A stretch of DNA of 64,000 nucleotides, from NCBI GenBank assembly GCA_002425325.1, contig DIMA01000018.1:8259-72258 (forward strand), given 5' to 3'. Source of the stretch: Bacillales bacterium UBA5578. Lineage in GTDB: Bacteria > Bacillota_I > Bacilli_A > RF39 > UBA660. The notes below the pieces were generated by a model. It was given only the letters and a program-made list of their open reading frames with translations, was not told the origin of the DNA and searched no databases. Below, one piece after another: positions 1 through 64,000 of the stretch. How positions within the stretch are numbered: the stretch's first letter is position 1; the number at the start of each line of letters is the position of its first letter. The position numbers were made by a program, and so were the translations under genes.

Positions 1-1028
1 CATTTGGTAGAGAAGATTATATTAATAATTATAATAAACCAAAATATGATGAAATAGAAAATTCGGATTATGAAACATCATTTGAATCACAACTTGCCAA
101 TAGTCAAAATATTTATAATAATCAAGTAAATTATCAACAACAATCATTCAATCAACAAAACTTTAATCAAGGATATTATCAAAATTATAATCAAAACTTT
201 AATCAAGGTTATAATCAAAACTATAACCAAGGATATGATCAATCATATATGTATGGTAATCAACAAATGTATAATCAAAACTTATACAATGGTGTTAATA
301 CTAACATGAATAATAATTTAAATATGAGTGGTATTACACAAGCAGAAGAGATTACTACAGTTCAAAGAAAGAAAGAAAAAGAAAGAATTGTTAGACAAGA
401 TGGTCTTGAAAAAGCAGTAAGTAGAAGTAGCAGTGGTTCAGGAATTGCTACAAAGATTTTTTTAGGATTATTTTACCTTTTAATCATAGGAACTATAGCT
501 TTCTTTGGTTATAAATTTTATTTACAAAGTAAAAAATTCTATTTTAATAAGAATAGAATTGTTATGATGTTAGATTCTAAATATGTACCAAAAGTTTACA
601 GTGAAGGTAATTTAGAAGATAATACTAAATATTCTTGGTCTTCTGATGATGATAATATTGTTACAGTAGATGATACAGGTGAGTTACACGCTACTGGAAC
701 AGGTAGAACTAAGATTCAAGTAACTGATAGAAAAACTGGTAATACAGAAAAAATCAATGTTGAAGTTATTAATCCAACAGTTAAACAATTAGAAATAACA
801 GAGGATGAGAAAAATCTTAAAATTGATGAAAAATACACATTAGTTCCATTAATTAATGGAAGAAGCGATGTAGTTGCTAAATATACATGGTCTAGTAATG
901 ATGAATCTATAGCTAAAGTTGATCAAGATGGAGTTGTTACTGGAGTAGGTGAGGGTAGAACTAAAATAGTTTTAACACTAGAAGGTTCTGAGTTAACTTC
1001 AGAAATTTCTATAGTAGTAACAAAATAA
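1..1028 (+). CDS. 5'-partial membrane-anchored surface protein. Reading frame 3 is open from the window start and precedes the annotated Met at 249. It has an N/Q/Y-rich low-complexity region, one TM helix and two Big_2-like (bacterial Ig-like) repeats.
   Basis: No stop in frame 3 from nt 3 to 1028. Composition 'NQGYYQNYNQNFNQGYNQNY...'. Hydrophobic segment 'IFLGLFYLLIIGTIAFFGY'. Repeated 'Y(S/T)WSS(D/N)D..I..VD..G.(L/V)..(T/V)G.G.T(K)I' motifs typical of Big_2. Confidence 0.55.
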   Translation, partial: FGREDYINNYNKPKYDEIENSDYETSFESQLANSQNIYNNQVNYQQQSFNQQNFNQGYYQNYNQNFNQGYNQNYNQGYDQSYMYGNQQMYNQNLYNGVNTNMNNNLNMSGITQAEEITTVQRKKEKERIVRQDGLEKAVSRSSSGSGIATKIFLGLFYLLIIGTIAFFGYKFYLQSKKFYFNKNRIVMMLDSKYVPKVYSEGNLEDNTKYSWSSDDDNIVTVDDTGELHATGTGRTKIQVTDRKTGNTEKINVEVINPTVKQLEITEDEKNLKIDEKYTLVPLINGRSDVVAKYTWSSNDESIAKVDQDGVVTGVGEGRTKIVLTLEGSELTSEISIVVTK

Positions 1029-1059
1029 GCACTAATAGTAGTGCTTTTTCTTTTATTTT
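1027..1059 (+). terminator. Rho-independent terminator after the Big_2 surface-protein gene.
   Basis: Hairpin aagcact-aatagt-agtgctt followed by a T-rich run (tttttcttttatttt). Confidence 0.6.
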
Positions 1060-1092
1060 GTGTTAATATATAAAACCATTGGAGGAATAACT

Positions 1093-1593
1093 ATGAAAAT
1101 TTTTAAAGATAATAAAGTATATGTACAAAAAAATGATATTGCATATTTAAATCATACTGATATAGCAATACCAGCATCTATATTTACTAAAGTATTTGGT
1201 GGTGGAATAGTAATTATAGATGATAGAAATAGATATGATTTTATTGAATTTGATTTACCAGAAGAAGTTAAATTTTTTGAAGAATTAGATTGGATAGTAA
1301 ATTATGACGATGTAAAAGATTTAGAAGATAATGAAATTATAAATTTAGGGCAAAATCTTGCTAATGAAAAGAATACTATGGCTAAAAGATTTAATTCAAT
1401 GTCAAATAAAGAAAAAGAAGATAATATGGATTTAGTTATAAAATGTGAATTAATGGATTTTAAAATTTATTCATTAAGAGATATATTGTGGTTTAAACAA
1501 GGACATATAAAGATGACTTTACCAGGTGAAGAATCTCAAAATGGTAAGGGTATTAAAAATAAAATTAAGTCTATTTTTAGAAAGAATAAATAA
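1093..1593 (+). CDS. Hypothetical protein. The start was moved to the ATG at 1093, which follows a GGAGG RBS.
   Basis: ORF 1060-1593. The internal ATG at 1093 is preceded by 'attggaggaataact'. No recognisable motifs. Confidence 0.4.
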   Translation: MKIFKDNKVYVQKNDIAYLNHTDIAIPASIFTKVFGGGIVIIDDRNRYDFIEFDLPEEVKFFEELDWIVNYDDVKDLEDNEIINLGQNLANEKNTMAKRFNSMSNKEKEDNMDLVIKCELMDFKIYSLRDILWFKQGHIKMTLPGEESQNGKGIKNKIKSIFRKNK

Positions 1594-1626
1594 AAAAGAT
1601 ATTGTTTCCAATATCTTTTTTTTTAC
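1594..1626. terminator. Bidirectional rho-independent terminator between convergent genes.
   Basis: aaaaaagatattg-tttcc-aatatcttttttttt: 9-bp perfect stem flanked by an A-run and a T-run. Confidence 0.65.
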
Positions 1627-1744
1627 AATATGGTGCGAGTAAGAAAGTTATTTCAAACTTTTTTCGCTAAAGTAAGTAATCAATACAATAATTGTATCAA
1701 TTTCCTAATATAATTATAAACTAATCTGTTAAATAATCAAATAC

Positions 1745-2977
1745 TTATTTACCAGTTTGCTTACTTTTTTCTAATTTTCTTTGTAATCTTAATTGCTTTA
1801 CTTCCTCATCTTTTACCTTTTTTTGTTCTTCTGATAACTCATCCTGATTTATTCGACTAGATAAAGCATTAACTAATCTTTGATGAAGTTCATCTTCTTC
1901 AGGTGTATAAAAAGTGGCAGCATTATTATTTTGTGTCATTATAAGTTCTTGGATTGTTATTGTTGGAAGTTTTTCATATTTACTTGCTCTTGAACCATAT
2001 CCAATATAGCAAACCAAATTTTTAGATCCCCCTGCCTTAATATATTCATTCATAAATAATCTAAGACCTGGATCTGTTCTATCAACACCATAAGCCATTG
2101 GAATATCAATATTTCTACCAAATTCTTTTGCAAATATGAAAGCTCTACGAGGTCCAATTCTATTTCCACCGCGTTCGATAATTCTATACATTACACAATT
2201 AAGCATCTCATCTTTTTGATAAACCCAATTGTCATAATCTTTAATTGCTTTTTCAAATTCATTATCTTCTGGTAATTTTACACCTTTTTCTTTTAACATT
2301 TTAACTATTTCTTTTATATTTTTGTCTTCTAAATCTTCATTAGATATACCAGGTATTACACAATCCATATATTCAGACATTTCAACAAAGCCATTGCGAG
2401 TTAAGTGTAAATGAGCACTACCATGACCACGATTCCAATAAACAATATCTTGATATTTAGGTCTTGAAAATACATATCTTTCACTCCATGGAAGTGAATT
2501 AATAAATGCTTTGGTATTGTAAAATTCATCCCAGTCTAAATCTTTAATCTCTGAATCTTCGTCTAATATATCATTTGTATATTGATTATTTGCAAACATA
2601 ACTCCATTTATATCAATTTGTTCTTGTGATGAACCAGGCATTATTCTATTTATCTCGTAATCTGGATATCTTAATTCATACCAAACTGCCATTTTTTCAA
2701 TAAAATTTCTCATATCAATAGGAATTGAATATTCTCCTATATCAGTATAATGACCTTTAACCATATTTTCAGTAAACCAATCGATAAATTCATCTACTTT
2801 ATCGTCTAATACAATAGGACCAATTTTAGTGTCTCTACATTCTTCTTGTTTTTTTGTTGTAACATCGCAAATCTTATCTAAAGCATTATACATCATATAA
2901 TTACCAAATGTTTCACTCGATTCTTTTTTCTCAGTTATTCCTTTTCTTAATAATATTAATTTGTCTTTAATGCTCAT
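1745..2977 (-). CDS. Hypothetical 410-aa protein, co-oriented with and immediately downstream of the Mob relaxase. Likely cargo of the mobilizable element.
   Basis: Long ORF with a K/E-rich C-terminal tail. I recognise no catalytic motifs. Confidence 0.4.
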   Translation of the reverse strand: MSIKDKLILLRKGITEKKESSETFGNYMMYNALDKICDVTTKKQEECRDTKIGPIVLDDKVDEFIDWFTENMVKGHYTDIGEYSIPIDMRNFIEKMAVWYELRYPDYEINRIMPGSSQEQIDINGVMFANNQYTNDILDEDSEIKDLDWDEFYNTKAFINSLPWSERYVFSRPKYQDIVYWNRGHGSAHLHLTRNGFVEMSEYMDCVIPGISNEDLEDKNIKEIVKMLKEKGVKLPEDNEFEKAIKDYDNWVYQKDEMLNCVMYRIIERGGNRIGPRRAFIFAKEFGRNIDIPMAYGVDRTDPGLRLFMNEYIKAGGSKNLVCYIGYGSRASKYEKLPTITIQELIMTQNNNAATFYTPEEDELHQRLVNALSSRINQDELSEEQKKVKDEEVKQLRLQRKLEKSKQTGK

Positions 2978-3018
2978 AAAATTTAAACCTCCCTTAATTT
3001 CTTAATATTTTAACATAT

Positions 3019-4362
3019 TTATCTTTCAAAGTCATCACTTTTGTCATTATTTTTATTATTTTGAATAATATCAATGTAATTATCATCAATAATTTCTTCT
3101 TCGTGTAATTCTTGTATGAAGTCATCATATTTATCATTAGAAAAGAATTTATCTTGTAAGAACTCTATAAACTTTTGCCATAACTCTTTGAAATAGTTTA
3201 ATGCTTCTTCAAGTTTAGATACTTTATCTTCTAGCTCATCAATTTCATCGTTTGCATTCTCCAACTCATATTGTAAATCTTCAATTTTATCATCACGAGT
3301 TTTAATTTTTCGTTGTAAGTTTTTAACTTCATTAGAATGATTTTTTAAATCTTCTTCATATTTTTCAAGTATAGTAGTTAAGTCATTAGTAGATTTTAGA
3401 TTAGAAGTTGCATCAGTTGTTTGTTTAATATAATCTTTAATTTCTTCGACTTCCTTATTTGAAATAGTGAAGTTATTTTTATTTAATTTGCTAGGTTTTA
3501 AATTATCTATAATTTCAGTAATTTGACTAGATTTATTTTGTAAATTGTCTGCTTTATCATTTAATTCATTAAGTCTTTTTTTATTTTTTTCTTGTTCCTT
3601 TTTTAATTCTCTATAATTAGTCATATTTTTAACATTTATATCTTGATTACGACCTTCTTCTTTTGTTTTAATGGTATAGTTTAAATGATAAATTCGATTG
3701 AATGAATTGATACAATACTCTCTCATTTTATCTTGAATATTTCTTAAACTATCTGTTGTAAATACATCTGATTTACCAACTTGTTTCTCCATACGATTTT
3801 TACTTCCTTCTTTAAAAGGAACACCAACAACATGTAAATGTGGACTAGATTCATCAAAATGAATAGTAGCATTTGCTATCTTAAAATTAGGTATAACATA
3901 TTCTAAATCTATTATTTGTTCTTTATAAACTTCAATCATTTTCTTTTTAAATTTATCATCTTGTTCAGTCCAAAAATCCATATCTCCAAGTTCAATAATG
4001 ATTTCACAAGCAAGATCTCTTTTGTTATCATTTGAGATATGATTAAAATAATCTTCTATTTTTCTATCATTTCTTTTTTGCTTTTCATTATATTTAATTC
4101 TTGCTTCTTCAAATAATTCTAAATACAAATTTTTAGTATCTTCTACAATAGAAGAAGTACCTTTAATCGTACAAATTAATTCTTTTTCATTATCATATTT
4201 TCGTAAATTATGCTTATCAACTTTTGATAATTGTTGATGATTTTGTATTGCATTATTACTAAAAGAAGTTGAGTTATTATCACTATTTTTAGCAAATTGT
4301 CTTGCTCGTTTTGTTTTATTTTTATCATTACTTAAATGTAGTGAATAGCCAAGTTCTTTCAT
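3019..4362 (-). CDS. mob: Mob_Pre/MobV-family plasmid recombination/mobilization relaxase with a C-terminal coiled-coil.
   Basis: 'HFDESSPHLHVVGVP' matches the Mob_Pre HxDE...PHxH metal-binding motif. The K/E/N-rich heptad-like C-terminal half is typical of MobM-like proteins. Confidence 0.65.
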   Translation of the reverse strand: MKELGYSLHLSNDKNKTKRARQFAKNSDNNSTSFSNNAIQNHQQLSKVDKHNLRKYDNEKELICTIKGTSSIVEDTKNLYLELFEEARIKYNEKQKRNDRKIEDYFNHISNDNKRDLACEIIIELGDMDFWTEQDDKFKKKMIEVYKEQIIDLEYVIPNFKIANATIHFDESSPHLHVVGVPFKEGSKNRMEKQVGKSDVFTTDSLRNIQDKMREYCINSFNRIYHLNYTIKTKEEGRNQDINVKNMTNYRELKKEQEKNKKRLNELNDKADNLQNKSSQITEIIDNLKPSKLNKNNFTISNKEVEEIKDYIKQTTDATSNLKSTNDLTTILEKYEEDLKNHSNEVKNLQRKIKTRDDKIEDLQYELENANDEIDELEDKVSKLEEALNYFKELWQKFIEFLQDKFFSNDKYDDFIQELHEEEIIDDNYIDIIQNNKNNDKSDDFER

Positions 4363-4391
4363 AATTCCATACCCCCTTTATAGAATAGAGT

Positions 4392-4427
4392 CCTACTATA
4401 TATAGTAGGTTAATTTTGCTTTGTCAA
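4392..4427 (-). promoter_or_regulatory. Sigma-A-type promoter for mob on the minus strand: TTGACA, 17-nt spacer, TATATA. An 18-bp perfect palindrome overlaps it and is a candidate operator.
   Basis: Reverse complement reads 'attttgacaaagcaaaattaacctactatatatagtagga'. The palindrome cctactatatatagtagg (4392-4409) spans the -10. Confidence 0.5.
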
Positions 4428-4850
4428 AATCTCTAACCCCCTATATATTTTGACATTTCACGTTGTTTATATCAAAATATGGGGGCTAAGGTTTAGGCAA
4501 CCTTAGGAACCACCTGTCTTATTTCGTAATAATGCTAAACTCCGTAAAGCATTAAAACTACATAAGACTTCTGATAAAATAACAAGCACTGCTTTTTATT
4601 TTATCTATCGAAAATTATTCAAGTAATTGCAAACTTCGTAAGCAATTATTTCATAATTTTATTTAACAAACTTTTCCCACTTTCATTTAAACGAGTTCAA
4701 CAAAACGTGTTCGTTTGTTATAACTTTTTTTAGAAAAAAGTTAGCAAAAAATTTTCTTTCGATAGATAACTTCAAAACAAAAATATAATTTTTGTTTTAA
4801 AGTTTTTCAATTATGTTTTAATTTTGTTAGTCAAGAATCAAGACAAGCAA

Positions 4851-6791
<1,941 letters not shown>

Positions 6792-6964
6792 CTAAAATTC
6801 CAGTATGATAAATTATATTTGTTTTATATTAACCCCACAAAAACATAAAACTTCCTTTTATTGCTTTCTTATTATAGATACTTTTATTTTAAAGTCAAGA
6901 CATAATCCCCAATTTTTACCTATTTAAAGGCAATTTTAGAAGAAGTTAGTACATTTATATATAT

Positions 6965-7240
6965 TTAGTTTATTTGTTTTATATAGGTCTCTAAATCTGA
7001 CAATTTAATGCTTTTAGATAAATTTTCAATAAATATTTCATTGGAATAATTAAATGCTAGAAATGTAATACCCTTAATAATTATTCTATGAGGTTCAATG
7101 TAGTTTAAATTTGTCTTATTAATTTTTCTAATATTACCATTAATAATAGTTGGAGTAGTATTACAAAAACTACATATAAATTCTATTTTTTTCTTTAATT
7201 CGTTATCAATTTCTAATTTTTCCTTTGTAATATTTACCAT
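6965..7240 (-). CDS. Hypothetical small protein (91 aa).
   Basis: ORF only. No RBS was checked in detail and no motifs were seen. Confidence 0.25.
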   Translation of the reverse strand: MVNITKEKLEIDNELKKKIEFICSFCNTTPTIINGNIRKINKTNLNYIEPHRIIIKGITFLAFNYSNEIFIENLSKSIKLSDLETYIKQIN

Positions 7241-7349
7241 TTAAACCTGTCCTTTCTTTCTTAAACACTAAAAAAGTACCAACTTCTTTTTGAAATTGAT
7301 ACTTATATATTTAAAACCTAAACTATAAAAGTTCGGACAGATTGCTTAC

Positions 7350-7436
7350 TGGTGCCCATGAAGGGACTTGAACCCTTACGATATCACTATCATTGGATTT
7401 TGAGTCCAACGCGTCTACCAATTCCACCACATGGGC
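7350..7436 (-). tRNA. tRNA-Leu(CAA), class II with a long variable arm and an encoded CCA.
   Basis: Reverse complement is GCCCATGTGGTGGAATTGGTAGACGCGTTGGACTCAAAATCCAATG...GGTTCAAGTCCCTTCATGGGCACCA. Anticodon loop CTCAAAA. T-loop GGTTCAAGTCC. Confidence 0.85.
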
Positions 7437-7444
7437 ATATATAA

Positions 7445-7489
7445 ATTATAACATATTTTTTTAATTATTACTTAAAAAAGTGTTATAAT
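7445..7489. promoter_or_regulatory. Divergent extended -10 promoters: TGtTATAAT on the minus strand for the tRNA-Leu gene and TGtTATAAT on the plus strand for the downstream membrane-protein gene.
   Basis: Minus strand 'atgttataat' (reverse complement of 7446-7455) lies 8 nt upstream of the tRNA 5' end. Plus strand 'gtgttataat' (7480-7489) lies ~18 nt upstream of the ATG at 7508. Confidence 0.45.
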
Positions 7490-7507
7490 ATTAAACATGG
7501 TGATTGT

Positions 7508-9883
7508 ATGAATTGGATTAAAAGATATAAATATTATATTTTAGCATTTATAATTCCTGTAATAGGATATTTTAGTATGCTATATTTTTCAAATATATAT
7601 TTTAAATCAGAATATTTACCAAGTGATGCATATGCACAATATTTTCCAATGTTACAATATTTTAAAAATGTATTAACTGGTACAGCTTCATACCCTATTT
7701 CTTTTTCAAAAGGATTAGGTGGTACGATGTTTGGAGCTTTTTTTTACATGTTATCAAGTCCAACCAATTTATTAGTAGTATTTTTTAAAGATATAAAATT
7801 ATTTATTATTACAACTATTCTTTTTAAAATGGGAATATGTGGATTAAATTCTTTTATATATTTTAGAAAAACAACTAGTTTTGGAAATAAATTATTATTA
7901 TTATTTTCTATGCTTTATGCATTTTGTTCGTATAATATAATGTATTGTTTTAATATTATGTGGTTAGATGGTGTAATGTTATTACCAATACTATTGTTAG
8001 GTATTGAAAAGATTATAAAAGAAAATAAAGATAAACTATATGTATGTACATTATTTTATATTATCATTTCAAATTATTATATTGGTTATATGTTGACTGT
8101 ATTTTCTATAATTTATTATATATATTATACTTATGTAAATTATAAAAAAACAAATTATATAAAAGATTATTATAAAAAAATATTTAGATTCACTTTTGTA
8201 ACATTTTTAACTGGATGTATGACAATGTTTATTTTAATACCTTGTGCTATAGAAGCAACAAATTATATTAGGGTTGATCAAAATATTAAATTTATTAATT
8301 TTATATTCTTCGATTTATATTCAAATACATACACTGGAATGGGAAACTTTATTAATCCGCTTAATTATAAAAGTATATTAATTTTCTTCTCAGTATCAAT
8401 GTTACCATTATTAGTTAATTATTCTACCAATAAAGAAATTAGAAAAAAAGAGAAAATAGCAACTATATTAATTTTATTATTATTTTTTATACCGGTAATA
8501 TTACCATATTTAAATTATTTGTGGCATTTATTTACATATCCTATGGCATTTAATTATAGATATAGTTTTATTGCAACATTCTTTTTAATAAAAATATGTT
8601 TAAAATCATTTCATAATTTAGATATAAATAAATCGATTTTAAAAAATGTATTAATTATTTATTTTATAATTTCATTACCTTTAACTATTTTAACTTATAA
8701 TACTATGGATTATTATATTTGTTTAAGTTATATAAATATAGTTGTTACTTTTATATTGTTGATAGTTTATTATGGTTTTATAAATAATAAAAAAGTGTTT
8801 TTGAAAATAATGTGTATTGATATGTTAATTAATATTGTTTTGGTGATATTTACTACAATTAGTTTTGTTAATAATCCAATTAATAGAGATTATGACTATA
8901 GTTTTTTTTCTGATAAATGTAATTTAAATTATAGATGTGAAACATTAATGGATGGCCAAAACAGGGGACTATTGTTTAATTATAATTCAGTATCATCATT
9001 TTTATCGAGTTTAAATTATAAACCTATAAAAACTATTTATGATTTTAATAATGAATCTGAAGTGCTAAATTATGTTTATTACGATTCAAATCAAATAATT
9101 ATTGATAATTTATATGGCATAAAGTATTTAGCACTTGATAAAAAAATAAGAGTAATTAATTTTTATGAGAAAGTGTATGAAAAAGATGATATTTACTTTT
9201 ATGAGAATAAAAATGCTTTAAGCCTAGGATATTTAGTAAATGAAAATATAAAAGATTATAGATTAAATAGTAATGGTGTTTATGAACAAATAAATGTAGT
9301 TAATATAATGTTTGATAGGGATTATAAACTCATAGATTTAAAATATAAAAAAATAAATGATACTACATATAATTTATCAGTTGATAATGAAATTAAATAT
9401 TTTTATATTAAAACAGATGGAATATTAAGTGATAAAACAAAAGGTAAATATGCTAAAAAAGATGATTATTTTATTTATTATGTTCAAGATGATAAAGATA
9501 TTAAATTAATATTTAATGATAAACCAAAAAATGTTGAAATATTTACTATAGATTTTAATAAATTAGATAATTTTAAGGAAGGTATTAATCAATTAGATAT
9601 TAAAGTAAATAAAGGTAATTACATAAAAGGAAAGATTAAAGGGCAAAAAAATAAAATATTGTTCACTACTATACCTAATGATAAAGGTTGGAAAGTTTAT
9701 ATAGATGGTAAAGAAGTTAAACATTATGAAGTATTAAATGGATTTATGGCTACTGATATAGAAGAGGGATCTCATATAGTGGTATTTAAATATAAAACTC
9801 CAGGATTAAAAGTTGGTATAGTTGTAAGTTTTATTAGTTTTATAACATTATTAAGATATGAATTAAAAAGAAGAAAGTATTAA
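7508..9883 (+). CDS. YfhO-family polytopic membrane protein with a C-terminal extracytoplasmic domain. Putative glycosyltransferase acting on teichoic acid or cell-wall polymers.
   Basis: ~790 aa. About 13 hydrophobic helices in the N-terminal 450 aa, a soluble C-terminal domain and a final TM. The architecture is typical of YfhO. Confidence 0.5.
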   Translation: MNWIKRYKYYILAFIIPVIGYFSMLYFSNIYFKSEYLPSDAYAQYFPMLQYFKNVLTGTASYPISFSKGLGGTMFGAFFYMLSSPTNLLVVFFKDIKLFIITTILFKMGICGLNSFIYFRKTTSFGNKLLLLFSMLYAFCSYNIMYCFNIMWLDGVMLLPILLLGIEKIIKENKDKLYVCTLFYIIISNYYIGYMLTVFSIIYYIYYTYVNYKKTNYIKDYYKKIFRFTFVTFLTGCMTMFILIPCAIEATNYIRVDQNIKFINFIFFDLYSNTYTGMGNFINPLNYKSILIFFSVSMLPLLVNYSTNKEIRKKEKIATILILLLFFIPVILPYLNYLWHLFTYPMAFNYRYSFIATFFLIKICLKSFHNLDINKSILKNVLIIYFIISLPLTILTYNTMDYYICLSYINIVVTFILLIVYYGFINNKKVFLKIMCIDMLINIVLVIFTTISFVNNPINRDYDYSFFSDKCNLNYRCETLMDGQNRGLLFNYNSVSSFLSSLNYKPIKTIYDFNNESEVLNYVYYDSNQIIIDNLYGIKYLALDKKIRVINFYEKVYEKDDIYFYENKNALSLGYLVNENIKDYRLNSNGVYEQINVVNIMFDRDYKLIDLKYKKINDTTYNLSVDNEIKYFYIKTDGILSDKTKGKYAKKDDYFIYYVQDDKDIKLIFNDKPKNVEIFTIDFNKLDNFKEGINQLDIKVNKGNYIKGKIKGQKNKILFTTIPNDKGWKVYIDGKEVKHYEVLNGFMATDIEEGSHIVVFKYKTPGLKVGIVVSFISFITLLRYELKRRKY

Positions 9884-10440
9884 TTACTTTCTTCTTTATA
9901 TTTTGATTCAAATAAATTTTCTTCTTCATTATCTATTTCTTCAACATCATTTAATGCTGGTAAATCATCTATTGTTGATAATCCAAAGTAATCTAAAAAA
10001 TCATTTGTAACACCATATAATCTAGGTTTACCAGCTTGTTCTGATCTTCCAACTTCTTGAATTAAATTCTTTAATAATAATTTTCTAATAATATAAGAAC
10101 TATTTAGTCCTCTAATTTCATCAATATCTATTCTAGATATTGGCTCATTATATGCGATAATTGCTAAAGTTTCTAAAGCTGATTGACTTAAAGTTGAAGT
10201 TGTTTCTTCTAGAGTTAAATTAGTATAATATTCTTTATGTTCTTCTTTTGTTGTTAGTTTATATTTATTTCCTAATAGTTCAATTTTTATTCCTCTATTA
10301 GGACTTTTGTATTCTTCAGCTAATTTACTGATTGTTTCTTTTATTATACTTTCTTCTACTTTTGTTAGTTCTACTAATTCTTTAATAGATAGTCCTTCAT
10401 TACCTTTTACAAAAAGTAATCCTTCAATTATAGCTTCCAT
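9880..10440 (-). CDS. scpB: Segregation and condensation protein B.
   Basis: 'EAIIEGLLFV...GLSIKEL...' and 'ETLAIIAYNEPISRIDIDEIRG...' match the ScpB winged-helix repeats. It sits downstream of scpA. Confidence 0.85.
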   Translation of the reverse strand: MEAIIEGLLFVKGNEGLSIKELVELTKVEESIIKETISKLAEEYKSPNRGIKIELLGNKYKLTTKEEHKEYYTNLTLEETTSTLSQSALETLAIIAYNEPISRIDIDEIRGLNSSYIIRKLLLKNLIQEVGRSEQAGKPRLYGVTNDFLDYFGLSTIDDLPALNDVEEIDNEEENLFESKYKEESN

Positions 10441-11151
10441 CTATTCACTTCCTTTTGCTTCAATTATAATATTTTCAAAATTATTATCTTGTTTAATATC
10501 AATTTCTTGTTTTTTAGACATACTTAGTATAGCTAAAAATGTTACAACTACATATTCCTTTGTAACTTCTTCAAATAATTCAACAAAGTTAACTTTCTTT
10601 TTTACTCTTAATATGTCTCTTATTTCCGTACTTCGTTTTCCTACTGAATACTCTTTATTTGTAACTTTAGTTGCTAAAGGTTTACTAGCCTCTTTATTTT
10701 GTAAGAAGTTATTTAATGCTGATACTAAATCGTCTAAAGATATACCTAAATCTAATTCTTGAGGTTCATTATAATCTTCTAATGTTGCTTCTCTTGTATA
10801 TATTTCTCTTCTAACTGCCTCTAATTCTTTAAAAGCATTTGTTGATTCTTTATAATTTTGATAATTAATTAATCTATTTATTAATTCTTCTCTTGGATCT
10901 TCAAATTCTTCATCTGTTTCTTCATGAGGTAATAATGTTCTAGATTTTAATTCTATTAAATCAGATGCCATTACTAAATATTCACTGGCAATATTTAAAT
11001 TTAATTCTTCCATTTTATTAATATAATCAAGATATTGTTTAGTTATTTTATCTATACTTATATCAAATATATCGATATCATCTTGTTTAATTAAGTGTAA
11101 TAGTAAATCTAGTGGTCCTTCAAATTCAGGTAATAAAACACTATATTCCAT
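10441..11151 (-). CDS. scpA: Segregation and condensation protein A.
   Basis: 'LPEFEGPLDLLLHLIKQDDIDIFDISI..ITKQYLDYI' matches the conserved ScpA N-terminus. Confidence 0.85.
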   Translation of the reverse strand: MEYSVLLPEFEGPLDLLLHLIKQDDIDIFDISIDKITKQYLDYINKMEELNLNIASEYLVMASDLIELKSRTLLPHEETDEEFEDPREELINRLINYQNYKESTNAFKELEAVRREIYTREATLEDYNEPQELDLGISLDDLVSALNNFLQNKEASKPLATKVTNKEYSVGKRSTEIRDILRVKKKVNFVELFEEVTKEYVVVTFLAILSMSKKQEIDIKQDNNFENIIIEAKGSE

Positions 11152-11299
11152 AAAATCAAACTCCTAATAATACAATAATTATATAATCTTTTATTTAAAT
11201 ATTCAATAAAAGATTAAGATAATAATTTTTTTCATCTTTTATTTTACACAAAATTAATGTATACTAAGTATAGTGTAGAATAGAATAGGAAGGGATTAT

Positions 11300-12877
11300 A
11301 TGATTTTAAGAAAACCATATGCATTTGTAATAAAACACTTTAAATTAATTCATTTAATCTGTTTTGTTTTAGTAGGTTTATTAATAATGAATACATTAAC
11401 TACTATGACATTTTTAAATGAATTTTTAAAATCAAATTTAGCATATATAAATAGAGCTGATTTTAATAGTAATTTTAGTTGGACTTTATTGGTAGTACCA
11501 GTAGTAATACTTGCAATATTTATTGGTATTTCTGCTCTTATGTATATGAAACAAAAACCAATTAAATTTTATATATTTTCTATAATAGGGTTAAGTTTAA
11601 TATTTGCTTTCAATATATATGTTAGAGGCATAATGTATTCAATGATTGAAAGTATGCAATCAGTACAAACTATAAAAGTATTAGCGGACTTCTTGTTATT
11701 TTCAGTGTTTTTTGAATTATTTGTGTTATTAACATGTTTTATAAGAGGTATTGGATTTAATATTAGTAGATTTGATTTTAATACTGATTTAAATGAAATG
11801 ATTGAAGAAAACGATAATGAAGAAGTAGAATTTCAATTTGATTTAGATTTAAATGATATTAAAAGAAATAGTAATAAAACAAAAAGACAAATAAGATATT
11901 TTTATAAAGAGAATCAATCTATTATTAAATATACAGGAATGGTTATAATAGGAATATTTGCAATATTAGGTATAAAATTATTTTTAGATAGTAGAAAAGA
12001 TATTACTCGAGGTCCTATATCATATAATGATTTTACCTTTGAAGTAGTTGATAGTTATATTACTAATACTGATATTAATTATAAAGAATTAGATAATAAT
12101 ACGTATTTAATAGTTGTTAAAGCCAATATTACTAATGATAATACAAAAGAAGCACAAGTATTTAAAACAGGGACTTTAGTTTTAAATTTAGATAATAATT
12201 TATTTAAAACAACTGATGCATATGGAAATGCAACACAAGATATTGGTGATAATTATACTCACTTTGCAATAGCACCAGAACAAACAAAAGAAGTATTATT
12301 TACTTTTGCAATACCTAAGAATCATATTAAGTCAAAAAAATATATAGGCGTTAGGGATTTATATGGTCAACATACGACATATATTAAATTAAATCCTGAA
12401 AAACTATATAATATGAATGAAGAAAAAATAGAATCTAAGGTAGGAAAATCAATATTATTAGATAATAGTACTATCAAAGGTACTGAATTTACAATAAAGA
12501 ATGTTGAATTTGCTGAAAAATTTAAACTACAATATAACTACAGATATTCTAAAGATAAAACTTTTGCTTCAATAGAATATGTAACTCCTAAGGTATTAGA
12601 TAAAAAAGTTGATAAGGCAATTATGAAATTAAATATTAAGTATCATAATAAAGAGAGTAAAGAATTTATGTACTTAGTTGATAAATTTGGTTCGTTAGAA
12701 TATGAGATTGCTGGGAAAAAATATACTCAAAACAAAGGTATTAATAGAGTTATTCCAACTTCAATAAAAAATAACGAGATATATTATTTAGAAATTAATA
12801 AAAATATATTAGATGCTGATAAGGTTACATTAGTATTTAAAATAAGAAATATAGAATATAGATATAAGTTAAAATAG
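11300..12877 (+). CDS. Membrane protein with 4-5 N-terminal TM helices and a large extracytoplasmic C-terminal domain. First gene of the accessory island.
   Basis: Hydrophobic segments in residues 1-230 followed by a hydrophilic N/K-rich domain. An extended -10 'tgtatact' lies upstream at ~11260. Confidence 0.4.
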   Translation: MILRKPYAFVIKHFKLIHLICFVLVGLLIMNTLTTMTFLNEFLKSNLAYINRADFNSNFSWTLLVVPVVILAIFIGISALMYMKQKPIKFYIFSIIGLSLIFAFNIYVRGIMYSMIESMQSVQTIKVLADFLLFSVFFELFVLLTCFIRGIGFNISRFDFNTDLNEMIEENDNEEVEFQFDLDLNDIKRNSNKTKRQIRYFYKENQSIIKYTGMVIIGIFAILGIKLFLDSRKDITRGPISYNDFTFEVVDSYITNTDINYKELDNNTYLIVVKANITNDNTKEAQVFKTGTLVLNLDNNLFKTTDAYGNATQDIGDNYTHFAIAPEQTKEVLFTFAIPKNHIKSKKYIGVRDLYGQHTTYIKLNPEKLYNMNEEKIESKVGKSILLDNSTIKGTEFTIKNVEFAEKFKLQYNYRYSKDKTFASIEYVTPKVLDKKVDKAIMKLNIKYHNKESKEFMYLVDKFGSLEYEIAGKKYTQNKGINRVIPTSIKNNEIYYLEINKNILDADKVTLVFKIRNIEYRYKLK

Positions 12878-12887
12878 GAGGTAATAG

Positions 12888-13550
12888 ATGAAAAAGAAAA
12901 TATTATTTTTTATAATTGCATTATTATCTCCAATGATGGTTAATGCATTAAATTGTAGTGATGAAGAATATGCTAATGTATCAAAATTAGCATCAAACGT
13001 TAAATTAAGTTATGAATATAAAATAGATGAAAACAATAATATAACTTATGTTATTACATTTAGTAATTTAACAAGTGATATGAGAATATTAGATAATAAA
13101 CTAGTTAAAATATATCAAGGTTTTAGAACAGGTAGAGATTTTTCTTTTATTTCTACAGTTGATGGTTCATATAATTTTGAATTATATTCTATTAGTTGTT
13201 CATCTAAATTAACTAATAAAACAATACATATACCTAGTTATAATAAACTGGCTATTGATAAAAGATGTAATGGATTAGAAGAATATAATGTATGTAATAG
13301 ATGGTCAAGTTATACAGCTGATGAAGAAAAATTTGAGAAAGATTTAAAAGCAGCAAAAGAAGATTATAAAAAAAGAAACGAAACTAAAAAAGATAATAGT
13401 AAAAGAGAATATACTTTTATGGATCAATTAATTAGATTTGTAGCTAAATATTTGATTTTAATTGTTGGTATATTATTAATATTAATTTTAATTGCAAACT
13501 TACTTTATAAGAAACATAAAGAAAAAACTGAGTTTAACTTTAAATTATAG
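12888..13550 (+). CDS. Secreted protein with a signal peptide and a C-terminal TM anchor.
   Basis: Signal peptide 'MKKKILFFIIALLSPMMVNA'. C-terminal 'ILIVGILLILILIANLLYKKHK'. GGAGG RBS. Confidence 0.4.
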   Translation: MKKKILFFIIALLSPMMVNALNCSDEEYANVSKLASNVKLSYEYKIDENNNITYVITFSNLTSDMRILDNKLVKIYQGFRTGRDFSFISTVDGSYNFELYSISCSSKLTNKTIHIPSYNKLAIDKRCNGLEEYNVCNRWSSYTADEEKFEKDLKAAKEDYKKRNETKKDNSKREYTFMDQLIRFVAKYLILIVGILLILILIANLLYKKHKEKTEFNFKL

Positions 13551-13653
13551 TGGATTAATATCCACTATTTTTTTGTAAATAAAATGTCTTGTTTTTAAAC
13601 AGTATTTAATGTATAATTATTTTAGTGTAAAAATATGTAAGATAGGTGATTAT

Positions 13654-16600
13654 ATGATAAAAAAATTATTGAAAACATTAATAGTGACAAGTGTTTTCTT
13701 ATTAATATTAACTATGACATTTGTACCAAAAGTAAATGCTGAAGTATGGTCAGGAGGAGGAAACGGAAATCCATTTGTGCCAGGTAGTGGTGGACCGTCG
13801 AATTGTTTTAGAGAAGTTTTTGCTTTTGGAGTTAGAATAACAATTGTAGATATTAATTCGGGGCAAAGAATTTCTGGGACAAAAACGATTGATTATTGGC
13901 AAAATGTTAGCACTGCAAAACACGGGCCTGATATTTTAAAAATAGAAGGCTTTGATTATGGTCATTTTGGATATCATTCTAAGCAAGAAACTATTAATGG
14001 TATATCTACTATTGCTCAATATAGTTGGGATGATTCTAATAATAAGTTATTACAAGATATTGGAATAATGTCAACCACAAATTATGCTGCAAAAACATAT
14101 GATGCTACAGATACTGTATATGGTAATAACTGTGCTAATGATGTAAGACAAGAATTAGATATTTGGTTTCAAAATAAAGAAAAAACTAAGATAGCTAAAA
14201 TATTAACAAATGCAGGAGTAACAGGAAATAATACTGAAGAAATAATCAATAAGTCAAAAAACTATGTTATTCAAATAGAACCTTTAATGGCGACTGGTCA
14301 AACCTTTGCTTGTAATTCATCTCAAGATGGTAAAAGAATAGGTACGCCAACTCAATATTCTCTTCATTGGGATCAAGTTTATAATAATTATATATTAAAG
14401 GTTAGTTCATATTGGTATCCTTATATTTTTGCAAAAAAATCAGCAGGATATACTAAAGTAGCCAATTTAAATTTATGTGATTCGGTTATTGCTGATAATG
14501 TATCTAGAGCTACAATCGCTACAGATTCATGTATAGCTGTTTCTTTGTATAGAATAAAAGATATAGTAGATGACTTATGTCCTACAGAATATGAAAGTAA
14601 TAAAACAGCTATTTTAGGTAATAGAACAGTTAGAAATGAATTTATGAGCAGATATAATTTACCTAATGATTTTGATAGTAGTGGTAATTTAGGAGGATTG
14701 TCAGATTTAGCGTTAACTTTATATGGTGCTCCATCTAATGGAGATTTAGCATGTGGTACATATAGTTGTAATGATAATGCTAATGCTATATACAATAAAT
14801 TTTTTAGTTCTAATCCAACAAAGTATAATTCATTAATAACACAAATGTATAATAAATCTGGAAAAAAATATAATCTATTACTAACTCAATTTTGGCAAGT
14901 TGCAAATCCAAGTGGGCCAACGTGTGGTAAAACAGAATCATGTCTTGCTACAAAAGATATAAATTGTGATACGGCTAGTAATAAAGTATTAGTAATATCT
15001 GATTCTAATGAAAAAAGATGTTGGTATACTAATGAAATAGGATATAACAATCAAAGTAGTCATATTATTCCTATAAAAGCTAAAGATACTGGCTGTGTTG
15101 ATGGTGTTGAAGATAGTTGTAATACTTACAGAGATACGGGTTGTAAAATAGTTTGTAGACAAACTGTTACGTTTGAATTTCCAGGAAATGTTGTTAATAA
15201 AGTAAAAGCTGGTATGGTATTTAAATGGGGAACAGATAACAATAAATCAACTAGTTTGTTTGGAAAAATGAAAGTTAAAATGACTTGTCAAGTTAAGTCG
15301 AATGGAAATGATTGTAGAACTCATAAGAGAATACATAGGGCTAATGATAAATGTTATCATAAAAGTTCTTGGAAGGATTCTAAATCTGGGTTTGTATGCT
15401 ATGGCGGTTGGGAAGATCAAGAAGTTGATGATCTATCTAGTTGCAAAACCCCTTATCCACCAGGTCATGCAAAAGCTGGTGAATGTAAAGAATATAATAA
15501 AAAAACACAATATAGATGTAAAGAAATTCATAGTTTTGACTGGGCAACTTGGGTGCCAGCCCATGGATATTTAAATTCTACAGTTAAATTACCGGATTTA
15601 AGTAACTTAGATACTAAAGTAAATATAGATTATAACTTAAGATATAGTGTAAATGGTGATTTGGAAAAAACACTTATAAGTGGTGAGTCTCAAAATAATG
15701 GAGCAACAGTTACTTGCTATAAAGGTGCTAAAAATAATTGTAAATTAGGTGGCTTAGATATATCTACACATACGAGAGATGTAGTCGGAACATATGAGTT
15801 AAAATATACTAAAAAATTTAATTGGTATTCATCTAAATTAGATGGTACATTATATGATAAGAGTGATTATGATTCAAAAACATCGTCTGATAGTAGTAAA
15901 AAATCATTCTATTACTATATAGGATATAGTATGCCTACTTCATTTAAAACTCATTCTGGAACTTATAATGATAAATTAGTCGCTACTGTAAGTAATGTTG
16001 GATTTAATGATCATTTTGATAGTTTATTAGGTGGAACTGGTTCGTTTGTATATTCTTGTGGATTAAAAATTCATAACGAAATATATGATAACGAATGTTA
16101 TGATGAAAATGGTAATCTTTTACCAAATGCTCCGGCATATTGTTTACCTTCAAATGATCCAAAAGGAATAGACGTTGTATTTAGAGAAGTTCAATTAATA
16201 AACGGTTCTACAGATAAACATATAAGATATGCATTCCCAGGTGCTAAGGCTAATGCATTCTCTAGTGGTAAACCTAGACAAAAAGGTGCAAACTGGGCGG
16301 TATTAACTAATCAAGAAATATATAATGTTTTAAATGTTAATGTATATAATAATAAACCAATGTATGAAATTAAATTAGATACAAGAGTTATTACAAATAT
16401 TAGAGATATTAATAAAAAAGCAAAAAACAAAAATAAAGATCCATATTCAGGTATGCATGATATGAGTGGTAATAACAAAACATTGGCTGGTGGCTTCATT
16501 GGATATAAATGTTTAGATGGAGTTAACGGAAAATATTGTGCTAGTTCATTCTTATCAGAGTTATATAATAAATATGGATTAACTGGTGAATGTATATGGA

Positions 16601-16668
16601 CATCAAATACAAGTGATAGAGCTAACAGAATAGCTAATGGTACATATAAAAAATGTAAAAATGTTTAA
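13654..16668 (+). CDS. Very large (~1005 aa) Cys-rich secreted protein. Candidate adhesin or pilus-associated tip protein. The start was moved to the Met that follows the RBS.
   Basis: Signal peptide 'MIKKLLKTLIVTSVFLLILTMTFVPKVNAEV'. More than 40 Cys, many in CxxC or C..C pairs. No TM after the signal peptide. Confidence 0.5.
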   Translation: MIKKLLKTLIVTSVFLLILTMTFVPKVNAEVWSGGGNGNPFVPGSGGPSNCFREVFAFGVRITIVDINSGQRISGTKTIDYWQNVSTAKHGPDILKIEGFDYGHFGYHSKQETINGISTIAQYSWDDSNNKLLQDIGIMSTTNYAAKTYDATDTVYGNNCANDVRQELDIWFQNKEKTKIAKILTNAGVTGNNTEEIINKSKNYVIQIEPLMATGQTFACNSSQDGKRIGTPTQYSLHWDQVYNNYILKVSSYWYPYIFAKKSAGYTKVANLNLCDSVIADNVSRATIATDSCIAVSLYRIKDIVDDLCPTEYESNKTAILGNRTVRNEFMSRYNLPNDFDSSGNLGGLSDLALTLYGAPSNGDLACGTYSCNDNANAIYNKFFSSNPTKYNSLITQMYNKSGKKYNLLLTQFWQVANPSGPTCGKTESCLATKDINCDTASNKVLVISDSNEKRCWYTNEIGYNNQSSHIIPIKAKDTGCVDGVEDSCNTYRDTGCKIVCRQTVTFEFPGNVVNKVKAGMVFKWGTDNNKSTSLFGKMKVKMTCQVKSNGNDCRTHKRIHRANDKCYHKSSWKDSKSGFVCYGGWEDQEVDDLSSCKTPYPPGHAKAGECKEYNKKTQYRCKEIHSFDWATWVPAHGYLNSTVKLPDLSNLDTKVNIDYNLRYSVNGDLEKTLISGESQNNGATVTCYKGAKNNCKLGGLDISTHTRDVVGTYELKYTKKFNWYSSKLDGTLYDKSDYDSKTSSDSSKKSFYYYIGYSMPTSFKTHSGTYNDKLVATVSNVGFNDHFDSLLGGTGSFVYSCGLKIHNEIYDNECYDENGNLLPNAPAYCLPSNDPKGIDVVFREVQLINGSTDKHIRYAFPGAKANAFSSGKPRQKGANWAVLTNQEIYNVLNVNVYNNKPMYEIKLDTRVITNIRDINKKAKNKNKDPYSGMHDMSGNNKTLAGGFIGYKCLDGVNGKYCASSFLSELYNKYGLTGECIWTSNTSDRANRIANGTYKKCKNV

Positions 16669-16694
16669 AACAAGGTTGATTAACCTTGTTTTTT
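16669..16694 (+). terminator. Strong rho-independent terminator after the Cys-rich protein gene.
   Basis: aaacaaggtt-gatt-aaccttgttttttat: 9-bp stem followed by a T-run. Confidence 0.7.
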
Positions 16695-16877
16695 ATATAA
16701 TTTTCACATTTCAATATTTTGAAAAAAGGTATGGAATAAACATAAAAAGTATGTTATACTATTAATAGTATTTATGATAGGTAATAATAGATGTGTTGTT
16801 TTTATGGATTGGACACATCTTTTATACCGAGATAGTGCTGGTAATAGTTTATGTATATTTAGGTAGGAGGTGTCTGA

Positions 16878-17294
16878 ATGAAAGAATCATTTTGGGCAAT
16901 GATGGTTGTAGGACTTGGAATTGTTTCTATCTTGTTCATTTATTATTTTCAATCAGTTACAAATACAAGTGAACATAATTATGAATTAGTAAAAGAATCG
17001 ACTGAGGCTGCTATGTTTGACTCACTTGATCTTGCGGCTTATCGTCAAGATAGAACTATTAGGATTGATAGAGAAAAGTTTGTAGATAGTTTTTTAAGAA
17101 GATTTTCTGAAAATGCTAGTTTATCAAATGAGTATGATATCAAAATATATGATGTCAATCAAAAACCTCCAAAAGTTAGTATAAAAGTAACATCAAGAGG
17201 TAGTGATATTGCATTTAGTATAACTGGTGAAAGTGTTAATTCATATATTACTACACAAATTGATGGTATTTTAGAAGCTAAATATGCAAATTAA
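16878..17294 (+). CDS. TadE-like minor pilin/pseudopilin candidate. First gene of the Tad-like operon.
   Basis: N-terminus 'MKESFWAMMVVGLGIVSILFIYYF' shares the 'MKES' leader plus hydrophobic helix with ORFs 21623 and 22132. Size 138 aa. GGAGG RBS. Confidence 0.4.
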   Translation: MKESFWAMMVVGLGIVSILFIYYFQSVTNTSEHNYELVKESTEAAMFDSLDLAAYRQDRTIRIDREKFVDSFLRRFSENASLSNEYDIKIYDVNQKPPKVSIKVTSRGSDIAFSITGESVNSYITTQIDGILEAKYAN

Positions 17295-17318
17295 GTTTAT
17301 TAGAGAGGGGAAATATTA

Positions 17319-18188
17319 ATGAATAATTTAGTTATTTCATCAAAAAAATTTATTACTAACAAAAATACAGTAACAATTATAGGTGTTGTTGTTATATTAG
17401 TTATTTTATATTTCTTATATAGCTCAACAGTAAGTAAAGCTACTCAAATGATTGAAGTTCCAGTAGCTGCAAAAACAATTAATCCACAAACACAAATAAC
17501 TGCAGATGATGTAACTTATATTGAAGTTGCTAATGCTGCAAAACCAGATAACGTTTTAACTAACGAAAATGATATCGTTGGTAAGTATTCTGGTGTAGGA
17601 TCAACTATTCCAGAAGGAAGTATGTTCTATGATCAAGCAGTTGTAGAAAAAGATGATCTACCTGGAAGTTGGTTAACTAGATTAGAAAAAAATTCATTAG
17701 GGGAATTAGATATTCCAATTTATATAAGTGTTGATACTACTACTACATATGGTAACTCAATTCAACCAGATATGTATGTTGATATCTATGTTAAAGCTGT
17801 TAATGAAAAAGAAGTATTAATGTTTGGTAAAATGTTAAGTAATATTAAAGTATTAGCTACAACTGATAGTGATGGTAAAGATGTATTTAGAAGTTCAGAA
17901 GATATTGGTACACCTGCTTTCTTAAATTTTGGTGTAAGTGCTGATAATTTTGATTTATTAAAGAAAGCAATCTACTTAGATGGTAAACAAATAGAATTAG
18001 TTGTTGTACCACATGGTGGTGCTGAAAAAGAAACAGGACTAGAAGTTAATGTATCAAGTGAATATTTAAGAGATTATATTCAAAATTTAACATTCGAATT
18101 ACCACAAAATGCTGAAGTAACAACTCCTGAAACTACTCCAGGAACAACACCAGAAGTTACTACTCCAGTTGTTACTCCAACAAATTAA
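17319..18188 (+). CDS. cpaB: Flp pilus assembly protein CpaB/RcpC-like (SAF-domain protein).
   Basis: N-terminal TM, then 'VPVAAKTINPQTQITADDV...' consistent with an SAF/CpaB domain. Thr/Pro-rich C-terminus. Position immediately upstream of tadA. Confidence 0.55.
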   Translation: MNNLVISSKKFITNKNTVTIIGVVVILVILYFLYSSTVSKATQMIEVPVAAKTINPQTQITADDVTYIEVANAAKPDNVLTNENDIVGKYSGVGSTIPEGSMFYDQAVVEKDDLPGSWLTRLEKNSLGELDIPIYISVDTTTTYGNSIQPDMYVDIYVKAVNEKEVLMFGKMLSNIKVLATTDSDGKDVFRSSEDIGTPAFLNFGVSADNFDLLKKAIYLDGKQIELVVVPHGGAEKETGLEVNVSSEYLRDYIQNLTFELPQNAEVTTPETTPGTTPEVTTPVVTPTN

Positions 18189-18210
18189 TAATTATAGAAA
18201 AAGGGGATAG

Positions 18211-19536
18211 ATGATGGATAATATATTTGATCAAATGGACTTTGGTCCATTACAACAATATTTAGATAATGATGATGTTACAGATATTTCATATAGTAAT
18301 GGTGGACAAGTTTGGTTAAAAACATTATCACACGGAATATTTAGAATTGAAAATCCAGCTATAAACAATGCGTTTATGGAAAGACTGGCATTTCAATGTT
18401 CGAATGTTGTAGGGCATAGCTTTAATGCAGCCCATCCTTTTCTAGATAGTGAAGACGCTGAGTTACGTATGAATTTTATACATGAATCAATTGCAAAAAA
18501 TGGTATTGCATGTGTTATTCGTAAAACTCCAGCTAAAATAAGATTAGAAAAAGATAAAATTATAGCAGATAAATATATTACAGAAGATATTCATGAATTA
18601 TTAATTCATTGTGTTCATGGACATTGTAATATAATTGTATGTGGAGAAACAGGTTCAGGTAAAACAGAGTTTGTTAAATATTTAGCTTCACATACTAAAG
18701 AAAATGAAAAAATAATTACTATCGAAGATACTCTAGAACTTCACTTGGATAGAATTTATCCACATAGAGATATAGTTGCAATGAAAACTAATAATGTTGC
18801 TTCATATTCAGATGTTTTAGTTTCTTGTATGAGACAAAATCCAAAATGGATATTACTTTCCGAAGTTCGTAGTGCTGAAGCAGTTACTGCAACACGTAAC
18901 TCAATATCATCAGGACATTATATTTTATCAACAATACATGCTGATAAAGCTTCTTCTATTCCTAACCGTATGTATGGTCTTATGGAAACAAGTCAAGATG
19001 TTGATCAATTTTTAAAAACTTTTTATAGGTACATTCAAATTGGTGTATATATTAGAGGTTACCAAGATAAGAAAACTCAAAGATTTGTTCGTGAAATAGC
19101 AGAAGTTTGTGAATTTTATGTTACAGAAGAAAATGAAGCAAAATATAATGTAATTTATAAGAAAACCCCTGATGGAAAAGTTGTTAAGAAAGAACCAACT
19201 CAATATCTATTAGATTATCTTGAAAGTCAAGGTGTTATATTACCATCTGGTTTAATTAAAGAGGAAACTATAGATACAGGTGAAGTTGCATTTGGTGTTG
19301 ATACAATTTCTTCATCAGGTGGTATGAGTATTGAAGATTTTAATAATGGTAGTGATATGAATAACGGAGTCGAAATCCCTAAGGATATTAATGAAGATTC
19401 CGTAAATAATCAAGTTGATACACAACAAGTTGTTCAAACTGAAAATAATAGTGTATCTTCAGGGCAGGAAGTTGTACAAACAGTTCAACCAGTACAACAA
19501 CCATCAGTTAATCCAACTGAACAAAATATTGGTTAA
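18211..19536 (+). CDS. tadA: TadA/CpaF-family secretion ATPase (T2SSE/VirB11 superfamily).
   Basis: Walker A 'CGETGSGKTEF'. 'ITIEDTLEL' corresponds to the Asp box. 'ILLSEVR' is the Walker B/His-box region. T2SSF-like genes lie directly downstream. Confidence 0.8.
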   Translation: MMDNIFDQMDFGPLQQYLDNDDVTDISYSNGGQVWLKTLSHGIFRIENPAINNAFMERLAFQCSNVVGHSFNAAHPFLDSEDAELRMNFIHESIAKNGIACVIRKTPAKIRLEKDKIIADKYITEDIHELLIHCVHGHCNIIVCGETGSGKTEFVKYLASHTKENEKIITIEDTLELHLDRIYPHRDIVAMKTNNVASYSDVLVSCMRQNPKWILLSEVRSAEAVTATRNSISSGHYILSTIHADKASSIPNRMYGLMETSQDVDQFLKTFYRYIQIGVYIRGYQDKKTQRFVREIAEVCEFYVTEENEAKYNVIYKKTPDGKVVKKEPTQYLLDYLESQGVILPSGLIKEETIDTGEVAFGVDTISSSGGMSIEDFNNGSDMNNGVEIPKDINEDSVNNQVDTQQVVQTENNSVSSGQEVVQTVQPVQQPSVNPTEQNIG

Positions 19537-19556
19537 ATTAAATAGGAGGTGGATTT

Positions 19557-20462
19557 ATGTTAGGTATTTTAGCGTTTATATTAATAGGTGCAATTATTAT
19601 ATTTGTTATCTTATATAGAAATGCTAGTGGACAAAATCTATCAAGATATGTTGCGGAAAATACATCATTTATTTATGACAAATTTGCTCCATATACTTAT
19701 AGTTCTATAAGAGATAAAATTAAAGATTTAGGACAAGACTACACACCATATCAATATATGGTACAAGCTGTTGGTTTTGCAATAGGTGGAGCTATTATTT
19801 CATATTTATACTTTTATAATTTAATAATTTCTATTATTTATGGATTATGCGCAGTAGCAGTTACTCCATATTTAAATTATCTACGTTGTAAGAGATTATA
19901 TAGTGAATTTATTTTTGAACAAATTCAAGTATATACATCAAATACAATTATGGAATTTGCTACAACACAATCGTTTGTAAAATCACTTGAAGGTGTATAT
20001 AATTCAGGCGTGTTAGAAGATCCAGTAAAAACTGATGTTAAAGTAATGATAGATATGGCTTATGAAAACGGTACAATTGACCAATCATTAAGTTTCATGA
20101 GTACTAAATATGACTTCTATATGGTTAAGAATATGCATCAATTATTCTTACAAATTACAAATGAAGGTGCAAGAGATACAGCAGAATCTCTTGAAAATAT
20201 GTCTCAAGATATAGATACACTTGTTGAAAATGTATATAGAGATAGATTAGATAGAGCTCAATTCCATAAGAAATTTTTACAATTTGGAATTATATTATAT
20301 TTTATGTGTATGTTATTACAATTTATGTTAGGTAAAGATAAATATTTTGGTTTATTAGAATTATGGTATGTACAACTTATAATTCATGCTATATTAATTG
20401 TAAACTCTTACTTCTTGTTAAGTGGAGAAAAATATTATAATGAGAATGTAGGTGCTGAATAA
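19557..20462 (+). CDS. tadB: TadB-like (T2SSF family) inner-membrane pilus platform protein.
   Basis: ~300 aa with N- and C-terminal TM clusters. Adjacent to tadA. TAATG overlap with the next gene. Confidence 0.55.
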   Translation: MLGILAFILIGAIIIFVILYRNASGQNLSRYVAENTSFIYDKFAPYTYSSIRDKIKDLGQDYTPYQYMVQAVGFAIGGAIISYLYFYNLIISIIYGLCAVAVTPYLNYLRCKRLYSEFIFEQIQVYTSNTIMEFATTQSFVKSLEGVYNSGVLEDPVKTDVKVMIDMAYENGTIDQSLSFMSTKYDFYMVKNMHQLFLQITNEGARDTAESLENMSQDIDTLVENVYRDRLDRAQFHKKFLQFGIILYFMCMLLQFMLGKDKYFGLLELWYVQLIIHAILIVNSYFLLSGEKYYNENVGAE

Positions 20463-21247
20463 TGTGGTTTATTGTAATAGGTATTATATTAATTTTTATA
20501 TTAAATTATAATAAAGTAGTAGATACTCGTAAGTTTGTTACCGAATCTGGTGGTATTTTAAGTTATTTAATGGAAAATGATTATGAATTTTTATTAAATG
20601 TAAGATATCCTGGTAGAAATATTAATGCATATACAAGATTTCAAAAAAGATTAAGAGATGGTATTTTAGGAATACTTATTGTAATGTTTATTTTTATAAA
20701 TCAAATGTCATTGTTATATTTTGTAATTGCTGTAGTTGCAGGGTTCTTTGTTTTTAAAAATGATTATAATAATCTAAAAAGATACTATAAAGCAAATTTA
20801 AATCACGTTAATTCAATGCTTCCATATTATCTAAAAAACTTAGAAATATTAGTACAACATTATACAGTACCAGTTGCTTTAAGCAGAAGTATTGATAGTG
20901 CGCCTGAAGTATTCAGACCTGGACTAAGAAGATTAGTAGCAAAAATAGATGGTGGAGATTCAAGTGTTCAACCTTATATAGATTTTGCAAATGAGTATCC
21001 AGTTCGTGATTCAATGCGTATGATGCGTTTATTATATCGTTTAGGACTTGGTAGTCAACAAAATAAACATGATCAAGTAATGATGTTTTCTAGAACTGTT
21101 TCTGCTTTACAAAATAAAGCACGTGAACAAAAATATCAAAATCGTCTAGAAACAATGGAAAATAAAACATTAGTTATGCTTATTACTGCAGTAGCAGGTA
21201 TGTTAGCATTATTATTTATATCAATGATGCAAATAATGAATTTTTAA
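20462..21247 (+). CDS. tadC: TadC-like (T2SSF family) inner-membrane pilus platform protein.
   Basis: ~260 aa, TM helices at both ends, translationally coupled to tadB. Confidence 0.55.
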   Translation: MWFIVIGIILIFILNYNKVVDTRKFVTESGGILSYLMENDYEFLLNVRYPGRNINAYTRFQKRLRDGILGILIVMFIFINQMSLLYFVIAVVAGFFVFKNDYNNLKRYYKANLNHVNSMLPYYLKNLEILVQHYTVPVALSRSIDSAPEVFRPGLRRLVAKIDGGDSSVQPYIDFANEYPVRDSMRMMRLLYRLGLGSQQNKHDQVMMFSRTVSALQNKAREQKYQNRLETMENKTLVMLITAVAGMLALLFISMMQIMNF

Positions 21248-21306
21248 AAAAGAAAATAGTTTATGTTTTCTTTTTTTTTATTAAATTTAAAAATTATATA
21301 AAAATC

Positions 21307-21335
21307 TTGTTTAATATATAAAATAATGATATAAT
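21307..21335 (+). promoter_or_regulatory. Internal promoter upstream of the pilin gene: TTGTTT, 17 nt, then an extended -10 TGATATAAT.
   Basis: 'cttgtttaatatataaaataatgatataat'. It is preceded by a weak terminator-like hairpin after tadC (21248-21285). Confidence 0.5.
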
Positions 21336-21365
21336 TATCATAGTGTAAAGATAGGTGGTGAGGTT

Positions 21366-21599
21366 ATGAAAGAAGCAGCTGGAGAAGCTAACTTAACTGT
21401 TGTTGCAATTATCTTAATAGCTGTTGTAGTTGCTGTTGCTACACCATTAGTTAATAGTTTAATGGAAAACTCTGCAAATAGATCTTGTTGTACTGATGCA
21501 GGTGGTGTATGGAAAAGCAGTAAATGTACAAAAGCTAGTGGAAGTAAGGATTATGATTCAAAGAGTTATAATTCTTGTGTTAGTGCTGCAACAAAATAA
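21366..21599 (+). CDS. flp: Flp-like small pilin (77 aa), the candidate major pilin of the Tad-like system, with a Cys-rich C-terminus.
   Basis: 'MKEAAG|EANLTVVAIILIAVVVAVATPLV' is a short charged leader ending in Gly followed by ~22 hydrophobic residues. C-terminal 'SCCTD...KCTK...SCVS'. Strong GGTGGTGAGG RBS and its own promoter. Confidence 0.55.
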   Translation: MKEAAGEANLTVVAIILIAVVVAVATPLVNSLMENSANRSCCTDAGGVWKSSKCTKASGSKDYDSKSYNSCVSAATK

Positions 21600-21622
21600 T
21601 TTAGGTAGGAGGATAATAGCTT

Positions 21623-22117
21623 ATGCGTGAAAGTATTGGAACAATCTCTTTATTAAATTTTATTTTTATATATATTTTTATAGTGATGGCGATAATTGCT
21701 GGAACTATAAGCTATTATCGTGCTTATCGTGTTAACAATGTTATTGTTAGAGCTATAGAAAAATATGAAGGTTACAATAAACTATCTGCTGAAGCAGCTG
21801 AAGAAGGACTAGTAACATTAGCATATGAAAGAATTAATATTGACTGTGCTAAAAACAGAAAACAATATGTTGATAAAACTCATTATATTACTGGTAAATT
21901 AGCTAATTCAGGTACTTATAAAACAGATGGTTATTGTGTATATAGATATGAAAATGATACTTCATTTAAAACTAAAAGTGGTAGTTTAGCTACAACTGAT
22001 AGATATGATACATATGAAGTTGTGACATATATGTCATTGAATATTCCATTTTTAAATAATGTATTAAAAATGAAAACAAGCGCAAAAACATTAAGAATTT
22101 ATCATTTTGCAGATTAA
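21623..22117 (+). CDS. TadE-like pseudopilin.
   Basis: 'MRESIG|TISLLNFIFIYIFIVMAIIAG' is a pilin-like leader plus hydrophobic helix. 164 aa. GGAGG RBS. Confidence 0.5.
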   Translation: MRESIGTISLLNFIFIYIFIVMAIIAGTISYYRAYRVNNVIVRAIEKYEGYNKLSAEAAEEGLVTLAYERINIDCAKNRKQYVDKTHYITGKLANSGTYKTDGYCVYRYENDTSFKTKSGSLATTDRYDTYEVVTYMSLNIPFLNNVLKMKTSAKTLRIYHFAD

Positions 22118-22131
22118 TAAGAGGTGACTAA

Positions 22132-22581
22132 ATGAAAGAATCTATTGGACAAACATTTGTAACAAATTTGATTTTATTATTTACAGGCATTGGTCTCCTT
22201 TTATTATTTTATAGTGTTAATTATTCTAGGGCTTATAAAGCTAAAAATAGAATAATATATATATTAGAAAAAAATGAGAGCTTTGATGCAGCTAAATATG
22301 AAATTGATAATAATTTAGAAAAAGCTTCATATATATCTGTAAATGATAATAATTTTGATTATTGCAAAAAATATGGTGATATGGATAAAAATATATATCC
22401 TAAAAATTATACTAATAAAAATGAAAAATTTTATAAATATTGTGTATTTGAATATGAGGCTTCATATGGTAAATATTACAAAGTTATTACATTTATGAAA
22501 TTTGAAATTCCGTTAATTCAAGGTATATTAGAATTTCCTGTAAGGGGAGAAACTAAAAATATGATGAATACAGTAGAATAA
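22132..22581 (+). CDS. TadE-like pseudopilin, a paralog of the ORF at 21623.
   Basis: 'MKESIG|QTFVTNLILLFTGIGLLLLFY'. Both share the motif 'S(Y)YRAY(R/K)..N.I'. 149 aa. Confidence 0.5.
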   Translation: MKESIGQTFVTNLILLFTGIGLLLLFYSVNYSRAYKAKNRIIYILEKNESFDAAKYEIDNNLEKASYISVNDNNFDYCKKYGDMDKNIYPKNYTNKNEKFYKYCVFEYEASYGKYYKVITFMKFEIPLIQGILEFPVRGETKNMMNTVE

Positions 22582-22592
22582 GAGGGTGCGAT

Positions 22593-23564
22593 ATGAACGT
22601 AATTGTTTCTAATAAATACCAAGTAATGCTTGAAAGTTTAGGTATTGATATTATTAAAAACATGAATGGTGAATTTGAAGTTGATGAAATTATTGTAACT
22701 TTCCAAAACTTCTTTTATCAAAGAATGATTTTAGATATTACAGCAATTAAAAATTATAAAGATTTAAAAAATTTACAAAGATTATCAATTTCATTAGATA
22801 TGGATAAGATTATTCTTTTACTAGATGATTCTCCTGAGAGTTCAGCTCCTGGATATTTATCAAAACTTATATCTATGGGAATTTATAATTTTACAAGAAA
22901 TATTGATGGTATTCAATATTTATATAATCATCCAAATTCTTATAGGGATGTAGCACAATATCATGTTATAGATGATGTTGTAGTTGTTCAACAACCAAGT
23001 AATAATACTTCAGCTCCTGCTGTAGTAGATACTTATAATTATGGACAACAATATAGTAAGATTATTGGTATTAAAAATGTTACTAAGAGTAGTGGTGCTA
23101 CTACATTAACTTATATGATGTATAATGCATTAGCTAAAAATTATAATGTAGCTGCAATTGAAGTTGATAAAACCGATTTTGCTTACTTACAAGATAATAC
23201 AATGATTTCTGCTATTAGTGGTAACGTTAGCCAAGAAGTTAGCAAATATACTACTTGTGATGTTATCTTAATTGATGTTAATAATAGTGTTCAAGCTGAG
23301 TCATTATGTAATGAAATTATTTATATAATTGAGCCTACAACTATTAAATTAAATAAATTAATGATGATTACACCACAAGCATTAAAAACAATAAAAGATA
23401 AAAAGGTCATATTAAATCAAAGCTTATTGAGTTCTAAAGATGTTTTGGATTTTGAATATGAATCTAAATTAAAGATTTTTTATAATATGCCTCCATTAGA
23501 CGAAAGAGAACAAAATAATGAAATCTTAAGAGATTTCCTAAGCAAATTAGGCTTTAATATATAG
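22593..23564 (+). CDS. TadZ/CpaE-like protein with a degenerate MinD/ParA-type ATPase fold (candidate pilus-localization factor).
   Basis: The C-terminal half carries 'IGIKNVTKSSGATTLTYMMYNALAKNYNVAAIEVD', a deviant Walker A lacking the GK[ST] lysine. Position after the pseudopilins, as in tad loci. Confidence 0.35.
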   Translation: MNVIVSNKYQVMLESLGIDIIKNMNGEFEVDEIIVTFQNFFYQRMILDITAIKNYKDLKNLQRLSISLDMDKIILLLDDSPESSAPGYLSKLISMGIYNFTRNIDGIQYLYNHPNSYRDVAQYHVIDDVVVVQQPSNNTSAPAVVDTYNYGQQYSKIIGIKNVTKSSGATTLTYMMYNALAKNYNVAAIEVDKTDFAYLQDNTMISAISGNVSQEVSKYTTCDVILIDVNNSVQAESLCNEIIYIIEPTTIKLNKLMMITPQALKTIKDKKVILNQSLLSSKDVLDFEYESKLKIFYNMPPLDEREQNNEILRDFLSKLGFNI

Positions 23565-23581
23565 TATTATGAGGTGATTTT

Positions 23582-24592
23582 ATGAAAAACAAATTAACAA
23601 AAACTATTGTAATGATAGTTTTTGTCGTGTTTATAAGTTTATTTTTAAATGTTAATAATGTAAGAGCATGGGAATCTGTACCAGATGATGGTTATATTCA
23701 TTATTATACCGATTCTGGAACTGTTTGTTGGTATGGAAATGGTAATAATCAAATACAAGTTGAAGTTAATAATTCTGGTATTGGTATATATATTTCATAT
23801 GGTCCATGGTCTAAAAAATTTATTGAAAACTGGGAACATGATAAAGGTTTACATGGCGCTGTAAAAGTAGGTTTTAGAGGTGTTAAATATTACGATGACA
23901 ACAATAAAAGTTGCCCTAGATATGTAGCAAAATGTCATTATTACTCTGAAGATCGTTATTATGTTGTAAATACTGAGGATCAATTAGAAAGCTTGGATGA
24001 TAAATGTTATGCAGAAGCTGTTTTAACGGGTTCATATTCTTTTTCAAGCAAAGAATTAGTTAGAACTTGGCAAGTTCCTGTTGAAGTGCCTGATGATGTT
24101 ATTATAGTAGAGGAAGAACCAACTTATGAATGTGCTATTGTAAATGGTGAATATTATGATGCATCAGGAAATAAGGTTTCTCAATCTGTGTATGAAGAAT
24201 CTTGTGCTACACCTGAAATTAATGAAGGAATTGTAAATCCATTAGAAGATAATAGTGAGTCATATAGTTGTGGAGATGGATATTTAACAGATATTCCTGG
24301 ATCATTACTTAGAGTAACTAGTTTATTATATACATTATTTCAAGTTGTAATTCCTGTAATTCTTGTTATAATATGTTCAATAGATTTAATTAAGGCAATG
24401 GCAGGTCAAAAAGAAGATGAAATCAAAAAAGGACAACATTTATTAATTAAAAGATTAATTCAAGCAATTATAATATTCTTTGTATTTGCTATTGTTAAAT
24501 TTTTAGTTAGTGTTGTAAGTCAAAATAGTAGTAGTGTAATAGACTGTGTAAATTGCTTTATTGATGGTAAAGATAGCGATAGTTGTGTATAG
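23582..24592 (+). CDS. Secreted protein (336 aa) with a Cys-containing N-terminal domain and a C-terminal VirB2/pilin-like two-helix module. Member 1 of the tandem paralog family.
   Basis: Signal peptide 'MKNKLTKTIVMIVFVVFISLFLNVNNVRA'. C-terminal '...CGDGYL...VVIPVILVIICSIDLIKAMAGQKEDEIKKGQHLLIKRLIQAIIIFFVFAIVKF...NCVNCFIDGKDSDSC'. Confidence 0.55.
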   Translation: MKNKLTKTIVMIVFVVFISLFLNVNNVRAWESVPDDGYIHYYTDSGTVCWYGNGNNQIQVEVNNSGIGIYISYGPWSKKFIENWEHDKGLHGAVKVGFRGVKYYDDNNKSCPRYVAKCHYYSEDRYYVVNTEDQLESLDDKCYAEAVLTGSYSFSSKELVRTWQVPVEVPDDVIIVEEEPTYECAIVNGEYYDASGNKVSQSVYEESCATPEINEGIVNPLEDNSESYSCGDGYLTDIPGSLLRVTSLLYTLFQVVIPVILVIICSIDLIKAMAGQKEDEIKKGQHLLIKRLIQAIIIFFVFAIVKFLVSVVSQNSSSVIDCVNCFIDGKDSDSCV

Positions 24593-24601
24593 GGGGATAA
24601 T

Positions 24602-25081
24602 ATGAAAAAATATTTTAGATATATAATTTGCACATTAATGGTTATGTTTTTTAAAATAAATGTATTCGCAGCTAATGCTCCGTTTATGCAAACGGAAAAA
24701 GTATCATGTGGAGATGGATTAATAAACAATCTACCTAAAATTGTTATTACATTATGTAATACATTATATAATGTAGTTATGGTTTTAATTCCTGTAATTC
24801 TTGTATTTCTAGGAATTATTGACTTAATGCGAGGAATGATGAGTCAAAAAGAAGATGAAATCAAAAAAGGTAGAGATGGATTTATAAAAAGAACTATAAT
24901 GGGTTTAGTTATCTTCTTAGTTGTTATTGTGGTAAAAATAATTGTTAGTTTCCTAGATAGTGGAACTAATTCAAATAAAATAATAAATTGTGTTGATTGT
25001 ATTATTAGTGGTGAGTGTGATACTCAATCTAGTTCACAAACATCAAATAATAATAATAATAATCAACAAATGTTAGCATAG
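24602..25081 (+). CDS. Small secreted VirB2/pilin-like protein (paralog 2).
   Basis: Signal peptide, 'SCGDGL', two hydrophobic helices flanking 'SQKEDEIKKGRDGFIKR', C-terminal 'NCVDCIISGECD'. Confidence 0.55.
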   Translation: MKKYFRYIICTLMVMFFKINVFAANAPFMQTEKVSCGDGLINNLPKIVITLCNTLYNVVMVLIPVILVFLGIIDLMRGMMSQKEDEIKKGRDGFIKRTIMGLVIFLVVIVVKIIVSFLDSGTNSNKIINCVDCIISGECDTQSSSQTSNNNNNNQQMLA

Positions 25082-25089
25082 GAGGATAT

Positions 25090-25506
25090 ATGAAAAAGAA
25101 AAAATTATTATTTATATTTATGATATTTGTCTGTCTTTTTACATTTATCCCTAATGTTAATGCTGAAAATTTTACTTGTTCAGCATTTGGAAGTGATGTT
25201 TATATTGATAAACATCTTGCACAAATAACAAAATATGTTATACTAATCTTACAAATTGTAGCGCCTATTATTTTAGTTATAATGGGAATGATTGATTTAA
25301 TGAAAGGTATTACTTCACAAAAAGAAGATGAAATCAAAAAAGGACAACAAATATTTATCAAACGTTTAATTGCTGGTTTAATACTATTCTTTGTATTTGC
25401 AATTACAAAGTTTGTAATTAGTGTTGCTGCTAGTTCTTCTGATAGTAATATTATGAATTGTGCATCATGCTTTATAAGCGGACCAGATGATGTAGATTGT
25501 AGATAG
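25090..25506 (+). CDS. Small secreted VirB2/pilin-like protein (paralog 3).
   Basis: Signal peptide 'MKKKKLLFIFMIFVCLFTFIPNVNA', 'TSQKEDEIKKGQQIFIKRLIAG', C-terminal 'NCASCFISGPDDVDC'. Confidence 0.55.
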   Translation: MKKKKLLFIFMIFVCLFTFIPNVNAENFTCSAFGSDVYIDKHLAQITKYVILILQIVAPIILVIMGMIDLMKGITSQKEDEIKKGQQIFIKRLIAGLILFFVFAITKFVISVAASSSDSNIMNCASCFISGPDDVDCR

Positions 25507-25510
25507 GAGT

Positions 25511-25978
25511 ATGAATATGAAAAAGAATATAATTAAATTTACAATGTTTACTTTAATATGTGTATTTGCTTTAAACTCAAACGTTTTTGCAGCAGATATA
25601 ACATGTAATGAATTAGGTAGTGCAAAAATAGATGCTTCGATAGTTGATTTAATACACACAATTATCTTAGTATTACAAATAGCTGTACCAATTTTATTAG
25701 TTGTTTTTGGAATGTTAGACTTAATGAAAGCTGTTATAGCTCAAAAAGAAGATGAAATTAAAAAAGGACAACAAACATTTATCAAACGTTTAGTTGCAGC
25801 AATTATTTTCTTCTTTGTTATAGCTATTGTTAAATTTGCAATTAGTGCTATTTCAAAAGATAATGGTGATATTATTAGTTGTATGAATTGCTTTATAGAA
25901 GGTTCAAAATCAACTTCATGTCAAGTTGCTACAACTACTAATTCTAATGCAAATAAAAATACTAAACCAACAGTTTAA
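25511..25978 (+). CDS. Small secreted VirB2/pilin-like protein (paralog 4).
   Basis: Signal peptide, 'AQKEDEIKKGQQTFIKRLVAA', C-terminal 'SCMNCFIEGSKSTSC'. Confidence 0.55.
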   Translation: MNMKKNIIKFTMFTLICVFALNSNVFAADITCNELGSAKIDASIVDLIHTIILVLQIAVPILLVVFGMLDLMKAVIAQKEDEIKKGQQTFIKRLVAAIIFFFVIAIVKFAISAISKDNGDIISCMNCFIEGSKSTSCQVATTTNSNANKNTKPTV

Positions 25979-25991
25979 TTGAGGTGAAAAT

Positions 25992-27095
25992 ATGGTTGAT
26001 GCTTTAAAAAGTATGGATAAAAAATACTTAATGATAATTGGTGGAATTTTTGGAATACTTTTATTAGTTATAATTGTTTTAGCATCTATGAAAGGATGTT
26101 CAGGACCTAGTAAAAACTATCAAAGTGCTGAAAGTAAAATGGTTAAAGCAGCTAAAGAGTATTTTAAAGAAAAAGGATTACCTGAAAATGGTAAGAGCAA
26201 AGAAGTTAGTGTTACAGAATTATCTGGATCAGGTAAAATGAAAAAATTAGATAAAATATTATCTGATAAAACATGTGATGGTAAAGTAACTATATATAAT
26301 AATAATGATAATTATTTAGTCGTTCCTCATTTAGAATGTAGTGAATATAAAACTAAACATTTAAAAGATAAAATTATTGAAGATAGTGAAGTTATTAACC
26401 CAGAAGATCCATATAAATCAGGACTTTATAAAATGGATGATAAATATGTTTTTAGAGGAAAAAATCCAAATAACTATGTATCATTTGGTGGATTAATCTG
26501 GCGTATAATTGATATTGATAAAGATGGTACTATTAGAGTTATAAAAGTTGAACCAGAAAAGAATAAATCTGTATGGGACAATAAATATAATGTTGAAGTA
26601 AATAAAAATTATGGTATAAATGACTATAAAAATAGTGTATTATTAGAAAGATTAAATTCTGAATATAGTAAATTTAAAAAAGAAAGTAAAAAACATTTAT
26701 CTTCATTCAATGTTTGTATAGGAAAAAGAAATCCAACTGATATTGGAATAGATTATAATATTGATTGTTCTGAAATATTAGAAAACCAATATATTAGTGT
26801 AATAAATGTTTCAGATTATAGTAGACCTTCATTAGATGAACATTGTGATTCAATTGTTGCGGGTGCATGTACAAATTATAATTATATGTTATATGTAACT
26901 GGTAATACTTGGACAGTAAGCACTAAGAAAGATTCTACTTATAATGCTATTATGATTACTGGTGGAGTAGGTGCTTCAGATACTGCAAAAACGTCTAGTT
27001 CTTACAACTGGGTTGTTGCATTTAGAGGTGATGAACTATATACTCAAGGTGATGGTTCTGCTAATAATCCATATTTAATTAGTAATGAAAAATAA
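25992..27095 (+). CDS. Bitopic membrane protein (N-terminal TM, large extracytoplasmic domain) inserted in the pilin-paralog array. Possible VirB8/TcpC-like scaffold.
   Basis: 'YLMIIGGIFGILLLVIIVLA' is a TM helix, followed by 340 hydrophilic residues with several Cys. No catalytic motif recognised. Confidence 0.3.
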   Translation: MVDALKSMDKKYLMIIGGIFGILLLVIIVLASMKGCSGPSKNYQSAESKMVKAAKEYFKEKGLPENGKSKEVSVTELSGSGKMKKLDKILSDKTCDGKVTIYNNNDNYLVVPHLECSEYKTKHLKDKIIEDSEVINPEDPYKSGLYKMDDKYVFRGKNPNNYVSFGGLIWRIIDIDKDGTIRVIKVEPEKNKSVWDNKYNVEVNKNYGINDYKNSVLLERLNSEYSKFKKESKKHLSSFNVCIGKRNPTDIGIDYNIDCSEILENQYISVINVSDYSRPSLDEHCDSIVAGACTNYNYMLYVTGNTWTVSTKKDSTYNAIMITGGVGASDTAKTSSSYNWVVAFRGDELYTQGDGSANNPYLISNEK

Positions 27096-27158
27096 TATGA
27101 TATATTGACACAAAAAAACTAATAGAGTATAATTTTTAGTATAGAGGAGGAAAAAATT

Positions 27159-27551
27159 ATGATTAATTTTTTAGCTTTACAATCTAATGGATCATATACT
27201 TGTGGAGATAGTGGATTAAGTTTCCAAGGTTCACTTCCAAGTACAATTTCCATGATTATATTATTAATTAAAATTGTAGTTCCAATTTTATTAATAGTAT
27301 TTGGTATGTTAGATTTAGCAAAAGCTGTTATGGCTCAAAAAGAAGATGAAATTAAAAAAGGACAACAAACATTTATTAAACGTTTAATTGCAGCTGTAGT
27401 AGTATTCTTTATTATTACTATTGTTCAAATTGTTATTAAATATGTTTCTGGAGGAGATTCTTCAGTAACAAGTTGTTTCAATTGTTTCGTAAATGGTAGT
27501 GCCGGAGATAACGGTTGCAAAATGGAAACAGGAAATGGTCCAACAATTTAA
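27159..27551 (+). CDS. Small VirB2/pilin-like protein (paralog 5) that lacks an obvious signal peptide.
   Basis: GAGGAGG RBS. 'TCGDSGL', 'AQKEDEIKKGQQTFIKRLIAA', C-terminal 'SCFNCFVNGSAGDNGC'. Confidence 0.5.
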   Translation: MINFLALQSNGSYTCGDSGLSFQGSLPSTISMIILLIKIVVPILLIVFGMLDLAKAVMAQKEDEIKKGQQTFIKRLIAAVVVFFIITIVQIVIKYVSGGDSSVTSCFNCFVNGSAGDNGCKMETGNGPTI

Positions 27552-27599
27552 AAAACTATTTTAATAATAGTTTTTTTTTATTATTTTTTTTGATATAAT
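27552..27599 (+). terminator. Terminator hairpin immediately followed by an extended -10 promoter (TGATATAAT). This is copy 1 of a duplicated cassette.
   Basis: aaaaactatt-ttaa-taatagttttttttt ... tgatataat. The same unit is found at 28833-28871. Confidence 0.55.
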
Positions 27600-27624
27600 A
27601 ATTTTAACGAATAGAGGTAATAAA

Positions 27625-28818
27625 ATGAAAAAAATTATTTATATGATAATAACTTTTATTTCATTATTTGTTTTTTCAAATGATGTTAAAGCAGTTACTA
27701 TGACAGAGCCTATACGAATCTGTGAATATGGTGTAAGAGATGGTGATGATGGTAGTACTTGGGATAGTAGAATAAAAATTGAGGTTTATTCAAGAACTTT
27801 TTTAAGAATTAATGGAGCAGGTTCTTATATCGTTAAAAGTATTTTTTTTGAAGATGGAACAATGAATGATGGGGTTGCATTTTATAATACTGACGGTAGT
27901 GAACAATATGTTGCTTATGGTGAAGATACTTCCGCTAGTAAATCACAATATTATTATTATATATCATTATGGCCATTTGAAACTACATATCAGTCTTTAG
28001 AAGGTAAATGCCCTCCAACTGTAAAATATGAAGTTAAACATGAAGGTGGAACTAGAACAAAAACTTATTTTCTTTTTTATAATGATGATTTAGATAAACC
28101 TGCTACAGCTGATTCTATATTTTTAGCAAATTGTCCTTCTGGTTCTTCTTGCTTAAGTATTACATCTTTAGTAAGAGGTGATGATACTATTGTAGAATCT
28201 GTTGGATTTGATAGTTCTATAGGACGTTTAATTGAAAAGGGTTCAAAAGATAAACCTTTATCGGAAATAGCAGATGATTATGGTTGCCTAACTTATTCAG
28301 CTGGATTAAATCAAATTAGAAATTCTATGAATAAAGTTTCTCCTGCTTCATGTAATAATAATGCATATTTTAATAAAGCATATCAAGATTTAAATGAAAT
28401 GTGTAATAGATATAAAAGTTCATCTTATTATTCAGATGAAAATAGTGATGAATTACAAACTAAGGCATGTAGCAAAGCTTGTACTTTATTTAGAGATAAT
28501 GTAGCAAAAATTTGTGGATATGATGTTAATCAACCAAGTTGTGGATCGTTAGGATCTAGAACTATAGACTGGATATTTAAAATAATAAGAATAGTAAGAT
28601 ATGCAGTTCCAGCATTATTAGTTATTTTAAGTATATTAGATTATATAAAAGCAATAGCATCAGATAGTGATGATGAAGTTAAGAAAACAAATGGAAAAGT
28701 AGTTAAAAGAATGATAGCTGCCGCTTTAGTATTCCTAGTACCATTCTTATTAGAATTTATATTGAATTTATTTGAAATTCCAGGGCTTAATTCTAACAAC
28801 CCATTCTGTGCTAATTAA
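27625..28818 (+). CDS. Secreted protein (397 aa) with a Cys-rich N-terminal domain and a C-terminal VirB2/pilin-like module (paralog 6, divergent).
   Basis: Signal peptide 'MKKIIYMIITFISLFVFSNDVKA'. C-terminal 'VRYAVPALLVILSILDYIKAIASDSDDEVKKTNGKVVKRMIAAALVFLVPFLLEF...NNPFC'. Confidence 0.5.
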   Translation: MKKIIYMIITFISLFVFSNDVKAVTMTEPIRICEYGVRDGDDGSTWDSRIKIEVYSRTFLRINGAGSYIVKSIFFEDGTMNDGVAFYNTDGSEQYVAYGEDTSASKSQYYYYISLWPFETTYQSLEGKCPPTVKYEVKHEGGTRTKTYFLFYNDDLDKPATADSIFLANCPSGSSCLSITSLVRGDDTIVESVGFDSSIGRLIEKGSKDKPLSEIADDYGCLTYSAGLNQIRNSMNKVSPASCNNNAYFNKAYQDLNEMCNRYKSSSYYSDENSDELQTKACSKACTLFRDNVAKICGYDVNQPSCGSLGSRTIDWIFKIIRIVRYAVPALLVILSILDYIKAIASDSDDEVKKTNGKVVKRMIAAALVFLVPFLLEFILNLFEIPGLNSNNPFCAN

Positions 28819-28832
28819 ATGAGTATATAAGC

Positions 28833-28871
28833 AAAAAAACTATTTTAATAATAGTTTTTTTTTGATATAAT
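28833..28871 (+). terminator. Terminator hairpin plus extended -10 promoter (TGATATAAT). Copy 2 of the cassette, upstream of the VirB6-like gene.
   Basis: aaaaaaactattttaataatagtttttttttgatataat is near-identical to 27552-27599. Confidence 0.55.
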
Positions 28872-28930
28872 ATTGATAGTAGTGAAATATTAAATAAATT
28901 AATAAATTTAAGAAGGGTCGATGTTTATAT

Positions 28931-31057
28931 ATGGATTTTATAATTAAAACTTTTAGAATTTTATTCTTTATGTTAGATGAAGTAGTATATGGTTTAATAG
29001 ATGATTTTTATGCTTTACTATTACAACTATGTAGAACTTCAATTTTTACACAAGATGTTATAAGTGAATTTGCAAAAAGAGTTTATGCACTTGTTGGTAT
29101 ATTTATGTTGTTTAAAGTTACACTATCAATAATTACATATATATTAAATCCAGATGATTTTAGTGATAAAGAAAAAGGTTTTACATCAATTATTAAACAT
29201 GTAATTTTATCTTTGGTTTTAGTAGTAATAACTCCATATATTTTTAGTGAAGCGTACGATTTACAAACTATAATATTAGAAGATAATACCATTATGAATG
29301 TAGTGTTTGGTACACCAGCTGAAGCTCATATGCCTAATACTAGTTATGTAGAGTCGGCTGGGAACAAGATACAATTTACGATTATGTATGCTTTTGCGCA
29401 ACCAAATATAGATGATTTCTATACGGATTCTAATACAAATTTGGCATCGTGTGCAACTACATATAAGAAAGATTCGAATGGTAACTACGAATTTAGAGCG
29501 TTACCAAAATATGATATAGAAGTTGCATCTGCTTGTGAAGCAGGAAAATCATGCTTTATATACGAATTAAATCCTGATTGTTTTGGATCATATAATGCAG
29601 ATAATGATACATATGAAAATGGACCTTTATATAATGCTTTTAACGAATACGAAAGTGAAGACTCAATTGCTGGTTCAACAGTTTATCAAAACTATGCTCA
29701 AGGTGTTGCTCAACAAAGTTTTAATATGTTCTTTAGAAAAGATGTAATTCTTGCAACTGTAGATACTGATGGAACTAAGCGATATATTATAGATTATAAA
29801 TTTGGTATTAGTACTGCTGTTGGTATAGGTGTATTATATTTATTATTATTATTCTGTATTGATATAGCAGTTCGTTCTGTTAAATTAGGTTTCTTACAAA
29901 TGATTGCTCCGATTCCAATTATTTCATATTGTGATCCAAAATCTAAAAAAGATGGAATGTTTAGTAAATGGTTAAAAATGTGTACATCGACATATTTAGA
30001 ATTATTCTTTAGATTATTTGCTTTATATTTTGGTATTTATGTTATTTCATTAATAGGAACATTTAAAGATGTAATCACTAATCAAAAAGTAGATGGTTTC
30101 TTTGTATCTGTATTTATGATAATAGGAATTTTGATTTTTGTTAAGCAATTACCAAAAATTCTTGAAGATAGTCTTGGAATTAAAGGTGCTGGTAACTTCC
30201 AATTAAATGCATTAAAAAAATTAGAAAACGATATGCTTGGTGGTAAATATGCTGCAGCAGGTATTAGAAGAGGTCGAAATGCTATAGGTGGTGCTGCAGT
30301 TGCAGGTATAACAGGTGCTGGATTTGCCGGAATGGGTAAGGCATTTACAGGCGGTTTGAAAGGCGATAAATTTAGTAAACAATTAATGGATGCTAGAGCT
30401 GCAAAGCATAATAGAAAAGCTAATCTTTTAAAAATGAAAGATGATGGCGTTAATGATTTTGATATTTTAGGAGAAAAATGGTATCAAGCTAGACATGGTG
30501 GTCTTACTAGAAGTGAACATGCAACAAATGTTTCGAATGCTATGAAATCAATTCAAGATGATTATGCTAATTATGAAAAAACAGCTGCTGGTGTAGATGC
30601 GATTGCTAAGGACTTTGATAAACGTAAAAAAGCTGCAGAAGCAGCAGGTGATTATGCTGAAGCTAAAAGATGGTCTACTGCATTTGATGCACGTGTAAAA
30701 GAAATTGCTAAAAATCATGGTAAAGTTGTAGGAAAAACTTCGATAGCTGATTTAAGTACAACAGTTGATGCAGATGGAAATATAATAGCTGGAACTGATT
30801 ATTATGGAACAGCTGTTGGTGGTACAGTTGAAGTTAATGCTGCATTAAGAAATACACAAGATCATATGGATTCTGTTGCTGCTGCAATGAATAGTCAAGG
30901 TTCTGATGTTGCAGGATATCAAGTTATTAATGCTAGCACAGCTTCAGATATTAAGGCTGTTAAGAATCAAGCACAAGCATCACAACAATCTATTGATACT
31001 AATGCAGCTAATAAGAAAAATGCTGACGTTGCTAAGTATGTTAATCAAAAGAAATAA
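28931..31057 (+). CDS. VirB6-like polytopic membrane protein (TcpH/Orf15/ConG analog) with a C-terminal Ala/Gly/Lys-rich soluble domain.
   Basis: 708 aa. Multiple TM helices in residues 1-420. Position immediately upstream of VirB3/VirB4 as in Tn916/ICEBs1. Hydrophilic C-terminal tail. Confidence 0.5.
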   Translation: MDFIIKTFRILFFMLDEVVYGLIDDFYALLLQLCRTSIFTQDVISEFAKRVYALVGIFMLFKVTLSIITYILNPDDFSDKEKGFTSIIKHVILSLVLVVITPYIFSEAYDLQTIILEDNTIMNVVFGTPAEAHMPNTSYVESAGNKIQFTIMYAFAQPNIDDFYTDSNTNLASCATTYKKDSNGNYEFRALPKYDIEVASACEAGKSCFIYELNPDCFGSYNADNDTYENGPLYNAFNEYESEDSIAGSTVYQNYAQGVAQQSFNMFFRKDVILATVDTDGTKRYIIDYKFGISTAVGIGVLYLLLLFCIDIAVRSVKLGFLQMIAPIPIISYCDPKSKKDGMFSKWLKMCTSTYLELFFRLFALYFGIYVISLIGTFKDVITNQKVDGFFVSVFMIIGILIFVKQLPKILEDSLGIKGAGNFQLNALKKLENDMLGGKYAAAGIRRGRNAIGGAAVAGITGAGFAGMGKAFTGGLKGDKFSKQLMDARAAKHNRKANLLKMKDDGVNDFDILGEKWYQARHGGLTRSEHATNVSNAMKSIQDDYANYEKTAAGVDAIAKDFDKRKKAAEAAGDYAEAKRWSTAFDARVKEIAKNHGKVVGKTSIADLSTTVDADGNIIAGTDYYGTAVGGTVEVNAALRNTQDHMDSVAAAMNSQGSDVAGYQVINASTASDIKAVKNQAQASQQSIDTNAANKKNADVAKYVNQKK

Positions 31058-31077
31058 AAAAGAGGATGTGAATAAAA

Positions 31078-31395
31078 ATGGGGAATTATTTAATACCAGC
31101 CAATTCAAAAAAGTCTATGTTAATATTTGGGCTGTTTAATCAATTAGATTTAATTATATTTGGTGTAGGAATTGGTATATCGTTATTACTATTAATGATA
31201 TTACCTGTAGATGAACTTGTTTGGGCGATACTTGCTATTGCCCCAGGTTGTATCTGCGCATTATTGGTGTTACCAATTCCTAATTATCATAATGTTAGAA
31301 CATTTATTAAATCAGCATATACATTTTATACAACTAGACAACAATTTGTTTGGAAAGGATGGTGCTATAAAGATTATGGCAACTCAAAAAAGTAA
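31078..31395 (+). CDS. VirB3-like small two-TM protein (ConD/PrgI analog).
   Basis: 105 aa. Two hydrophobic helices ('LIIFGVGIGISLLLLMILPV', 'WAILAIAPGCICALLVLPIP'). Directly precedes and overlaps the VirB4 start. Confidence 0.45.
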   Translation: MGNYLIPANSKKSMLIFGLFNQLDLIIFGVGIGISLLLLMILPVDELVWAILAIAPGCICALLVLPIPNYHNVRTFIKSAYTFYTTRQQFVWKGWCYKDYGNSKK

Positions 31396-31924
31396 ATATA
31401 CTAATGATGATATTCCTGTAAAGAGTATAACTAATGGTGTTATTCATCTAGAAGGTAGAGATAATATGAAAGTAACAGGTGTTAAGATAATGCCTAGAAA
31501 TATATTTATCTTAGATCCAGGAATGCAAAATGCAATAATAACTAATTTAAAAACAGTTTATAATGTTATAGATTATGAATTTTGGATAATTGTAGCTGAT
31601 AGACCAGTTGATATAAATGTATATCTATCTGAGTTAGAATTACTTTATAATAAAACATCAGATCCAGCTAGAAGAAAAATAATTACTGAAGATTTAAATA
31701 AAGCTAATATGTTTACAAGTAATAATGTAGTAGATACTGAATATTTCTTATTATTTAAAGAAAGAAATGATGATGTTATTGGAAAGAGAATTAGAAATTT
31801 AATTAATAATTTTGCTAATGCAGGTTTAACAGCTTTCCAAACATCTAATGATGATTTAAGAATGATTTTAGATAATTTCTTAAATGGTGGACAAACAACA
31901 GAATTTGGAACGGTGTTATCATGA
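31376..31924 (+). CDS. VirB4/TrsE-like ATPase, N-terminal fragment (183 aa) encoded as a separate ORF.
   Basis: 'DDIPVKSITNGVIHLEGRDNMKVTGVKIMPRNIFILDPGMQNAIITNLKTVYN' matches the conserved N-terminus of Gram-positive VirB4 (Orf16/TcpF type). It ends with a TGA that overlaps the next ATG (ATGA). Confidence 0.55.
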   Translation: MATQKSKYTNDDIPVKSITNGVIHLEGRDNMKVTGVKIMPRNIFILDPGMQNAIITNLKTVYNVIDYEFWIIVADRPVDINVYLSELELLYNKTSDPARRKIITEDLNKANMFTSNNVVDTEYFLLFKERNDDVIGKRIRNLINNFANAGLTAFQTSNDDLRMILDNFLNGGQTTEFGTVLS

Positions 31925-33708
31925 TAGATATTAAAAGTCAAATAGCTCCTAAGGGACTAGAATTTAAACCTGCTGAATTCGTAATAAGTGATAAACATGC
32001 TACTATATTAACTGTAATTAGTTATCCTAAATATATTTATCCAGGATATTTATCTTCATTAACATCAATGTCTGGAATTAAATTAGTTATTAAACATATA
32101 CCATTACCTTTTAGTACTGTTCAAAAAATGTTAAATAAAGAAATAGCAGATTTAAAGGTAAGATATCAAGAAGAAAATGATAGAACAATTCAAGAAAGAA
32201 TTAAACAAGATTATGCTTCATTGGAAGAATTTGTATCTGAATTAGCAGCTACACAAGCTAAAATCTATGATTTTCAAATGCATATAATGATAACAGCTAA
32301 TTCAGCTGATGAATTAATTGTTAAAAAATTACAAATTAAAAATTATTTAGAAGCAATGGAGATGAAAGCAATTCCATTAAGATTTGAACAAGATAAAGTT
32401 TTAAAATCTATGCTTCCTATTTATGAAAAACAAGATATAGAGGATAGAATTGGAACACCAATTCCAGCACCTACAATGGCTGCTATGTATCCATTTATAT
32501 TTGATAGTATAAAAGATCCAGGATTATCTACATTATTAGGTATAGATTTTTCTGGAGGAGTTATATTATTTAATCAATTTTTATATCAAATTAAGAAAGA
32601 ACATAATAGAAATAATGCTAATATGATTATATTAGGAACATCTGGTAGTGGTAAGTCTACTGCAGCTAAATTATTATTAAGAAATCATATTAGAAATAAT
32701 CATCAATTAATTGTTATTGACCCTGAAGGTGAATTAGAAGATATGTGCCTACAATATGGCGGTGACTTTATAAGCCTTGGTAAAGGTGGACAATTTGGTA
32801 TGATTAATCCTTTTGAAGTTGTTATGGATGTAGATGAAGAAGAAATTAAACAAGGTTTAGGATATACTACATTTACTAGAACAATTCAATCAATTAAAGC
32901 TTTCTTAAAATATTATGATCCTTCTGTTGAAGAGGATGTTCTAAATATGTTTAGTGAAGTTGCTCAAGAAACATATAGAAGATTTAATATTAATTTTGAT
33001 ACCAATTTTATGAACTTGACAAGTGCAGATTATCCTACATTTAAGGATGTATATGCTACTGTTAAAGGTAAATTATTATCAATGCCAGAAAGAACTCAAG
33101 AAAGAGATATTTTAGAAAGATTAGAATTAAAAATTAGACCATTAGTAAAAGAATTAAAATATTATTTTGATGGTCATACTACTATTTCAGCTAAAAGTGA
33201 TTTTATAGTATTTAATATAAGAGAGTTAATGAATTCTGATGAAAATATCAGAAATGCTTTATTCTTCAATGTGTTAAAATATGCTTGGAGTTTAACTTTA
33301 GATGTTAACAAAAATACTATATTAGAAGTAGATGAAGCTCACGTATTATTAAGTAATCAAAACGTTTTAGGTGCTGATTTCTTAGCTCAAATTCAAAGAC
33401 GTGCAAGAAAATATAATACAGGTACAATTATTATTACTCAACAACCAACAGATTTCTGTGACCCAGCTGTTATTACTCAAGGTAAGGCAATATTTGATAA
33501 TACATCTTACTATTTAGTAATGGGATTAAAGAAACAAGCTGCAACAGATTTAGCTAGATTAATAGATTTAAATGAATCTGAGGTTGAAAGTATTAAAAAA
33601 TATGGTCAAGGGGAAGCTTTATTTATATGTGGTAGTAGAAGAATGAGAATTAACGTTGTGGTTACAGAAGAAGAATTAGATTCATTTGGCCGTGGCGGAG
33701 GTTTATAA
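31921..33708 (+). CDS. VirB4/TrsE-like conjugative ATPase, C-terminal fragment (595 aa) carrying the P-loop NTPase domain.
   Basis: Walker A 'ILGTSGSGKST'. Walker B 'NTILEVDEAHVLL'. 'TIIITQQPTDF' is the VirB4 motif region. Confidence 0.8.
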   Translation: MIDIKSQIAPKGLEFKPAEFVISDKHATILTVISYPKYIYPGYLSSLTSMSGIKLVIKHIPLPFSTVQKMLNKEIADLKVRYQEENDRTIQERIKQDYASLEEFVSELAATQAKIYDFQMHIMITANSADELIVKKLQIKNYLEAMEMKAIPLRFEQDKVLKSMLPIYEKQDIEDRIGTPIPAPTMAAMYPFIFDSIKDPGLSTLLGIDFSGGVILFNQFLYQIKKEHNRNNANMIILGTSGSGKSTAAKLLLRNHIRNNHQLIVIDPEGELEDMCLQYGGDFISLGKGGQFGMINPFEVVMDVDEEEIKQGLGYTTFTRTIQSIKAFLKYYDPSVEEDVLNMFSEVAQETYRRFNINFDTNFMNLTSADYPTFKDVYATVKGKLLSMPERTQERDILERLELKIRPLVKELKYYFDGHTTISAKSDFIVFNIRELMNSDENIRNALFFNVLKYAWSLTLDVNKNTILEVDEAHVLLSNQNVLGADFLAQIQRRARKYNTGTIIITQQPTDFCDPAVITQGKAIFDNTSYYLVMGLKKQAATDLARLIDLNESEVESIKKYGQGEALFICGSRRMRINVVVTEEELDSFGRGGGL

Positions 33709-33727
33709 TTATTAAGTAGGTGATTTT

Positions 33728-36052
33728 ATGAATAATCAAAGTATACCTAAAATAAGTAATTCAGGAAATGGTGGGGCAAAAACCCCATCATTATCTGCTA
33801 ATACGGGTGAAAAAAATAATACTAAATTAGCTAATATAAACAAACAAAAAAGTTCGACTCCATCTGGTAAAAGAGCTGAAGACTATAAAAAAGGTTTATC
33901 TAATAATAAAGGTGATGCAGCAAAGCAAAGATTAAATAACTTAAAAGACAATATGAATAATCTTAAAAAGTTTGCTGCAAAAGAGGGAATAAAAAAAGCT
34001 GCAGCTGCGTATGGAGTACCAGAACCAGTTGTTGGTAATCTTCTTAATTCAAAATTGGGAGATAAACTTATTGATGAAGCATTGAAAAAGGGAGATCCTG
34101 CTGCTGCATTGGAACCATTAAAAAAAGTTGGAAAAGGTGCAATAGATGCTTCTAAAAAAATAAATGATGCTTTTTCTCCTGAATCGGAAAAATCTTCTGA
34201 TCAAAAAAGTGATGAGAGAGAAGCAGAAAAAGTTAATAATGGTGAAATTACTTTTGAGTTTTCAGGTAAAACAATAAAATATTTAGCAATTATTGCTCCA
34301 GTATGTTTTGCTTTATTAATGTTTGTTATGATTGTAGTTGTAGCCATATCTGATGATAAAGCATCATCTATGATTTTAGCAGGGTTATCTTCAGATGAAA
34401 GAGGAGCTATATTAGATCAATTTGGTAATGGATCTGGTGAAATTGCATATAATACCGTTGGTAAAGGTACTAATGAATATCCTAAAAGTTATTATGAAAG
34501 ATTAGAAAGTTTAGGAAATGTTTATTCATCAGATGGAAAATGTAAGGGTGCAGACTGTATGTCTCGTGCTGAATTCTTATATTATCTAAAAATTGCTGAC
34601 ATTAGTTTAAGATATCAAAATAAATACGGTGTAAAATTAGATTGGTTCTTGATAGCAGCAACTAATTTATACCAAGATAATACTAATGAAGAAACAATGG
34701 AAAAAAATACTGGTGGATATGATAAAGATACAGTAGAAAATTTTGATACACCTTCATTATTAGATTGGGATAATGATTTTAAAAATATGGATGGTTATAC
34801 ATATTTAGATCCTAATGATTCAAAATATGATTTAAATATTTTAGCTAAAAATATGGTAACTAAAAAAACATATCAAAGTTGTACTAAAAATGGTACAGTT
34901 ACAAAGAATCAAGAAGATACTGATGTAGAAGATATGTATTTTACTCCAACAGGTGGTAAGAAATTAATTTGTGCTGCTGGAGAAACTTATAGCATATACA
35001 GTACATATACTTTAGATAAAGATAAGTATGATGAATTTATGCTTGAATATATTGATAAAAAAATGTTAACTCCAAGTACAGGAGGAGCATCAGGTAGTGG
35101 CTGTTATTATTGGCCTTTAAAAAATGGTGCAGGAACTATTACTTCAAAATTTGGTAATAGAAAAGCACCAACTCAAGGAGCATCTACTAATCATAAAGGT
35201 TTAGATATTGGTGTTCCAGAAGGTACTGAAATAGTATCAACTATTCCAGGAACTGTTATTCGTGCAGGTGCTGTTGATGGCTTTGGATATGCTGTATATA
35301 TTGATCATGGTAATGATATGGTTTCAAAATATGGTCATATTAGAGCTGATGGTATAAAGGTAAAAGTAGGAGATAAAGTATCTCAAGGTCAAGTTATTGC
35401 TTTATCAGGAAATACTGGTATTTCAACAGGTCCACATTTACATTTTCAATTAGAGATGAGTGGTAATCCAGTTGATCCTTTAGATTATGTAAGTCAAGAC
35501 AATCCTGCTCCTACAAGTTGTAGAACAGTTTCAGGAAATTCATTATCAAATGCTTTTGTTAAATTAGCATTAGCGCAAATCAATGATCCTGAAGGAGTTA
35601 ATGGTAAAAAGTATTGGCAATTTATGGGATATAATAGTAGAGTTCCATGGTGTGCTGCATTTGTTTCATGGGTAGTTCAAAATACTAACTTTAATGGTCA
35701 AAGAATGGCTAGTATAGTTAATTATAGATCTGCAAGTGTAAATGAATGGATGAAATATTTTAATGGTGGAACAGGTAAAATTAAATTTTATTATAATGAT
35801 AATTGTTCAAAATATGCTGGTAAAAATGGAAGTGGAAAATATATTCCAAAAGAAGGAGATATGATTTTCTTTGATTGGGATCAAACATGGAATGGTAATT
35901 TCCCACCTTCAGGACCAGATCATATAGGAATTGTGCAACATACAAGAAATGGTGTTATTACTACAATAGAAGGTAATACAAGTAATAAAGTAGCTGAAAG
36001 AACTTATAACTTAAATAGTTGTAAAGTTGTAGGTTTTGGTTCTTGGTATTAG
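33728..36052 (+). CDS. Membrane-anchored bifunctional peptidoglycan hydrolase with an M23 (LytM) endopeptidase domain and a C-terminal CHAP domain (VirB1/TcpG/CwlT analog).
   Basis: M23: 'HKGLDIGVPEGTEIVS...GNTGISTGPHLHFQ'. CHAP: 'VPWCAAFVSWVV...DHIGIVQHT'. Lys-rich N-terminal region plus a TM helix 'YLAIIAPVCFALLMFVMIVVVAI'. Confidence 0.8.
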   Translation: MNNQSIPKISNSGNGGAKTPSLSANTGEKNNTKLANINKQKSSTPSGKRAEDYKKGLSNNKGDAAKQRLNNLKDNMNNLKKFAAKEGIKKAAAAYGVPEPVVGNLLNSKLGDKLIDEALKKGDPAAALEPLKKVGKGAIDASKKINDAFSPESEKSSDQKSDEREAEKVNNGEITFEFSGKTIKYLAIIAPVCFALLMFVMIVVVAISDDKASSMILAGLSSDERGAILDQFGNGSGEIAYNTVGKGTNEYPKSYYERLESLGNVYSSDGKCKGADCMSRAEFLYYLKIADISLRYQNKYGVKLDWFLIAATNLYQDNTNEETMEKNTGGYDKDTVENFDTPSLLDWDNDFKNMDGYTYLDPNDSKYDLNILAKNMVTKKTYQSCTKNGTVTKNQEDTDVEDMYFTPTGGKKLICAAGETYSIYSTYTLDKDKYDEFMLEYIDKKMLTPSTGGASGSGCYYWPLKNGAGTITSKFGNRKAPTQGASTNHKGLDIGVPEGTEIVSTIPGTVIRAGAVDGFGYAVYIDHGNDMVSKYGHIRADGIKVKVGDKVSQGQVIALSGNTGISTGPHLHFQLEMSGNPVDPLDYVSQDNPAPTSCRTVSGNSLSNAFVKLALAQINDPEGVNGKKYWQFMGYNSRVPWCAAFVSWVVQNTNFNGQRMASIVNYRSASVNEWMKYFNGGTGKIKFYYNDNCSKYAGKNGSGKYIPKEGDMIFFDWDQTWNGNFPPSGPDHIGIVQHTRNGVITTIEGNTSNKVAERTYNLNSCKVVGFGSWY

Positions 36053-36061
36053 GAGGTTAAT

Positions 36062-36733
36062 ATGAAGAAAAATATTTTATTATTAGGATTATTAATCTTA
36101 TTATCTGGTTGCACAACAAAATATAATTTAACTTTTTCAGGTGATAAAATAAAAGAAAATATTGATATTAATATAGATAATGCAGAAATAAAACTAGGTG
36201 AGTCATATGTGCCTGGTATTGAATCTGATAATCGTATAAATAATATATTAAAAGAAGATCAATATCCATTATTTAATAATGAAAAAGTAAAATATGACAA
36301 AAAAGTTACTAGAAAAGGTTCTTATACAAATGTAAAATTAAGTCATAGTTATACATTTGATGAATATTTAAGTTCAAATGCATATTTAACATGTTTTGAA
36401 AATAAAAAAATGTCTAAAAATAGAAATTCATATTCTTTATCATTAAATGGTAATTTCTATTGTTTATATAGTGATGATATAGAAATAAATATTAAAACAG
36501 ATAGAGAAGTATTAAAACATAATGCTGATAAAGTAAAAGGAAATACATATACATGGATTATTAATTCAGAAAATGTAAAAGATGCTAATATATATTTCCA
36601 AATGTCTACAAGATACAAATCTACAAATACTATACTAATTGTAGTAGCAGTAGTTGTTGGAGTAGTATTATTAGGCGGAGGATTTATTATATATAGTAAA
36701 CTAAAAAATAGAGACAGCATTAATGAAATATAG
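36062..36733 (+). CDS. Lipoprotein with an additional C-terminal TM anchor (paralog A).
   Basis: Lipobox 'LLSGC'. C-terminal 'ILIVVAVVVGVVLLGGGFIIY' followed by a basic tail. Homologous to the ORF at 38117. Confidence 0.45.
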   Translation: MKKNILLLGLLILLSGCTTKYNLTFSGDKIKENIDINIDNAEIKLGESYVPGIESDNRINNILKEDQYPLFNNEKVKYDKKVTRKGSYTNVKLSHSYTFDEYLSSNAYLTCFENKKMSKNRNSYSLSLNGNFYCLYSDDIEINIKTDREVLKHNADKVKGNTYTWIINSENVKDANIYFQMSTRYKSTNTILIVVAVVVGVVLLGGGFIIYSKLKNRDSINEI

Positions 36734-36746
36734 TAGAGGTGTTAGT

Positions 36747-38108
36747 ATGAAAAAAGAATTAAAAAGAATATTATTTATTGTTTTAACAGTATCATTATTA
36801 ATACCTTTTACTGTTTTTGGATATGAATTTGAAAATAAAGAAAGAGAATCTAATGCTAAAAGAGTAAAAGAAGAAATATACGATTTATATAATTTATATA
36901 AATATATAATTGGTAATAATCCAGAAACTGAATACGGTGTTATTGGTTATAATGGTCAATGTTCACAAGTAACAGTAAATGGAAAAACAGTTAATATAGA
37001 TGATTATATTGCTGGTGTTATTAAACAAGAAATGGGTGGAAATAACTTACAAGCCTTAAAAGCTCAAGCAATTGCAGCTAGATCTTATTTATTAAGTACA
37101 AATTCTGGTTCAACTTGTAAAGTAGTTAATGGTCAAAGTTATCAAGCTTATACTGAAGAAAAAAATAGGAACTCTATATATTATAGAGCAGCAAAAGAAA
37201 CTTCAGGAATGGTTGTTAGTAGAAATGGTAGAATAGCTATGACTCAATATCAATCACATCCTGCAGGTAAATGGTGTAAAGAAGATGCTAGTGGTTGGCA
37301 TATTACTTTCCAAAGATTTTCAGACGATTCTAGTTCAACATGGGTTTGGAATGGACCTAATAAAGAAACTGTTAGAAGAGTAGCTGGAGACGGTTCATTA
37401 TATGGAACAGAAATGAACTACAATAATGGACATCACTTTGGAATGAGTCAAACAGTAGCTATGTATTTAGCTAAAGCACAAGGATATTCATATGAAAAAT
37501 TAATCAAAACATTCTATGGTGAAGATGTAATGAAATTATCTGATGGAGTGTATGATGGTAATTTAAGTTATGTGGATTCTGATTTTGGAAAAATATACTA
37601 TTATAATCAATTGGATTATGCTAAATACTATTATTCTGCAAATCCATCAAGTTCAAATACATATGGAGGTACAATAGCAAGTCATGGTTGTGGACCTACA
37701 TCTATGGCAATTGTAGCTTCTAGTATGCTTAACAAAAATATTTCACCAGTTGAAACAACTCAAAAAACTTGTGCAGCTGGAGGATGTACTTCTGGTGGAT
37801 CATATAATAATACATTAGGTCAAGTATTGAATCAACAATACGGATTACATGTTAAAATGTCTGGTAATAATCAAGAAGTATTAAATGCACTTGGATCTGG
37901 TAAATCATTAGTTATAGTTTTAATGGGACCAGGAACATTTACTACTGGAGGACACTATATTGTATTAACTGGTGTAAATAGACAAGGTCAAGTATCTGTT
38001 GCAGATCCAGCTAGTAGAAAAAGAACTGAAACTAAATGGTTCTCATTTAATACAATAATAGAACAAAGAAAAAAATATGCTAATTATACAATAATTACTA
38101 AAAGTTAG
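36747..38108 (+). CDS. Secreted cell-wall hydrolase with an N-terminal SpoIID/LytB-like domain and a C-terminal papain-like (C39-like/CHAP-like) peptidase domain.
   Basis: 'QALKAQAIAARSYLL' matches the SpoIID signature (EALKAQAVAARTY). C-terminal 'GCGPTSMAIV...GGHYIVLTG' gives a Cys/His dyad. Signal peptide after the Met at 36747. Confidence 0.55.
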   Translation: MKKELKRILFIVLTVSLLIPFTVFGYEFENKERESNAKRVKEEIYDLYNLYKYIIGNNPETEYGVIGYNGQCSQVTVNGKTVNIDDYIAGVIKQEMGGNNLQALKAQAIAARSYLLSTNSGSTCKVVNGQSYQAYTEEKNRNSIYYRAAKETSGMVVSRNGRIAMTQYQSHPAGKWCKEDASGWHITFQRFSDDSSSTWVWNGPNKETVRRVAGDGSLYGTEMNYNNGHHFGMSQTVAMYLAKAQGYSYEKLIKTFYGEDVMKLSDGVYDGNLSYVDSDFGKIYYYNQLDYAKYYYSANPSSSNTYGGTIASHGCGPTSMAIVASSMLNKNISPVETTQKTCAAGGCTSGGSYNNTLGQVLNQQYGLHVKMSGNNQEVLNALGSGKSLVIVLMGPGTFTTGGHYIVLTGVNRQGQVSVADPASRKRTETKWFSFNTIIEQRKKYANYTIITKS

Positions 38109-38116
38109 GTGATTTG

Positions 38117-38800
38117 ATGAAGAAAAATTTAATATTATTATTTATTGTATTCTTATTAAGTGGTTGTACAGTTGATTATCAATTAACAATTGATAAGAAT
38201 GGGAAAGTATCAGAGGATGCTCGAGCAATGGAAGATCAAGAATTCTTTAAAGAATATAATAAATCTTCTATTGGTAGAGTAGTTGGATTTTTAATTGAAC
38301 CATATTCTGAGGAATTAAATAAGAACAACTATACTACTAATACTATTATAAATAAGAGCACAGGTGGTGCTAATCTTAGTAAAGAATATAGTAGCGTTGA
38401 AGAATATTCTAAAAACACTAAATTAGTTGGTCAATTTTCTGATAATGTAATCTATAAAGAAGATGGATCAAAAGTTACATTAAGTGTTAAAGGAAAATTA
38501 TCAGATCAAGAACAAAACCAAGATAAATTTCCAATAGATTCTGCTACAATCATTATTGAATTACCATTTGAGGTAACAGATAATAATGCCGATAAAATTG
38601 TAGGTAGAAAATATATTTGGAATTTAGAATCTGGAAAAGAGAAAGAAATAAAATTAGTATATAATAAAAATAAAATAGCAAAAGATAATGGAGATAATAT
38701 AGTTATATTTGTTGTAATTGGTGCAATTGTATTAATTGCAATTGGTGTAGTAGCTGTATTTAACTTTAAAGCTAAAAGAGAAGAAATGAATAAAATATAA
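38117..38800 (+). CDS. Lipoprotein with a C-terminal TM anchor (paralog B).
   Basis: Lipobox 'LLSGC'. C-terminal 'IVIFVVIGAIVLIAIGVVAVF'. Shares 'CT..Y.LT' and 'ADK(V/I).G..Y.W' motifs with the ORF at 36062. Confidence 0.45.
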   Translation: MKKNLILLFIVFLLSGCTVDYQLTIDKNGKVSEDARAMEDQEFFKEYNKSSIGRVVGFLIEPYSEELNKNNYTTNTIINKSTGGANLSKEYSSVEEYSKNTKLVGQFSDNVIYKEDGSKVTLSVKGKLSDQEQNQDKFPIDSATIIIELPFEVTDNNADKIVGRKYIWNLESGKEKEIKLVYNKNKIAKDNGDNIVIFVVIGAIVLIAIGVVAVFNFKAKREEMNKI

Positions 38801-38811
38801 GGAGGTAATAT

Positions 38812-41010
38812 ATGAAATTAAAATTTAGAGCAGAAAAAAAAGACGTAATAATATTTTTAATATTTTCATTAATATTATTTCTTTTGATATGTTTAGCCGT
38901 ATCTAATATTGGTTCATTTTTATCAGAAGAAGGTACATTTTCAGGACTTAATATAGTTCCTGCATTAACAACATATTTACCTTTAACATTGTTATTATTT
39001 ATTGTTTGTATTATAGCAATGTTTATGAGTGTTCAATCTTGGTTTATTGAACGTGAAGAAGGTGTAGGATTCCAAATTGGATCTAAAAGAGAAAAAAATT
39101 ATTCACACTGGGAAAAAGACTCAGAAATGAAAAAGGGTCAAGATATAGTTGCAGTTGATCCATTAGCACCAAAAGCTAATGCTGCTGGTATACCAATTAT
39201 TATGACACCTAAAAAAGTATGGGTTGATAATGGTGGATATCATAACTTAGTAATAGGTTCTACTGGTGCTGGTAAAACTCAAACAACTGTATTACCAATG
39301 GTTAACTTATTAGCAAAAAATGATGAATCTATGATTATTACCGACCCAAAAGGTGAAATCTATGAAGATACATCTAATTATTTAAGAAGTTTAGGATATA
39401 ATATAGTTTTATTAAACTTCCGTGATCCTCAACAAGGTAATAGTTGGAATCCAATGTATTTACCATATTCATTATATAAAGATAATAAAATAGATAAATC
39501 AATTGAGTTACTTGAAGACTTAGCTGCAAATATATTAAAAGATCCTTCTGCTAAAGGACAAGACCCATTCTGGGAAAATACTTCAGCCGATTATTTTGCA
39601 GGTTTATCATTTGCATTATTTGAAGATGCTGATGAATCACAAGTAAACTTAAATAGTATTAACTTAATGACAACAGTTGGAGAAGAAAAATTAGCTAATA
39701 CAACATATGTAAAAGAATATTTTACATTTAAAGATCCAGCTAGTACAGCTTATATTAAAGCATCTTCTACACTGATGGCACCAAACGAAACAAAAGGATC
39801 TATCTTATCAGTATTTAAACAAAGAGTTCAATTATTTGCATCTCGTACTAATTTATCTGAGATGTTAGCAAATAATGACTTTGATATGAGAGATATTGGT
39901 CGTAAAAAAACAGCAGTATTTATTGTAATTCAAGATGAAAAAACAACATATCATACTTTAGTTACAATATTCTTAAAACAATGTTATGAAACTTTAATTT
40001 CAGTAGCACAAGAATGTGGAGGAAAATTACCACATAGAACAAACTTTATTCTTGATGAGTTTGCTAACATGCCACCATTAAAGGATGTTACAACAATGGT
40101 TACTGCTGCTCGTTCAAGAAATATAAGATTTACATTTATCATTCAAAACTTTGCTCAATTAAATGAAGTTTATGGTAAAGAAAATGGTGAAACAATTAAA
40201 GGTAACTGTGGTAACATAGTTTACTTAATAAGTACTGAACTTACAGCGCTTGAAGAAATAAGTAAGATGTGTGGTGAGGTTAAATCTAAAGAAAAAGAAA
40301 AAACTTCATCTACACCATTAGTTACTGTAAGTGATTTACAAAGAATGAAACAATGGGAAACAATTATACTACGTATAAGAACAATGCCATTTAAAACAAC
40401 ATTAACTCCAAACTTTAAAATGCAATGGGGACATAATTTCCCTAAAGCTGATTATCCAATGAGAGAAGAAAAAGGAGTTAAAACATTTGATTTAAAAACA
40501 TATGTTGAGAAAAAAAGAGATGAAAAGATTAATAACTTAATTGGTGGTGCTAATAGTAACTCTCCATTTGGTGGTGGAAATTCTCCATTTGGAGCCCAAG
40601 GTAGTTCACCATTTGGTGGTGGAAGACAAAATAGTCCATTTGGAGGAGGAATGCCTTCAACACCATTTGGAAATGGAACACCAAGTAGTCCATTCTCATC
40701 AAAACCTCAACAAACTGCTCCAAGTAGTCCATTTGGTACTCCAAAAAATGAGGACTCAGGAATTAATATGGAAAGTTTAGTTAATAGAATCAATGCTAAA
40801 ATTGAAGAATTGGAAGCTGAAGATAAAAAGAATAATGAAGTTAAACAAGATAAAGTTATTGAACCATCACCTTTTATGAGTGATAAATTAGTTTCTAATA
40901 CTAAACCTTCAACATCAAAACCAGTTGAATCATTTGTACCTGATACAAATACTCATAAATCAGGAGTTACTGATGATCAATTCTTTGATGATTTCTTTGG
41001 AGATGATTAA
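38812..41010 (+). CDS. VirD4/TraG-family type IV coupling protein with two N-terminal TM helices and a C-terminal disordered tail containing 'SPFG' repeats.
   Basis: Walker A 'VIGSTGAGKTQTTVLPM'. 'NFILDEFANMPPL' is the TraG/VirD4 Walker B region. The tail has six or more S/T-P-F-G(G) repeats. Confidence 0.75.
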   Translation: MKLKFRAEKKDVIIFLIFSLILFLLICLAVSNIGSFLSEEGTFSGLNIVPALTTYLPLTLLLFIVCIIAMFMSVQSWFIEREEGVGFQIGSKREKNYSHWEKDSEMKKGQDIVAVDPLAPKANAAGIPIIMTPKKVWVDNGGYHNLVIGSTGAGKTQTTVLPMVNLLAKNDESMIITDPKGEIYEDTSNYLRSLGYNIVLLNFRDPQQGNSWNPMYLPYSLYKDNKIDKSIELLEDLAANILKDPSAKGQDPFWENTSADYFAGLSFALFEDADESQVNLNSINLMTTVGEEKLANTTYVKEYFTFKDPASTAYIKASSTLMAPNETKGSILSVFKQRVQLFASRTNLSEMLANNDFDMRDIGRKKTAVFIVIQDEKTTYHTLVTIFLKQCYETLISVAQECGGKLPHRTNFILDEFANMPPLKDVTTMVTAARSRNIRFTFIIQNFAQLNEVYGKENGETIKGNCGNIVYLISTELTALEEISKMCGEVKSKEKEKTSSTPLVTVSDLQRMKQWETIILRIRTMPFKTTLTPNFKMQWGHNFPKADYPMREEKGVKTFDLKTYVEKKRDEKINNLIGGANSNSPFGGGNSPFGAQGSSPFGGGRQNSPFGGGMPSTPFGNGTPSSPFSSKPQQTAPSSPFGTPKNEDSGINMESLVNRINAKIEELEAEDKKNNEVKQDKVIEPSPFMSDKLVSNTKPSTSKPVESFVPDTNTHKSGVTDDQFFDDFFGDD

Positions 41011-41039
41011 AAATAGCGAAAGCTATTTTTATTTTTTTT
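41011..41039 (+). terminator. Rho-independent terminator closing the island operon.
   Basis: aaatagcgaaagctatttttatttttttt: stem atagc/gctat, GAAA loop, T-run. Confidence 0.6.
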
Positions 41040-41099
41040 AATAATACAATACTAGTTTTTTAATATTATATATATTATAATTATAATGGAGTTGATTAT

Positions 41100-42170
41100 A
41101 TGGAATATGTAATAATAGGTTTATTGGTATTAATAATAATATTAATTATTATTTTATTTATAAAACAAAAGAATAATGAAAATATAGTTGAGAGATTATC
41201 AAAAATAGAAGTTAATATGGTAAAAGAAATAGGTGATTTCAAACTTGATTTTTCACATAATATTAACGATGATTTTAATACTTTAAACGAAAAGATTGAT
41301 TATAGATTAAGATTAATTAGTGATAAAGTAAATGAAAGACTTGATGAAAATTTTGAAAAAACAAACAAGACTTTTGCTACAGTATTAGAAAGAATTAGTA
41401 AAATAGATGAAGCTCAAAAGAAAATAGATAGTTTATCGAATGATATTGTTTCATTACAAGGGATACTAACTGATAAAAAAACAAGAGGTATATTTGGTGA
41501 AGTAAATCTAGAACATATAATGGCTAATATATTTGGACCTAATAATGATAAAATATATAAGATGCAATATTCATTTGATAATAATACAATTGCAGATTGT
41601 GCTTTATTTGCACCTGAACCATTAGGTTTAGTAGCAATAGACTCTAAGTTTCCACTTGAAAATTATCAAATTATGGTAGATAAGAAAAATAGTACATCTA
41701 TAAGAGATAATGCAGAAAAGTTATTTAAAACAGATATGAAAAAACATATTGATGCTATTAGTTCAAAATATATTATTCCTGGTGTTACATCAGATCAAGC
41801 AATACTATTTTTACCTGCAGAAGCAATATTTGCAGAATTAAATGCATATCATACTGAAATTCTAGATTATGCTTTTAAGAAAAGAGTATGGATTACTAGC
41901 CCAACAACATTAATGAGTACTTTAACAACAATTCAAGTTATTATGAAAAATATGGAAAGAGATAAGTATGCTAAAGTAATACATAATGAATTAGTATTAT
42001 TAGATACAGAATTTAAAAGATATAAAGATAGATGGGATAAATTATATAGAAGTATTGAAACTGTTAGTAAGGATGTTAAAGACATTCATACAACAACAGA
42101 AAAAATAACAAAAAGATTTGATAGTATTAATCAAGTTGAAATGGATTCGTTAGATTATACTGCTGAATAA
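41100..42170 (+). CDS. rmuC: DNA recombination protein RmuC-family (N-terminal TM, coiled coil, C-terminal nuclease-like domain).
   Basis: Architecture and 'LFLPAEAIFAELNAY...WITSPTTLMSTL' resemble the RmuC C-terminal region. Confidence 0.5.
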   Translation: MEYVIIGLLVLIIILIIILFIKQKNNENIVERLSKIEVNMVKEIGDFKLDFSHNINDDFNTLNEKIDYRLRLISDKVNERLDENFEKTNKTFATVLERISKIDEAQKKIDSLSNDIVSLQGILTDKKTRGIFGEVNLEHIMANIFGPNNDKIYKMQYSFDNNTIADCALFAPEPLGLVAIDSKFPLENYQIMVDKKNSTSIRDNAEKLFKTDMKKHIDAISSKYIIPGVTSDQAILFLPAEAIFAELNAYHTEILDYAFKKRVWITSPTTLMSTLTTIQVIMKNMERDKYAKVIHNELVLLDTEFKRYKDRWDKLYRSIETVSKDVKDIHTTTEKITKRFDSINQVEMDSLDYTAE

Positions 42171-42241
42171 GTTAATAAAAAAAAGGTAGGTAAAACTATC
42201 TTTTTTATTAATATTTTTGTATAATTATAATAGGTGATAAT

Positions 42242-44380
42242 ATGGAAGATAAAATTATTGAAATATTAAAAACAGAAAAAAGAGCATTAACTGTTCATGA
42301 ATTAGAAACTATATTAGAATTTGATAGTGTTGAACAATTAAAAGAATTATTAAAAGTATTAAATGATTTAGAAGATAAAGCACTAGTTTTCCATACTAAA
42401 AAAGATAAATATATGTTATTTGAAGAAAGTAATTCTAGAGTAGGATTATTACAAGTGACATCACGTGGTACAGGTTATGTATTAATGGAATCAGGAGAAG
42501 AAATTAAAATATATCCTGAAAATTTAAATGGAGCTTTAAATAAAGATAGAGTAATTGTTAATATTACTGATAATCAAGCTAAACCTAATGAAGGAAAAGT
42601 AGTTAGAATTGTAGAAAGAGCAAATAGTAATGTGGTTGGAACAATTTATTTCCATAAGAATAAAATATACGTTAAACCAGATGATAAAAAAATTAATGTT
42701 AATATTTTAATAGAAAAGAATTACTATAATAATTTAGTAGAAGGACACAAAGTACTTGTTAAATTATTAGGATTAAATAAAGATGGGGAATATAATTCTG
42801 AAATTATTAAAATAATTGGACATATTAATGACCCAGGTGTAGATGTATTATCTGTAATGGCTAAACATAATATTAATGATGTATTTCCAAAGGAAGTAAT
42901 GGAACAAGTTGAAAGTGAAATACCTAGTGAAATTACAGAAGAAGAAATAAAAGAGCGTTTATCTCATACTGGAAAAGATTTAAGAGATGAAATTATATTC
43001 ACAATAGATGGTGATGATACTAAAGATATAGATGATGCTATATCAATTGAAAAATTAGAAAATGGTAATTATAAATTAGGTGTTCATATCGCTGATGTTA
43101 GTTACTATGTAAAAGAAAATTCACCATTAGATGAAGAAGCTTTATCAAGAGGTACAAGTGTTTATTTAGCTGATAGAGTAACACCAATGTTACCTCATGA
43201 ATTATCAAATGGTATATGTTCATTAAATCCAAATGTAGATAGATTTGCTTTATCTTGTATTATGGAAATTGATCCTCAAGGTGAAGTAGTAAATTATGAT
43301 ATATTTGATAGTATTATTCGCTCAAGAATACAAATGACTTATAAAAAAGTAAATAAAATATTAGAAGAAAATATTATATCTGAAGGTTATGAAGAATATG
43401 CTTCTAAATTATATTTAATGGCTGAATTAGCTCAAATATTAAGAAAAAATAAAGTATCAAAAGGATATATTGATTTTGATTTAGATGAAGCAAAAATAAT
43501 AGTAGATGAAGATGGAAATGCTATAGATGTAGTATTAAGAGAAAGAGGAACAGGAGAAAAATTAATAGAAGACTTCATGATATGTGCTAATGAAACAGTA
43601 GCAACTCATTTCTATAATATGGAATATCCTTTAGTATATCGTGTTCATGGTGAACCAAATGAAGAAAAGATAACTAATTTCTTACATTTAGTTAGCATAT
43701 TAGGTTATAATGTAAAAGCAAATCTTAATAAGATTACACCATTAGTAATACAAAGTATGCTAGAACAATTAAAAGATAAGAAAGAATATTATATATTATC
43801 TAGTCAAATGTTAAGAAGTATGCAAAAAGCTGTATATGATACAAAGAATATTGGACACTTTGGTTTAGCTAGTAAAATATATTGTCATTTTACATCACCA
43901 ATTAGAAGATATCCTGATTTATCTGTACATAGATCAATTAGAAAATGTTTATTAAATCCAGAAGTAACTCTTGAAACAATTAATAAATGGGAAGGTAGAT
44001 TACCTTATATTGCTGAACAATCATCAGCTAAAGAAAGAGCATCTATTGAATGTGAAAGAGAAGTAGATGATATGAAGATGGCAGAATATATGGAAAAACA
44101 CATTGGAGAAGAATATCATGGTATAATAACTGGTGTTATGAGTTTTGGATTCTTTGTTCAATTACCAAACATGATTGAAGGATTAGTTAGAGTAGAAGAT
44201 ATAAAAGGTGACTTTTATACTTATGATGAATCTACATTTAGTTTAATTGGTAGTAAGAATAAACGCGGATATAGATTAGGTGACGAAGTTGATGTAATTT
44301 GTAAAGCAGCAAGCAAAGAAAATCATACCGTAGATTTTGTTATTAAGGGGATGGAAGATACATGCAAAAAAGAAAACTAA
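42242..44380 (+). CDS. rnr: Ribonuclease R (RNB-family 3'-5' exoribonuclease with a C-terminal S1 domain).
   Basis: The RNB region includes 'DDAISIE' and 'HFGLAS..YCHFTSPIRRYPDL'. C-terminal S1-like 'GIITGVMSFGFFVQL'. Confidence 0.85.
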   Translation: MEDKIIEILKTEKRALTVHELETILEFDSVEQLKELLKVLNDLEDKALVFHTKKDKYMLFEESNSRVGLLQVTSRGTGYVLMESGEEIKIYPENLNGALNKDRVIVNITDNQAKPNEGKVVRIVERANSNVVGTIYFHKNKIYVKPDDKKINVNILIEKNYYNNLVEGHKVLVKLLGLNKDGEYNSEIIKIIGHINDPGVDVLSVMAKHNINDVFPKEVMEQVESEIPSEITEEEIKERLSHTGKDLRDEIIFTIDGDDTKDIDDAISIEKLENGNYKLGVHIADVSYYVKENSPLDEEALSRGTSVYLADRVTPMLPHELSNGICSLNPNVDRFALSCIMEIDPQGEVVNYDIFDSIIRSRIQMTYKKVNKILEENIISEGYEEYASKLYLMAELAQILRKNKVSKGYIDFDLDEAKIIVDEDGNAIDVVLRERGTGEKLIEDFMICANETVATHFYNMEYPLVYRVHGEPNEEKITNFLHLVSILGYNVKANLNKITPLVIQSMLEQLKDKKEYYILSSQMLRSMQKAVYDTKNIGHFGLASKIYCHFTSPIRRYPDLSVHRSIRKCLLNPEVTLETINKWEGRLPYIAEQSSAKERASIECEREVDDMKMAEYMEKHIGEEYHGIITGVMSFGFFVQLPNMIEGLVRVEDIKGDFYTYDESTFSLIGSKNKRGYRLGDEVDVICKAASKENHTVDFVIKGMEDTCKKEN

Positions 44381-45552
44381 AACCAGTTGTTAAAAATATA
44401 TTATTCTTATCTATAATAGTTGTAATAGCTGGTATAGTTCTTGCTGTATTTACATTAAATAATAATGATAAAAAGAAAACAGAAGAGAAACCTAATATCG
44501 AACAAAAAGAAGAAGTAAAAGAAGAACCAGTTGAAGAAGAAGTTGAAGAACCAACTGAAAAAAGAATGTCTATTGTTATGACAGGAGATGCATTATTACA
44601 TGGTGCAGTATTTATGGATGCATATAAAAATGGTAAATATGATTTTACTAGTATGTTTACTTTAATAGCGCCAATTGTAAAAAAATATGATTTAAAATAT
44701 TATAATCAAGAAACAATTATTGGTGGAGGAGCACCTGCTCATTATCCAAGATTTAACTCTCCTAAAGCTATTGGTGATAATTTAACAAGTATAGGATTTA
44801 ACCTTGTAAGTCTTGCTAATAATCATACATTAGATAGAGGAGAGAGTGGTTTAAAACATTCTGTTAATTATTGGAAAACAAAAGCAACAGTTGTTACTGC
44901 AGGATCATATGGATCAAAAGCAGAAAGAGATGAAGTTCCAGTTTATGAAAGAAATGGAATTAAATATGCGTTTTTAGCTTATACTACTTGTACTAATGGA
45001 TTAAGTACACCTGCAGGAAAAAGCTATTACTTAAATGTATATAGTAATGCATTAGCGAAAAAAGATATAGATCAAGCTAAGAAAAATGGTGCAGAAGTAA
45101 TTATAGTAGCAATGCACTGGGGAGTAGAATATACTCATAAACCAAATAATGAACAAAAGACTATAGCAAAATATTTATCTAGTCAAGGTGTTAATTTAAT
45201 AATTGGATCACATCCCCATGTTATTCAACCAATTGAATATGTTGGAGAAACATTAGTGGTGTATTCTTTGGGAAATTTAATATCTGCTCAAAGAGTAATG
45301 GGAATTGAAAAAATTATCGGATTATTAGTTGGTACAGATATTGTAGTTAAAGATGGTAAGGTTACTTTTGAAAATACAGGATTTGAGTTGTTATATACTT
45401 ATTACACTGCTTCAAATAGAAACTTTAAAGTATATCCATTTAGTAAATTGACAACAAAAGTATTAAGTAATCATGCATCATTAAATAAAAAGTATCGTAA
45501 AATTGTAGATCCAGGGGGGAAATTTAATGGAACTAAAGAACAAACGAGCTAA
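44362..45552 (+). CDS. CapA/PGA_cap-family metallophosphatase-like protein (poly-gamma-glutamate capsule synthesis-type) with an N-terminal TM and a K/E-rich linker.
   Basis: '[12 protein letters not shown]...[18 protein letters not shown]...GSHPHVIQP' are CapA-family motifs. Confidence 0.6.
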
Positions 45553-45964
45553 TTATGACTATGAAATAGAAGAAACATATGAAGCCGGAATTGTACTAAC
45601 TGGTACAGAAATAAAATCTATTAGAGATGGTAAAGCTCAATTAAAAGATAGTTATGCTATTGTTAAAAATGGAGAAGTATTTATCTTAAATATGCATATT
45701 AGTCCATATGATAAAGGTAATATATTTAATCATGAAGAGACTAGAACTAGAAAATTATTATTAAATAAAAAAGAAATATATAAGATTAGAGATTCAATAG
45801 ATAGAGAAGGATATACTCTTATACCAGTTAAATTATATTTTAAAGGTAATAGAGCTAAAATATTATTAGGTATTGCAAGAGGTAAAAAGACTTATGATAA
45901 GAGAGAATCTTTAAAGAAAAAAGATATGCAAAGAGAGATAGAAAAACAGTTAAAAAGATATTAA
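45527..45964 (+). CDS. smpB: SsrA-binding protein SmpB.
   Basis: '[35 protein letters not shown]' matches the conserved SmpB core. Confidence 0.85.
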
Positions 45965-45965
45965 G

Positions 45966-45993
45966 TTTAAAGATAATTCTTTAAACTTTTTTG
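45966..45993 (+). terminator. Rho-independent terminator after smpB.
   Basis: gtttaaag-ataattc-tttaaac followed by tttttt. Confidence 0.55.
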
Positions 45994-46084
45994 TTAAATA
46001 AAATAATTATAGTGTATTGCAAATACTTTTAAAATAATATATACTTATATTGTAAAACATAATACGCGAAAGGAAGTGTGCTTA

Positions 46085-46351
46085 ATGCAAATTACATCTG
46101 TAAATGTCAAAAAATTTGACAAAGAAGACTCAAAAATGAAAGGAATCGCTTCAGTAATACTTGATGATTGTTTTGTAATTCGTGATATCAGAATTATAGA
46201 AAAAGAAGAAGGTTTATTTATTGCAATGCCTAGTAGAAGAAAAGGTGATGGAGAGTATCATGATGTAGCTCATCCAATTAATCAAGAAACTAGACAAATG
46301 TTTGAAGAAACTATATTAAAAGCATATGAAACTGCTGATTCAGAAGAATAA
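46085..46351 (+). CDS. spoVG: Sporulation/septation regulator SpoVG. The start was moved to the 'MQITSV' Met that follows the RBS.
   Basis: 'MQITSVNVKKFDKED...GIASVILDDCFVIRDIRIIE..GLFIAMPSRR' is the hallmark SpoVG sequence. Confidence 0.85.
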   Translation: MQITSVNVKKFDKEDSKMKGIASVILDDCFVIRDIRIIEKEEGLFIAMPSRRKGDGEYHDVAHPINQETRQMFEETILKAYETADSEE

Positions 46352-46379
46352 AAGTCACAATTGTGACTTTTTTATTTTA
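46352..46379 (+). terminator. Rho-independent terminator after spoVG.
   Basis: aagtcacaattgtgactt (9-bp palindromic stem) followed by ttttattttat. Confidence 0.65.
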
Positions 46380-46409
46380 TATATTCATATAATGTAATAG
46401 GAGGTATAT

Positions 46410-46685
46410 ATGGAAAATGATATACAATTTAATCATAGTATTACATTAAATGAAAGAAAAAATCTATTAGTAACAGGTGTAAAGAAAATAGATCATTTTG
46501 ATACTAATGAATTTTTGATTGAAACTAATATGGGATATTTATATATAAAAGGATCTGAATTAGAATTAATAAAATTAGATACATTTAAAGGTAATGTAAC
46601 TATAAAAGGTATAGTAAATAGTATGGTGTATAATGATAAAGATAAAGTAAAAGAAGATGGAATTATATCGAGATTATTTAAATGA
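46410..46685 (+). CDS. yabP: Sporulation protein YabP.
   Basis: 'HSITLNERKNLLVTGVKKIDHFDTNEFLIETNMGYLYIKGSELELIKLD' follows the YabP pattern. It is followed by a YabQ-like gene and divIC, as in Bacillus. Confidence 0.7.
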   Translation: MENDIQFNHSITLNERKNLLVTGVKKIDHFDTNEFLIETNMGYLYIKGSELELIKLDTFKGNVTIKGIVNSMVYNDKDKVKEDGIISRLFK

Positions 46686-46945
46686 TAGAATTAGCTTATC
46701 AATTTAAAATAATAATTTATTCCATATTATATTCACTAGTTTTTACATACTCCTTTATATTATGTAAAAATTATTTATGTGTTAATAATTATGTATTTAA
46801 AACAATTAATACAATTACATTTTACTTATTCTTTTCTATAATGTACTTTATAGGATTAGAAATAGTATGTAATGGTATTTTACACTTTTATTCTATTTTA
46901 ACTATATTTTTTGTAGGTTATATTGCTACAAAGTATAATAAATGA
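46682..46945 (+). CDS. yabQ: Spore cortex biosynthesis membrane protein YabQ-like.
   Basis: 87-aa three-TM protein overlapping the yabP stop. Conserved synteny yabP-yabQ-divIC. Confidence 0.5.
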   Translation: MIELAYQFKIIIYSILYSLVFTYSFILCKNYLCVNNYVFKTINTITFYLFFSIMYFIGLEIVCNGILHFYSILTIFFVGYIATKYNK

Positions 46946-46968
46946 TAAAATGTGTTTAAGGTGATACT

Positions 46969-47418
46969 ATGGCCAAGGAGAAGAAAAAAAGTAGTGCTAG
47001 TAAGGTTAGATTAATGACATTTGGAACATTATCAGTTGTATTAGTGCTTATATTTTTTATTACTTTATTTTCTAATTTATATACATTGTATAAAGTAGAG
47101 GAAGAGAAAACAAAAAAAGAAAATGAATATGCTGTATTACAAGATAAGACAGATGAATTAAAAACAGAAATTATAAAGTTAAAAGATCCAGAGTATTTAG
47201 CAAAATTTGCTAGAGAAAATTATTCATATTCAAAAAAAGATGAAATAATAATCAAAATAGATAAAAAAGAAAAAGAAGAAGAAAAAGAAAATTCAAAAGC
47301 ATTAACTTCTACATCTGATTTTCATGGGGAATGGATTATCTTCGCTTGTGTTGTAGGTTTTATTTTAATATTAGCTTATGCATTTATTAAAAGTAGATAT
47401 AAAACAAAAGAACAATAA
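46969..47418 (+). CDS. divIC: Septum formation initiator DivIC/FtsB-like protein.
   Basis: N-terminal basic tail, one TM, coiled coil 'EEEKTKKENEYAVLQDKTDELKTEIIKLKDPEYLAKFARENY' (FtsB/DivIC motif). Confidence 0.65.
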   Translation: MAKEKKKSSASKVRLMTFGTLSVVLVLIFFITLFSNLYTLYKVEEEKTKKENEYAVLQDKTDELKTEIIKLKDPEYLAKFARENYSYSKKDEIIIKIDKKEKEEEKENSKALTSTSDFHGEWIIFACVVGFILILAYAFIKSRYKTKEQ

Positions 47419-47450
47419 AAAAAGAATATTTAAATATTCTTTTTTATTTT
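47419..47450. terminator. Bidirectional terminator between divIC (+) and lemA (-).
   Basis: aaaaaagaatatttaaatattctttttt: 9-bp stem flanked by A- and T-runs. Confidence 0.65.
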
Positions 47451-47980
47451 AATTTATTAATAACTTTAGTATTATCAATCATTTCAAATTTTTTCATTGG
47501 TTCATAATTCTTAGCTTTAGCTACCATACTGGTAGGAAATTTATCTATTTTTTTATTATAATTATCCACTAAATCATTATAATATTGTTTTAAAGCCATT
47601 ATTTCAGCTTCAGTTTCTATTAAGTCTATTTCTACTTTAGTATATTCATCTGCTTTTTTTAATTCAAAATTATCTAATCCATAAACATGAAATTCTTTAA
47701 TAGCACCATATAATTTTTTATCTAAAGTATAGTTATCTAATTTTTTTTCTTTTATTTCATCTATTGTTTTAATAGTTATATTATCTTTGTTTAGATGTTT
47801 TTTAATTACATCAATAGATTTACTTAATAAATCAAATCTTTTATTTAAAACATTTTCTATATTTGAAACAGCTTCATCTATTCTAATAATATCTTCATTA
47901 AAAGAATCTAATGAAGTGATTATAACCACTATCATTGTACTAATTAATATGATTAATATAATTGCTATTGCTAATAACAT
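47444..47980 (-). CDS. lemA: LemA-family membrane protein.
   Basis: N-terminal TM, then '...ALKQYYNDLVDNYNKKIDKFPTSMVAK', characteristic of LemA. Confidence 0.65.
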   Translation of the reverse strand: MLLAIAIILIILISTMIVVIITSLDSFNEDIIRIDEAVSNIENVLNKRFDLLSKSIDVIKKHLNKDNITIKTIDEIKEKKLDNYTLDKKLYGAIKEFHVYGLDNFELKKADEYTKVEIDLIETEAEIMALKQYYNDLVDNYNKKIDKFPTSMVAKAKNYEPMKKFEMIDNTKVINKLK

Positions 47981-48028
47981 ACTATCACCATAATAATTAT
48001 AACAAAGATATAATTATTTTACAATTAT

Positions 48029-48343
48029 TTAGATGTTTGGATAGAATGACTCACTTGTATTTATATTCTCATCAAATTTAATAAAATTAATATAAATAAG
48101 TAATAATAAATACCAATTTCCAGTATTAGGATCACTTATAATTACATGATCTTTTCCTGATTGTTCAATAATTCCTCTAAATATTCTATCTTTCCATTCT
48201 ATTGAATCAGCAAAAGACATATATATTTCTACATTCTTACCTCTATTTAATCTTAATATATTTTCAATATAAGATTGCTCATCATTGTTTGTATACATTG
48301 AAGTATCAATATAATTATTATTAATAAAAATCATCCTTTCCAT
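48029..48343 (-). CDS. Hypothetical protein (104 aa).
   Basis: ORF only. No motif recognised. Confidence 0.3.
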   Translation of the reverse strand: MERMIFINNNYIDTSMYTNNDEQSYIENILRLNRGKNVEIYMSFADSIEWKDRIFRGIIEQSGKDHVIISDPNTGNWYLLLLIYINFIKFDENINTSESFYPNI

Positions 48344-48452
48344 ATATTATATTTACTTGTTTTTTATTTATGCTTAAATTGACAATTTACCTTATTTTAT
48401 GTTAATATTATCTCGTCAAAAGTGACTTCTTTTTTTATATATGGAGGTATGT

Positions 48453-49304
48453 ATGTCTAAGATAATTGTTATACCAAATACTATAGATAATATTTCTAAT
48501 ATAGATGCAGATGCAATATTATTAGGAATAAATGGATATAGTGTTAATACATTAAATATTAATATAGAGGATTTAGATTTATTAAACTATAATGGTGATT
48601 TATTTATTTCTTTAAATAAAAATTTAATGAATGAAGATTTAGTTATTATAGAAAATATATTAGTTAAACTTAATAACTATAATATAAAAGGTGTATTTTA
48701 TTATGATGTAGGTTTATTAAATATAGCAAATAGATTAGATTTAAACTATAGTTTAATATGGTCTGCAGAACATTTAACAACTAATTATTTTACAATTAAT
48801 TATTGGAAATCTAAGGGAGTAAGTGGAACATTTTTATCAAATGAAATTACTATAGATGAAATGTTAAGTATTAGAGATAATACTGATTCAATATTAATTG
48901 CTCAAATGTTTGGATATATTCCTATGTATGTATCTAAAAGACACGCAGTTAAGAATTATATTAAAAATTTTAATTTAGATTCAAATAGTAATAAATATTA
49001 TATATATAAAGAAGAGAAAAAATATTCGATTGTAGATAATGAAGATGGAACAATGATATATTCTTCATTTATATTAAATGGATTAGAAGAATACTTAAAC
49101 AATATTGATAAGTTTGATTATATATTAATTAATGGATATGAAATAAGTGATGAAAATTTAATTAAGGCAATTGATATTTATAAAAACATTAATAAAGATA
49201 ATTTAGATAAATCAGAAAAAATGTTAAGTGATATGTTTGATAATTTAGGAAAAGGGTTCTTGCATGAAGAATCAATTTATAGGGTGAAGAGAAATGATAA
49301 ATAA
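48453..49304 (+). CDS. U32-family peptidase-like protein (YrrN/RlhA-partner type).
   Basis: Adjacent to and overlapping a canonical U32 gene (a yrrN-yrrO-like pair). GGAGG RBS before the Met at 48453. Confidence 0.45.
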   Translation: MSKIIVIPNTIDNISNIDADAILLGINGYSVNTLNINIEDLDLLNYNGDLFISLNKNLMNEDLVIIENILVKLNNYNIKGVFYYDVGLLNIANRLDLNYSLIWSAEHLTTNYFTINYWKSKGVSGTFLSNEITIDEMLSIRDNTDSILIAQMFGYIPMYVSKRHAVKNYIKNFNLDSNSNKYYIYKEEKKYSIVDNEDGTMIYSSFILNGLEEYLNNIDKFDYILINGYEISDENLIKAIDIYKNINKDNLDKSEKMLSDMFDNLGKGFLHEESIYRVKRNDK

Positions 49305-50493
49305 ACCAGAGTTATTAGCACCAGCAGGTGATTTAGAAAGACTTAAAGTAGCACTATTATATGGAGCTGATGCTGTATATTGTGGTGGTCCTGCTTTTGG
49401 ATTAAGGGCTAATGCTACAAACTTTACATTTGAAGAATTAAAAGAAGGTGTAGAATTTGCTCATTCACTTAACAAAAAAGTATATGTAACTGTAAACATA
49501 GTTTTACATAATAGAGAAGGAAATGAATTATTAGATTATCTAAAACAATTAAATGAAACTAATGTAGATGCTATTATAGTAAGTGATCCTTATATAATTG
49601 ATATGGCAATAAAGTATACGGATTTAGAAGTTCACTTATCTACACAACAATCTACAATGAATAAAGAAGCATGTAAATTTTTCTTAGAACAAGGTGTAAA
49701 GAGAATTGTACTTGCGAGAGAATGTAATAAAGAACAAGTTAGAGAAATAATTAATGAAGTTCCAATAGAAATAGAAACATTTATTCATGGTGCAATGTGT
49801 GCTGGAATAAGTGGTAGATGTGTTTTATCTAATTTCTTAACAAATCGTGATGCAAATAGAGGTGGATGTAGCCAAATTTGTAGATGGGATTTTCAATTAT
49901 ATGATGAAAAAGATAATTACATAGAAGGTGAAAAAGATTTCACGTTATGTAGTAAAGATTTATCATTACTTGAATTTATTCCTGAAATGATAGATATGGG
50001 AATTAAATCATTTAAAATAGAAGGAAGAATGAGATCTATATATTATATTGCAACAGTAGTATCAATATATAGAAAAGTAATTGATGAATATTGTAATCAA
50101 AAAGAAACATATGCATATAATAAGGAATATGAGAAGATACTTAGAAGATGTGCTAATAGAGATTCAGTAGCGCAATTCTTTAATGGTAACTATGATTATA
50201 CTTGTAGTTATTATAATGGACGTATGGAAGTATCTAATCAAGATTTCTTAGGACAAGTATTAGAATATGATGAAGAAAAAAAATTAGTTATTATGGAGCA
50301 AAGAAATTATTTTGAAAAAGGAGACGAAGTAGAAATATTTAGTCCTAATAAAGAAACTATTTCATTTATTATTGATGAAATATATGATGAAGATGATAAT
50401 TTAATAGATGTAGTAAGACATCCAAAACAAATTTTTAAAATTCCTTTTGATATTAAATTAGATAAATGGGATTTAATGCGAAAAAAATATTGA
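49294..50493 (+). CDS. Peptidase U32 family protein (YrrO/RlhA-like).
   Basis: 'KPELLAPAGDLERLKVALLYGADAVYCGG..FGLRA' is the canonical U32 N-terminus. 'CSQIC' Cys motif. Confidence 0.75.
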   Translation: MINKPELLAPAGDLERLKVALLYGADAVYCGGPAFGLRANATNFTFEELKEGVEFAHSLNKKVYVTVNIVLHNREGNELLDYLKQLNETNVDAIIVSDPYIIDMAIKYTDLEVHLSTQQSTMNKEACKFFLEQGVKRIVLARECNKEQVREIINEVPIEIETFIHGAMCAGISGRCVLSNFLTNRDANRGGCSQICRWDFQLYDEKDNYIEGEKDFTLCSKDLSLLEFIPEMIDMGIKSFKIEGRMRSIYYIATVVSIYRKVIDEYCNQKETYAYNKEYEKILRRCANRDSVAQFFNGNYDYTCSYYNGRMEVSNQDFLGQVLEYDEEKKLVIMEQRNYFEKGDEVEIFSPNKETISFIIDEIYDEDDNLIDVVRHPKQIFKIPFDIKLDKWDLMRKKY

Positions 50494-50551
50494 CATTAAA
50501 AGCAAAAAGTAGTATCATTTGAAATGTTTATAAATAAAGGTTGGTGTTATT

Positions 50552-51025
50552 ATGAAAAAAGAAAATACAATCTACTTAACTGAAGAAGGTTTAGAAGAAA
50601 TCAAAAATGAATTAGAGGATTTAAAATTAGTTAAAAGACCAGCAATTATTCAAGCTTTAAAAGACGCAAGAGCTCAAGGTGACTTAAGCGAAAATGCTGA
50701 ATATGATGCGGCTAGAAATGATCAAGCTCAAGTTGAAGCTAGAATTCAAGAATTAGAAGCTATGATTGAAAAAGCTGAAATAATTAAAGAAGTAGATACA
50801 ACAAGTGTTTCATTAGGTACTAAAGTTACTATTGAGTATTTAGATGATAATGAACAAGAAGAGTATTCAATTGTTGGTAGTAAAGAAGCAGATCCTTTTA
50901 CAAATAAAATATCAAATGAATCTCCTATAGCACGTGCTATTTTAGGACATAAAGTAGGAGAAACTGTTAGCGTTGATAGTCCTAATGGAAAATATGACGT
51001 TAAAGTTGTTTCAATTTCAAAATAA
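50552..51025 (+). CDS. greA: Transcription elongation factor GreA.
   Basis: 'YLTEEGLEEIKNELEDLK...RPAIIQALKDARAQGDLSENAEYDAAR' matches the conserved GreA sequence. Confidence 0.9.
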   Translation: MKKENTIYLTEEGLEEIKNELEDLKLVKRPAIIQALKDARAQGDLSENAEYDAARNDQAQVEARIQELEAMIEKAEIIKEVDTTSVSLGTKVTIEYLDDNEQEEYSIVGSKEADPFTNKISNESPIARAILGHKVGETVSVDSPNGKYDVKVVSISK

Positions 51026-51050
51026 AAAGATAGGTTAACTATCTTTTTTT
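51026..51050. terminator. Bidirectional terminator shared by greA (+) and clpP (-).
   Basis: aaagatagg-ttaa-ctatcttttttt. Confidence 0.6.
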
Positions 51051-51615
51051 ATATTATTTTATCTATTATTCCATAATTTAATGCTTCTTCAGCGCTCATA
51101 AAATTATCTCTTTCAGTATCATTTTCAATCCTTTTAATATCTTGATTAGTATTTTTAGATAATATTTTATTTAATTTTTCTTTCGTTTTTAAAATATGCT
51201 CTGCAGCTATTTTAATTTCAGTTGCTTGTCCTTCAACTCCTCCTAATGGTTGATGAATCATTATTTCACTATTAGGTAAACAAAATCTTTTACCCTTTGT
51301 ACCACTTGATAATAAGAATGCTCCCATAGAAGCTGCCATTCCTATACATATAGTTTGAACATCACTTTTTATATAATTCATTGTGTCATATATTGCAAGT
51401 CCAGCACTTACACTACCACCGGGTGAATTAATATATATACTTATATCGTCATGACTTAATGAATCTAAATATAATAATTCAGCTATTACTATAGCAGCAC
51501 TATGATCTGTTATTTCATCACTTAACATAATAATTCTATCTTCTAACAATCTTGAATATAAATCATATACTCTTTCTGTACTATGTTTTTTTTCAATAAT
51601 ATTTGGAATAATCAA
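51049..51615 (-). CDS. clpP: ATP-dependent Clp protease proteolytic subunit ClpP. The start was moved to a TTG preceded by GGAG, giving the conserved '[10 protein letters not shown]' N-terminus.
   Basis: '[15 protein letters not shown]...[19 protein letters not shown]...[11 protein letters not shown]' contains the catalytic Ser in GxSxG. 'HQPLGG' supplies the His. Confidence 0.85.
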
Positions 51616-51724
51616 ATTATCAACTCCTATAATTATAATAGTCAATATATATTTAAATATTCAAAAAGTAATGACAAAGTATACATTTTTTGATAAAATT
51701 ATTATGAGAATAGAGGGTATTATT

Positions 51725-53386
51725 ATGGGAAAAAAAATAATGATAACATGTGATGGCTTAAGTGATAATGAAGTTATTGTTGGGACAACATTAAAGGAAA
51801 TAAGTGAAAAGGTAAAAGACAATTTTAAATATGATATCTTATTAGCAAAAATAGATAATGATTTAGCTGAGTTAACTGATACAGTTACTAGAAATTGTGA
51901 TGTAGAATTTTATGATAGAAGTTCTACATTAGGAAGATATATCTATATTTCTAGTGCTACATTTATGTTAATTGTAGCAGTTAAAAATATATTAGGACCA
52001 GATGCTAAAGTAATTACTAAACATTCATTAGATAATGGAGTTCTATGTCAAATAGAAGGTGTTGATATTAATAGAACTATATTAAATCAAATTAATGAAG
52101 AGATGCATCGCTTAGCTAAAGAAAATCTATTGTTTGAAAAAATTAGTGTTTCTCGTACAGATGCTATAAAATATTTTAAAAATAAAAAACAATTAGATAA
52201 AGTTAATGTATTAAAATATATATCTAATACATATGTTAATTTATATAAATTAGATAATTGTTATAATTATTTTTATAGTAAATTAGCTTATAGTACTGGA
52301 CAAATAGATGAATTTGAAACTAATTATTTATATGCTAATGATTTTGTATTATCTGTACCAACATTATCAAAACCAAATAAGATGACTGAATATAGTCATC
52401 ATACAAAAGTAGTTGATGCATTTAATAGAGCAGAAGAATTTACTAGTAAATTAGGTTGTGAATATGCAGCAGATGTTAATAGAGTAGTATCTGATGCTAA
52501 AATAACAGATTTAATTTTATTAGCTGAATCTTATTATGAAAGTCAATTACAAAGAACTGCTGATGACATTTCATCTAAAAGAGATGTTAGATTAGTTTTA
52601 TTAGCAGGCCCATCTAGTAGTGGTAAAACAACAACTTCAAAGAAAATTATGAACTATTTAAAGAGTAATGGTCATGGTGTATTACAAATTTCTGTTGATA
52701 ATTATTTTAAAGAATTAAAAGATACACCAAAAGATGAAAATGGTGATTATGACTTTGAATGTATTGAAGCTGTAGATACTGAATTATTAAATAAACATTT
52801 AGTTGATCTATTAGCTGGTAAAGAAGTTGAATTTCCTACATATAATTTCTTAACAGGTAAAAGAGAATATAATGGTAATAAAGCTAAATTAGGAGCTAAT
52901 GAAATAATGGTTATTGAAGGTATACATGCTATTAATGATCAAATGACTTTCTCAATAGAGAAAAAATTAAAATATAAAATTTATATTAGCCCATTAGTAA
53001 ATATTGGTATTGATAGCCAAAATTATATTCATACTACAGATATTAGAAAATTACGTCGTATAGTTAGAGATAGTAAAACTAGAGGAAAGACTGCTTCTGC
53101 AACATTAAAGATGTGGCATTCTATACGTAAGGGTGAAGAAAAATATATTTATCCATATCAAGATGATGTAGATACAGTAATTAATTCTAATCTATGCTAT
53201 GAAATAGGGGTATTAAAAACATATGTTGAACCTTTATTATTCTGTGTAGATGAAAATGATAATGTTTATCCAGAAGCATTAAGATTAATAAATTTCTTAA
53301 GAAACTTTTTACCTATACCAAGTGATGATATACCAATAAATTCTGTATTAAGAGAATTTATTGGTGGAAGTTGTTACAAAGATTAG
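51725..53386 (+). CDS. Uridine kinase/phosphoribulokinase-family P-loop kinase fused to an N-terminal ThrRS-like TGS domain. The start was moved to the Met after the RBS.
   Basis: '[17 protein letters not shown]' is the Walker A of the PRK/uridine kinase family. The N-terminus '[23 protein letters not shown]' is TGS-like. Confidence 0.5.
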
Positions 53387-53400
53387 AAAGAAGGAATAAT

Positions 53401-54408
53401 ATGACAAAAGTTGCAATAAATGGATTTGGTAGAATAGGAAGATTAGCATTTAGACAAATGTTTAATGTTCCAGGATATGAAGTAGTTGCTATTAATGACT
53501 TAACTAGTCCTGAGATGTTAGCACATCTACTAAAATATGATTCAGCACAAAAGAAATACGAATTAGCTGATACAATTAATTATGAGGAAGATGCTATTAT
53601 AGTAGATGGTAAAAGAATACCAGTATATAAAAATAGTGATCCATCAACATTACCTTGGGGTGAATTAGATGTAGATGTAGTTCTAGAATGTACAGGATTC
53701 TTCTGTTCTAAAGAAAAATCTATGGCACATATTAATGCAGGAGCAAAGAAAGTAATTATATCAGCTCCAGCTGGTAATGATTTACCTACAATTGTTTATG
53801 GTGTTAATGAAAATATTTTAACTAGTGAAGATAGAATTATAAGTGCAGCTAGTTGTACTACAAACTGTTTAGCTCCTATGGCTAATGCTTTAAATAAATA
53901 TGCTACAATAGTTTCTGGTATTATGACTACTGTTCATGCTTATACTGGAGATCAAATGATTCTTGATGGACCACATCGTAAAGGTGATTTAAGAAGAGCT
54001 AGAGCAGGTGCTATTAATATAGTTCCTAATTCAACAGGAGCAGCTAAAGCAATTGGTTTAGTTATTCCAGAATTAGCTGGTAAGTTAATTGGTGGAGCAC
54101 AAAGAGTTCCAGTACCAGATGGTTCAATTACATTATTAGATGCAGTTGTTGAAAGAGAAGTAACAGTAGAAGAAATTAATGCTATGATGAAGAGTGTTTC
54201 AAATGAAGTATATGGTTATACTGAAGAAGAAATTGTATCAGGAGATATAATTGGTGAAACACATGGTTCTATATTTGATGCAACTCAAACTAAAGTAATT
54301 AATTTAGGAGATGGAAGATCATTAGTACAAGTTGTAGCTTGGTATGATAATGAAAATTCTTATACTAGCCAAATGGTTAGAACTGCTAAGTATATAAGCA
54401 ATATGTAA
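53401..54408 (+). CDS. gap: Glyceraldehyde-3-phosphate dehydrogenase (type I).
   Basis: '[13 protein letters not shown]' binds NAD. '[10 protein letters not shown]' holds the catalytic Cys. Start set at the Met after the AGGA RBS. Confidence 0.9.
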
Positions 54409-54420
54409 AGTAAAATAAAA

Positions 54421-54456
54421 AAATAGAATTTACATTGTATGTTCTATTTTTTTTTG
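54421..54456 (+). terminator. Rho-independent terminator after gap.
   Basis: aaatagaa-tttacattgtatg-ttctattttttttt. Confidence 0.55.
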
Positions 54457-54488
54457 CTATAATCAGTTTGTAGAATAGAGGTAGTGTT

Positions 54489-55448
54489 ATGGCATTAATA
54501 TTGTTATTATTATCAATAGCACCAGTTGTATTTTTTGGATTCTTAATATACAACAGGGATAGAGAAAAAGAACCTACAGAAACTTTAATTAAATTATTTT
54601 TTTGTGGTGTTGGTTCTACATTCTTAACATTATTAATTACTTATATATTAACTATGATTTTTCCATTTTTTGGTTATGAAATGGATCAATTAAATATTTT
54701 AACACTTATACCTTATGTATTTATTGGTGTAGCATTAGTAGAAGAATTTTGTAAATGGATATTTGTTTATAAATTAGAATATAATGATCAAGAGTTTAAT
54801 CATTTATATGATGGTATAGTTTATGCTACTTTTGTATCATTAGGATTTGCTTGTTTTGAAAATATCTTATATGTATTTAGTTATGGAATACAAACTGCTA
54901 TAGTAAGAGCCTTACTTGCAGTACCAGGTCATTTATGTGATGGTATTATGATGGGGTATTATTTATCATTAGCAAAAGCTGCATTATTTAATAACAATAA
55001 AAGTTTATCAAAAAGAAATTTATTATTTAGTTTAGCTGTACCTACAGTAGCTCATGGTTTATATGATTATTTATTATTTGCATCAGATATCTCTGATAAT
55101 AGTATATTTATATTATTATTTTTAGTATTTGTTGTATTCTTCTTTGTATTAGCATCTAAGAAAGTTAAACAATTAGAAAAATCAACAATTAATTTGAATC
55201 CAAATTATATAAGTAAAAATGTAAGAGCACAAATGCAATATCAAGTATATAACAATGGATATATTTATCCTCAAGTAAATTATCAACAATATAATGTTCA
55301 ACAAAATAATATACAACAACCTCAAAATGTATATGCTCCTGATTCATTTAATCCATATACTAATCAAGAAGTTAAACCTAAATATTGTAGTAATTGTGGA
55401 ACACCTATTATAGGAAAATATTGTAGTAATTGTGGAAAAGAAGTATAA
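54489..55448 (+). CDS. PrsW-family intramembrane protease with a C-terminal Q/N/Y-rich segment and a terminal zinc-ribbon.
   Basis: 'VEEFCKW', 'FACFENILY' and 'VAHGLYDYLLF' are PrsW motifs. C-terminal 'CSNCGTPIIGKYCSNCG'. Confidence 0.6.
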   Translation: MALILLLLSIAPVVFFGFLIYNRDREKEPTETLIKLFFCGVGSTFLTLLITYILTMIFPFFGYEMDQLNILTLIPYVFIGVALVEEFCKWIFVYKLEYNDQEFNHLYDGIVYATFVSLGFACFENILYVFSYGIQTAIVRALLAVPGHLCDGIMMGYYLSLAKAALFNNNKSLSKRNLLFSLAVPTVAHGLYDYLLFASDISDNSIFILLFLVFVVFFFVLASKKVKQLEKSTINLNPNYISKNVRAQMQYQVYNNGYIYPQVNYQQYNVQQNNIQQPQNVYAPDSFNPYTNQEVKPKYCSNCGTPIIGKYCSNCGKEV

Positions 55449-55465
55449 ATTACTTCTTTTTTTTG
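55437..55465 (+). terminator. Rho-independent terminator after the prsW-like gene.
   Basis: gaagta-taaat-tacttctttttttt. Confidence 0.55.
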
Positions 55466-55503
55466 ATATAATTGAAAAAAGAAAGAAAAAAAGCATAAAA
55501 AAA

Positions 55504-55531
55504 CTTGACTTAAAATATATTTATGCTATAA
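55504..55531 (+). promoter_or_regulatory. Strong sigma-A promoter of the infC-rpmI-rplT operon: TTGACT, 16 nt, TGcTATAAT.
   Basis: 'cttgacttaaaatatatttatgctataat'. Confidence 0.65.
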
Positions 55532-55674
55532 TCTTGTTTAGTGAAAAAGGAAAGCGATGTGTCCACATCCACCTGATTACCCAAGGTAATAGGTAGTAAG
55601 CCAATATATAATAATGGTTTTTAAAGTGGATACTCCGGTATACACTTTTTTCATGGTATAAGAGTGATTGGGAG
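55532..55674 (+). promoter_or_regulatory. infC-operon leader region. Candidate L20-responsive autoregulatory leader with an attenuator-like hairpin plus T-run.
   Basis: 143-nt untranslated leader between the promoter and infC. 'gtggatactccggtatacactttttt' hairpin plus T6. Placement is as for the Firmicute L20 leader. Confidence 0.4.
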
Positions 55675-56214
55675 GTGTTTGTTATCGCAAACAAAGAAAA
55701 AGGTTTGTTCATAAACGAACAAATTAGAGCTAAAGAAGTTATGGTTATTGGACCACAAGGAGAACAATTAGGAATTAAATCTACTAAGGATGCATTAACT
55801 CTAGCAACCTATGCAGGATTTGATCTTGTTTTAATTAATCCAAATGGTAATCCACCAGTAGCAAAAATTATGGATTACAATAAGTTTAAATATGAAAACA
55901 AGAAAAAACAAAAAGAAAATATTAAGAGACAAAGAGAAAGTAATTTAGAAATGAAAGAATATAGATTATCTGTATCTATAGATGTTCATGACTTTGATAC
56001 TAGAGTAAAACAAGCATCTAAATATTTAGAAAAAGGTCATAAGGTTAAAGGATCAATTAGATTCCGTGGTCGTGAAATGGCACATACTGATTTAGGTCGT
56101 GATGTATTATTACGTTTTGCAGAAGCTTTAAATGAAGTAAGTGATGTAGAACAAAAACCTATTTTAGAGGGACGTAATATGACAATGATACTTATACCAA
56201 AGAAAGAAAAGTAG
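55675..56214 (+). CDS. infC: Translation initiation factor IF-3 (non-ATG start; the ORF as given begins with GTG).
   Basis: 'KEVMVIGPQGEQLGI...AGFDLVLINPNGNPPVAKIMDY' is the conserved IF-3 sequence. Confidence 0.9.
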   Translation: MFVIANKEKGLFINEQIRAKEVMVIGPQGEQLGIKSTKDALTLATYAGFDLVLINPNGNPPVAKIMDYNKFKYENKKKQKENIKRQRESNLEMKEYRLSVSIDVHDFDTRVKQASKYLEKGHKVKGSIRFRGREMAHTDLGRDVLLRFAEALNEVSDVEQKPILEGRNMTMILIPKKEK

Positions 56215-56224
56215 GGAGGATATT

Positions 56225-56431
56225 ATGGCAAAAGTAAAGAAAGTTAAAGCAAAATCTCATAAAGGAACTCAAAAAGTTTTAAATGTAAGAGATGGTGGTT
56301 CAATTAAAATTGGACATCCAGGAACTAGACATAATACTGGTAAGAAAAATGCTGCTTCAAATAGAAGTGGAAGAAGTTTATCTGCATTATCTAAAGCAGA
56401 TGCTAACAGATTAAAAAAAGTTAATATTTAA
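56225..56431 (+). CDS. rpmI: 50S ribosomal protein L35 (divergent).
   Basis: Small basic protein between infC and rplT. 'MAKVKKVKAKSHKG'. Confidence 0.7.
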   Translation: MAKVKKVKAKSHKGTQKVLNVRDGGSIKIGHPGTRHNTGKKNAASNRSGRSLSALSKADANRLKKVNI

Positions 56432-56452
56432 TTATAAGAAGGAGGAATTTAC

Positions 56453-57007
56453 GTGGCAAGAGTAAAAGGAAGTAATATCCATGCACAAAGAAGAAAGAAA
56501 ATTTTAAAACGTGCTAGAGGATATTTTGGAAGTAAACATAAATTATATAAAACTGCTAAAGAACAAGTAATGCATTCTTTAAAATATGCATATAGAGATA
56601 GAAGACAAACTAAGAGAAATATGAGAAAATTATGGATAACTCGTATTAATGCAGCTTGTCGTATGAATGATATTAGTTATTCTAAATTTATTTCAGGTTT
56701 AAATAAAGCTGGAATTACAATTAATAGAAAGATGTTAAGTGAAATAGCTATTTGTGATGATAAAGCATTTGCTGAATTAGTTAAAACAGCTAAAGATGCT
56801 TTAAACGGAAAAGTAGCTGCAAAAGCTGAAACTAAAGAAGTTAAAGAAGTAAAAGAAACTAAAGCAGTTAAAAAAGAAACTAAAAAAGAAGAAGCTACTG
56901 ATTTAAGTAAATTAACAGTTGCTGAATTAAAAGCATTAGCTAAAGAAAAAAATGTTGAAGGTTATACTTCAATGAAAAAAGCTGAATTAATAGATGCTTT
57001 AAAATAA
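56453..57007 (+). CDS. rplT: 50S ribosomal protein L20 with an unusual ~65-aa C-terminal extension (K/E-rich linker plus Rho_N/SAP-like motif).
   Basis: Residues 1-118 are canonical L20 ('[26 protein letters not shown]...'). The extension ends '[34 protein letters not shown]'. Confidence 0.85.
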
Positions 57008-57088
57008 TCAATTTATTTGATTATTTTTTTGTTGTTTTGACAAATTATATGACTTTGTGTATAATATGCCATAAATCAAAAAAGAGGG

Positions 57089-58345
57089 GTGAATATAATG
57101 TTATTAAGTTATGAAGTATCAATTACAGCTAACTCAGTTTTAGTTAAAAATGGTATGAGACCTAAAATGAGTATATTAGATAATAGATATAGAAATTTTA
57201 CTGATGAAGAATTAGCGGTAATAGAACATTTAGAATTAAATAATTATACTAATATTGAAGAATTAGTGCATTTTCCTAATTTAAAATCATTAGTAATTAA
57301 AAGTAGTAACTATAATGACATTATTCCAGATGTTGATTATAGAGAATGTACTGCTATAAATCATATTGAGAATTATGAACAATTATCTAATTTAAGTAAT
57401 TTAGAAGAATTAGTGATTGAAAATGATTTATATATTGAAAAATTAGATTTAACTAATTTAAATAAATTAAGAAAATTACATTTAATAAATAATGCTAAAT
57501 TAAAAACTATAGTTGGATTAGAGGATATAGAAACTTTAGATGATGTGTTAATGTATGGTAATCCATTTAGTTGTAAATTTAATATAAATAAATATGCACA
57601 AAATACGTCATTAGCTTATAGAAATATATTAGACATTAATTTATATATTGATGCTATTTATGGTGATAGAAATATAGCTAAGACATTAATGAATATGGAA
57701 ATTGCTGGTTTAAGTAAAATTTTATTTGCTGAAAAAAGTGGATTTTTAAATTATTCAACAATTAACTGTCAATGGTTATATGATATGTTTATGAAATTAG
57801 ATGTTTTCTTTAGAAGAAATAATATGTATAGCATGAGTGATTATGAAAAATGTATGTTTGTATTTAACTATTTAATAAAGAATGTAGCTTTTTCAGAAGA
57901 ACAAATATTATCTAGAAATGCTGAATATATTGAAGCTAAAAATAGATTTAATGATATTCCTGAACAATTAGTAGATAGATTAAATTTTATACATAGTAGT
58001 TATAGAGCTTATCATTTTAAATTTGCTAACTGTGAAGGTATAGTTAATCTTGGTGTATTTATGTTAAAGATGTTAGGATTAGATGCTTATAATGTTCATT
58101 GTAAAGATAAGAGAGCTAATTCTACGCAAACAAATCATTCTATTATAAGAGTAAATTTTAAAGATATACCTTTATATATGGATCCTACTTATGATAGAAA
58201 GAATAGTGATAAATATTGTTTAATTAACTTTGAAGAAATTTCTGAATATCATGATTTAGATTCTTTTGAATACTCATTATATAAGGAATTTACAGATAAA
58301 TTAGGAGGAAAAAAATATGTTAACTCAAATATTAATAAATGGTAA
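57089..58345 (+). CDS. Cytoplasmic protein with N-terminal leucine-rich repeats and a C-terminal transglutaminase-like (Cys-His-Asp) domain.
   Basis: LRR pattern 'L..LN.L..L.I.N...'. 'FANCEG' gives the Cys, 'NHSIIRV' the His and 'DPTYD' the Asp. Confidence 0.4.
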   Translation: MNIMLLSYEVSITANSVLVKNGMRPKMSILDNRYRNFTDEELAVIEHLELNNYTNIEELVHFPNLKSLVIKSSNYNDIIPDVDYRECTAINHIENYEQLSNLSNLEELVIENDLYIEKLDLTNLNKLRKLHLINNAKLKTIVGLEDIETLDDVLMYGNPFSCKFNINKYAQNTSLAYRNILDINLYIDAIYGDRNIAKTLMNMEIAGLSKILFAEKSGFLNYSTINCQWLYDMFMKLDVFFRRNNMYSMSDYEKCMFVFNYLIKNVAFSEEQILSRNAEYIEAKNRFNDIPEQLVDRLNFIHSSYRAYHFKFANCEGIVNLGVFMLKMLGLDAYNVHCKDKRANSTQTNHSIIRVNFKDIPLYMDPTYDRKNSDKYCLINFEEISEYHDLDSFEYSLYKEFTDKLGGKKYVNSNINKW

Positions 58346-59909
58346 AGATATGAATTTATCTGAATTCCCAGAAGTAGAGGAAAGATTAATATTCTTATCA
58401 CCAGAAGAGTTACAAGAAATAAAACAAATAGTATCTAATATTCAAGCTGAACATTTATATCAAGGAAATTTTACACATGGTTTATATCATAGTGAAAAGA
58501 CATTTATTTATACATATTTATTAGCAAAAAAAGAAGGTATTAAAGAACCTTTTAGACAAATATTATTTGATGCTGCAATATATCATGATTGTAATAGACA
58601 AGATAATTTTGAAGATTCAATACATGGTTATGCTTCTGCCAATAAAATAAAAGGTTTACTAGATAGTAAAGAAATTTCTTTATCTTCTATTTATAATAAT
58701 AAAAAATATCAAGTAATATTATATGCTTTAATGGAGACACATAGTGCTAGAGAAAATGCAGATTCAGATTTAAATTGTTTATTAAATCAAGCAAGTAATT
58801 TAAACTTATTAAAAGATGAATTAACATTAGCTGAAGAATTAATTGATATTGTTGGTCCATATTTAACGCTATGTAAAATATTAAAAGATGCAGATGCATT
58901 AGATAGAAAAAGATTTGGTGATGTTTCATATGCATCACTTAATGAAGAATATTTAAGATTAGAAAGTTCTAAAAAATTAGTTGATTTTGCTGATCAAATT
59001 AATAAATTATATTTTGAATTAATGAAACAAGATTATGAAGAAATAGATGAAACTAAAGTAGCTTCTAAAAATTGTATTCATAGTATAGGTTTTGATTTCT
59101 TTAAAATTAATAGTGTTTTAGAACATGGTGTTTTATCTGCGGATGAAATGAAGAAAAGAAAATTAAATATACCTCGTAACTTTACTGGTGGTAATTTTGA
59201 TAGATGGATTTCAGTTGTAGATTTAGATTTAATTAAAGAAAATTTAACAGCTAAGAAAGAGTTTATCGATAAAGGAATTAGTTTTACTTGTCATGATGTT
59301 AAATTACATGAACCTATGGGACATAATCAGAGATTACAAGCTTTTGAAAAAGGTAGACCATGGAATAAATCTGAACACTTAGATGAAAGATATGCTTTAA
59401 TGCGTATAGCACCAGAAAAGATTATTTCTATAAATATTCCTAATAGTTATGCAGATACTAGTTTAAATGATTTAAATTATTTATATAATTCATTAGATAT
59501 TGATATGATTATTAATAGGGTAAATTACTATATGAGACAAACACAAACACCTAAAGATGATTTATTAGCTGAAGAAGTAAATATATATATTGGTCAATAT
59601 AATTTAGAATTAAAGAAATATTTATTTTTGGATAATGAAGAAAGAAAATCTTATGATTTAGTTTCAAAATTAAATCCTATATTAGCGCAAATTAGTAGTG
59701 TAATTGGTAAAATGGTTACAAGATTTTATGCTAACAGAATTAGTATAGGGAATAAAGATAAAATTACAGTTTTAGATGCTGTAAATTATGAGCTATCTTT
59801 AAATACTAAATATTGTATAGATACAACTTTATTAGTTGATGATAAAATAACTATGACATTAAGTAGAGATACTAATAGAGCAGTAAATAAAGAAAAGATT
59901 ATTAATTAA
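58317..59909 (+). CDS. HD-domain phosphohydrolase-family protein.
   Basis: 'HGLYHSEKT', 'AAIYHDCNRQD' and 'LKDADALDRKRFGD' match the HD-domain signature. Confidence 0.45.
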   Translation: MLTQILINGKDMNLSEFPEVEERLIFLSPEELQEIKQIVSNIQAEHLYQGNFTHGLYHSEKTFIYTYLLAKKEGIKEPFRQILFDAAIYHDCNRQDNFEDSIHGYASANKIKGLLDSKEISLSSIYNNKKYQVILYALMETHSARENADSDLNCLLNQASNLNLLKDELTLAEELIDIVGPYLTLCKILKDADALDRKRFGDVSYASLNEEYLRLESSKKLVDFADQINKLYFELMKQDYEEIDETKVASKNCIHSIGFDFFKINSVLEHGVLSADEMKKRKLNIPRNFTGGNFDRWISVVDLDLIKENLTAKKEFIDKGISFTCHDVKLHEPMGHNQRLQAFEKGRPWNKSEHLDERYALMRIAPEKIISINIPNSYADTSLNDLNYLYNSLDIDMIINRVNYYMRQTQTPKDDLLAEEVNIYIGQYNLELKKYLFLDNEERKSYDLVSKLNPILAQISSVIGKMVTRFYANRISIGNKDKITVLDAVNYELSLNTKYCIDTTLLVDDKITMTLSRDTNRAVNKEKIIN

Positions 59910-59975
59910 TCTTTTTTTTATGCATTATATATTATTTTTTGTTATAATGGATATATAGTAAAGAGAGGTTTTTAT

Positions 59976-60281
59976 ATGGATGCATTTTTTGTATTATTAT
60001 TAGTGTTTATAATTGTATGTTGGTCTTGTTATAGAAGAAAATTATCTAAAGCTGCATATGGTATTGCTGGTTTAGATTTATTCTTACGTATAGTAGCATT
60101 TTTATCTACTATAAAAGGTATACCAGGATTAACTACATTTTTAGCTAAATGGCCTAATGATTTATTATCAGTTGCTGATAAGTATACAGATGGTTTAGTT
60201 TATTTATTAATAGGATGGGCATTTATCATTTTAATGATTTATTTCTTATTCTTAACATTATCAACATTTTTCAAAAAGTGA
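59976..60281 (+). CDS. Small membrane protein (three TM helices), hypothetical.
   Basis: 101 aa, hydrophobic. Confidence 0.35.
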   Translation: MDAFFVLLLVFIIVCWSCYRRKLSKAAYGIAGLDLFLRIVAFLSTIKGIPGLTTFLAKWPNDLLSVADKYTDGLVYLLIGWAFIILMIYFLFLTLSTFFKK

Positions 60282-60343
60282 TTATTCACTTTTTTTTATA
60301 TACAAAACACTTGTTCGTATGATATAATGAAAATGGTGATAAT

Positions 60344-60895
60344 ATGTATGAATATATAAATGGCATAGTAACAATAGTAGAAACATCATATATTGTATTA
60401 GAAAATAATGGGATAGGATATCAAGTATATGTTGGAAATCCTTATTCTTTTAAAGAAAATAATGAATATAAAGTATTTATTTATCAACATGTTAGAGAAG
60501 ATGAAATAACATTATATGGATTTAGAAATAAAGACGAAAAAGATATGTTTTTAAAACTTATTGAAGTTAAGGGATTAGGTTGTAAAATGGCGTTACCTTT
60601 ATTAGCAAGTGGTGATATTGATTCTTTATGGTCTGCTATAGATAATGAAAATATTTTATATTTAAAGAAATTTCCTAAGATAGGAGATAAAGTAGCAAGA
60701 CAAATAATATTAGATTTAAAGGGAAAATTATCTAAGACTACATCAGTTAATGATAAGAGTTTTACAGAATTAATAGAGGTATTACAAGGATTAGGTTATA
60801 AACAACCTGATATTAAGAAAGTTCTTAATAATATAGATGCTAATATAACTATTGAACAACAAATAAAAGAAGCTCTAAGATTATTATCAAAATAG
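60344..60895 (+). CDS. ruvA: Holliday junction DNA helicase RuvA.
   Basis: 'MYEYINGIV...GIGYQVYV' is the OB fold. 'LIEVKGLGCKMAL' is HhH. Followed by ruvB. Confidence 0.9.
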   Translation: MYEYINGIVTIVETSYIVLENNGIGYQVYVGNPYSFKENNEYKVFIYQHVREDEITLYGFRNKDEKDMFLKLIEVKGLGCKMALPLLASGDIDSLWSAIDNENILYLKKFPKIGDKVARQIILDLKGKLSKTTSVNDKSFTELIEVLQGLGYKQPDIKKVLNNIDANITIEQQIKEALRLLSK

Positions 60896-60910
60896 ATAAG
60901 GAGATAATAT

Positions 60911-61909
60911 ATGGAAGAAAGAATTACAAGTGCAGATAAAATGAATGAAGATAATTTTGAAAAAAATATAAGACCAGAGAGTATAACTGAATACGTTGGG
61001 CAAACAGAAGTAAAAGAAAATCTTAATATTTTTATTAAAGCTGCAAAGATGCGTAATGAACCATTAGATCATGTATTATTATATGGTCCTCCAGGTTTGG
61101 GAAAGACAACATTATCATATATTATAGCTAATGAATTAGGTAGCAATATAAAAACAACTAGTGGACCTTCTATTGAAAAAAGTGGAGATTTAGCTGCAGT
61201 TTTATCTACACTAGAAGAAGGTGATGTATTATTTATAGATGAGATACATCGTATTCCTAGATTTATTGAAGAAATACTATATTCTGCTATGGAAGATTTT
61301 ACATTAGATATTATTGTGGGTAATGATTCAAATAGTAGAAATATTCGTATTGATTTACCTCCGTTTACGTTAGTAGGAGCTACTACAAGAGCTGGAGATT
61401 TAACAGGACCACTTCGTGATAGATTTGGTATTATTAATAAATTAAATTACTATACAGAAGAGGAACTAAAGGACATAGCTATTAGAACTAGTAAGGTTTT
61501 AAATGTTAATATTACCGAAGATGCAGCTTATGAATTAGCTAGAAGAAGTAGAGGTACTCCAAGAATTTGTAATAGATTATTTAGAAGAGTTAGAGATTTT
61601 GCTTTAGTTATGGGTGATGGAGATATTAATCTAGAAATAACTAAATTAGCTTTAGATAAATTAAAAGTAGATAGTTTAGGTTTAGATGATACAGACTATA
61701 ACTTATTAAAATCTATTATAGAAAAATTTAATGGTGGACCTGTTGGGATTGAGGCTATTGCATCATCAATTGGTGAAGAACAAACTACTATTGAAGATGT
61801 ATATGAACCATACTTATTACAAACTGGTTTACTTAAAAGAACTAGTAGAGGAAGAATGGTAACTGAAAAGGCATATGAACATTTAGGAATTCCATTTAAA
61901 ATGAATTAG
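60911..61909 (+). CDS. ruvB: Holliday junction DNA helicase RuvB.
   Basis: '[13 protein letters not shown]' is Walker A. 'LFIDEIHRI' is Walker B. The winged helix follows. Confidence 0.95.
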
Positions 61910-61990
61910 AAAAAACTAATTCATTTTTGTTTTTTTAGTATTATTATGTTATAATGTTATTGTTAATTTAATAGAAATTGAGGTCGTTTT

Positions 61991-62641
61991 ATGATTATTG
62001 GAAAGTATAATAAGTCAGTAATAGTTACCTATTTAGGTGTATTATCTACTGCAATTGGTATTTTCTTTATATTAGGTAATGAATCTCCATTATTAACATT
62101 ACCAATTATTTGTTTTATGATATCAGGTATATGTGATTTATTTGATGGAAGAATAGCTAGAATGTGTAAGGGAAGAACAGAAGAAGATAAAGAATTTGGA
62201 ATTCAAATTGATTCTTTAACTGATATGATTTCTTTTATAGCATATCCTATGATTATTTTATATGGATATTCTAAAGGATTAAATGTTGGATTAAATCCAT
62301 GGATTACAATTCCAATTTTGGCTTGTTTTATTATAGCAGGTATTAGTAGATTAGCTTATTTTAATGTGCAAGCTGCTTTAGAAGATGGACCAGTTAAATA
62401 TTATACAGGTTTACCTGTTACATCTACATCAATTATTTTTCCAGCTTTTTATTTATTAAGATATGTAGTTGATGCACAAGTATTTGTAGGTATTAACTTA
62501 GCATTATTTGCTGTAATAGCATTCTTAATGGTATTTAAATTTAAATTACCAAAACCTAAAGCTAATTGGTGGTATATAACATGTTCAGTATTAGCTGCAG
62601 TAATGGCTGCCTTATTAATATATATTAGGTTTTATAAATAA
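61991..62641 (+). CDS. pssA: CDP-diacylglycerol--serine O-phosphatidyltransferase.
   Basis: CDP-alcohol phosphatidyltransferase motif 'DLFDGRIARM...GIQIDSLTD'. Multi-TM. Confidence 0.8.
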   Translation: MIIGKYNKSVIVTYLGVLSTAIGIFFILGNESPLLTLPIICFMISGICDLFDGRIARMCKGRTEEDKEFGIQIDSLTDMISFIAYPMIILYGYSKGLNVGLNPWITIPILACFIIAGISRLAYFNVQAALEDGPVKYYTGLPVTSTSIIFPAFYLLRYVVDAQVFVGINLALFAVIAFLMVFKFKLPKPKANWWYITCSVLAAVMAALLIYIRFYK

Positions 62642-63495
62642 TGATATATAATAGACAAACAAAGAAACTAATAGATGATAAAACTTCTATTAGTTTAAAA
62701 TTTTTATATAATACCTTATTAGGTAGATTAATATTAAAGCTAGTTACAAATAGCTTTTTTAGTAACTTGATAGGTATTTATATGAGAAGTTCTTTATCAA
62801 AACTAAAAATTAAAAAATTTATTAAGAAAAATAATATTAATATGGATGAATATGTTAATGCTAAATATAAGAATTTTGATAGTTTTTTTACTAGAAAGAT
62901 TAAAGAAGGAAAAAGAATATTAAGTAATAATAATTATGATTTAATATCACCATGTGATGGTAAATTATTAGTATATAAAATTGATAATGATTTAAAATTA
63001 AATATTAAGAATAGTATATATACTATAAATGAATTATTAAGAAACGACTCATTAGCTCAACAATATAAAGATGGATATTGTTTAGTATATAGATTATGTG
63101 TTGACGATTATCATCATTATTCATATATAGATGATGGTAAAGTATTAAATAATAAAAGAATTAAAGGTATATTTCATACAGTTCAACCTATAGCGTTTAA
63201 AAAATACAAAGTATTTAATGAAAATAATAGAGAATATGAATTATTAAAAACAAAGAATTTTGGAAATATAATTCAAATGGAAATTGGAGCTTTAGGTGTT
63301 GGAAAAATAGTTAATAGAAATATTGAGGTATTTAAAAGAGGAGAAGAAAAAGGTTATTTTAGATTTGGTGGATCTACAATAGTCATATTATTTGAAAAAG
63401 ATAAAATTATAATAGATGAAGATATTTTAAATAATAGTAATAAAGATATTGAAACTATTGTTAAAATGTATGAAATTGTTGGAAGAAGGAAATAA
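62641..63495 (+). CDS. psd: Phosphatidylserine decarboxylase proenzyme.
   Basis: 'FRFGGSTIVILF' includes the GST self-cleavage site. Position after pssA. Confidence 0.75.
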   Translation: MIYNRQTKKLIDDKTSISLKFLYNTLLGRLILKLVTNSFFSNLIGIYMRSSLSKLKIKKFIKKNNINMDEYVNAKYKNFDSFFTRKIKEGKRILSNNNYDLISPCDGKLLVYKIDNDLKLNIKNSIYTINELLRNDSLAQQYKDGYCLVYRLCVDDYHHYSYIDDGKVLNNKRIKGIFHTVQPIAFKKYKVFNENNREYELLKTKNFGNIIQMEIGALGVGKIVNRNIEVFKRGEEKGYFRFGGSTIVILFEKDKIIIDEDILNNSNKDIETIVKMYEIVGRRK

Positions 63496-63497
63496 AT

Positions 63498-64000
63498 ATG
63501 ATTTTTAGAAAAGCAGTTTTAATCATTCATGGTTTTGCTGGTGGTACATATGATGAAGAACCATTATTTTTTAAATTACAAAATTATTTAGAATTTGATG
63601 TTTATAATTTTACATTACCAGGTCATAGTATTAACTTATCAAGTGATGTTAAATACGAAGATTGGATTAATTCAGTTGATGATAAGATAAATACTTTATT
63701 AAAACTAGGTTATAAAAAAATATACTTAGTAGGACATAGCATGGGTGGTGTTTTAGCTACACATGCCGCAATTAAATATCCACAAGTAGATAAAGTAGTT
63801 TTAGTAGCGCCTGCGTTTAATTACTTATCTATGACTGAAGAAAGTGATGTTGTAAAAGTATTAAAGAGTGCTACTGATGTAATAAAAACATATCAAGCTA
63901 AAGAAGTTGTATCTAGATTATTAAAAGTATCTGTAAATCAACTTAAAGAGTTCCAAGAACTAGTAAAAGTATCAAAGAATAATCCAAGTTTATTAACTCA
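63498..64000 (+). CDS. Alpha/beta-hydrolase (esterase/lipase family), 3'-partial at the window end.
   Basis: 'VLIIHGFAGG' is the oxyanion-hole region. 'GHSMGG' is the nucleophile elbow. Confidence 0.6.
   Translation, partial: MIFRKAVLIIHGFAGGTYDEEPLFFKLQNYLEFDVYNFTLPGHSINLSSDVKYEDWINSVDDKINTLLKLGYKKIYLVGHSMGGVLATHAAIKYPQVDKVVLVAPAFNYLSMTEESDVVKVLKSATDVIKTYQAKEVVSRLLKVSVNQLKEFQELVKVSKNNPSLLT

Follow-up and report, generated by a model that had tools for sequence, protein, structure and literature searches.

Whether a Tad-like pilus and a T4SS encoded side by side form one machine, and what such a machine would carry, is the question raised by a block of genes in the genome of Bacillales bacterium UBA5578, a member of family CAG-822 in order RF39. 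The window, the 64,000-nucleotide stretch of contig DIMA01000018.1 that was analyzed, holds the block at positions 11300–41010. Within the uncultured gut order RF39 (the CAG-822 family and its relatives), this 30-kb block is a core locus passed on by vertical inheritance. On balance, and by no means securely, it is best explained as a host-fixed composite envelope machine that has its origin in the "three-ATPase" conjugation systems found on Bacillota plasmids and probably moves relaxase-bound DNA.

Organization of the Locus

The block comprises 28 ORFs, all co-directional on the + strand, between scpA on the left (10441–11151, − strand) and rmuC on the right (41100–42170). Apart from corrections to labels, the gene content listed for it in a sequence-only reading was found to be present. 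Terminator-like hairpins follow the gene at 12888–13550 (hairpin at 13547–13568) and the Cys-rich gene at 13609–16668 (hairpin and T-run at 16667–16700). From 16.9 to 41.0 kb no terminator-like site was found on the + strand, and hairpins lie at both sides of this unit. The AT-rich hairpin and T-run 3′ of virD4 (41012–41040, + strand), too low in GC for the scanner to flag, was read by eye from the sequence and is the probable operon end. The proposal that the two modules form one unit is supported both by this stretch free of terminator-like sites and by a gene order kept in many species.

Three genes precede the long operon. The conserved first gene of the cluster (11300–12877, +) encodes a polytopic membrane protein with about five membrane segments and an outside domain; it has no family match and has a positional orthologue in 40 related loci (about 30% identity). 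The second (12888–13550, +) encodes a protein that is secreted, anchored in the membrane by its C terminus, and has four cysteines; its orthologue occurs at 43 loci, also at about 30% identity. The third slot is hypervariable, other species having a different large ORF there or none. Here it holds the secreted Cys-rich protein of more than 1,000 aa reported earlier, confirmed at 1,019 aa with 33 cysteines and a signal-like N terminus (13609–16668, +). No orthologue of this candidate adhesin was found in any related locus.

The Tad-Like Module

The long operon opens with a DUF5411 protein (16878–17294, +; PF17424, E = 4.9e-46) that has a pilin-like N terminus, the conserved motif MKESFW followed by a hydrophobic helix. 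The CpaB/RcpC-like protein behind it (17319–18188, +) has an N-terminal anchor, a SAF domain (21.7 bits), and a Pro/Thr-rich tail; it matches TIGR03177 under the cutoff (E = 7.6e-11), and an orthologue in a related locus gives a weak RcpC match. The Tad-like motor is a CpaF/VirB11-family secretion ATPase (18211–19536, +; T2SSE, E = 7.5e-27). Its profile scores 105.7 bits against CpaF, 94.7 against VirB11, and 90.4 against FlaI in the PDB, and its NCBIfam matches, all under cutoff, are divided among VirB11, TadA, and TrbB. A TadB-like platform protein whose cytoplasmic domain has the GspF fold (19557–20462, +) is followed by a second platform protein (20462–21247, +), assigned as TadC-like from its position and topology, a central soluble domain with three membrane segments. 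PDB and Pfam searches gave no match for it, and its profile matches the second membrane protein 3′ of the ATPase on a Paraclostridium plasmid (E = 1.3e-7) and on pBMB67 (43 bits).

The pilin candidates come next. A short Flp-like candidate of 77 aa (21366–21599, +) carries the leader MKEA[AST]G/EAN[LM]T, an N terminus that is near-invariant in about 40 species, and then a hydrophobic helix; it has no Flp match in Pfam. Two minor-pilin-like paralogues (21623–22117 and 22132–22581, both +) share the conserved N terminus M[KR]E[SA]IG and align with each other at an hhalign probability of 100%, and their profiles weakly match the DUF4320 protein of pBMB67 and one Listeria plasmid ORF. The Flp and TadE labels of the sequence-only reading come solely from N-terminal motifs. 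The module ends with a TadZ/CpaE-like protein (22593–23564, +) that joins a receiver-like N-domain to a ParA/MinD-like C-domain, whose Walker A motif, KSSGATT, is degenerate. As a point against the composite-machine reading, no prepilin peptidase was seen in a scan of all but two of the ORFs in the window.

The VirB2-Like Array and the T4SS Core

As had been claimed, six VirB2/pilin-like paralogues are present. They align over a common two-helix membrane module, and PF18895 (T4SS_pilin) is their top family at sub-threshold scores. Four of them (336, 159, 138, and 155 aa; 23582–25978, +) have a signal peptide, a variable Cys-containing outside part, the conserved two-helix module, and the loop QKEDEIKKGQ; they evolve fast (median identities 27–41%) and weakly match the MMCAP2_0566 mycoplasma ICE family. 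An accessory outside protein of 367 aa with an N-terminal membrane anchor follows (25992–27095, +); it has no family match and is restricted to some species, with an orthologue at 14 loci. The sole perfect sigma-70 consensus promoter in the scans (TTGACA-17-TATAAT, 12 of 12 positions; 27105–27133, +) lies upstream of the shortest VirB2-like gene (130 aa; 27159–27551, +; PF18895, E = 0.0011). This protein, a candidate for the major subunit, is the best conserved of the six (median identity 43%, maximum 69%), and PF18895 is the top family for 10 of 26 orthologues (best E = 8.7e-5, under the gathering score). The last paralogue is long (397 aa; 27625–28818, +), and its outside domain contains 12 cysteines.

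The T4SS core begins with an extended polytopic protein (28931–31057, +) of at least five membrane segments and a long hydrophilic C-terminal part. It is weakly assigned as VirB6-like (TrbL, E = 0.004, under cutoff), and its gene stands immediately 5′ of VirB3, the same as on the plasmids. Assignments of the pilin, TadC-like, VirB6-like, and VirB2-like proteins draw on weak scores, topology, or position. The small VirB3/PrgI-like membrane protein (31078–31395, +) matches PF26592 (PrgI_like) weakly and aligns to positions 2–79 of a mycoplasma VirB3–VirB4 fusion model. What had been described as a split VirB4 turns out to be two genes and not a frameshift: one that is TrsD-like and conserved (31376–31924, +), whose stop overlaps the virB4 start, and VirB4 itself. 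The TrsD-like protein is similar to the N-terminal region of VirB4 (NF045975 positions 98–277, E = 1.9e-12), its orthologues carry a PF26593 TraC-like match, and its gene is separate from virB4 in 58 of 58 loci. TrsD has been described elsewhere (PMC12102498). The VirB4 ATPase (31921–33708, +) scores 336 bits against NF045975 (mycoplasma ICE VirB4) and 165 bits against the CD1110 family, with further matches to AAA_10 and P-loop_TraG.

Two wall hydrolases alternate with two lipoproteins. The first hydrolase (33728–36052, +) is membrane anchored and has M23 peptidase (PF01551, E = 6e-29) and CHAP (PF05257, E = 3e-8) domains; the second (36723–38108, +) has SpoIID-like (PF08486, E = 3e-14) and C39-like peptidase (C39_2; PF13529, E = 6e-14) domains. 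The lipoproteins (36062–36733, with a lipobox and a C-terminal membrane segment, and 38114–38800, also with a C-terminal anchor; both +) are alike in layout and, as queries, match identical ORFs in other species. The VirD4 coupling protein comes last (38812–41010, +; T4SS-DNA_transf, E = 8e-57) and passes the CD1115-family cutoff (NF045973, 297 bits against 250). Its tail is variable and disordered and ends in DDQFFDDFFGDD, an acidic-aromatic motif of the docking type that is invariant in 60 species.

Conservation Across RF39

The sequence-only reading had treated the block as an island. It is instead an inherited block, because 56 of the 63 GTDB species representatives have VirD4 immediately 5′ of rmuC (the T4SS is absent at this position in the other 7), the gene order recurs on dozens of contigs, and the ATPases are highly conserved. 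The arrangement is kept in more than 50 species, and the full order in L086, L087, and about 30 long metagenome contigs, with scpAB frequently at the left. Among the 32 loci with at least 10.5 kb 3′ of the ATPase, 26 reach the T4SS genes.

The cluster ATPases are conserved on par with adjacent housekeeping genes. Median identities are 79% for VirB4 (59 loci), 78% for the CpaF-like ATPase (82 loci), 73% for the TrsD-like protein, and 68% for VirD4, against 76% for RmuC, 68% for SmpB, 63% for RNase R, and 60% for ScpA, the RmuC and ATPase values being inflated because loci were picked by similarity to one or the other. A non-DNA function accounts equally well for such long-term conservation at the host level.

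Relationship to Conjugative Plasmids

That Tad pili and T4SSs are normally separate machines, as had been assumed, does not hold for Bacillota conjugative plasmids, where homologues of both modules co-occur. The "three-ATPase" conjugation systems are of the pBMB67, pAW63/pXO2, Listeria pLM, and Paraclostridium types. Profiles of the DUF5411, CpaB-like (126 bits, to a SAF protein), TadZ-like, ATPase, TadB-like, and TadC-like proteins each match the corresponding pBMB67 gene, as do those of VirB3 (to PrgI), the TrsD-like protein (to h227, 71 bits), VirB4, and VirD4. The DUF5411 profile hits the ORF immediately 5′ of the ATPase on pLM6179 and the Paraclostridium plasmid and, on pBMB67, the ORF 5′ of CpaB/TadZ-like neighbors. 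The Listeria and Paraclostridium plasmids give fewer matches than pBMB67, and pAW63 has an equal layout (PMC1196294). pBMB67, pAW63, and the Listeria and Paraclostridium plasmids also carry a relaxase (MobP3 on pBMB67), whereas the RF39 block does not.

The preferred reading, a host-fixed, contact-dependent transfer machine of plasmid descent, combines an engine (CpaF-family ATPase, GspF-fold and second platform proteins, CpaB-like and TadZ-like proteins, short pilin, two minor pilins, and DUF5411) with T4SS parts (VirB6-like, VirB3, TrsD-like, VirB4, two wall hydrolases, and VirD4) and six VirB2-like proteins. The hydrolases would open the cell wall, and the Tad-like engine would build a short filament with which to reach a partner cell or hold on to it, while variable surface proteins, VirB2-like and Cys-rich, would set contact specificity. 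VirD4 would use its invariant acidic-aromatic tail to recruit the substrate and then hand it over to a VirB4/VirB6 channel. Most likely, we infer, the substrate is DNA with a relaxase bound to it, which MobV/serine-recombinase elements such as the one at 1.6–7.4 kb could provide in trans, and possibly chromosomal DNA. A DNA substrate is favored by a VirD4 that is over its family cutoff and has an invariant C-terminal motif, and by the mobility of the MobV element. Of the roles suggested earlier, that of a domesticated organelle fits best. If the DNA reading is true, genetic exchange and adhesion are what the host retains the machine for. RF39, abundant and genome reduced, may rely on it for contact and exchange with other cells.

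The MobV/serine-recombinase element is mobile in such genomes, one identical protein occurring in at least four low-GC contexts. That mobility makes the proposed role of the block as a helper for the nearby IME plausible. The connection between this IME and the T4SS is circumstantial, and RF39 genomes may hold other conjugative elements.

Alternative Explanations

A possible but distinctly less probable explanation is a co-option like that in Patescibacteria, in which the machine is no longer conjugative and serves as a core organelle for attachment to, and exchange with, partner bacteria or the host. It would take up building blocks or deliver effectors, the VirB2-like array giving variable contact specificity. 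The cluster is chromosomal, lineage-wide, and without a relaxase, and its TrsD-like, VirB3, VirB4, VirB6-like, and six divergent VirB2-like genes match what has been described for the essential Saccharibacteria T4SS (PMC12102498; PMC12857230). Its surface parts evolve fast while its ATPases are highly conserved, RF39 genomes are small (a circular MAG has 1.20 Mb), and RF39 is predicted to need scavenged wall precursors (PMC10868615). However, the coupling protein of Patescibacteria is usually encoded at a distance and proved nonessential, whereas RF39 VirD4 is retained within the operon, well conserved, with its invariant tail. In addition, the closest relatives by sequence are all conjugative, and an epibiont lifestyle of RF39 cells is without direct evidence.

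It is improbable that the block is two functionally uncoupled neighbors, an adhesion Tad pilus and a separate T4SS. The promoter at 27105–27133 could initiate a separate transcript, one lineage (L126/L142) has other genes 3′ of the pilin gene, and the modules lie about 9 kb apart on pBMB67. Yet almost every RF39 locus long enough to show both modules preserves their order and adjacency, no terminator-like site divides the modules, TadZ-like and VirB2-like genes are interleaved between them, and the pairing recurs in transfer regions of unrelated Bacillota plasmids.

Import of DNA by the Tad-like pilus and T4SS parts, as a competence machine, is very unlikely. Tad-like pili support transformation in Micrococcus. 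The Helicobacter ComB T4SS imports DNA, but ComB-type importers are without VirD4 (PMC12857230), which is conserved in the RF39 cluster, and the cluster is without comEC or comEA-type genes.

Absence of a relaxase and integrase from the block had been claimed and is upheld by Pfam and NCBIfam searches of its proteins, only four of which are without a membrane or signal segment, all four assigned. In none of the species examined does the cluster have a linked relaxase or oriT, an unusual state for a functional conjugation system. Att-like repeats were not found at the block (the best shared 13-mer recurs in 8% of shuffles), and with all three features absent it is, as first thought, not a classical ICE. 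Least probable of all is a recently acquired or decaying ICE that lost its relaxase and integrase: despite conjugation-type content, slightly higher GC (27.4% against 21–25% in the flanks), and a serine recombinase and MobV relaxase 4–8 kb to the left, the block keeps an identical position and order in more than 50 species, with strongly constrained ATPases and no pseudogenes, and those two genes belong to a separate 5.7-kb element (1.6–7.4 kb) that occurs elsewhere without the T4SS–Tad cluster and is set apart from the block by the core genes yfhO, scpB, and scpA.

Gene Content and Organization of the Cluster

The window is very AT-rich (GC ~25%) and carries 28 head-to-tail ORFs on the + strand at 11300–41010. 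This cluster is flanked on the left by scpA and scpB, on the - strand, and on the right by rmuC and the RNase R gene. Its HMM-backed members are a DUF5411 protein, a CpaB-like SAF protein, a T2SSE-type ATPase, a VirB3/PrgI-like protein, VirB4, VirD4, and two wall hydrolases, which HMM scans resolve into M23 plus CHAP domains and SpoIID plus a C39-like domain (C39_2). A 1019-aa protein contains 33 cysteines behind a signal-like N terminus. The parts of this conserved composite cluster are a Tad-like engine, a T4SS with its coupling protein, wall hydrolases, and variable surface proteins, with the relaxase absent. The underlying finding of the sequence-only reading, a Tad-like module together with a T4SS, is real. 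Its statement that the cluster holds no relaxase or integrase was also borne out, with zero matches of any cluster protein to relaxase or recombinase/integrase families in family HMM scans. Only the ATPase, the TadZ-like protein, the TrsD-like protein, and VirB4 are free of membrane or signal segments. Because every unassigned cluster protein is membrane-bound or secreted, there is no room for a hidden relaxase.

Terminator-like hairpins on the + strand lie 3' of the second gene (13547) and of the Cys-rich gene (16667–16700), and an AT-rich hairpin with a T-run lies 3' of virD4 (41012–41040). No + strand terminator-like site was found between 16.9 and 41.0 kb, and for this reason the Tad-like and T4SS genes look like a single unit of ~24 kb, possibly with an internal promoter. 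A perfect sigma-70 consensus (TTGACA-17-TATAAT, 27105–27133), the only 12/12 match in 31 kb, is positioned directly 5' of the shortest and best conserved VirB2-like gene.

The Tad-Like Engine

The sequence of the cluster ATPase (T2SSE, E 7.5e-27) is by itself ambiguous between Tad and VirB11. Its NCBIfam scores are all far below the cutoffs: 112 bits for VirB11 (TIGR02788; cutoff 250), 99 for the TadA type, and 93 for TrbB. Against the PDB, the family profile places CpaF at the top with 105.7 bits, a small margin over VirB11/Cag-alpha (94.7), followed by FlaI (90.4); the CpaF alignment takes in the N-domain. The question is decided by the neighboring genes, and the enzyme is predicted to be a TadA/CpaF-type ATPase. 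A GspF-fold protein is encoded directly after it, and CpaB-like and TadZ-like genes are nearby. A VirB11 of a Gram-negative-type T4SS was rejected on these three neighbors and the TIGR02788 score. The Tad assignment made in the sequence-only reading survives the HMM searches, as the partners are Tad-type and not the unrelated membrane proteins that might accompany a VirB11.

The CpaB-like protein matches TIGR03177 (E 7.6e-11, 41.7 bits against a cutoff of 71), with SAF at threshold and a weak RcpC match. The TadZ-like protein has the receiver-like domain and atypical ParA/MinD ATPase of TadZ/CpaE proteins, and the second platform-like (TadC-like) protein is assigned from position only. The candidate for a Flp-like pilin is a 77-aa protein with the leader MKEA[AST]G/EAN[LM]T in ~40 species, followed by a hydrophobic helix. 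The next two proteins (164 and 149 aa) are clear paralogues of each other, with leaders of the form M[KR]E[SA]IG. In hhalign comparisons of TadB-like with TadC-like proteins and among the pilin-like families, similarity was limited to the N-terminal helix, the 164/149-aa pair excepted.

Like the Tad/Flp pili of Caulobacter (Cpa) and Aggregatibacter (Tad), the module combines an ATPase of CpaF-like type with two putative single-domain platform proteins, CpaB-like and TadZ/CpaE-like proteins, and a short candidate pilin with candidate minor pilins. It differs from them in several ways. The Pfam signatures Flp (Flp_Fap), TadE, and T2SSF have no match among the cluster proteins, the pilin leader (G/EANLT) is unusual, and the genes lie within a T4SS operon. 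A prepilin peptidase (TadV/CpaA, A24) was not found in the cluster or the scanned flanking genes, a set that excludes the ORFs at 60344–60895 and 61991–62641.

The Type IV Secretion Genes

VirB4 carries AAA_10 and P-loop_TraG domains, and among curated families it matches mycoplasma ICE family NF045975 best (336 bits; cutoff 590), with CD1110 at 165 bits. VirD4 exceeds the cutoff of NF045973, the CD1115 family (297 bits against 250), and matches T4SS-DNA_transf at E 8e-57. Matches are weak for VirB3 (PrgI_like) and for the VirB6-like protein (TrbL, E 0.004); the VirB3 profile does match PrgI of plasmid pBMB67.

The sequence-only reading described VirB4 as split. There are indeed two genes, but no frameshift is involved: a TrsD-like gene of 182 aa (31376–31924), whose stop overlaps the virB4 start, is separate in 58 of 58 related loci, with a median identity of 73%. 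The protein aligns to positions 98–277 of a fused mycoplasma protein, and its orthologues carry PF26593 (TraC-like). The same TrsD-plus-VirB4 arrangement has been reported in Patescibacteria and in the pGO1 subclass (PMC12102498).

Six paralogues share a C-terminal two-helix VirB2-like module with the loop QKEDEIKKGQ and flanking cysteines. PF18895 (T4SS_pilin) is the most frequent family, ranking first in 10 of the 26 orthologues of the shortest of them, always below the gathering score, and the array is a candidate pilin array. In related species, additional VirB2-like paralogues are found outside the cluster (loci L013, L018, L021, L023, and many others), in many cases in the interval from rmuC to the RNase R gene, which holds none in the window. 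More distant species have PedC/TraF-like thioredoxin-like and bPH_3 genes at the left border of the cluster (locus L087, 1342–2622; locus L171, 1547–3261). The thioredoxin-like genes would fit a need for disulfide formation in Cys-rich pilin-like proteins.

The C-terminal end of VirD4 (window 40400–41010) closes with an invariant acidic-aromatic motif, reading [IV][TS]DD[QE]FFDDFFx[DE][DE] across 60 species (orthologues from loci L006–L085) and DDQFFDDFF here. It is preceded by a hypervariable disordered linker, with 4–8 PFG-type repeats in this strain and its nearest relatives (six here, SPFG). The invariance of the end motif suggests a conserved docking partner for the VirD4 tail.

Distribution and Inheritance in RF39

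An exact-match look-up places the identical VirD4 on metagenome assemblies. An RmuC scan with one genome per GTDB species returned 80 species, all uncultured "Bacilli/Tenericutes" MAGs, including Candidatus Coprosoma, Firmicutes bacterium CAG:822, and a circular 1.20-Mb genome; the TadZ-like homologues include a protein of Candidatus Fimihabitans. Coprosoma and Fimihabitans belong to order RF39, family CAG-822 (Gilroy et al., PMC8035907). RF39 bacteria are predicted to have a cell wall, to form spores, and to rely on scavenging for wall precursors (PMC10868615).

Of the 63 loci that extend 5 kb or more upstream of rmuC, 56 have VirD4 directly upstream of that gene, preceded by the hydrolases, VirB4, TrsD-like, and VirB3 genes. 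A metagenome scan with the first cluster gene found no relatives because that gene is too divergent, and one with the ATPase as query gave 80 loci. In these and in the contexts of TadZ-like homologues, the whole order is kept: the 525-aa gene, DUF5411, CpaB, ATPase, and platform proteins, then pilins, TadZ-like, VirB2-like, VirB6-like, VirB3, TrsD-like, and VirB4. The T4SS genes are reached in 26 of 32 sufficiently long loci, and scpAB are often on the left.

Median identities of the motors and their partners (VirB4 79%, ATPase 78%, TrsD-like 73%, VirD4 68%, TadB-like 66%, VirB3 62%) are like those of the neighboring RmuC (76%), SmpB (68%), RNase R (63%), ScpA (60%), and ScpB (56%), with the RmuC and ATPase values biased upward since loci were selected by similarity to either. 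The surface parts of the cluster have median identities of 27–45%, and the Cys-rich 1019-aa protein has zero orthologues among the related loci. This pattern is one of vertical inheritance, in which the motors are strongly constrained and the exposed parts evolve fast. No att-like repeats were found flanking the cluster; the best pair was AT-rich and 13 bp long, and 8% of shuffles also yield a shared 13-mer. "Island," as the sequence-only reading had it, is the wrong word given this inheritance and the lack of flanking repeats. An ICE was rejected as well, there being no integrase, no significant flanking repeat, and the same site in 56/63 species.

Some loci depart from the common layout. A YfhO-family gene is inserted within the Tad-like module, between the TadC-like and pilin genes, in L109, L111, and L130; in the window, the YfhO gene is at 7508–9883, just left of scpB. 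In L126 and L142, which represent one lineage, unrelated ORFs of 936 aa, 432 aa (opposite strand), and 720 aa take the place of what normally follows the Flp-like pilin gene over at least 8 kb; this could be an insertion or a rearrangement.

Relatives on Bacillota Plasmids and Other Systems

Searches of plasmids with tblastn matched the ATPase to a "CpaF/VirB11 family protein" on a Paraclostridium plasmid, Listeria pLM plasmids, and Bacillus cereus plasmids, and VirB4 to Bacillus thuringiensis plasmids, at low identity to the window (VirB4 29%, ATPase 28–32%). The plasmid annotations give the ATPase with two membrane proteins of ~250–280 aa and small ORFs, beside genes for VirD4, a VirB6-type protein, a VirB3-like protein, a ~200-aa protein, VirB4, and a hydrolase. 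Plasmid pAW63 has the same layout, with the ATPase named VirB11 (PMC1196294).

The fullest comparison is with pBMB67 (NC_009841). Its T4SS string reads MobP3 relaxase, VirD4, TrbL, PrgI, a 227-aa protein, and VirB4; its Tad-like string reads a 134-aa protein, SAF protein, AAA ATPase, T2SS-type ATPase, membrane proteins of 305 and 244 aa, an 89-aa protein, and DUF4320. Profiles made from RF39 orthologues match their pBMB67 counterparts at 126 bits (CpaB-like), 131 (ATPase), 36 (TadB-like), 43 (TadC-like), 26 (DUF5411), 71 (TrsD-like), 294 (VirB4), and 278 (VirD4). There are one-to-one homologues of DUF5411, CpaB/SAF, TadZ-like, the CpaF/VirB11-family ATPase, and both platform-like proteins, as well as of VirB3/PrgI, TrsD-like, VirB4, and VirD4 (CD1115 family). 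The plasmid VirB6-type polytopic protein occupies the same position as the VirB6-like protein of the cluster, without a profile match. Listeria pLM6179/pLM5578 and the Paraclostridium bifermentans plasmid match only DUF5411, ATPase, TadC-like or a minor pilin, VirB4, and VirD4. Across these "three-ATPase" plasmids (pBMB67, pAW63/pXO2/pBT9727, Listeria, Paraclostridium), the order within modules is that of the cluster where it can be seen. They differ from the cluster in being mobile, in carrying a MobP relaxase and replication genes, and in having no detectable VirB2-like array.

With homologues of both modules on pBMB67, and a smaller set on the Listeria and Paraclostridium plasmids, the premise of the sequence-only reading that Tad pili and T4SSs are normally separate no longer holds. 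Because the RF39 profiles match plasmid counterparts, the pairing is, by sequence comparison, an existing and under-described Bacillota conjugation type, of which the RF39 cluster is a chromosomal, relaxase-less relative. The plasmid ATPase is annotated in the literature only as "VirB11," with the Tad-like module not described, and a literature search found no paper on a Tad-like module in Bacillus plasmids.

Mycoplasma ICEs (Mbov_0397/CDS17 VirB4, CDS5 VirD4) are also related. They supply the best VirB4 family match, the cluster VirB3-like, TrsD-like, and VirB4 proteins together align along the length of the fused ICE protein, and the VirB2-like proteins match MMCAP2_0566 weakly. Their hosts and RF39 fall within one broad branch of Bacilli. 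Unlike the cluster, these ICEs are mobile via a DDE recombinase and have no Tad-like module, and they have no wall hydrolases because their hosts are wall-less. The IncI R64 thin pilus and Pseudomonas PAPI-1 likewise encode a type-IV-filament system with a T4SS, where it assists or is required for conjugation (PMC12857230), but these are type IVb pili of diderm hosts on mobile, relaxase-bearing elements with no detailed homology to the cluster.

The Neighboring MobV Element

To the left of the cluster is a 5.7-kb element (window 1630–7375) whose end overlaps the 3' end of tRNA-Leu(caa) (7350–7436). Its - strand genes encode a 410-aa ORF, a MobV relaxase (3019–4362), a large serine recombinase (4851–6749), and a 91-aa ORF. 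The MobV relaxase is the only one in the window and lies outside the cluster, in this separate element. The protein has >7000 homologues. An identical MobV is found in the same cassette at at least four other low-GC chromosomal sites, with a variant at another. As the cassette sits at several sites, the element is a mobile IME, separate from the cluster, that needs a T4SS in trans. A single large ICE with the serine recombinase at one end and VirD4 at the other was rejected: yfhO, scpB, and scpA intervene, and the recombinase/MobV cassette moves alone. A GC-skew switch near 7 kb, considered as a replication origin, was judged to follow gene orientation.

Possible Functions and Significance

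In the proposed mechanism, the hydrolases would open the cell wall, and the Tad-like engine would build a short filament for partner contact, with the VirB2-like and Cys-rich proteins setting contact specificity. VirD4 would then recruit the substrate to a VirB4/VirB6 channel. We favor, with moderate confidence, a core composite machine whose substrate is DNA supplied in trans. The IME is circumstantial evidence that the core machine transfers DNA, and the genomes may hold other conjugative elements.

The main rival, which we consider possible yet rather unlikely, is a non-conjugative role like that in Patescibacteria. There the T4SS is chromosomal, inherited within classes, and mostly relaxase-less, comprises TrsD, VirB3, VirB4, VirB6, and arrays of 2–11 divergent VirB2-like genes, and in one species epibiotic growth is impossible without it (PMC12102498). 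By feature list, Saccharibacteria such as Southlakia epibionticum share with the RF39 cluster a monoderm host, a chromosomal and vertically inherited locus (mostly without a relaxase in Patescibacteria), TrsD/VirB3/VirB4/VirB6, and hydrolases (PMC12102498; PMC12857230). The divergent Patescibacteria arrays are detected with PF18895 (PMC12102498; PMC12857230); the six RF39 paralogues have a VirB2-like two-helix topology, and PF18895 scores among the RF39 orthologues are all below gathering. Against the likeness, the RF39 host is in Bacillota, VirD4 is inside the operon, and the Tad-like engine is in the same cluster, unlike the type IV pili of Patescibacteria, which are encoded separately from the T4SS.

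By analogy, RF39 might depend on its T4SS–Tad hybrid for docking, macromolecule exchange, or scavenging, as Saccharibacteria do on their T4SS and type IV pili, a suggestion that we regard as doubtful. If true, the hybrid would be an organelle on which the lifestyle of a Bacillota lineage almost entirely depends, and no Gram-positive T4SS outside Patescibacteria would have been seen before to combine a VirB2-like pilin array with a dedicated type-IV-filament motor. A literature search found no paper linking RF39 with a T4SS.

The cluster is more interesting than a stray ICE. Gram-positive T4SSs are said to lack VirB11 homologues universally, and VirB2-like pilins outside Patescibacteria (2025 review, PMC12857230). 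These generalizations need revision: a whole class of Bacillota T4SSs has a CpaF/VirB11-family ATPase with Tad-type partners, and in RF39 a candidate VirB2-like array comes on top. The RF39 lineage is abundant in the human and animal gut, has never been cultured, and has reduced genomes. That a conjugation-derived machine is chromosomally fixed and conserved like housekeeping genes in such a lineage suggests that cell–cell exchange is central to RF39 biology. The cluster offers leads for RF39 cultivation (co-culture partners) and gut gene-flow studies, and a natural test case for cooperation between a type-IV-filament engine and a T4SS across a Gram-positive wall.

Observations in the Housekeeping Region

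Amid the housekeeping genes of the window are two large ORFs with overlapping ends (57089–58345, 418 aa, and 58317–59909, 530 aa), neither of which matches a Pfam family. Ribosomal protein L20, encoded nearby (56453–57007), has a Rho_N/SAP-like extension at its C terminus (PF07498, E 6e-9), an unusual feature for this protein.

Follow-up and report, generated by a model that had tools for sequence, protein, structure and literature searches.

A conserved array of six candidate VirB2-like pilin genes beside a relaxase-less T4SS cluster in uncultured gut Bacilli

Results and Discussion

Six related genes, all located on the + strand of an uncultured gut Bacilli genome, probably encode differentiated VirB2-like subunits of a Gram-positive-type T4SS, which is located on the chromosome, lacks a relaxase and belongs to a lineage of uncultured low-GC gut Bacilli. 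The window, being the whole 64,000-nucleotide stretch that was analyzed, was compared with 75 loci fetched from related genomes, almost all of which are labelled as uncultured Bacilli, ‘Tenericutes’ or Erysipelotrichaceae MAGs. This allowed the paralogy of the six copies, their positional orthology, the synteny of their surroundings, a conserved promoter and terminator, and weak, recurrent T4SS_pilin matches to be established directly. Pilins of this kind had been regarded as missing from Gram-positive bacteria other than Patescibacteria.

Members of the array and their common module

The six paralogs reported in the preliminary description are real, as ORFs were found at each of the given starts (Table 1) and a common C-terminal module could be aligned across the six proteins. 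In each copy this module consists of a conserved Cys, two hydrophobic helices and a loop of the QKEDEIKKGQQxFIKR type, which varies in copies 2 and 6 (the loop of copy 6 being SDSDDEVKKTNGKVVKR, given also as SDSDDEVKK). Invariant in all six are one Cys before helix 1, P, L, D, DE, KK, KR, F and one C-terminal Cys. The sequence ‘CGDG’, previously put forward as a family motif, is restricted to copies 1 and 2, with the Cys alone being invariant, and the Cys-rich tail ascribed to all members is present in copies 1-5 and missing from copy 6. The same description correctly recognized that one member has no signal peptide, this being copy 5 alone, and that two members, copies 1 and 6, carry large extra N-terminal domains.

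For copy 3, the AlphaFold2 model (pLDDT 84.5) predicts a helical hairpin, composed of a leader helix, a small hairpin, helices at 41-75 and 79-114, and a short C-terminal helix; the ectodomain of copy 6 is modelled as beta-rich and then helical (pLDDT 76.7). The small types and the copy-6 types are homologous to each other (hhalign probability 99.2%, E 6.5e-20). A non-pilin gene interrupting the array was detected by tblastn in 51/75 loci, always between copies 4 and 5, and its product has no match in Pfam or NCBIfam. Copy 6 is located immediately 5’ of the VirB6-like gene.

Table 1 Features of the array and of its surroundings (window coordinates).
Feature	Position	Strand	Description
Tad-like pilus operon	16878-23564	+	Directly upstream of array; Pfam matches
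Copy 1	23582-24592	+	336 aa; signal peptide, ~200-aa Cys-containing ectodomain, two-helix pilin-like module, Cys-rich tail
Copy 2	24602-25081	+	159 aa; small pilin-like, signal peptide; loop QKEDEIKKGRD; positional orthogroup
Copy 3	25090-25506	+	138 aa; small pilin-like, signal peptide
Copy 4	25511-25978	+	155 aa; small pilin-like, signal peptide; PF18895 match E 0.018
Array-interrupting non-pilin gene	25992-27095	+	367 aa; one N-terminal transmembrane helix, large outside domain; conserved
Sigma-70 consensus promoter (TTGACA-17-TATAAT) and AGGAGG ribosome-binding site	27105-27133	+	Directly 5’ of copy 5
Copy 5	27159-27551	+	130 aa; pilin-like, no signal peptide
AT-rich hairpin and T-run, intrinsic-terminator-like	27550-27590	+	Directly 3’ of copy 5; fold energy -9.3 kcal/mol
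Copy 6	27625-28818	+	397 aa; signal peptide, ~290-aa ectodomain, divergent pilin-like module, no Cys-rich tail
VirB6/TrbL-like polytopic membrane protein	28931-31057	+	Long C-terminal extension; PF04610 TrbL E 0.004, below cutoff
VirB3-like small two-helix protein (PrgI/TcpE-like)	31078-31395	+	Weak TcpE (E 0.013) and PrgI (E 0.074) matches
N-terminal VirB4-like piece (TrsD-like), separate	31211-31924	+	31% identity to pBMB67 227-aa protein upstream of VirB4
VirB4-like ATPase	31921-33708	+	AAA_10 8e-11, TraG P-loop 1.6e-10
Cell-wall hydrolase (M23 peptidase and CHAP)	33728-36052	+	PF01551 6e-29, PF05257 3e-8
Lipoprotein, SpoIID + Peptidase_C39_2 protein and 228-aa protein (three genes)	36062-38800	+	Partly syntenic
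VirD4-type coupling protein	38812-41010	+	PF02534 8e-57

Codon bias and the 33-nt core

A 33-nt core recurs with 0-1 mismatch in four copies (at 24407, 25318, 25742 and 27336), with 0 matches being obtained in dinucleotide shuffles. Near-identity had been claimed for five copies and holds for these four, the fifth (at 24845, first placed at 24841) being identical at 28/33 positions and copy 6 (at 28663) at 19/33; the coordinates originally assigned deviate by 0-4 nt. The flanking codons have diverged as described, nucleotide identity of the module being 45-64% between copies.

This pattern had been attributed to gene conversion or to constraint at the nucleotide level, and the array was accordingly viewed as a variable-pilin repertoire in which exchange of segments around the 33-nt core would generate antigenic or adhesin variation. 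However, codon usage is extreme (Q = CAA 99%, AAA 86%, GAA 91%, GAT 94%), and random back-translations of QKEDEIKKGQQ have a mean of 30.7/33 nt in common. The near-identity of the core is therefore explained by conserved amino acids combined with extreme codon bias, its conservation being about that predicted from these two factors. In favour of exchange, besides the 33-mer common to four copies, same-codon use inside the core is somewhat over expectation (89 observed versus 75.9 expected, of 99 pairs), and copies 4 and 5 have an identical run of 44 nt, which exceeds 98.7% of back-translation simulations (P about 0.013). Yet this is the sole pair above the null, all remaining pairwise identical runs falling inside it, and same-codon use outside the core corresponds to expectation (224 observed versus 219 expected). 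Furthermore, the 33-mer (<=2 mismatches) is present in 37/75 loci from other species, where hundreds of homologues also retain the loop motif.

Orthology by array position

The loci hold 2-6 copies in a constant order, and in several species all six are intact ORFs with their order kept. Orthologues are 59-76% identical, as opposed to 28-58% for the paralogs within the window; the copy 1 orthogroup, assigned by position, has 61% identity across 5 genomes. Since the copies cluster by array position and not by genome of origin across the 75 related genomes, they are old and differentiated orthologues, which largely refutes the interpretation of the array in terms of gene conversion and antigenic variation. 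Although multiple VirB2 paralogs of Bartonella and Anaplasma have been interpreted as variable repertoires (as cited in PMC12102498), the probability of such a repertoire in the window is considered close to negligible, and the array looks like a fixed set of specialised parts.

Assignment to VirB2-like pilins

The assignment of the module to the VirB2-like T4SS pilin kind is moderately supported. PF18895 (T4SS_pilin) is the most frequent Pfam match among family members, being matched by 69/120 small-type members at E<=0.05 (best 6.9e-6) and by 39/53 copy-6 orthologues at E<=0.01 (best 1.6e-7); five copy-6 orthologues have a precomputed PF18895 call. Within the window the best match is that of copy 5 (E 0.0011, profile positions 2-71 of 71), and the six proteins reach at most 19.4 bits, all below the Pfam cutoff (gathering score) of 26.6 bits. 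The original proposal of a VirB2/TrbC-type pilin is thus sustained by the recurrence of PF18895 in the family and by the T4SS neighbours, and weakened by the scores of the window proteins. A profile search of PDB sequences with the pilin module found nothing. To VirB2/TrbC/TraA and CedA1/TedC pilins, sequence comparison gave no significant match, and the fold searches gave none that was specific.

Alternatively, the two-helix module could represent an unrelated small membrane family (holin-, immunity-protein- or MamI-like) that merely adjoins secretion genes, a view to which similarly weak matches with other hydrophobic families, namely MamI (NCBIfam; 89/120, best 2.5e-5) and DUF621 (55/120), lend some weight. 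Considering that these matches score far under their cutoffs (about 19 versus 80 bits for MamI) and cover one helix plus the loop, that PF18895 is the sole recurrent Pfam family in copy-6 orthologues, that the array position between Tad and VirB6 genes is fixed in nearly all loci, and that signal peptides and outside Cys-rich tails are not compatible with holins, this alternative is deemed highly improbable.

Expression signals of copy 5

Copy 5 is the most conserved of the six (76% ortholog identity) and has a short N-terminus in all orthologues, with no signal peptide in every locus checked. Its promoter is the sole 12/12 site in 16500-31500, and is found at >=11/12 and at the same distance in 46/48 loci (67/76 loci by a second classification). 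A hairpin followed by a T-run is present 3’ of copy 5 in 45/47 loci, compared to 62/215 for other pilin genes, with stem sequences varying between species. The missing signal peptide, together with a conserved promoter and terminator of its own, makes copy 5 the probable major subunit.

Genomic neighbourhood

The array is positioned between a Tad-like operon upstream and VirB6/VirB3/VirB4/hydrolase/VirD4-like genes downstream, in an order conserved across loci. The Tad-like operon, the gene order of which is kept in 43-71/75 loci, specifies DUF5411, a CpaB-like SAF protein, a CpaF-type ATPase, two TadB/C-like membrane proteins, a 77-aa pilin, two TadE-like pseudopilins and a 323-aa protein that is possibly TadZ-like. 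Downstream, the VirB6-like gene is syntenic in 66/75 and the TrsD-like piece in 61/75 loci. The VirB6 and VirB3 assignments are based on sub-threshold matches plus position, the VirB3-like gene occupying that of the annotated PrgI gene in pBMB67. The true start of the TrsD-like piece is probably the ATG at 31376, and its 227-aa counterpart in pBMB67 has a weak TraC_F_IV match. The VirB4-like ATPase exhibits 29% identity to VirB4 of Bacillus thuringiensis plasmids, the VirD4-type protein is 64-67% identical among loci whose flank extends that far, and the cell-wall hydrolase is the predicted functional equivalent of VirB1. No relaxase or integrase was found within 11300-41010, and the flanks consist of housekeeping genes (ScpA/ScpB upstream; RmuC, RNase R and SmpB downstream). 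A Mob_Pre relaxase and a serine recombinase are encoded about 7 kb upstream, within the window.

This gene content resembles that of pBMB67 (NC_009841), a conjugative B. thuringiensis plasmid, and related B. cereus-group plasmids, which contain VirD4, TrbL, PrgI, a 227-aa VirB4 N-terminal piece and VirB4 plus a Tad-like module (SAF protein, AAA ATPase, T2SS/T4P ATPase, membrane proteins and small pilins). Six pBMB67 proteins, the homologues of VirD4, VirB4, the TrsD-like piece, CpaB, CpaF and TadC, are 23-32% identical to window proteins. The cluster might therefore be an ordinary conjugation machine, i.e. an integrated or domesticated relative of such plasmids, whose six proteins would stay embedded in the membrane as channel or mating-pair-formation parts and which would transfer DNA, for example that of mobilisable elements bringing their own relaxase. 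The coupling protein within the cluster and the upstream Mob_Pre and recombinase genes are in agreement with this, as is a single 126-aa pBMB67 protein with a signal peptide and two transmembrane helices, located equivalently upstream of TrbL. Nevertheless, pBMB67, a plasmid, encodes a MobP3 relaxase and lacks a pilin array, no similarity of its 126-aa protein to the window pilins could be detected, and by tblastn none was detectable between the two VirB6 proteins. The window cluster contains no relaxase or integrase and is flanked by housekeeping genes, and no member of the pilin family was matched among 72,556 plasmids. Its conserved order and the 77-93% identity of VirB4 across many species-level genomes suggest vertical inheritance, and a strong promoter and terminator dedicated to one subunit are more in keeping with a stoichiometrically abundant fibre protein than with a component of a channel. 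A conjugation machine of this type is thus rather unlikely.

Proposed model

In the favoured reading, that of differentiated VirB2-like subunits, we infer topology, filament formation and major and minor roles as follows. Each protein would span the membrane as a helical hairpin, its two ends pointing outwards and its QKEDEIKKGQQxFIKR loop lying on the side of the cytoplasm. Once the proteins are assembled into a VirB2-type fibre, the loop would be turned towards the lumen and the assembly machine, which would explain its constraint in every copy and species and the divergence of the outward ends. Copy 5, with its strong ribosome-binding site, consensus promoter and terminator, would be the abundant major subunit and copies 2-4 minor subunits, whereas in copies 1 and 6 the same module would anchor large outside domains, so that these two copies probably serve as components of the tip or base or as adhesins. 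Subunits would be pulled out of the membrane by the VirB6/VirB3/VirB4 machine and built into a short wall-spanning conduit or pilus, acting jointly with the adjacent Tad-like pilus in transfer that depends on contact with other cells. As a rule, T4SSs of Gram-positive bacteria have no pilus, and the six proteins could be membrane-embedded channel parts instead of fibre subunits.

Comparison with known systems

The closest analogue is found in the T4SS of Patescibacteria, with its essential array of pilins. In Patescibacteria, 2-11 divergent VirB2-like genes are arrayed near virB4 without a relaxase, in some cases with a non-pilin gene between them (PMC12102498), and the array of S. epibionticum comprises six pilins, as in the window, and is essential (PMC10633639, PMC12857230). 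The Patescibacteria T4SS, for example that of Ca. Southlakia epibionticum (SEML1_0006-0019), is likewise chromosomal, its cluster is relaxase-less, and it has a monoderm Gram-positive-type backbone with VirB3/PrgI, a TrsD-like piece plus VirB4, VirB6 and cell-wall hydrolases. Both families match PF18895 (the window proteins below cutoff), and both hosts have small low-GC genomes that also encode a type IV-like pilus. Unlike in Patescibacteria, the hosts here are Bacilli MAGs, the cluster includes a VirD4 coupling protein, and a Tad-like operon is physically fused to the array. The pilins here are further set apart by an invariant loop specific to the family (QKEDEIKKGQQxFIKR), by a set of outside cysteines (C...CxxC...C) and by the large ectodomains of two members.

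The conjugative pilins VirB2/TrbC/TraA of Gram-negative T4SSs and the archaeal CedA1/TedC pilins are likewise small proteins in which two hydrophobic helices, joined by a short polar loop, form a hairpin, and their genes adjoin VirB6 and VirB4 homologues. Processed pilins (TedC, VirB2) are paralleled by copies 1-4 and 6, and the apparently unprocessed archaeal VirB2-like pilin CedA1 by copy 5 (PMC9905601). In contrast to the window proteins, the solved pilins have neither a Cys-rich tail nor a conserved acidic-basic loop motif, and, unlike Gram-negative VirB2-type T4SSs, the window has no VirB5-like gene. Pilin-like two-helix modules also occur in the T4SS of wall-less Bacilli relatives, namely in the Mycoplasma ICE proteins of the MMCAP2_0566 (NF045848) and Mbov_0395 (NF045849) families, which copy-6 orthologues match weakly in 14/53 (best 1.1e-4) and 4/53 cases, respectively, with scores of 15-19 bits that are far below the cutoffs of 40-90. 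These proteins differ from those of the window in being encoded on mobile ICEs with their own DNA-processing genes.

A two-helix module shared by six tandem genes

The preliminary description proposed an array of six VirB2/pilin-like paralogs, here named copies 1 to 6, and the starts that it gave for the corresponding ORFs (23582, 24602, 25090, 25511, 27159 and 27625) were found to be exact, all six genes being located on the + strand. Copies 1 and 6 are large and carry ectodomains, copies 2 to 5 are small, and all share a C-terminal module. Alignment of the six products shows that this module is composed of an invariant Cys, a hydrophobic helix with an invariant Pro, a loop with the consensus (A/S)QKEDEIKKGQQxFIKR and a second hydrophobic helix, which in five of the six copies is followed by a Cys-rich tail (xCxxCFxxG(5-6)C). 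The loop and tail previously described as common to the array thus hold for five members but not for copy 6, whose loop diverges (SDSDDEVKKTNGKVVKR) and which lacks the tail; similarly, the ‘CGDG’ motif is present in copies 1 and 2 but not in the remaining four. The single member reported to be without a signal peptide is copy 5.

In an AlphaFold2 model of copy 3 (pLDDT 84.5 overall, and >90 across the two-helix region), the leader forms a helix and is followed by a small hairpin, by two long helices spanning 41-75 and 79-114, and lastly by a short helix at the C-terminus; alignment and model alike show the layout of the T4SS pilin superfamily, in which a leader precedes two hydrophobic helices joined by a short polar loop. 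Considering that the loop contains five K or R residues against three D or E residues, and that the termini are acidic or neutral, the positive-inside rule would place both ends of the module outside and the loop inside. A BLAST comparison between the ectodomain-bearing copies 1 and 6 produced an alignment confined to the C-terminal module and the leader. AlphaFold2 modelling of copy 6 followed by Foldseek, aimed at a VirB5-like or adhesin fold of its ectodomain, returned no meaningful match (best E 0.08, TM <0.2). The reversed layout, with the module N-terminal and followed by a long C-terminal extension, was observed in six family members (P0201, P0206, P0240, P0256, P0264 and P0303) of some 350-409 aa.

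Profile and fold evidence

The reading of the module as a VirB2-like T4SS pilin is moderately supported by profile matches across the family and by the neighbouring T4SS genes, but the window copies themselves remain below the Pfam cutoff. Four of the six gave weak matches to PF18895 (T4SS_pilin; E 0.0011-0.29), that of copy 5 covering profile positions 2-71 of 71, and none reached the gathering score (at most 19.4 bits versus a cutoff of 26.6). PF18895 was nevertheless the most frequent family match among 120 members (69 at E<=0.05, best 6.9e-6) and the sole recurrent family among copy-6 orthologues (39/53 at E<=0.01, best 1.6e-7), five of which carry a precomputed PF18895 annotation. As judged by hhalign, the small types and the copy-6 types are clearly homologous (probability 99.2%, E 6.5e-20). 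Weak NCBIfam matches involved pilin-like proteins of Mycoplasma ICEs. Matches to MamI and DUF621 were rejected as compositional, because they covered one helix and the loop and were far below their cutoffs.

A profile search of the family alignment against PDB sequences produced a chance match alone (E=1), and a Foldseek search of the copy-3 model against the PDB found nothing better than E=4, the fold being so simple that such searches have no discriminating power. No description of the family was found in the literature on RF39 and type IV secretion or on PF18895; the TANB77 ‘pilin’ cluster consists of single-helix type IV-like pilins, and not of the two-helix module (PMC11680825). The sub-threshold profile matches, taken together with the strong genomic context, make the pilin reading plausible.

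Distribution of the family and relationships among its members

At least 325 homologues of copy 3 are present in a 90%-identity collection, none with a functional name and almost none with a Pfam domain. Searched with the family profile, a set of 1.84 billion cluster representatives yielded 9,588 matches at E<=0.001, of which 5,319 at E<=1e-10, and the loop motif is nearly invariant throughout the family. One genome per species was scanned, which yielded 195 confirmed sites; 75 loci were kept, nearly all of them MAGs of animal or human gut origin that are labelled uncultured Bacilli, ‘Tenericutes’ or Erysipelotrichaceae. The few off-group labels are probably binning errors, and the MAG labels suggest RF39-like reduced-genome Bacilli as the probable hosts. 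A tblastn search with copy 5 against 72,556 plasmids gave no match. Each locus contains 2-6 copies in a fixed order, and the full layout of the window (large-small-small-small-intervening gene-small-large) was again encountered in loci L001, L003, L004 and L032.

The 33-nt core, which encodes the loop sequence QKEDEIKKGQQ, had been described as almost identical in five copies, and had been taken to imply either gene conversion or recombination among copies, or constraint at the nucleotide level, in an arrangement expected of a variable-pilin repertoire for antigenic or adhesin variation. The near-identity (0-1 mismatch) was recovered at 24407, 25318, 25742 and 27336, but not in copy 2 (28/33 at 24845) or copy 6 (19/33 at 28663), and no match to the core occurred in shuffled sequence. 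In a window of ~26% GC, codon usage is extremely biased (CAA for 99% of Q, AAA for 86% of K, GAA for 91% of E and GAT for 94% of D), and random back-translations of the loop peptide have on average 30.7 of 33 nt in common, 26% of them having >=32. Where two copies have the same residue at an aligned site, their codons agree in 89 of 99 pairs within the core (75.9 expected), and outside it in 224 of 362 pairs (219 expected). These values do not support nucleotide conservation beyond the amino-acid constraint, and the identity of the core DNA is explained by protein constraint combined with extreme codon bias. The 33-mer is also present, with <=2 mismatches, in 37 of the 75 loci from other species.

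Gene conversion was further assessed by a null model in which the protein sequences were fixed and codons redrawn; among the 15 pairs, the longest stretch of identity then had a mean of 28 nt and a 95th percentile of 36. Only copies 4 and 5 lie above this null, and marginally so (a 44-nt run, P about 0.013); for the remaining pairs the longest runs were 32, 28, 26 and at most 18 nt. Clustering on 99 module columns grouped the copies by position across genomes and not by genome, and identity between orthologues is 59-76% (copy 5 highest at 76%, copy 6 at 71%) versus 28-58% between paralogs inside the window. Position clustering and the greater divergence of paralogs rule out concerted evolution, and with it antigenic-variation cassettes; a recombining repertoire of the pilE/pilS kind was therefore rejected, the copies representing old, differentiated paralogs in a fixed order.

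Some codon choices recur among the copies: for the invariant Phe opening helix 2 (27405-27407 in copy 5), 6/6 copies use TTC, a minor codon (15%), usually followed by TTT, and the loop Arg is encoded by the rare codon CGT in copies 3-5. Avoidance of T-runs or shared ancestry may account for these.

Gene neighbourhood of the array

The genes from 16878 to 41010 are all on the + strand with short gaps between them. The array lies inside a T4SS cluster, adjoining VirB6, VirB3 and VirB4 genes in conserved synteny, and its six genes with one intervening gene are located ~3 kb upstream of virB4. Gene order is kept across loci, with identities of 77-93% for VirB4 and 72-88% for CpaF. The cluster is flanked by ScpA/ScpB upstream, as in four other loci, and by RmuC, RNase R and SmpB downstream; SpoIID, DivIC, YfhO and PrsW are also encoded in the window.

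Features of the window, with coordinates and strand
Feature	Coordinates	Strand	Content
Mobilisable-element-like block	1745-7436	-	410-aa unknown protein, Mob_Pre relaxase (3019-4362), large serine recombinase (4851-6749)
tRNA-Leu(CAA)	7350-7436		
Three genes without family match	11300-16668	+	525-aa polytopic; 220-aa with signal peptide and C-terminal anchor; 1019-aa Cys-rich secreted
Tad-like pilus operon	16878-23564	+	DUF5411, SAF/CpaB-like, T2SSE ATPase, two TadB/C-like; further genes: 77-aa pilin, two TadE-like, 323-aa protein
Pilin-like array	23582-28818	+	
Consensus promoter	27105-27133		
Extended -10-like element	27591-27624		
TrbL/VirB6-like	28931-31057	+	
TcpE/PrgI-like	31078-31395	+	
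Separate VirB4 N-terminal piece	31211-31924	+	
VirB4	31921-33708	+	
M23 plus CHAP hydrolase	33728-36052	+	
Lipoprotein, SpoIID plus C39-like protein, unknown protein	36062-38800	+	
VirD4	38812-41010	+	
Ribosomal protein L20	56453-57007	+	

Among the features of a conjugative MPF_FATA system, VirB4 and VirD4 are present. No relaxase domain was found in the ORFs of 11300-41010 and no integrase in the cluster, the only relaxase of the window being the MOB_V-type Mob_Pre protein nearby, on a separate small element. The mobilisable-element-like block to which this gene belongs abuts a tRNA-Leu(CAA) gene; this tRNA, YfhO and ScpA/B lie between Mob_Pre and the T4SS cluster. As a client, the block could make use of the chromosomal T4SS and its VirD4.

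Three genes without family match are situated 5’ of the Tad-like operon. Since those for the 525-aa and 220-aa products recur upstream of the cluster in ~25 loci, the conserved unit may begin at 11300. Elsewhere in the window, ribosomal protein L20 has a C-terminal extension matching Rho_N/SAP/HeH-type helix-extension-helix domains (PF07498, E 6e-9).

Copy 5 as a candidate major subunit

Immediately 5’ of copy 5, a TTGACA-17-TATAAT sequence represents the only perfect promoter match in 16500-31500, and an AGGAGG ribosome-binding site is located between this promoter and the gene. In 48 loci, the promoter was scored at the equal distance, being 12/12 in 30 and 11/12 in 16, versus background (mode 8/12) for the other pilin genes; under an alternative classification, a short-N pilin gene with a >=11/12 promoter upstream is found in 67/76 loci. 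A hairpin with T-run follows copy 5 in 45/47 loci versus 62/215 for the other pilin genes, the stem sequences varying between species. Copy 5 is the most conserved copy, and its orthologues never possess a signal peptide. Being a transcription unit of its own, with promoter and terminator, lacking a signal peptide and showing the highest conservation, copy 5 bears the hallmarks usually seen in abundant major subunits, a role for which it is the apparent candidate. Past the copy 5 terminator and ahead of copy 6, an extended -10-like element (TTGATATAAT) is found, and copy 6 with the downstream VirB6-VirD4 genes may have a promoter of their own.

Comparison with known systems and proposed function

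According to reviews, VirB2 and VirB5 are missing from Gram-positive T4SSs save those of Patescibacteria, where 2-11 divergent VirB2-like genes are found near virB4, without a relaxase and at times with a non-pilin gene between them, and where the six-pilin array of S. epibionticum is essential (PMC12857230, PMC12102498, PMC10633639). The window locus is of the same kind in a different phylum: it is likewise a tandem array with one intervening gene near virB4 in a cluster without relaxase, and its paralog identity of 28-58% compares with a mean of 25% and a maximum of 54% in Patescibacteria (PMC12102498). The host differs, as apparent from the Bacilli, Tenericutes and Erysipelotrichaceae labels of the related loci and from SpoIID, DivIC, YfhO and PrsW in the window. 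In archaeal Ced/Ted systems, VirB2-like pili belong to DNA-import machines that are chromosomal and have no relaxase, and one of the pilins, CedA1, is apparently unprocessed (PMC9905601). What sets the window locus apart is a VirD4 gene inside the cluster, the fusion with a Tad operon, the signature of loop and cysteines, and the members that carry ectodomains.

In the mechanism proposed here, the VirB6/VirB3/VirB4 machine would build a wall-spanning conduit or pilus from copy 5 as major subunit, copies 2-4 as minor subunits and the ectodomain-bearing copies 1 and 6. The surface turned towards the machine and the lumen would be that of the invariant loop, and disulfides or a metal site could link the two termini through the four outside cysteines (one at the N-terminal side, and CxxC...C). 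It is conceivable, albeit rather unlikely in our estimation, that this lineage of reduced-genome gut Bacilli has domesticated a conjugation-type T4SS which builds a true VirB2-type fibre of one major and five specialised pilins and which, run together with the adjacent Tad pilus, serves as a core organelle for contact-dependent uptake from or delivery to neighbouring cells, unlike other described Gram-positive systems outside Patescibacteria. Such a domesticated fibre would imply that these gut bacteria depend on partner cells in the manner of Patescibacteria, and Patescibacterial pilin arrays would possibly be of Bacillota origin. This unannotated family of gut Bacilli, inside a conserved Tad-plus-T4SS cluster, would be the second exception after Patescibacteria. 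The locus opens to test whether monoderm T4SSs make pili, where Patescibacterial pilins come from and how these little-understood gut Bacilli with reduced genomes interact with other cells, with the invariant loop motif, a subunit with conserved consensus promoter and terminator, and two large-ectodomain subunits as experimental handles.

The nearest plasmid relatives are the pBMB67-type plasmids of B. thuringiensis, which share the combination of a T4SS with a Tad-like module but carry a MobP3 relaxase, absent from the window cluster, and have a single 126-aa protein upstream of TrbL instead of a six-gene array. By hhalign and Pfam, no relation of this protein to the window family or to PF18895 (T4SS_pilin) was detectable. 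Annotated as ‘hypothetical protein’ and encoded between the VirD4 and TrbL genes of pBMB67 (NC_009841, 17649-18029), it has a long signal peptide, two transmembrane helices and a charged loop, and is analogous to VirB2 in position and topology.

Follow-up and report, generated by a model that had tools for sequence, protein, structure and literature searches.

Within the window analyzed here (a stretch of 64,000 nucleotides [nt] from Bacillales bacterium UBA5578), three open reading frames (ORFs) follow one another with overlapping ends on the forward strand. The first encodes a VirB3/PrgI/TcpE-like small membrane protein with weak profile matches (positions 31078 to 31395; 105 amino acids [aa]), the second the first half of the VirB4 N-terminal domain (the N-subunit, or N-piece; 31376 to 31924; 182 aa), and the third the ATPase subunit (the C-piece; 31921 to 33708; 595 aa). 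The ATG at 31376 is taken as the start of the 182-aa ORF, which the program-made ORF list opens earlier, at 31211. On re-reading the sequence, these coordinates from a preliminary description of the locus were borne out, as was its 20-nt overlap between the VirB3-like ORF and the next start (31376 to 31395); the combined VirB4 length of 778 aa given there is corrected to 777 aa (182 + 595). The junction between the two VirB4 genes reads GTG TTA TCA TGA TAG, and here too the earlier account was accurate: the stop codon of the N-subunit gene (TGA, 31922 to 31924) overlaps the start codon of the ATPase gene (ATG, 31921 to 31923) in an ATGA tetranucleotide (31921 to 31924). A Shine-Dalgarno (SD)-like GGTG (31912 to 31915) lies 5 nt 5′ of the ATPase start, inside conserved G-T-V codons of the N-subunit. 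Reading the locus in genetic code 4 (TGA = Trp) was considered and dropped: the split would persist because the next codon is TAG, one codon on.

These genes form part of a type IV secretion system (T4SS)/Tad-like cluster on the same strand. Directly upstream of the VirB3-like gene lies a gene for a VirB6/TrbL-like polytopic membrane protein (28931 to 31057; 708 aa; weak Pfam TrbL match, E = 0.004), relatives of which match PF19597 TrbL_4 (weak). On the other side are a cell-wall hydrolase with M23 peptidase and CHAP domains, in the position equivalent to VirB1 (33728 to 36052; Peptidase_M23, E = 6e-29; CHAP, E = 3e-8), and a VirD4-type coupling protein of the CD1115 family (38812 to 41010; NF045973, 297 bits against a cutoff of 250; T4SS-DNA_transf, E = 8e-57). 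This VirB4 neighborhood (VirB3-like, VirB6-like, hydrolase, and VirD4) was kept in relatives. The head of the cluster encodes a SAF-domain (RcpC/CpaB-like) protein and a T2SSE-family (VirB11/CpaF-like) ATPase (17319 to 19536; Pfam SAF; T2SSE, E = 7.5e-27), a pairing also present in plasmids pBMB67 and pBT9727. The T2SSE ATPase served as the anchor for a metagenome scan; scanning metagenomes with the cluster's 525-aa first gene found no relatives. Relaxase, integrase, and replication domains were not found in the ORFs scanned between 11300 and 41010, a search that small ORFs and very divergent relaxases may escape. A MobV/serine-recombinase island at 1745 to 6749 is a small resident element.

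The VirB3-like identity given to the 105-aa ORF in the preliminary description was right. Its Pfam matches to TcpE (E = 0.013) and PrgI (E = 0.074) were weak and fell below the gathering thresholds (16.4 versus 29.9 bits and 14.0 versus 27 bits, respectively), and it matched positions 2 to 79 of NF045975, an 894-position VirB3-VirB4 fusion profile of Mycoplasma ICEs (E = 0.021, 12.5 bits). The protein has the features of a small membrane protein of its kind: a length of ~100 aa, two transmembrane (TM) segments (hydrophobic stretches at residues ~23 to 45 and ~46 to 66; Kyte-Doolittle values up to 2.7), and a gene immediately 5′ of virB4. Its relatives carry the precomputed annotation PF26592 PrgI_like, and in them the gene overlaps the following one by 14 to 53 nt. 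The dN/dS ratio of the VirB3-like gene was ~0.2.

The 595-aa ORF matched positions 294 to 891 of NF045975 (E = 4.6e-100, 335.7 bits). Its residues 201 to 593 matched the C-terminal domain (CTD) of Thermoanaerobacter pseudethanolicus VirB4 (4AG5; phmmer, E = 9.1e-56), which delimits the C-terminal RecA-like ATPase domain at 32521 to 33708. Both nucleotide-binding motifs are intact: Walker A (GTSGSGKS, residues 239 to 246; 32635 to 32658) and Walker B (D471-E472; 33331 to 33336), the latter within ILEVDEAH (residues 467 to 474), which aligned to VLVVDEAW of 4AG5. Residues 1 to 200 (31921 to 32520) precede the region matching 4AG5 and align with the part of a fused 800-aa homologue (P0253) lying after the N-piece and before the Walker A motif; they constitute the second half of the VirB4 N-terminal domain. 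Of that domain (~400 aa), the first ~180 residues are encoded apart from the ATPase domain, in the separate ORF, which ends in a stop codon. The curated NCBIfam VirB4 cutoffs were reached by neither the N-piece nor the C-piece; the latter scored 75.8 bits against a cutoff of 643.1 for TIGR00929, 335.7 against 590 for NF045975, and 164.8 against 325 for NF045971.

The N-fragment had been described as VirB4 related, which its match to positions 99 to 277 of NF045975 confirmed (E = 2.2e-13, 48.9 bits); the three ORFs thus fall in order on this one profile. When the N- and C-pieces were concatenated and compared with the fused homologue P0253, a single BLASTP high-scoring segment pair (HSP) extended across the junction (27.6% identity, E = 5e-89), and the alignment to a second homologue (P0142; 39% identity) likewise spanned it. 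In the alignment, the junction falls inside a poorly conserved, length-variable linker. Aligning the fragments to full-length homologues, as the preliminary description proposed, therefore showed no residues to be missing at the split.

These data also bear on the possibility that the 182-aa protein is an unrelated accessory occupying the position of the VirB4 N terminus, with the 595-aa protein as a complete short VirB4. T. pseudethanolicus VirB4 is also only ~590 aa long, with its CTD at residues 205 to 588 (PMC4643968). The N-piece matched nothing above threshold in the Pfam copy searched, which lacks the PF26593 model and in which PcpJ of plasmid pCP13 was also unmatched, and its profile gave chance matches only against PDB sequences. 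However, the match of the N-piece to the N-terminal region of a VirB4 profile, its colinearity with the C-piece, and the HSP spanning the junction argue against this explanation. So do structural comparisons, in which the top 14 Foldseek PDB matches of an AF2 model of the N-piece (pLDDT 77.8) were all R388 TrwK/VirB4, although marginal (best E = 3.6e-3, TM 0.46). In addition, the pBMB67 counterpart of the N-piece weakly matched positions 13 to 165 of Pfam TraC_F_IV, and Pfam curators named the family to which the N-piece probably belongs TraC-like. We consider an unrelated accessory very unlikely. From its sequence, the 182-aa gene is predicted to encode a separate soluble polypeptide (no TM segment) corresponding to the first half of the VirB4 N-terminal domain.

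Homologues of the N-piece comprise at least 7947 protein clusters. The best 120 were all stand-alone proteins of 167 to 207 aa, and stand-alone homologues extended down to 28% identity. PF26593 was precomputed on two proteins 99% identical to the N-piece (P0001 and P0002), on most homologues below ~86% identity (none was recorded for several at 87 to 91%), and on the Brevibacillus and listed PcpJ homologues; for individual relatives, the assignment was unmarked for P0069 (E of 1e-5 or better) and weak for P0048. For the stand-alone N-piece there is an existing but recent and poorly annotated family, Pfam PF26593 "TraC-like," to which the locus probably adds a new member.

We scanned genomes with a narrower alignment (A2), the 16-sequence alignment (A1) being too diverse. 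The scan returned 583 matching stretches in species-representative genomes, and the two ORFs were kept in all 82 distinct related loci. Across these loci, the gap between the two VirB4 ORFs ranged from −14 to +5 nt, and 11 junction types placed the second ORF in all three relative frames (frame classes of 66, 15, and 1 loci). TAATG junctions accounted for 43 of the 82 and ATGA for 19; the remaining 20 had other geometries, and the variants included 1-nt and 5-nt spacers, overlaps of 10 to 14 nt, and one in-frame TAA-ATG. An SD-like tetramer was present within 18 nt 5′ of the second start in 81 of the 82 loci. A blastn search of the 2.6-kb region against plasmid and phage collections gave no match; only searches at the protein level were informative.

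The preliminary description had left three explanations for the split side by side, one of them a sequencing error. An indel introduced during sequencing or assembly could have artificially broken a single virB4 ORF of ~780 aa, and the two ORFs do lie in adjacent frames and together have the length of a single-chain VirB4 (777 aa). However, 81 further distinct loci, each assembled independently, and finished plasmid sequences also have two ORFs, the nearest relatives (L004 and L005; 89% identity) have an identical ATGA junction and identical 182/595-aa lengths, and the junction, as had been noted, contains no homopolymer. These observations refute the sequencing-error option, to which we assign virtually no probability.

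The finished plasmids provide the closest annotated relatives of both halves, namely, pBMB67-type plasmids and Exiguobacterium pEYLC1.2. pBMB67 (B. thuringiensis) carries a PrgI-family gene and then two genes separated by a spacer of 3 nt, which encode 227 aa and 630 aa (DUF87), respectively; its proteins share 31.5% identity with the N-piece (E = 5e-11) and 29% identity over the full length of the C-piece (E = 2e-85). Gene order in pBMB67 and pEYLC1.2 is the same as here (TrbL, PrgI-like, N, C), and pBMB67 also has a SAF-domain protein and ATPase, pEYLC1.2 an RcpC/CpaB-family protein. Unlike the locus studied here, both systems are plasmid borne, have a MobP3 relaxase adjoining VirD4, and show 2- to 3-nt spacers instead of an overlap and longer tails at the junction.

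The same layout recurs in further plasmids, among them the pXO2-like pBT9727 and pAW63. pBT9727 has genes of 104, 222, and 645 aa with a 14-nt spacer between the VirB4 halves, and pAW63 CDS11, -10, and -9 encode 105, 223, and 645 aa (PMC1196294). In the Pcp locus of Clostridium perfringens pCP13, the order is pcpI, pcpJ (214 aa), topA, and pcpB4, with the topoisomerase gene topA between the halves. pCP13 and the pXO2-like plasmids thus share a three-gene layout (a ~100-aa membrane protein, a 214- to 223-aa protein, and a 632- to 645-aa ATPase) together with a CD1115-family VirD4; pBT9727 also encodes a T2SSE-family ATPase. The 595-aa subunit aligned with PcpB4 over the whole length of the latter (24% identity, E = 1e-47). 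Profile-profile comparison linked the PcpJ family to the N-piece family (probability 92.8%, E = 4e-7), whereas single pBT9727 or PcpJ sequences against the N-piece profile reached hhalign probabilities of only 17 to 19%. These comparisons suggest that the N-piece is distantly homologous to the pBT9727 and pCP13 small proteins. The plasmid systems differ from the locus in sequence (~16 to 24% identity), in their nonoverlapping genes, and in the MobP relaxases of the plasmids. In the literature on pCP13 and pXO2-like plasmids, the small protein is called hypothetical or an "ATPase involved in DNA repair," not a part of VirB4. Our literature search, including under PF26593, PF26592, and DUF5592, found no paper describing a split VirB4.

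The range of junctions across genomes and plasmids also decides the second explanation, in which programmed −1 frameshifting or stop-codon bypass at the ATGA would yield a fused, functional full-length VirB4. At this locus the two ORFs overlap tightly, with the second one in the −1 frame. In relatives, however, the second ORF is +1 (TAATG, 43 loci), −1 (ATGA, 19 loci), in frame but beyond a stop (1 locus), or separated by a spacer; among the plasmids, the spacer is 3 nt long in pBMB67, 14 nt long in pBT9727, and an entire topA gene in pCP13. No single recoding mechanism fits all of these frames and spacers. Moreover, no slippery heptamer (X XXY YYZ) precedes the stop, and the second ORF has its own start codon in every version, with the SD-like motif in 81 of the 82 loci. 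The variation in relative frame and spacing refutes the −1 frameshift option; recoding of either kind is extremely improbable.

In mobile elements, an ATPase gene that is split is often a pseudogene, and no relaxase was recognized in the cluster, as might be expected if the 182-aa ORF were a decaying remnant of a recent pseudogenization, with the 595-aa ORF working alone or dead too. Both VirB4 halves are nevertheless under strong purifying selection: dN/dS was 0.07 to 0.14 for the N-piece (at dS of ~0.75 to 1.1), resembling the 0.05 to 0.10 obtained for the C-piece. The N-piece is conserved as a full-length ORF in the 583 genome matches and among homologues down to 28% identity, and the Walker motifs of its partner are preserved. 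In addition, pBT9727 and pAW63, which have the same layout, are experimentally conjugative (PMC9673590). Pseudogenization is thus about as improbable as recoding. Because the two-gene layout is conserved across species and known plasmids, the split cannot be put down to a sequencing error or to gene breakage, and the remaining option of the preliminary description, a genuine two-polypeptide VirB4, is strongly supported by the conserved split, homology, and selection. Taken together, these results indicate that VirB4 at this locus is very probably a genuine, long-standing, and evolutionarily fixed two-gene protein, the subunits of which would be coupled in translation and reassemble non-covalently. 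The characterization of a split VirB4 as unusual holds against textbook systems but not in this Firmicutes T4SS clade, where the split is the rule (the 583 matches, at least 7947 clusters, and the plasmids).

Single-chain VirB4 proteins (R388 TrwK, A. tumefaciens VirB4, and the CD1110-family, TcpF, and PrgJ-type proteins, of which the Gram-positive ones have ~750 to 820 aa) share the domain content and order observed here, with the RecA-like ATPase domain and its Walker A and B motifs coming after an N-terminal domain of ~380 to 400 aa. In R388 VirB4 (TrwK), the domain limits are 15 to 400 and 400 to 823 (PMC9259494). The canonical neighborhood is likewise similar, with VirB3-like upstream, VirB6-like, hydrolase, and VirD4 genes. 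Unlike in canonical VirB4, the chain here is interrupted after ~180 residues of the N-terminal domain, its two parts being encoded by separate genes. The Mycoplasma ICE ATPase (Mbov_0397 family, NF045975) provided the best-scoring profile for all three ORFs, with their order unrearranged, but in that protein the VirB3-like segment, N-piece, and ATPase form one polypeptide instead of three. The host lineages are related; the loci occur in records named uncultured Bacilli, Tenericutes, Mollicutes, and Acholeplasma sp. CAG:878. VirB3-VirB4 fusions also occur elsewhere, for example, in Campylobacter and Helicobacter-type systems; module boundaries are evolutionarily plastic, and the modules work whether covalently linked or not. 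Such fusions represent the opposite event from the split described here, at a different boundary.

How the two polypeptides would function together is suggested by the gene arrangement. The VirB3-like protein, the 182-aa subunit, and the 595-aa ATPase subunit would be produced from three overlapping cistrons. Translational coupling of these cistrons is likely because their stops and starts overlap or abut and because the GGTG element lies just 5′ of the ATPase start, inside the upstream gene; overlap or abutment with an internal SD-like element is a hallmark of coupling at the level of sequence features. The 182-aa subunit would then associate, without a covalent bond, with residues 1 to ~200 of the ATPase subunit, and docking would rebuild the VirB4 N-terminal domain, which in R388 contacts VirB3, the tails of VirB8, and the partner VirB4. 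As far as can be read from sequence, the most likely arrangement is a pair of subunits that are coupled in translation and together restore this domain non-covalently.

The whole T4SS/Tad-like cluster occupies a fixed chromosomal site, from scpAB to rmuC, in several species. Since the cluster is fixed at this site and no relaxase was recognized in it, the split VirB4 might belong to a machine that is no longer mobile but is passed on vertically as a core organelle in a gut lineage with reduced genomes; we regard this reading as speculative and rather unlikely. If it is such an organelle, it might act in trans on small elements residing in the genome, mobilizing, for instance, the MobV/serine-recombinase island, or serve DNA exchange or uptake, and the free 182-aa N-subunit could be an adaptor whose dose is set separately. 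One and the same surface of the R388 N-terminal domain contacts VirB3 in the central VirB4 subunits and VirB8 tails in the outer ones; with an N-half that can detach, a single ATPase could therefore form more than one kind of assembly.

VirB4 is the one component common to all type IV secretion and conjugation systems and is the marker by which they are detected and classified. In a large Firmicutes clade, which includes gut lineages (hundreds of species) and the pCP13 and pXO2/pAW63 toxin and virulence plasmid families, VirB4 is a two-gene protein. Annotation pipelines name its N-half "hypothetical" and may flag its ATPase as truncated, and VirB4 detection by length or cutoff gives split systems scores that are too low. 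The small subunit should therefore enter structural and genetic work on Gram-positive T4SSs. The natural cut also identifies a domain boundary within the N-terminal domain at which division is tolerated, useful for dissecting how, through this domain, the ATPase is coupled to its VirB3, VirB6, and VirB8-like partners.

The three plus-strand ORFs of the preliminary description were reproduced on the window sequence: a VirB3-like ORF of 105 aa (31078-31395), a 182-aa ORF from the ATG at 31376 (31376-31924; N-piece), and a 595-aa ORF (31921-33708; C-piece or ATPase piece). The N- and C-pieces, which had been read as a VirB4 divided in two, sum to 777 aa (182 + 595), not the 778 aa first given. 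At their junction (GTG TTA TCA TGA TAG), the C-piece start codon (ATG at 31921) shares bases with the N-piece stop codon (TGA, 31922-31924), confirming the ATGA stop/start overlap; no homopolymer is present at this junction in the window sequence, and the VirB3-like ORF overlaps the N-piece start by 20 nt, also as described. An SD-like tetramer, GGTG (31912-31915), precedes the C-piece start. Genetic code 4, in which TGA is read as Trp, was rejected because TAG is the next codon, so that the alternative code does not join the two VirB4 ORFs.

The three ORFs matched, in co-linear order, the NCBIfam profile NF045975 (894 positions), which represents the VirB3-VirB4 fusion annotated as the conjugal transfer ATPase of Mycoplasma ICEs: the 105-aa ORF at profile positions 2-79 (E = 0.021), the 182-aa ORF at 99-277 (E = 2.2e-13), and the 595-aa ORF at 294-891 (E = 4.6e-100). 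The second match, co-linear with that of the C-piece, bears out the assignment of the N-piece to the VirB4 N-terminal region. The VirB3-like label is likewise supported by this profile match, by weak TcpE and PrgI matches, and by two strongly hydrophobic segments in the 105-aa protein; no transmembrane segments were found in the 182-aa and 595-aa proteins. The catalytic motifs of the C-piece are intact, with Walker A (GTSGSGKS) at residues 239-246, and its residues 201-593 match 4AG5, the crystallized C-terminal domain of T. pseudethanolicus VirB4 (E = 9.1e-56), with the Walker B DE aligned. In TrwK, the VirB4 of plasmid R388, the N-terminal domain comprises residues 15-400 (PMC9259494); the N-piece plus the first ~200 residues of the C-piece therefore represent that domain, which is cut in its middle. 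The best 14 Foldseek PDB matches of an AF2 model of the 182-aa protein (pLDDT 77.8, pTM 0.67) were all R388 TrwK/VirB4 chains, headed by 7O42_A (probability 1.00, E = 3.6e-3, TM 0.46 over 144 columns). With its modest E-values and with the aligned TrwK residues unreported, this predicted fold match corroborates the sequence evidence and is not independent proof.

The concatenated N- and C-pieces aligned with P0253, an 800-aa single-chain homologue, in one BLASTP HSP spanning the junction (27.6% identity, 783 columns, E = 5e-89), and another protein homologue, P0142 (39% identical), likewise reads through it. By these alignments to full-length homologues, a check proposed at the outset, no residues are absent at the junction. 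In a multiple alignment, the junction sits in a poorly conserved, length-variable linker that is 30 to 45 residues longer in the fused protein and in the Bacillales split proteins, and the cut position is identical in the window family and the plasmids pBMB67 and pEYLC1.2. The window pair is predicted to be functionally VirB4; it lacks the single-polypeptide feature of that family, and its pieces do not reach the curated NCBIfam score cutoffs.

The preliminary description had left three readings of the split: a genuine, translationally coupled two-polypeptide VirB4, a -1 frameshift, or a sequencing error. Separate N- and C-ORFs were found in all 82 distinct loci inspected, the window included, and their junctions vary: TAATG in 43, ATGA in 19, overlaps of 10 to 14 nt in 11, a 1-nt spacer in 6, and TGATG, a 5-nt spacer, and an in-frame TAA-ATG in one each. 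The C-piece ORF occurs in all three frames relative to the N-piece ORF (66, 15, and 1 loci), and 81 of the 82 have an SD-like tetramer ahead of the second start. Pairwise dN/dS against the window (dS ~0.75 to 1.1) was 0.07 to 0.14 for the N-piece, 0.05 to 0.10 for the ATPase piece, and ~0.2 for the VirB3-like gene. Because the split is conserved across varied junctions and frames under low dN/dS, an assembly or sequencing error is excluded, as is a recent pseudogene, both pieces being conserved under purifying selection (0.05 to 0.14). The -1 frameshift, or any single programmed-frameshift mechanism, is refuted by the variety of junctions and frames. The same evidence strongly supports the two-gene state.

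Stand-alone N-pieces are widespread. A 5.8-billion-protein collection held at least 7947 homologue clusters, the best 120 of which were all stand-alone (167 to 207 aa, 74 to 99% identity). In a 50%-identity representative library, full-length stand-alone homologues of ~180 to 235 aa reached down to 28 to 33% identity, with only one long fused protein among the best 150. A scan of one genome per species returned at least 583 matching stretches, the best 80 of which came nearly all from MAGs named uncultured Bacilli, Tenericutes, Mollicutes, or Acholeplasma sp. CAG:878. Several loci of the low-GC lineage (e.g., L007, L013, L023, and L060) lie in MAGs labeled Muribaculaceae, Bacteroidaceae, Actinomycetes, or Vescimonas, most likely through binning or labeling errors in public records, not transfer.

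The same architecture is present in known plasmids. A tblastn search of PLSDB with the N-piece matched 36 plasmids from Bacillus, every one of them typed as conjugative (31.5% identity, E = 5e-11). The order in pBMB67 is MobP3 relaxase, CD1115-family VirD4, a hypothetical protein, TrbL, a PrgI-family protein, a 227-aa hypothetical protein, and, after a 3-nt spacer, a 630-aa DUF87 protein that aligns over its full length with the window ATPase (29% identity, E = 2e-85); beyond it are a SAF-domain protein and an ATPase. Exiguobacterium pEYLC1.2 shares this order, with a 2-nt spacer, and chromosomal homologues in Brevibacillus also stand alone (202 to 246 aa). pBT9727 encodes a 104-aa DUF5592 protein, a 222-aa hypothetical protein, and, behind a 14-nt spacer, a 645-aa ATPase; the published table for pAW63 lists CDS11 (105 aa), CDS10 (223 aa, "ATPase involved in DNA repair"), and CDS9 (645 aa, VirB4) (PMC1196294). 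Both appear in a review among the effective conjugative plasmids (PMC9673590). The order in C. perfringens pCP13 is pcpB6, pcpI (DUF5592), pcpJ (214 aa, hypothetical in published tables), topA, and pcpB4 (632 aa) (PMC8941779). In this plasmid (L087, NC_003042; 7112-11827), the topoisomerase gene topA separates pcpJ, a homologue of the PF26593 N-piece family, from the ATPase gene pcpB4, so the VirB4 halves do not have to be neighbors. Between PcpB4 and the window ATPase, the alignment runs the full length (24% identity, E = 1e-47), and PcpJ is homologous to the 222-aa protein of pBT9727 (E = 3e-9). Precomputed PF26593 matches occur on all of the best 120 PcpJ homologues among the matches listed and on relatives of the window N-piece, and profile-profile comparison linked the two families (probability 92.8%, E = 4e-7). 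Since comparisons of the single pBT9727 and PcpJ sequences with the N-piece profile were weak, the evidence for distant homology between PcpJ and the window N-piece is good but not beyond doubt. The earlier remark that a split VirB4 is unusual holds only against model systems.

The order VirB3-like, N, C is tight, with overlaps, and both VirB4 ORFs are homologous to and co-linear with one VirB4 chain. Translational coupling and assembly of the two predicted subunits are plausible: the three cistrons would be coupled and their products made together, and the 182-aa subunit would pack on residues 1 to 200 of the ATPase subunit, completing the N-terminal domain. The R388 counterpart of that domain has VirB3 wrapped around it, is where the VirB8 tails bind, and provides the interface of the VirB4 dimer (PMC9259494). 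VirB3/VirB4 module boundaries are evidently plastic: these three segments are carried on one chain (the Mycoplasma ICE profile), on two (P0253-type 800-aa VirB4, with a separate VirB3-like protein presumed), or on three (the window family).

The T4SS genes lie within a ~30-kb plus-strand cluster (11300-41010) that also encodes a SAF-domain protein, a T2SSE-family ATPase, two Tad-sized membrane proteins, a CD1115-family VirD4, and two cell-wall hydrolases, one with M23 peptidase and CHAP domains (33728-36052) and one with SpoIID and C39-like peptidase domains (36723-38108). Hydrolase domain makeup differs among relatives (CHAP only, M23 only, or C39 only in L001, L088, and L170). The cluster is flanked by scpB/scpA (9880-11151) on one side and by rmuC, rnr, and smpB on the other (region 9880-45964). 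rmuC also follows VirD4 in two other species-level relatives (L088 and L172), and, of the 32 metagenome loci that reach far enough upstream (L090-L169), 13 have scpAB immediately before the first cluster gene. No relaxase, integrase, or replication protein was recognized inside the cluster. Given this result and the shared housekeeping flanks, the T4SS looks fixed in the chromosome and passed on vertically, unlike an ordinary ICE. One ORF in this otherwise conserved cluster (13609-16668, 1019 aa) is hypervariable, with homologues detectable in only 4 of 32 related loci at 26 to 32% identity, against ~40 to 85% for its neighbors; it has no Pfam or NCBIfam match and could encode a specificity protein of surface or adhesin type. 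Separate from the cluster, a small minus-strand island (1745-7436) adjoining tRNA-Leu(CAA) (7350-7436) encodes a Mob_Pre (MobV-type) relaxase (3019-4362), a large serine recombinase (4851-6749), and a 410-aa protein of no assigned function. It is probably an integrated mobilizable element and could be a client of the neighboring T4SS. The ~1 kb directly after smpB (45965-46968) is low in GC and has no ORF of at least 100 aa; neither ARAGORN nor Rfam at the gathering threshold detected a tmRNA there or elsewhere in the 64-kb window.

The literature searched contained no description of a split VirB4, and in all the plasmids examined (pBMB67, pEYLC1.2, pBT9727, and pCP13) the RefSeq name of the N-piece is "hypothetical protein". 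Pfam families already exist in the annotation of relatives for the stand-alone N-piece (PF26593, "TraC-like") and the adjacent small protein (PF26592, "PrgI_like"). Because of these families and the same layout in studied plasmids, the window is not a wholly new architecture but a further case of an existing, under-described one. The crystallized domain of T. pseudethanolicus VirB4 comprises residues 205-588 (PMC4643968), so that this protein is only ~590 aa, the size class of the 595-aa window subunit; its source may be a split system in which an N-piece gene upstream has gone unnoticed. Recognition of the two-gene VirB4 is useful for annotation and for structural work on Gram-positive T4SSs.
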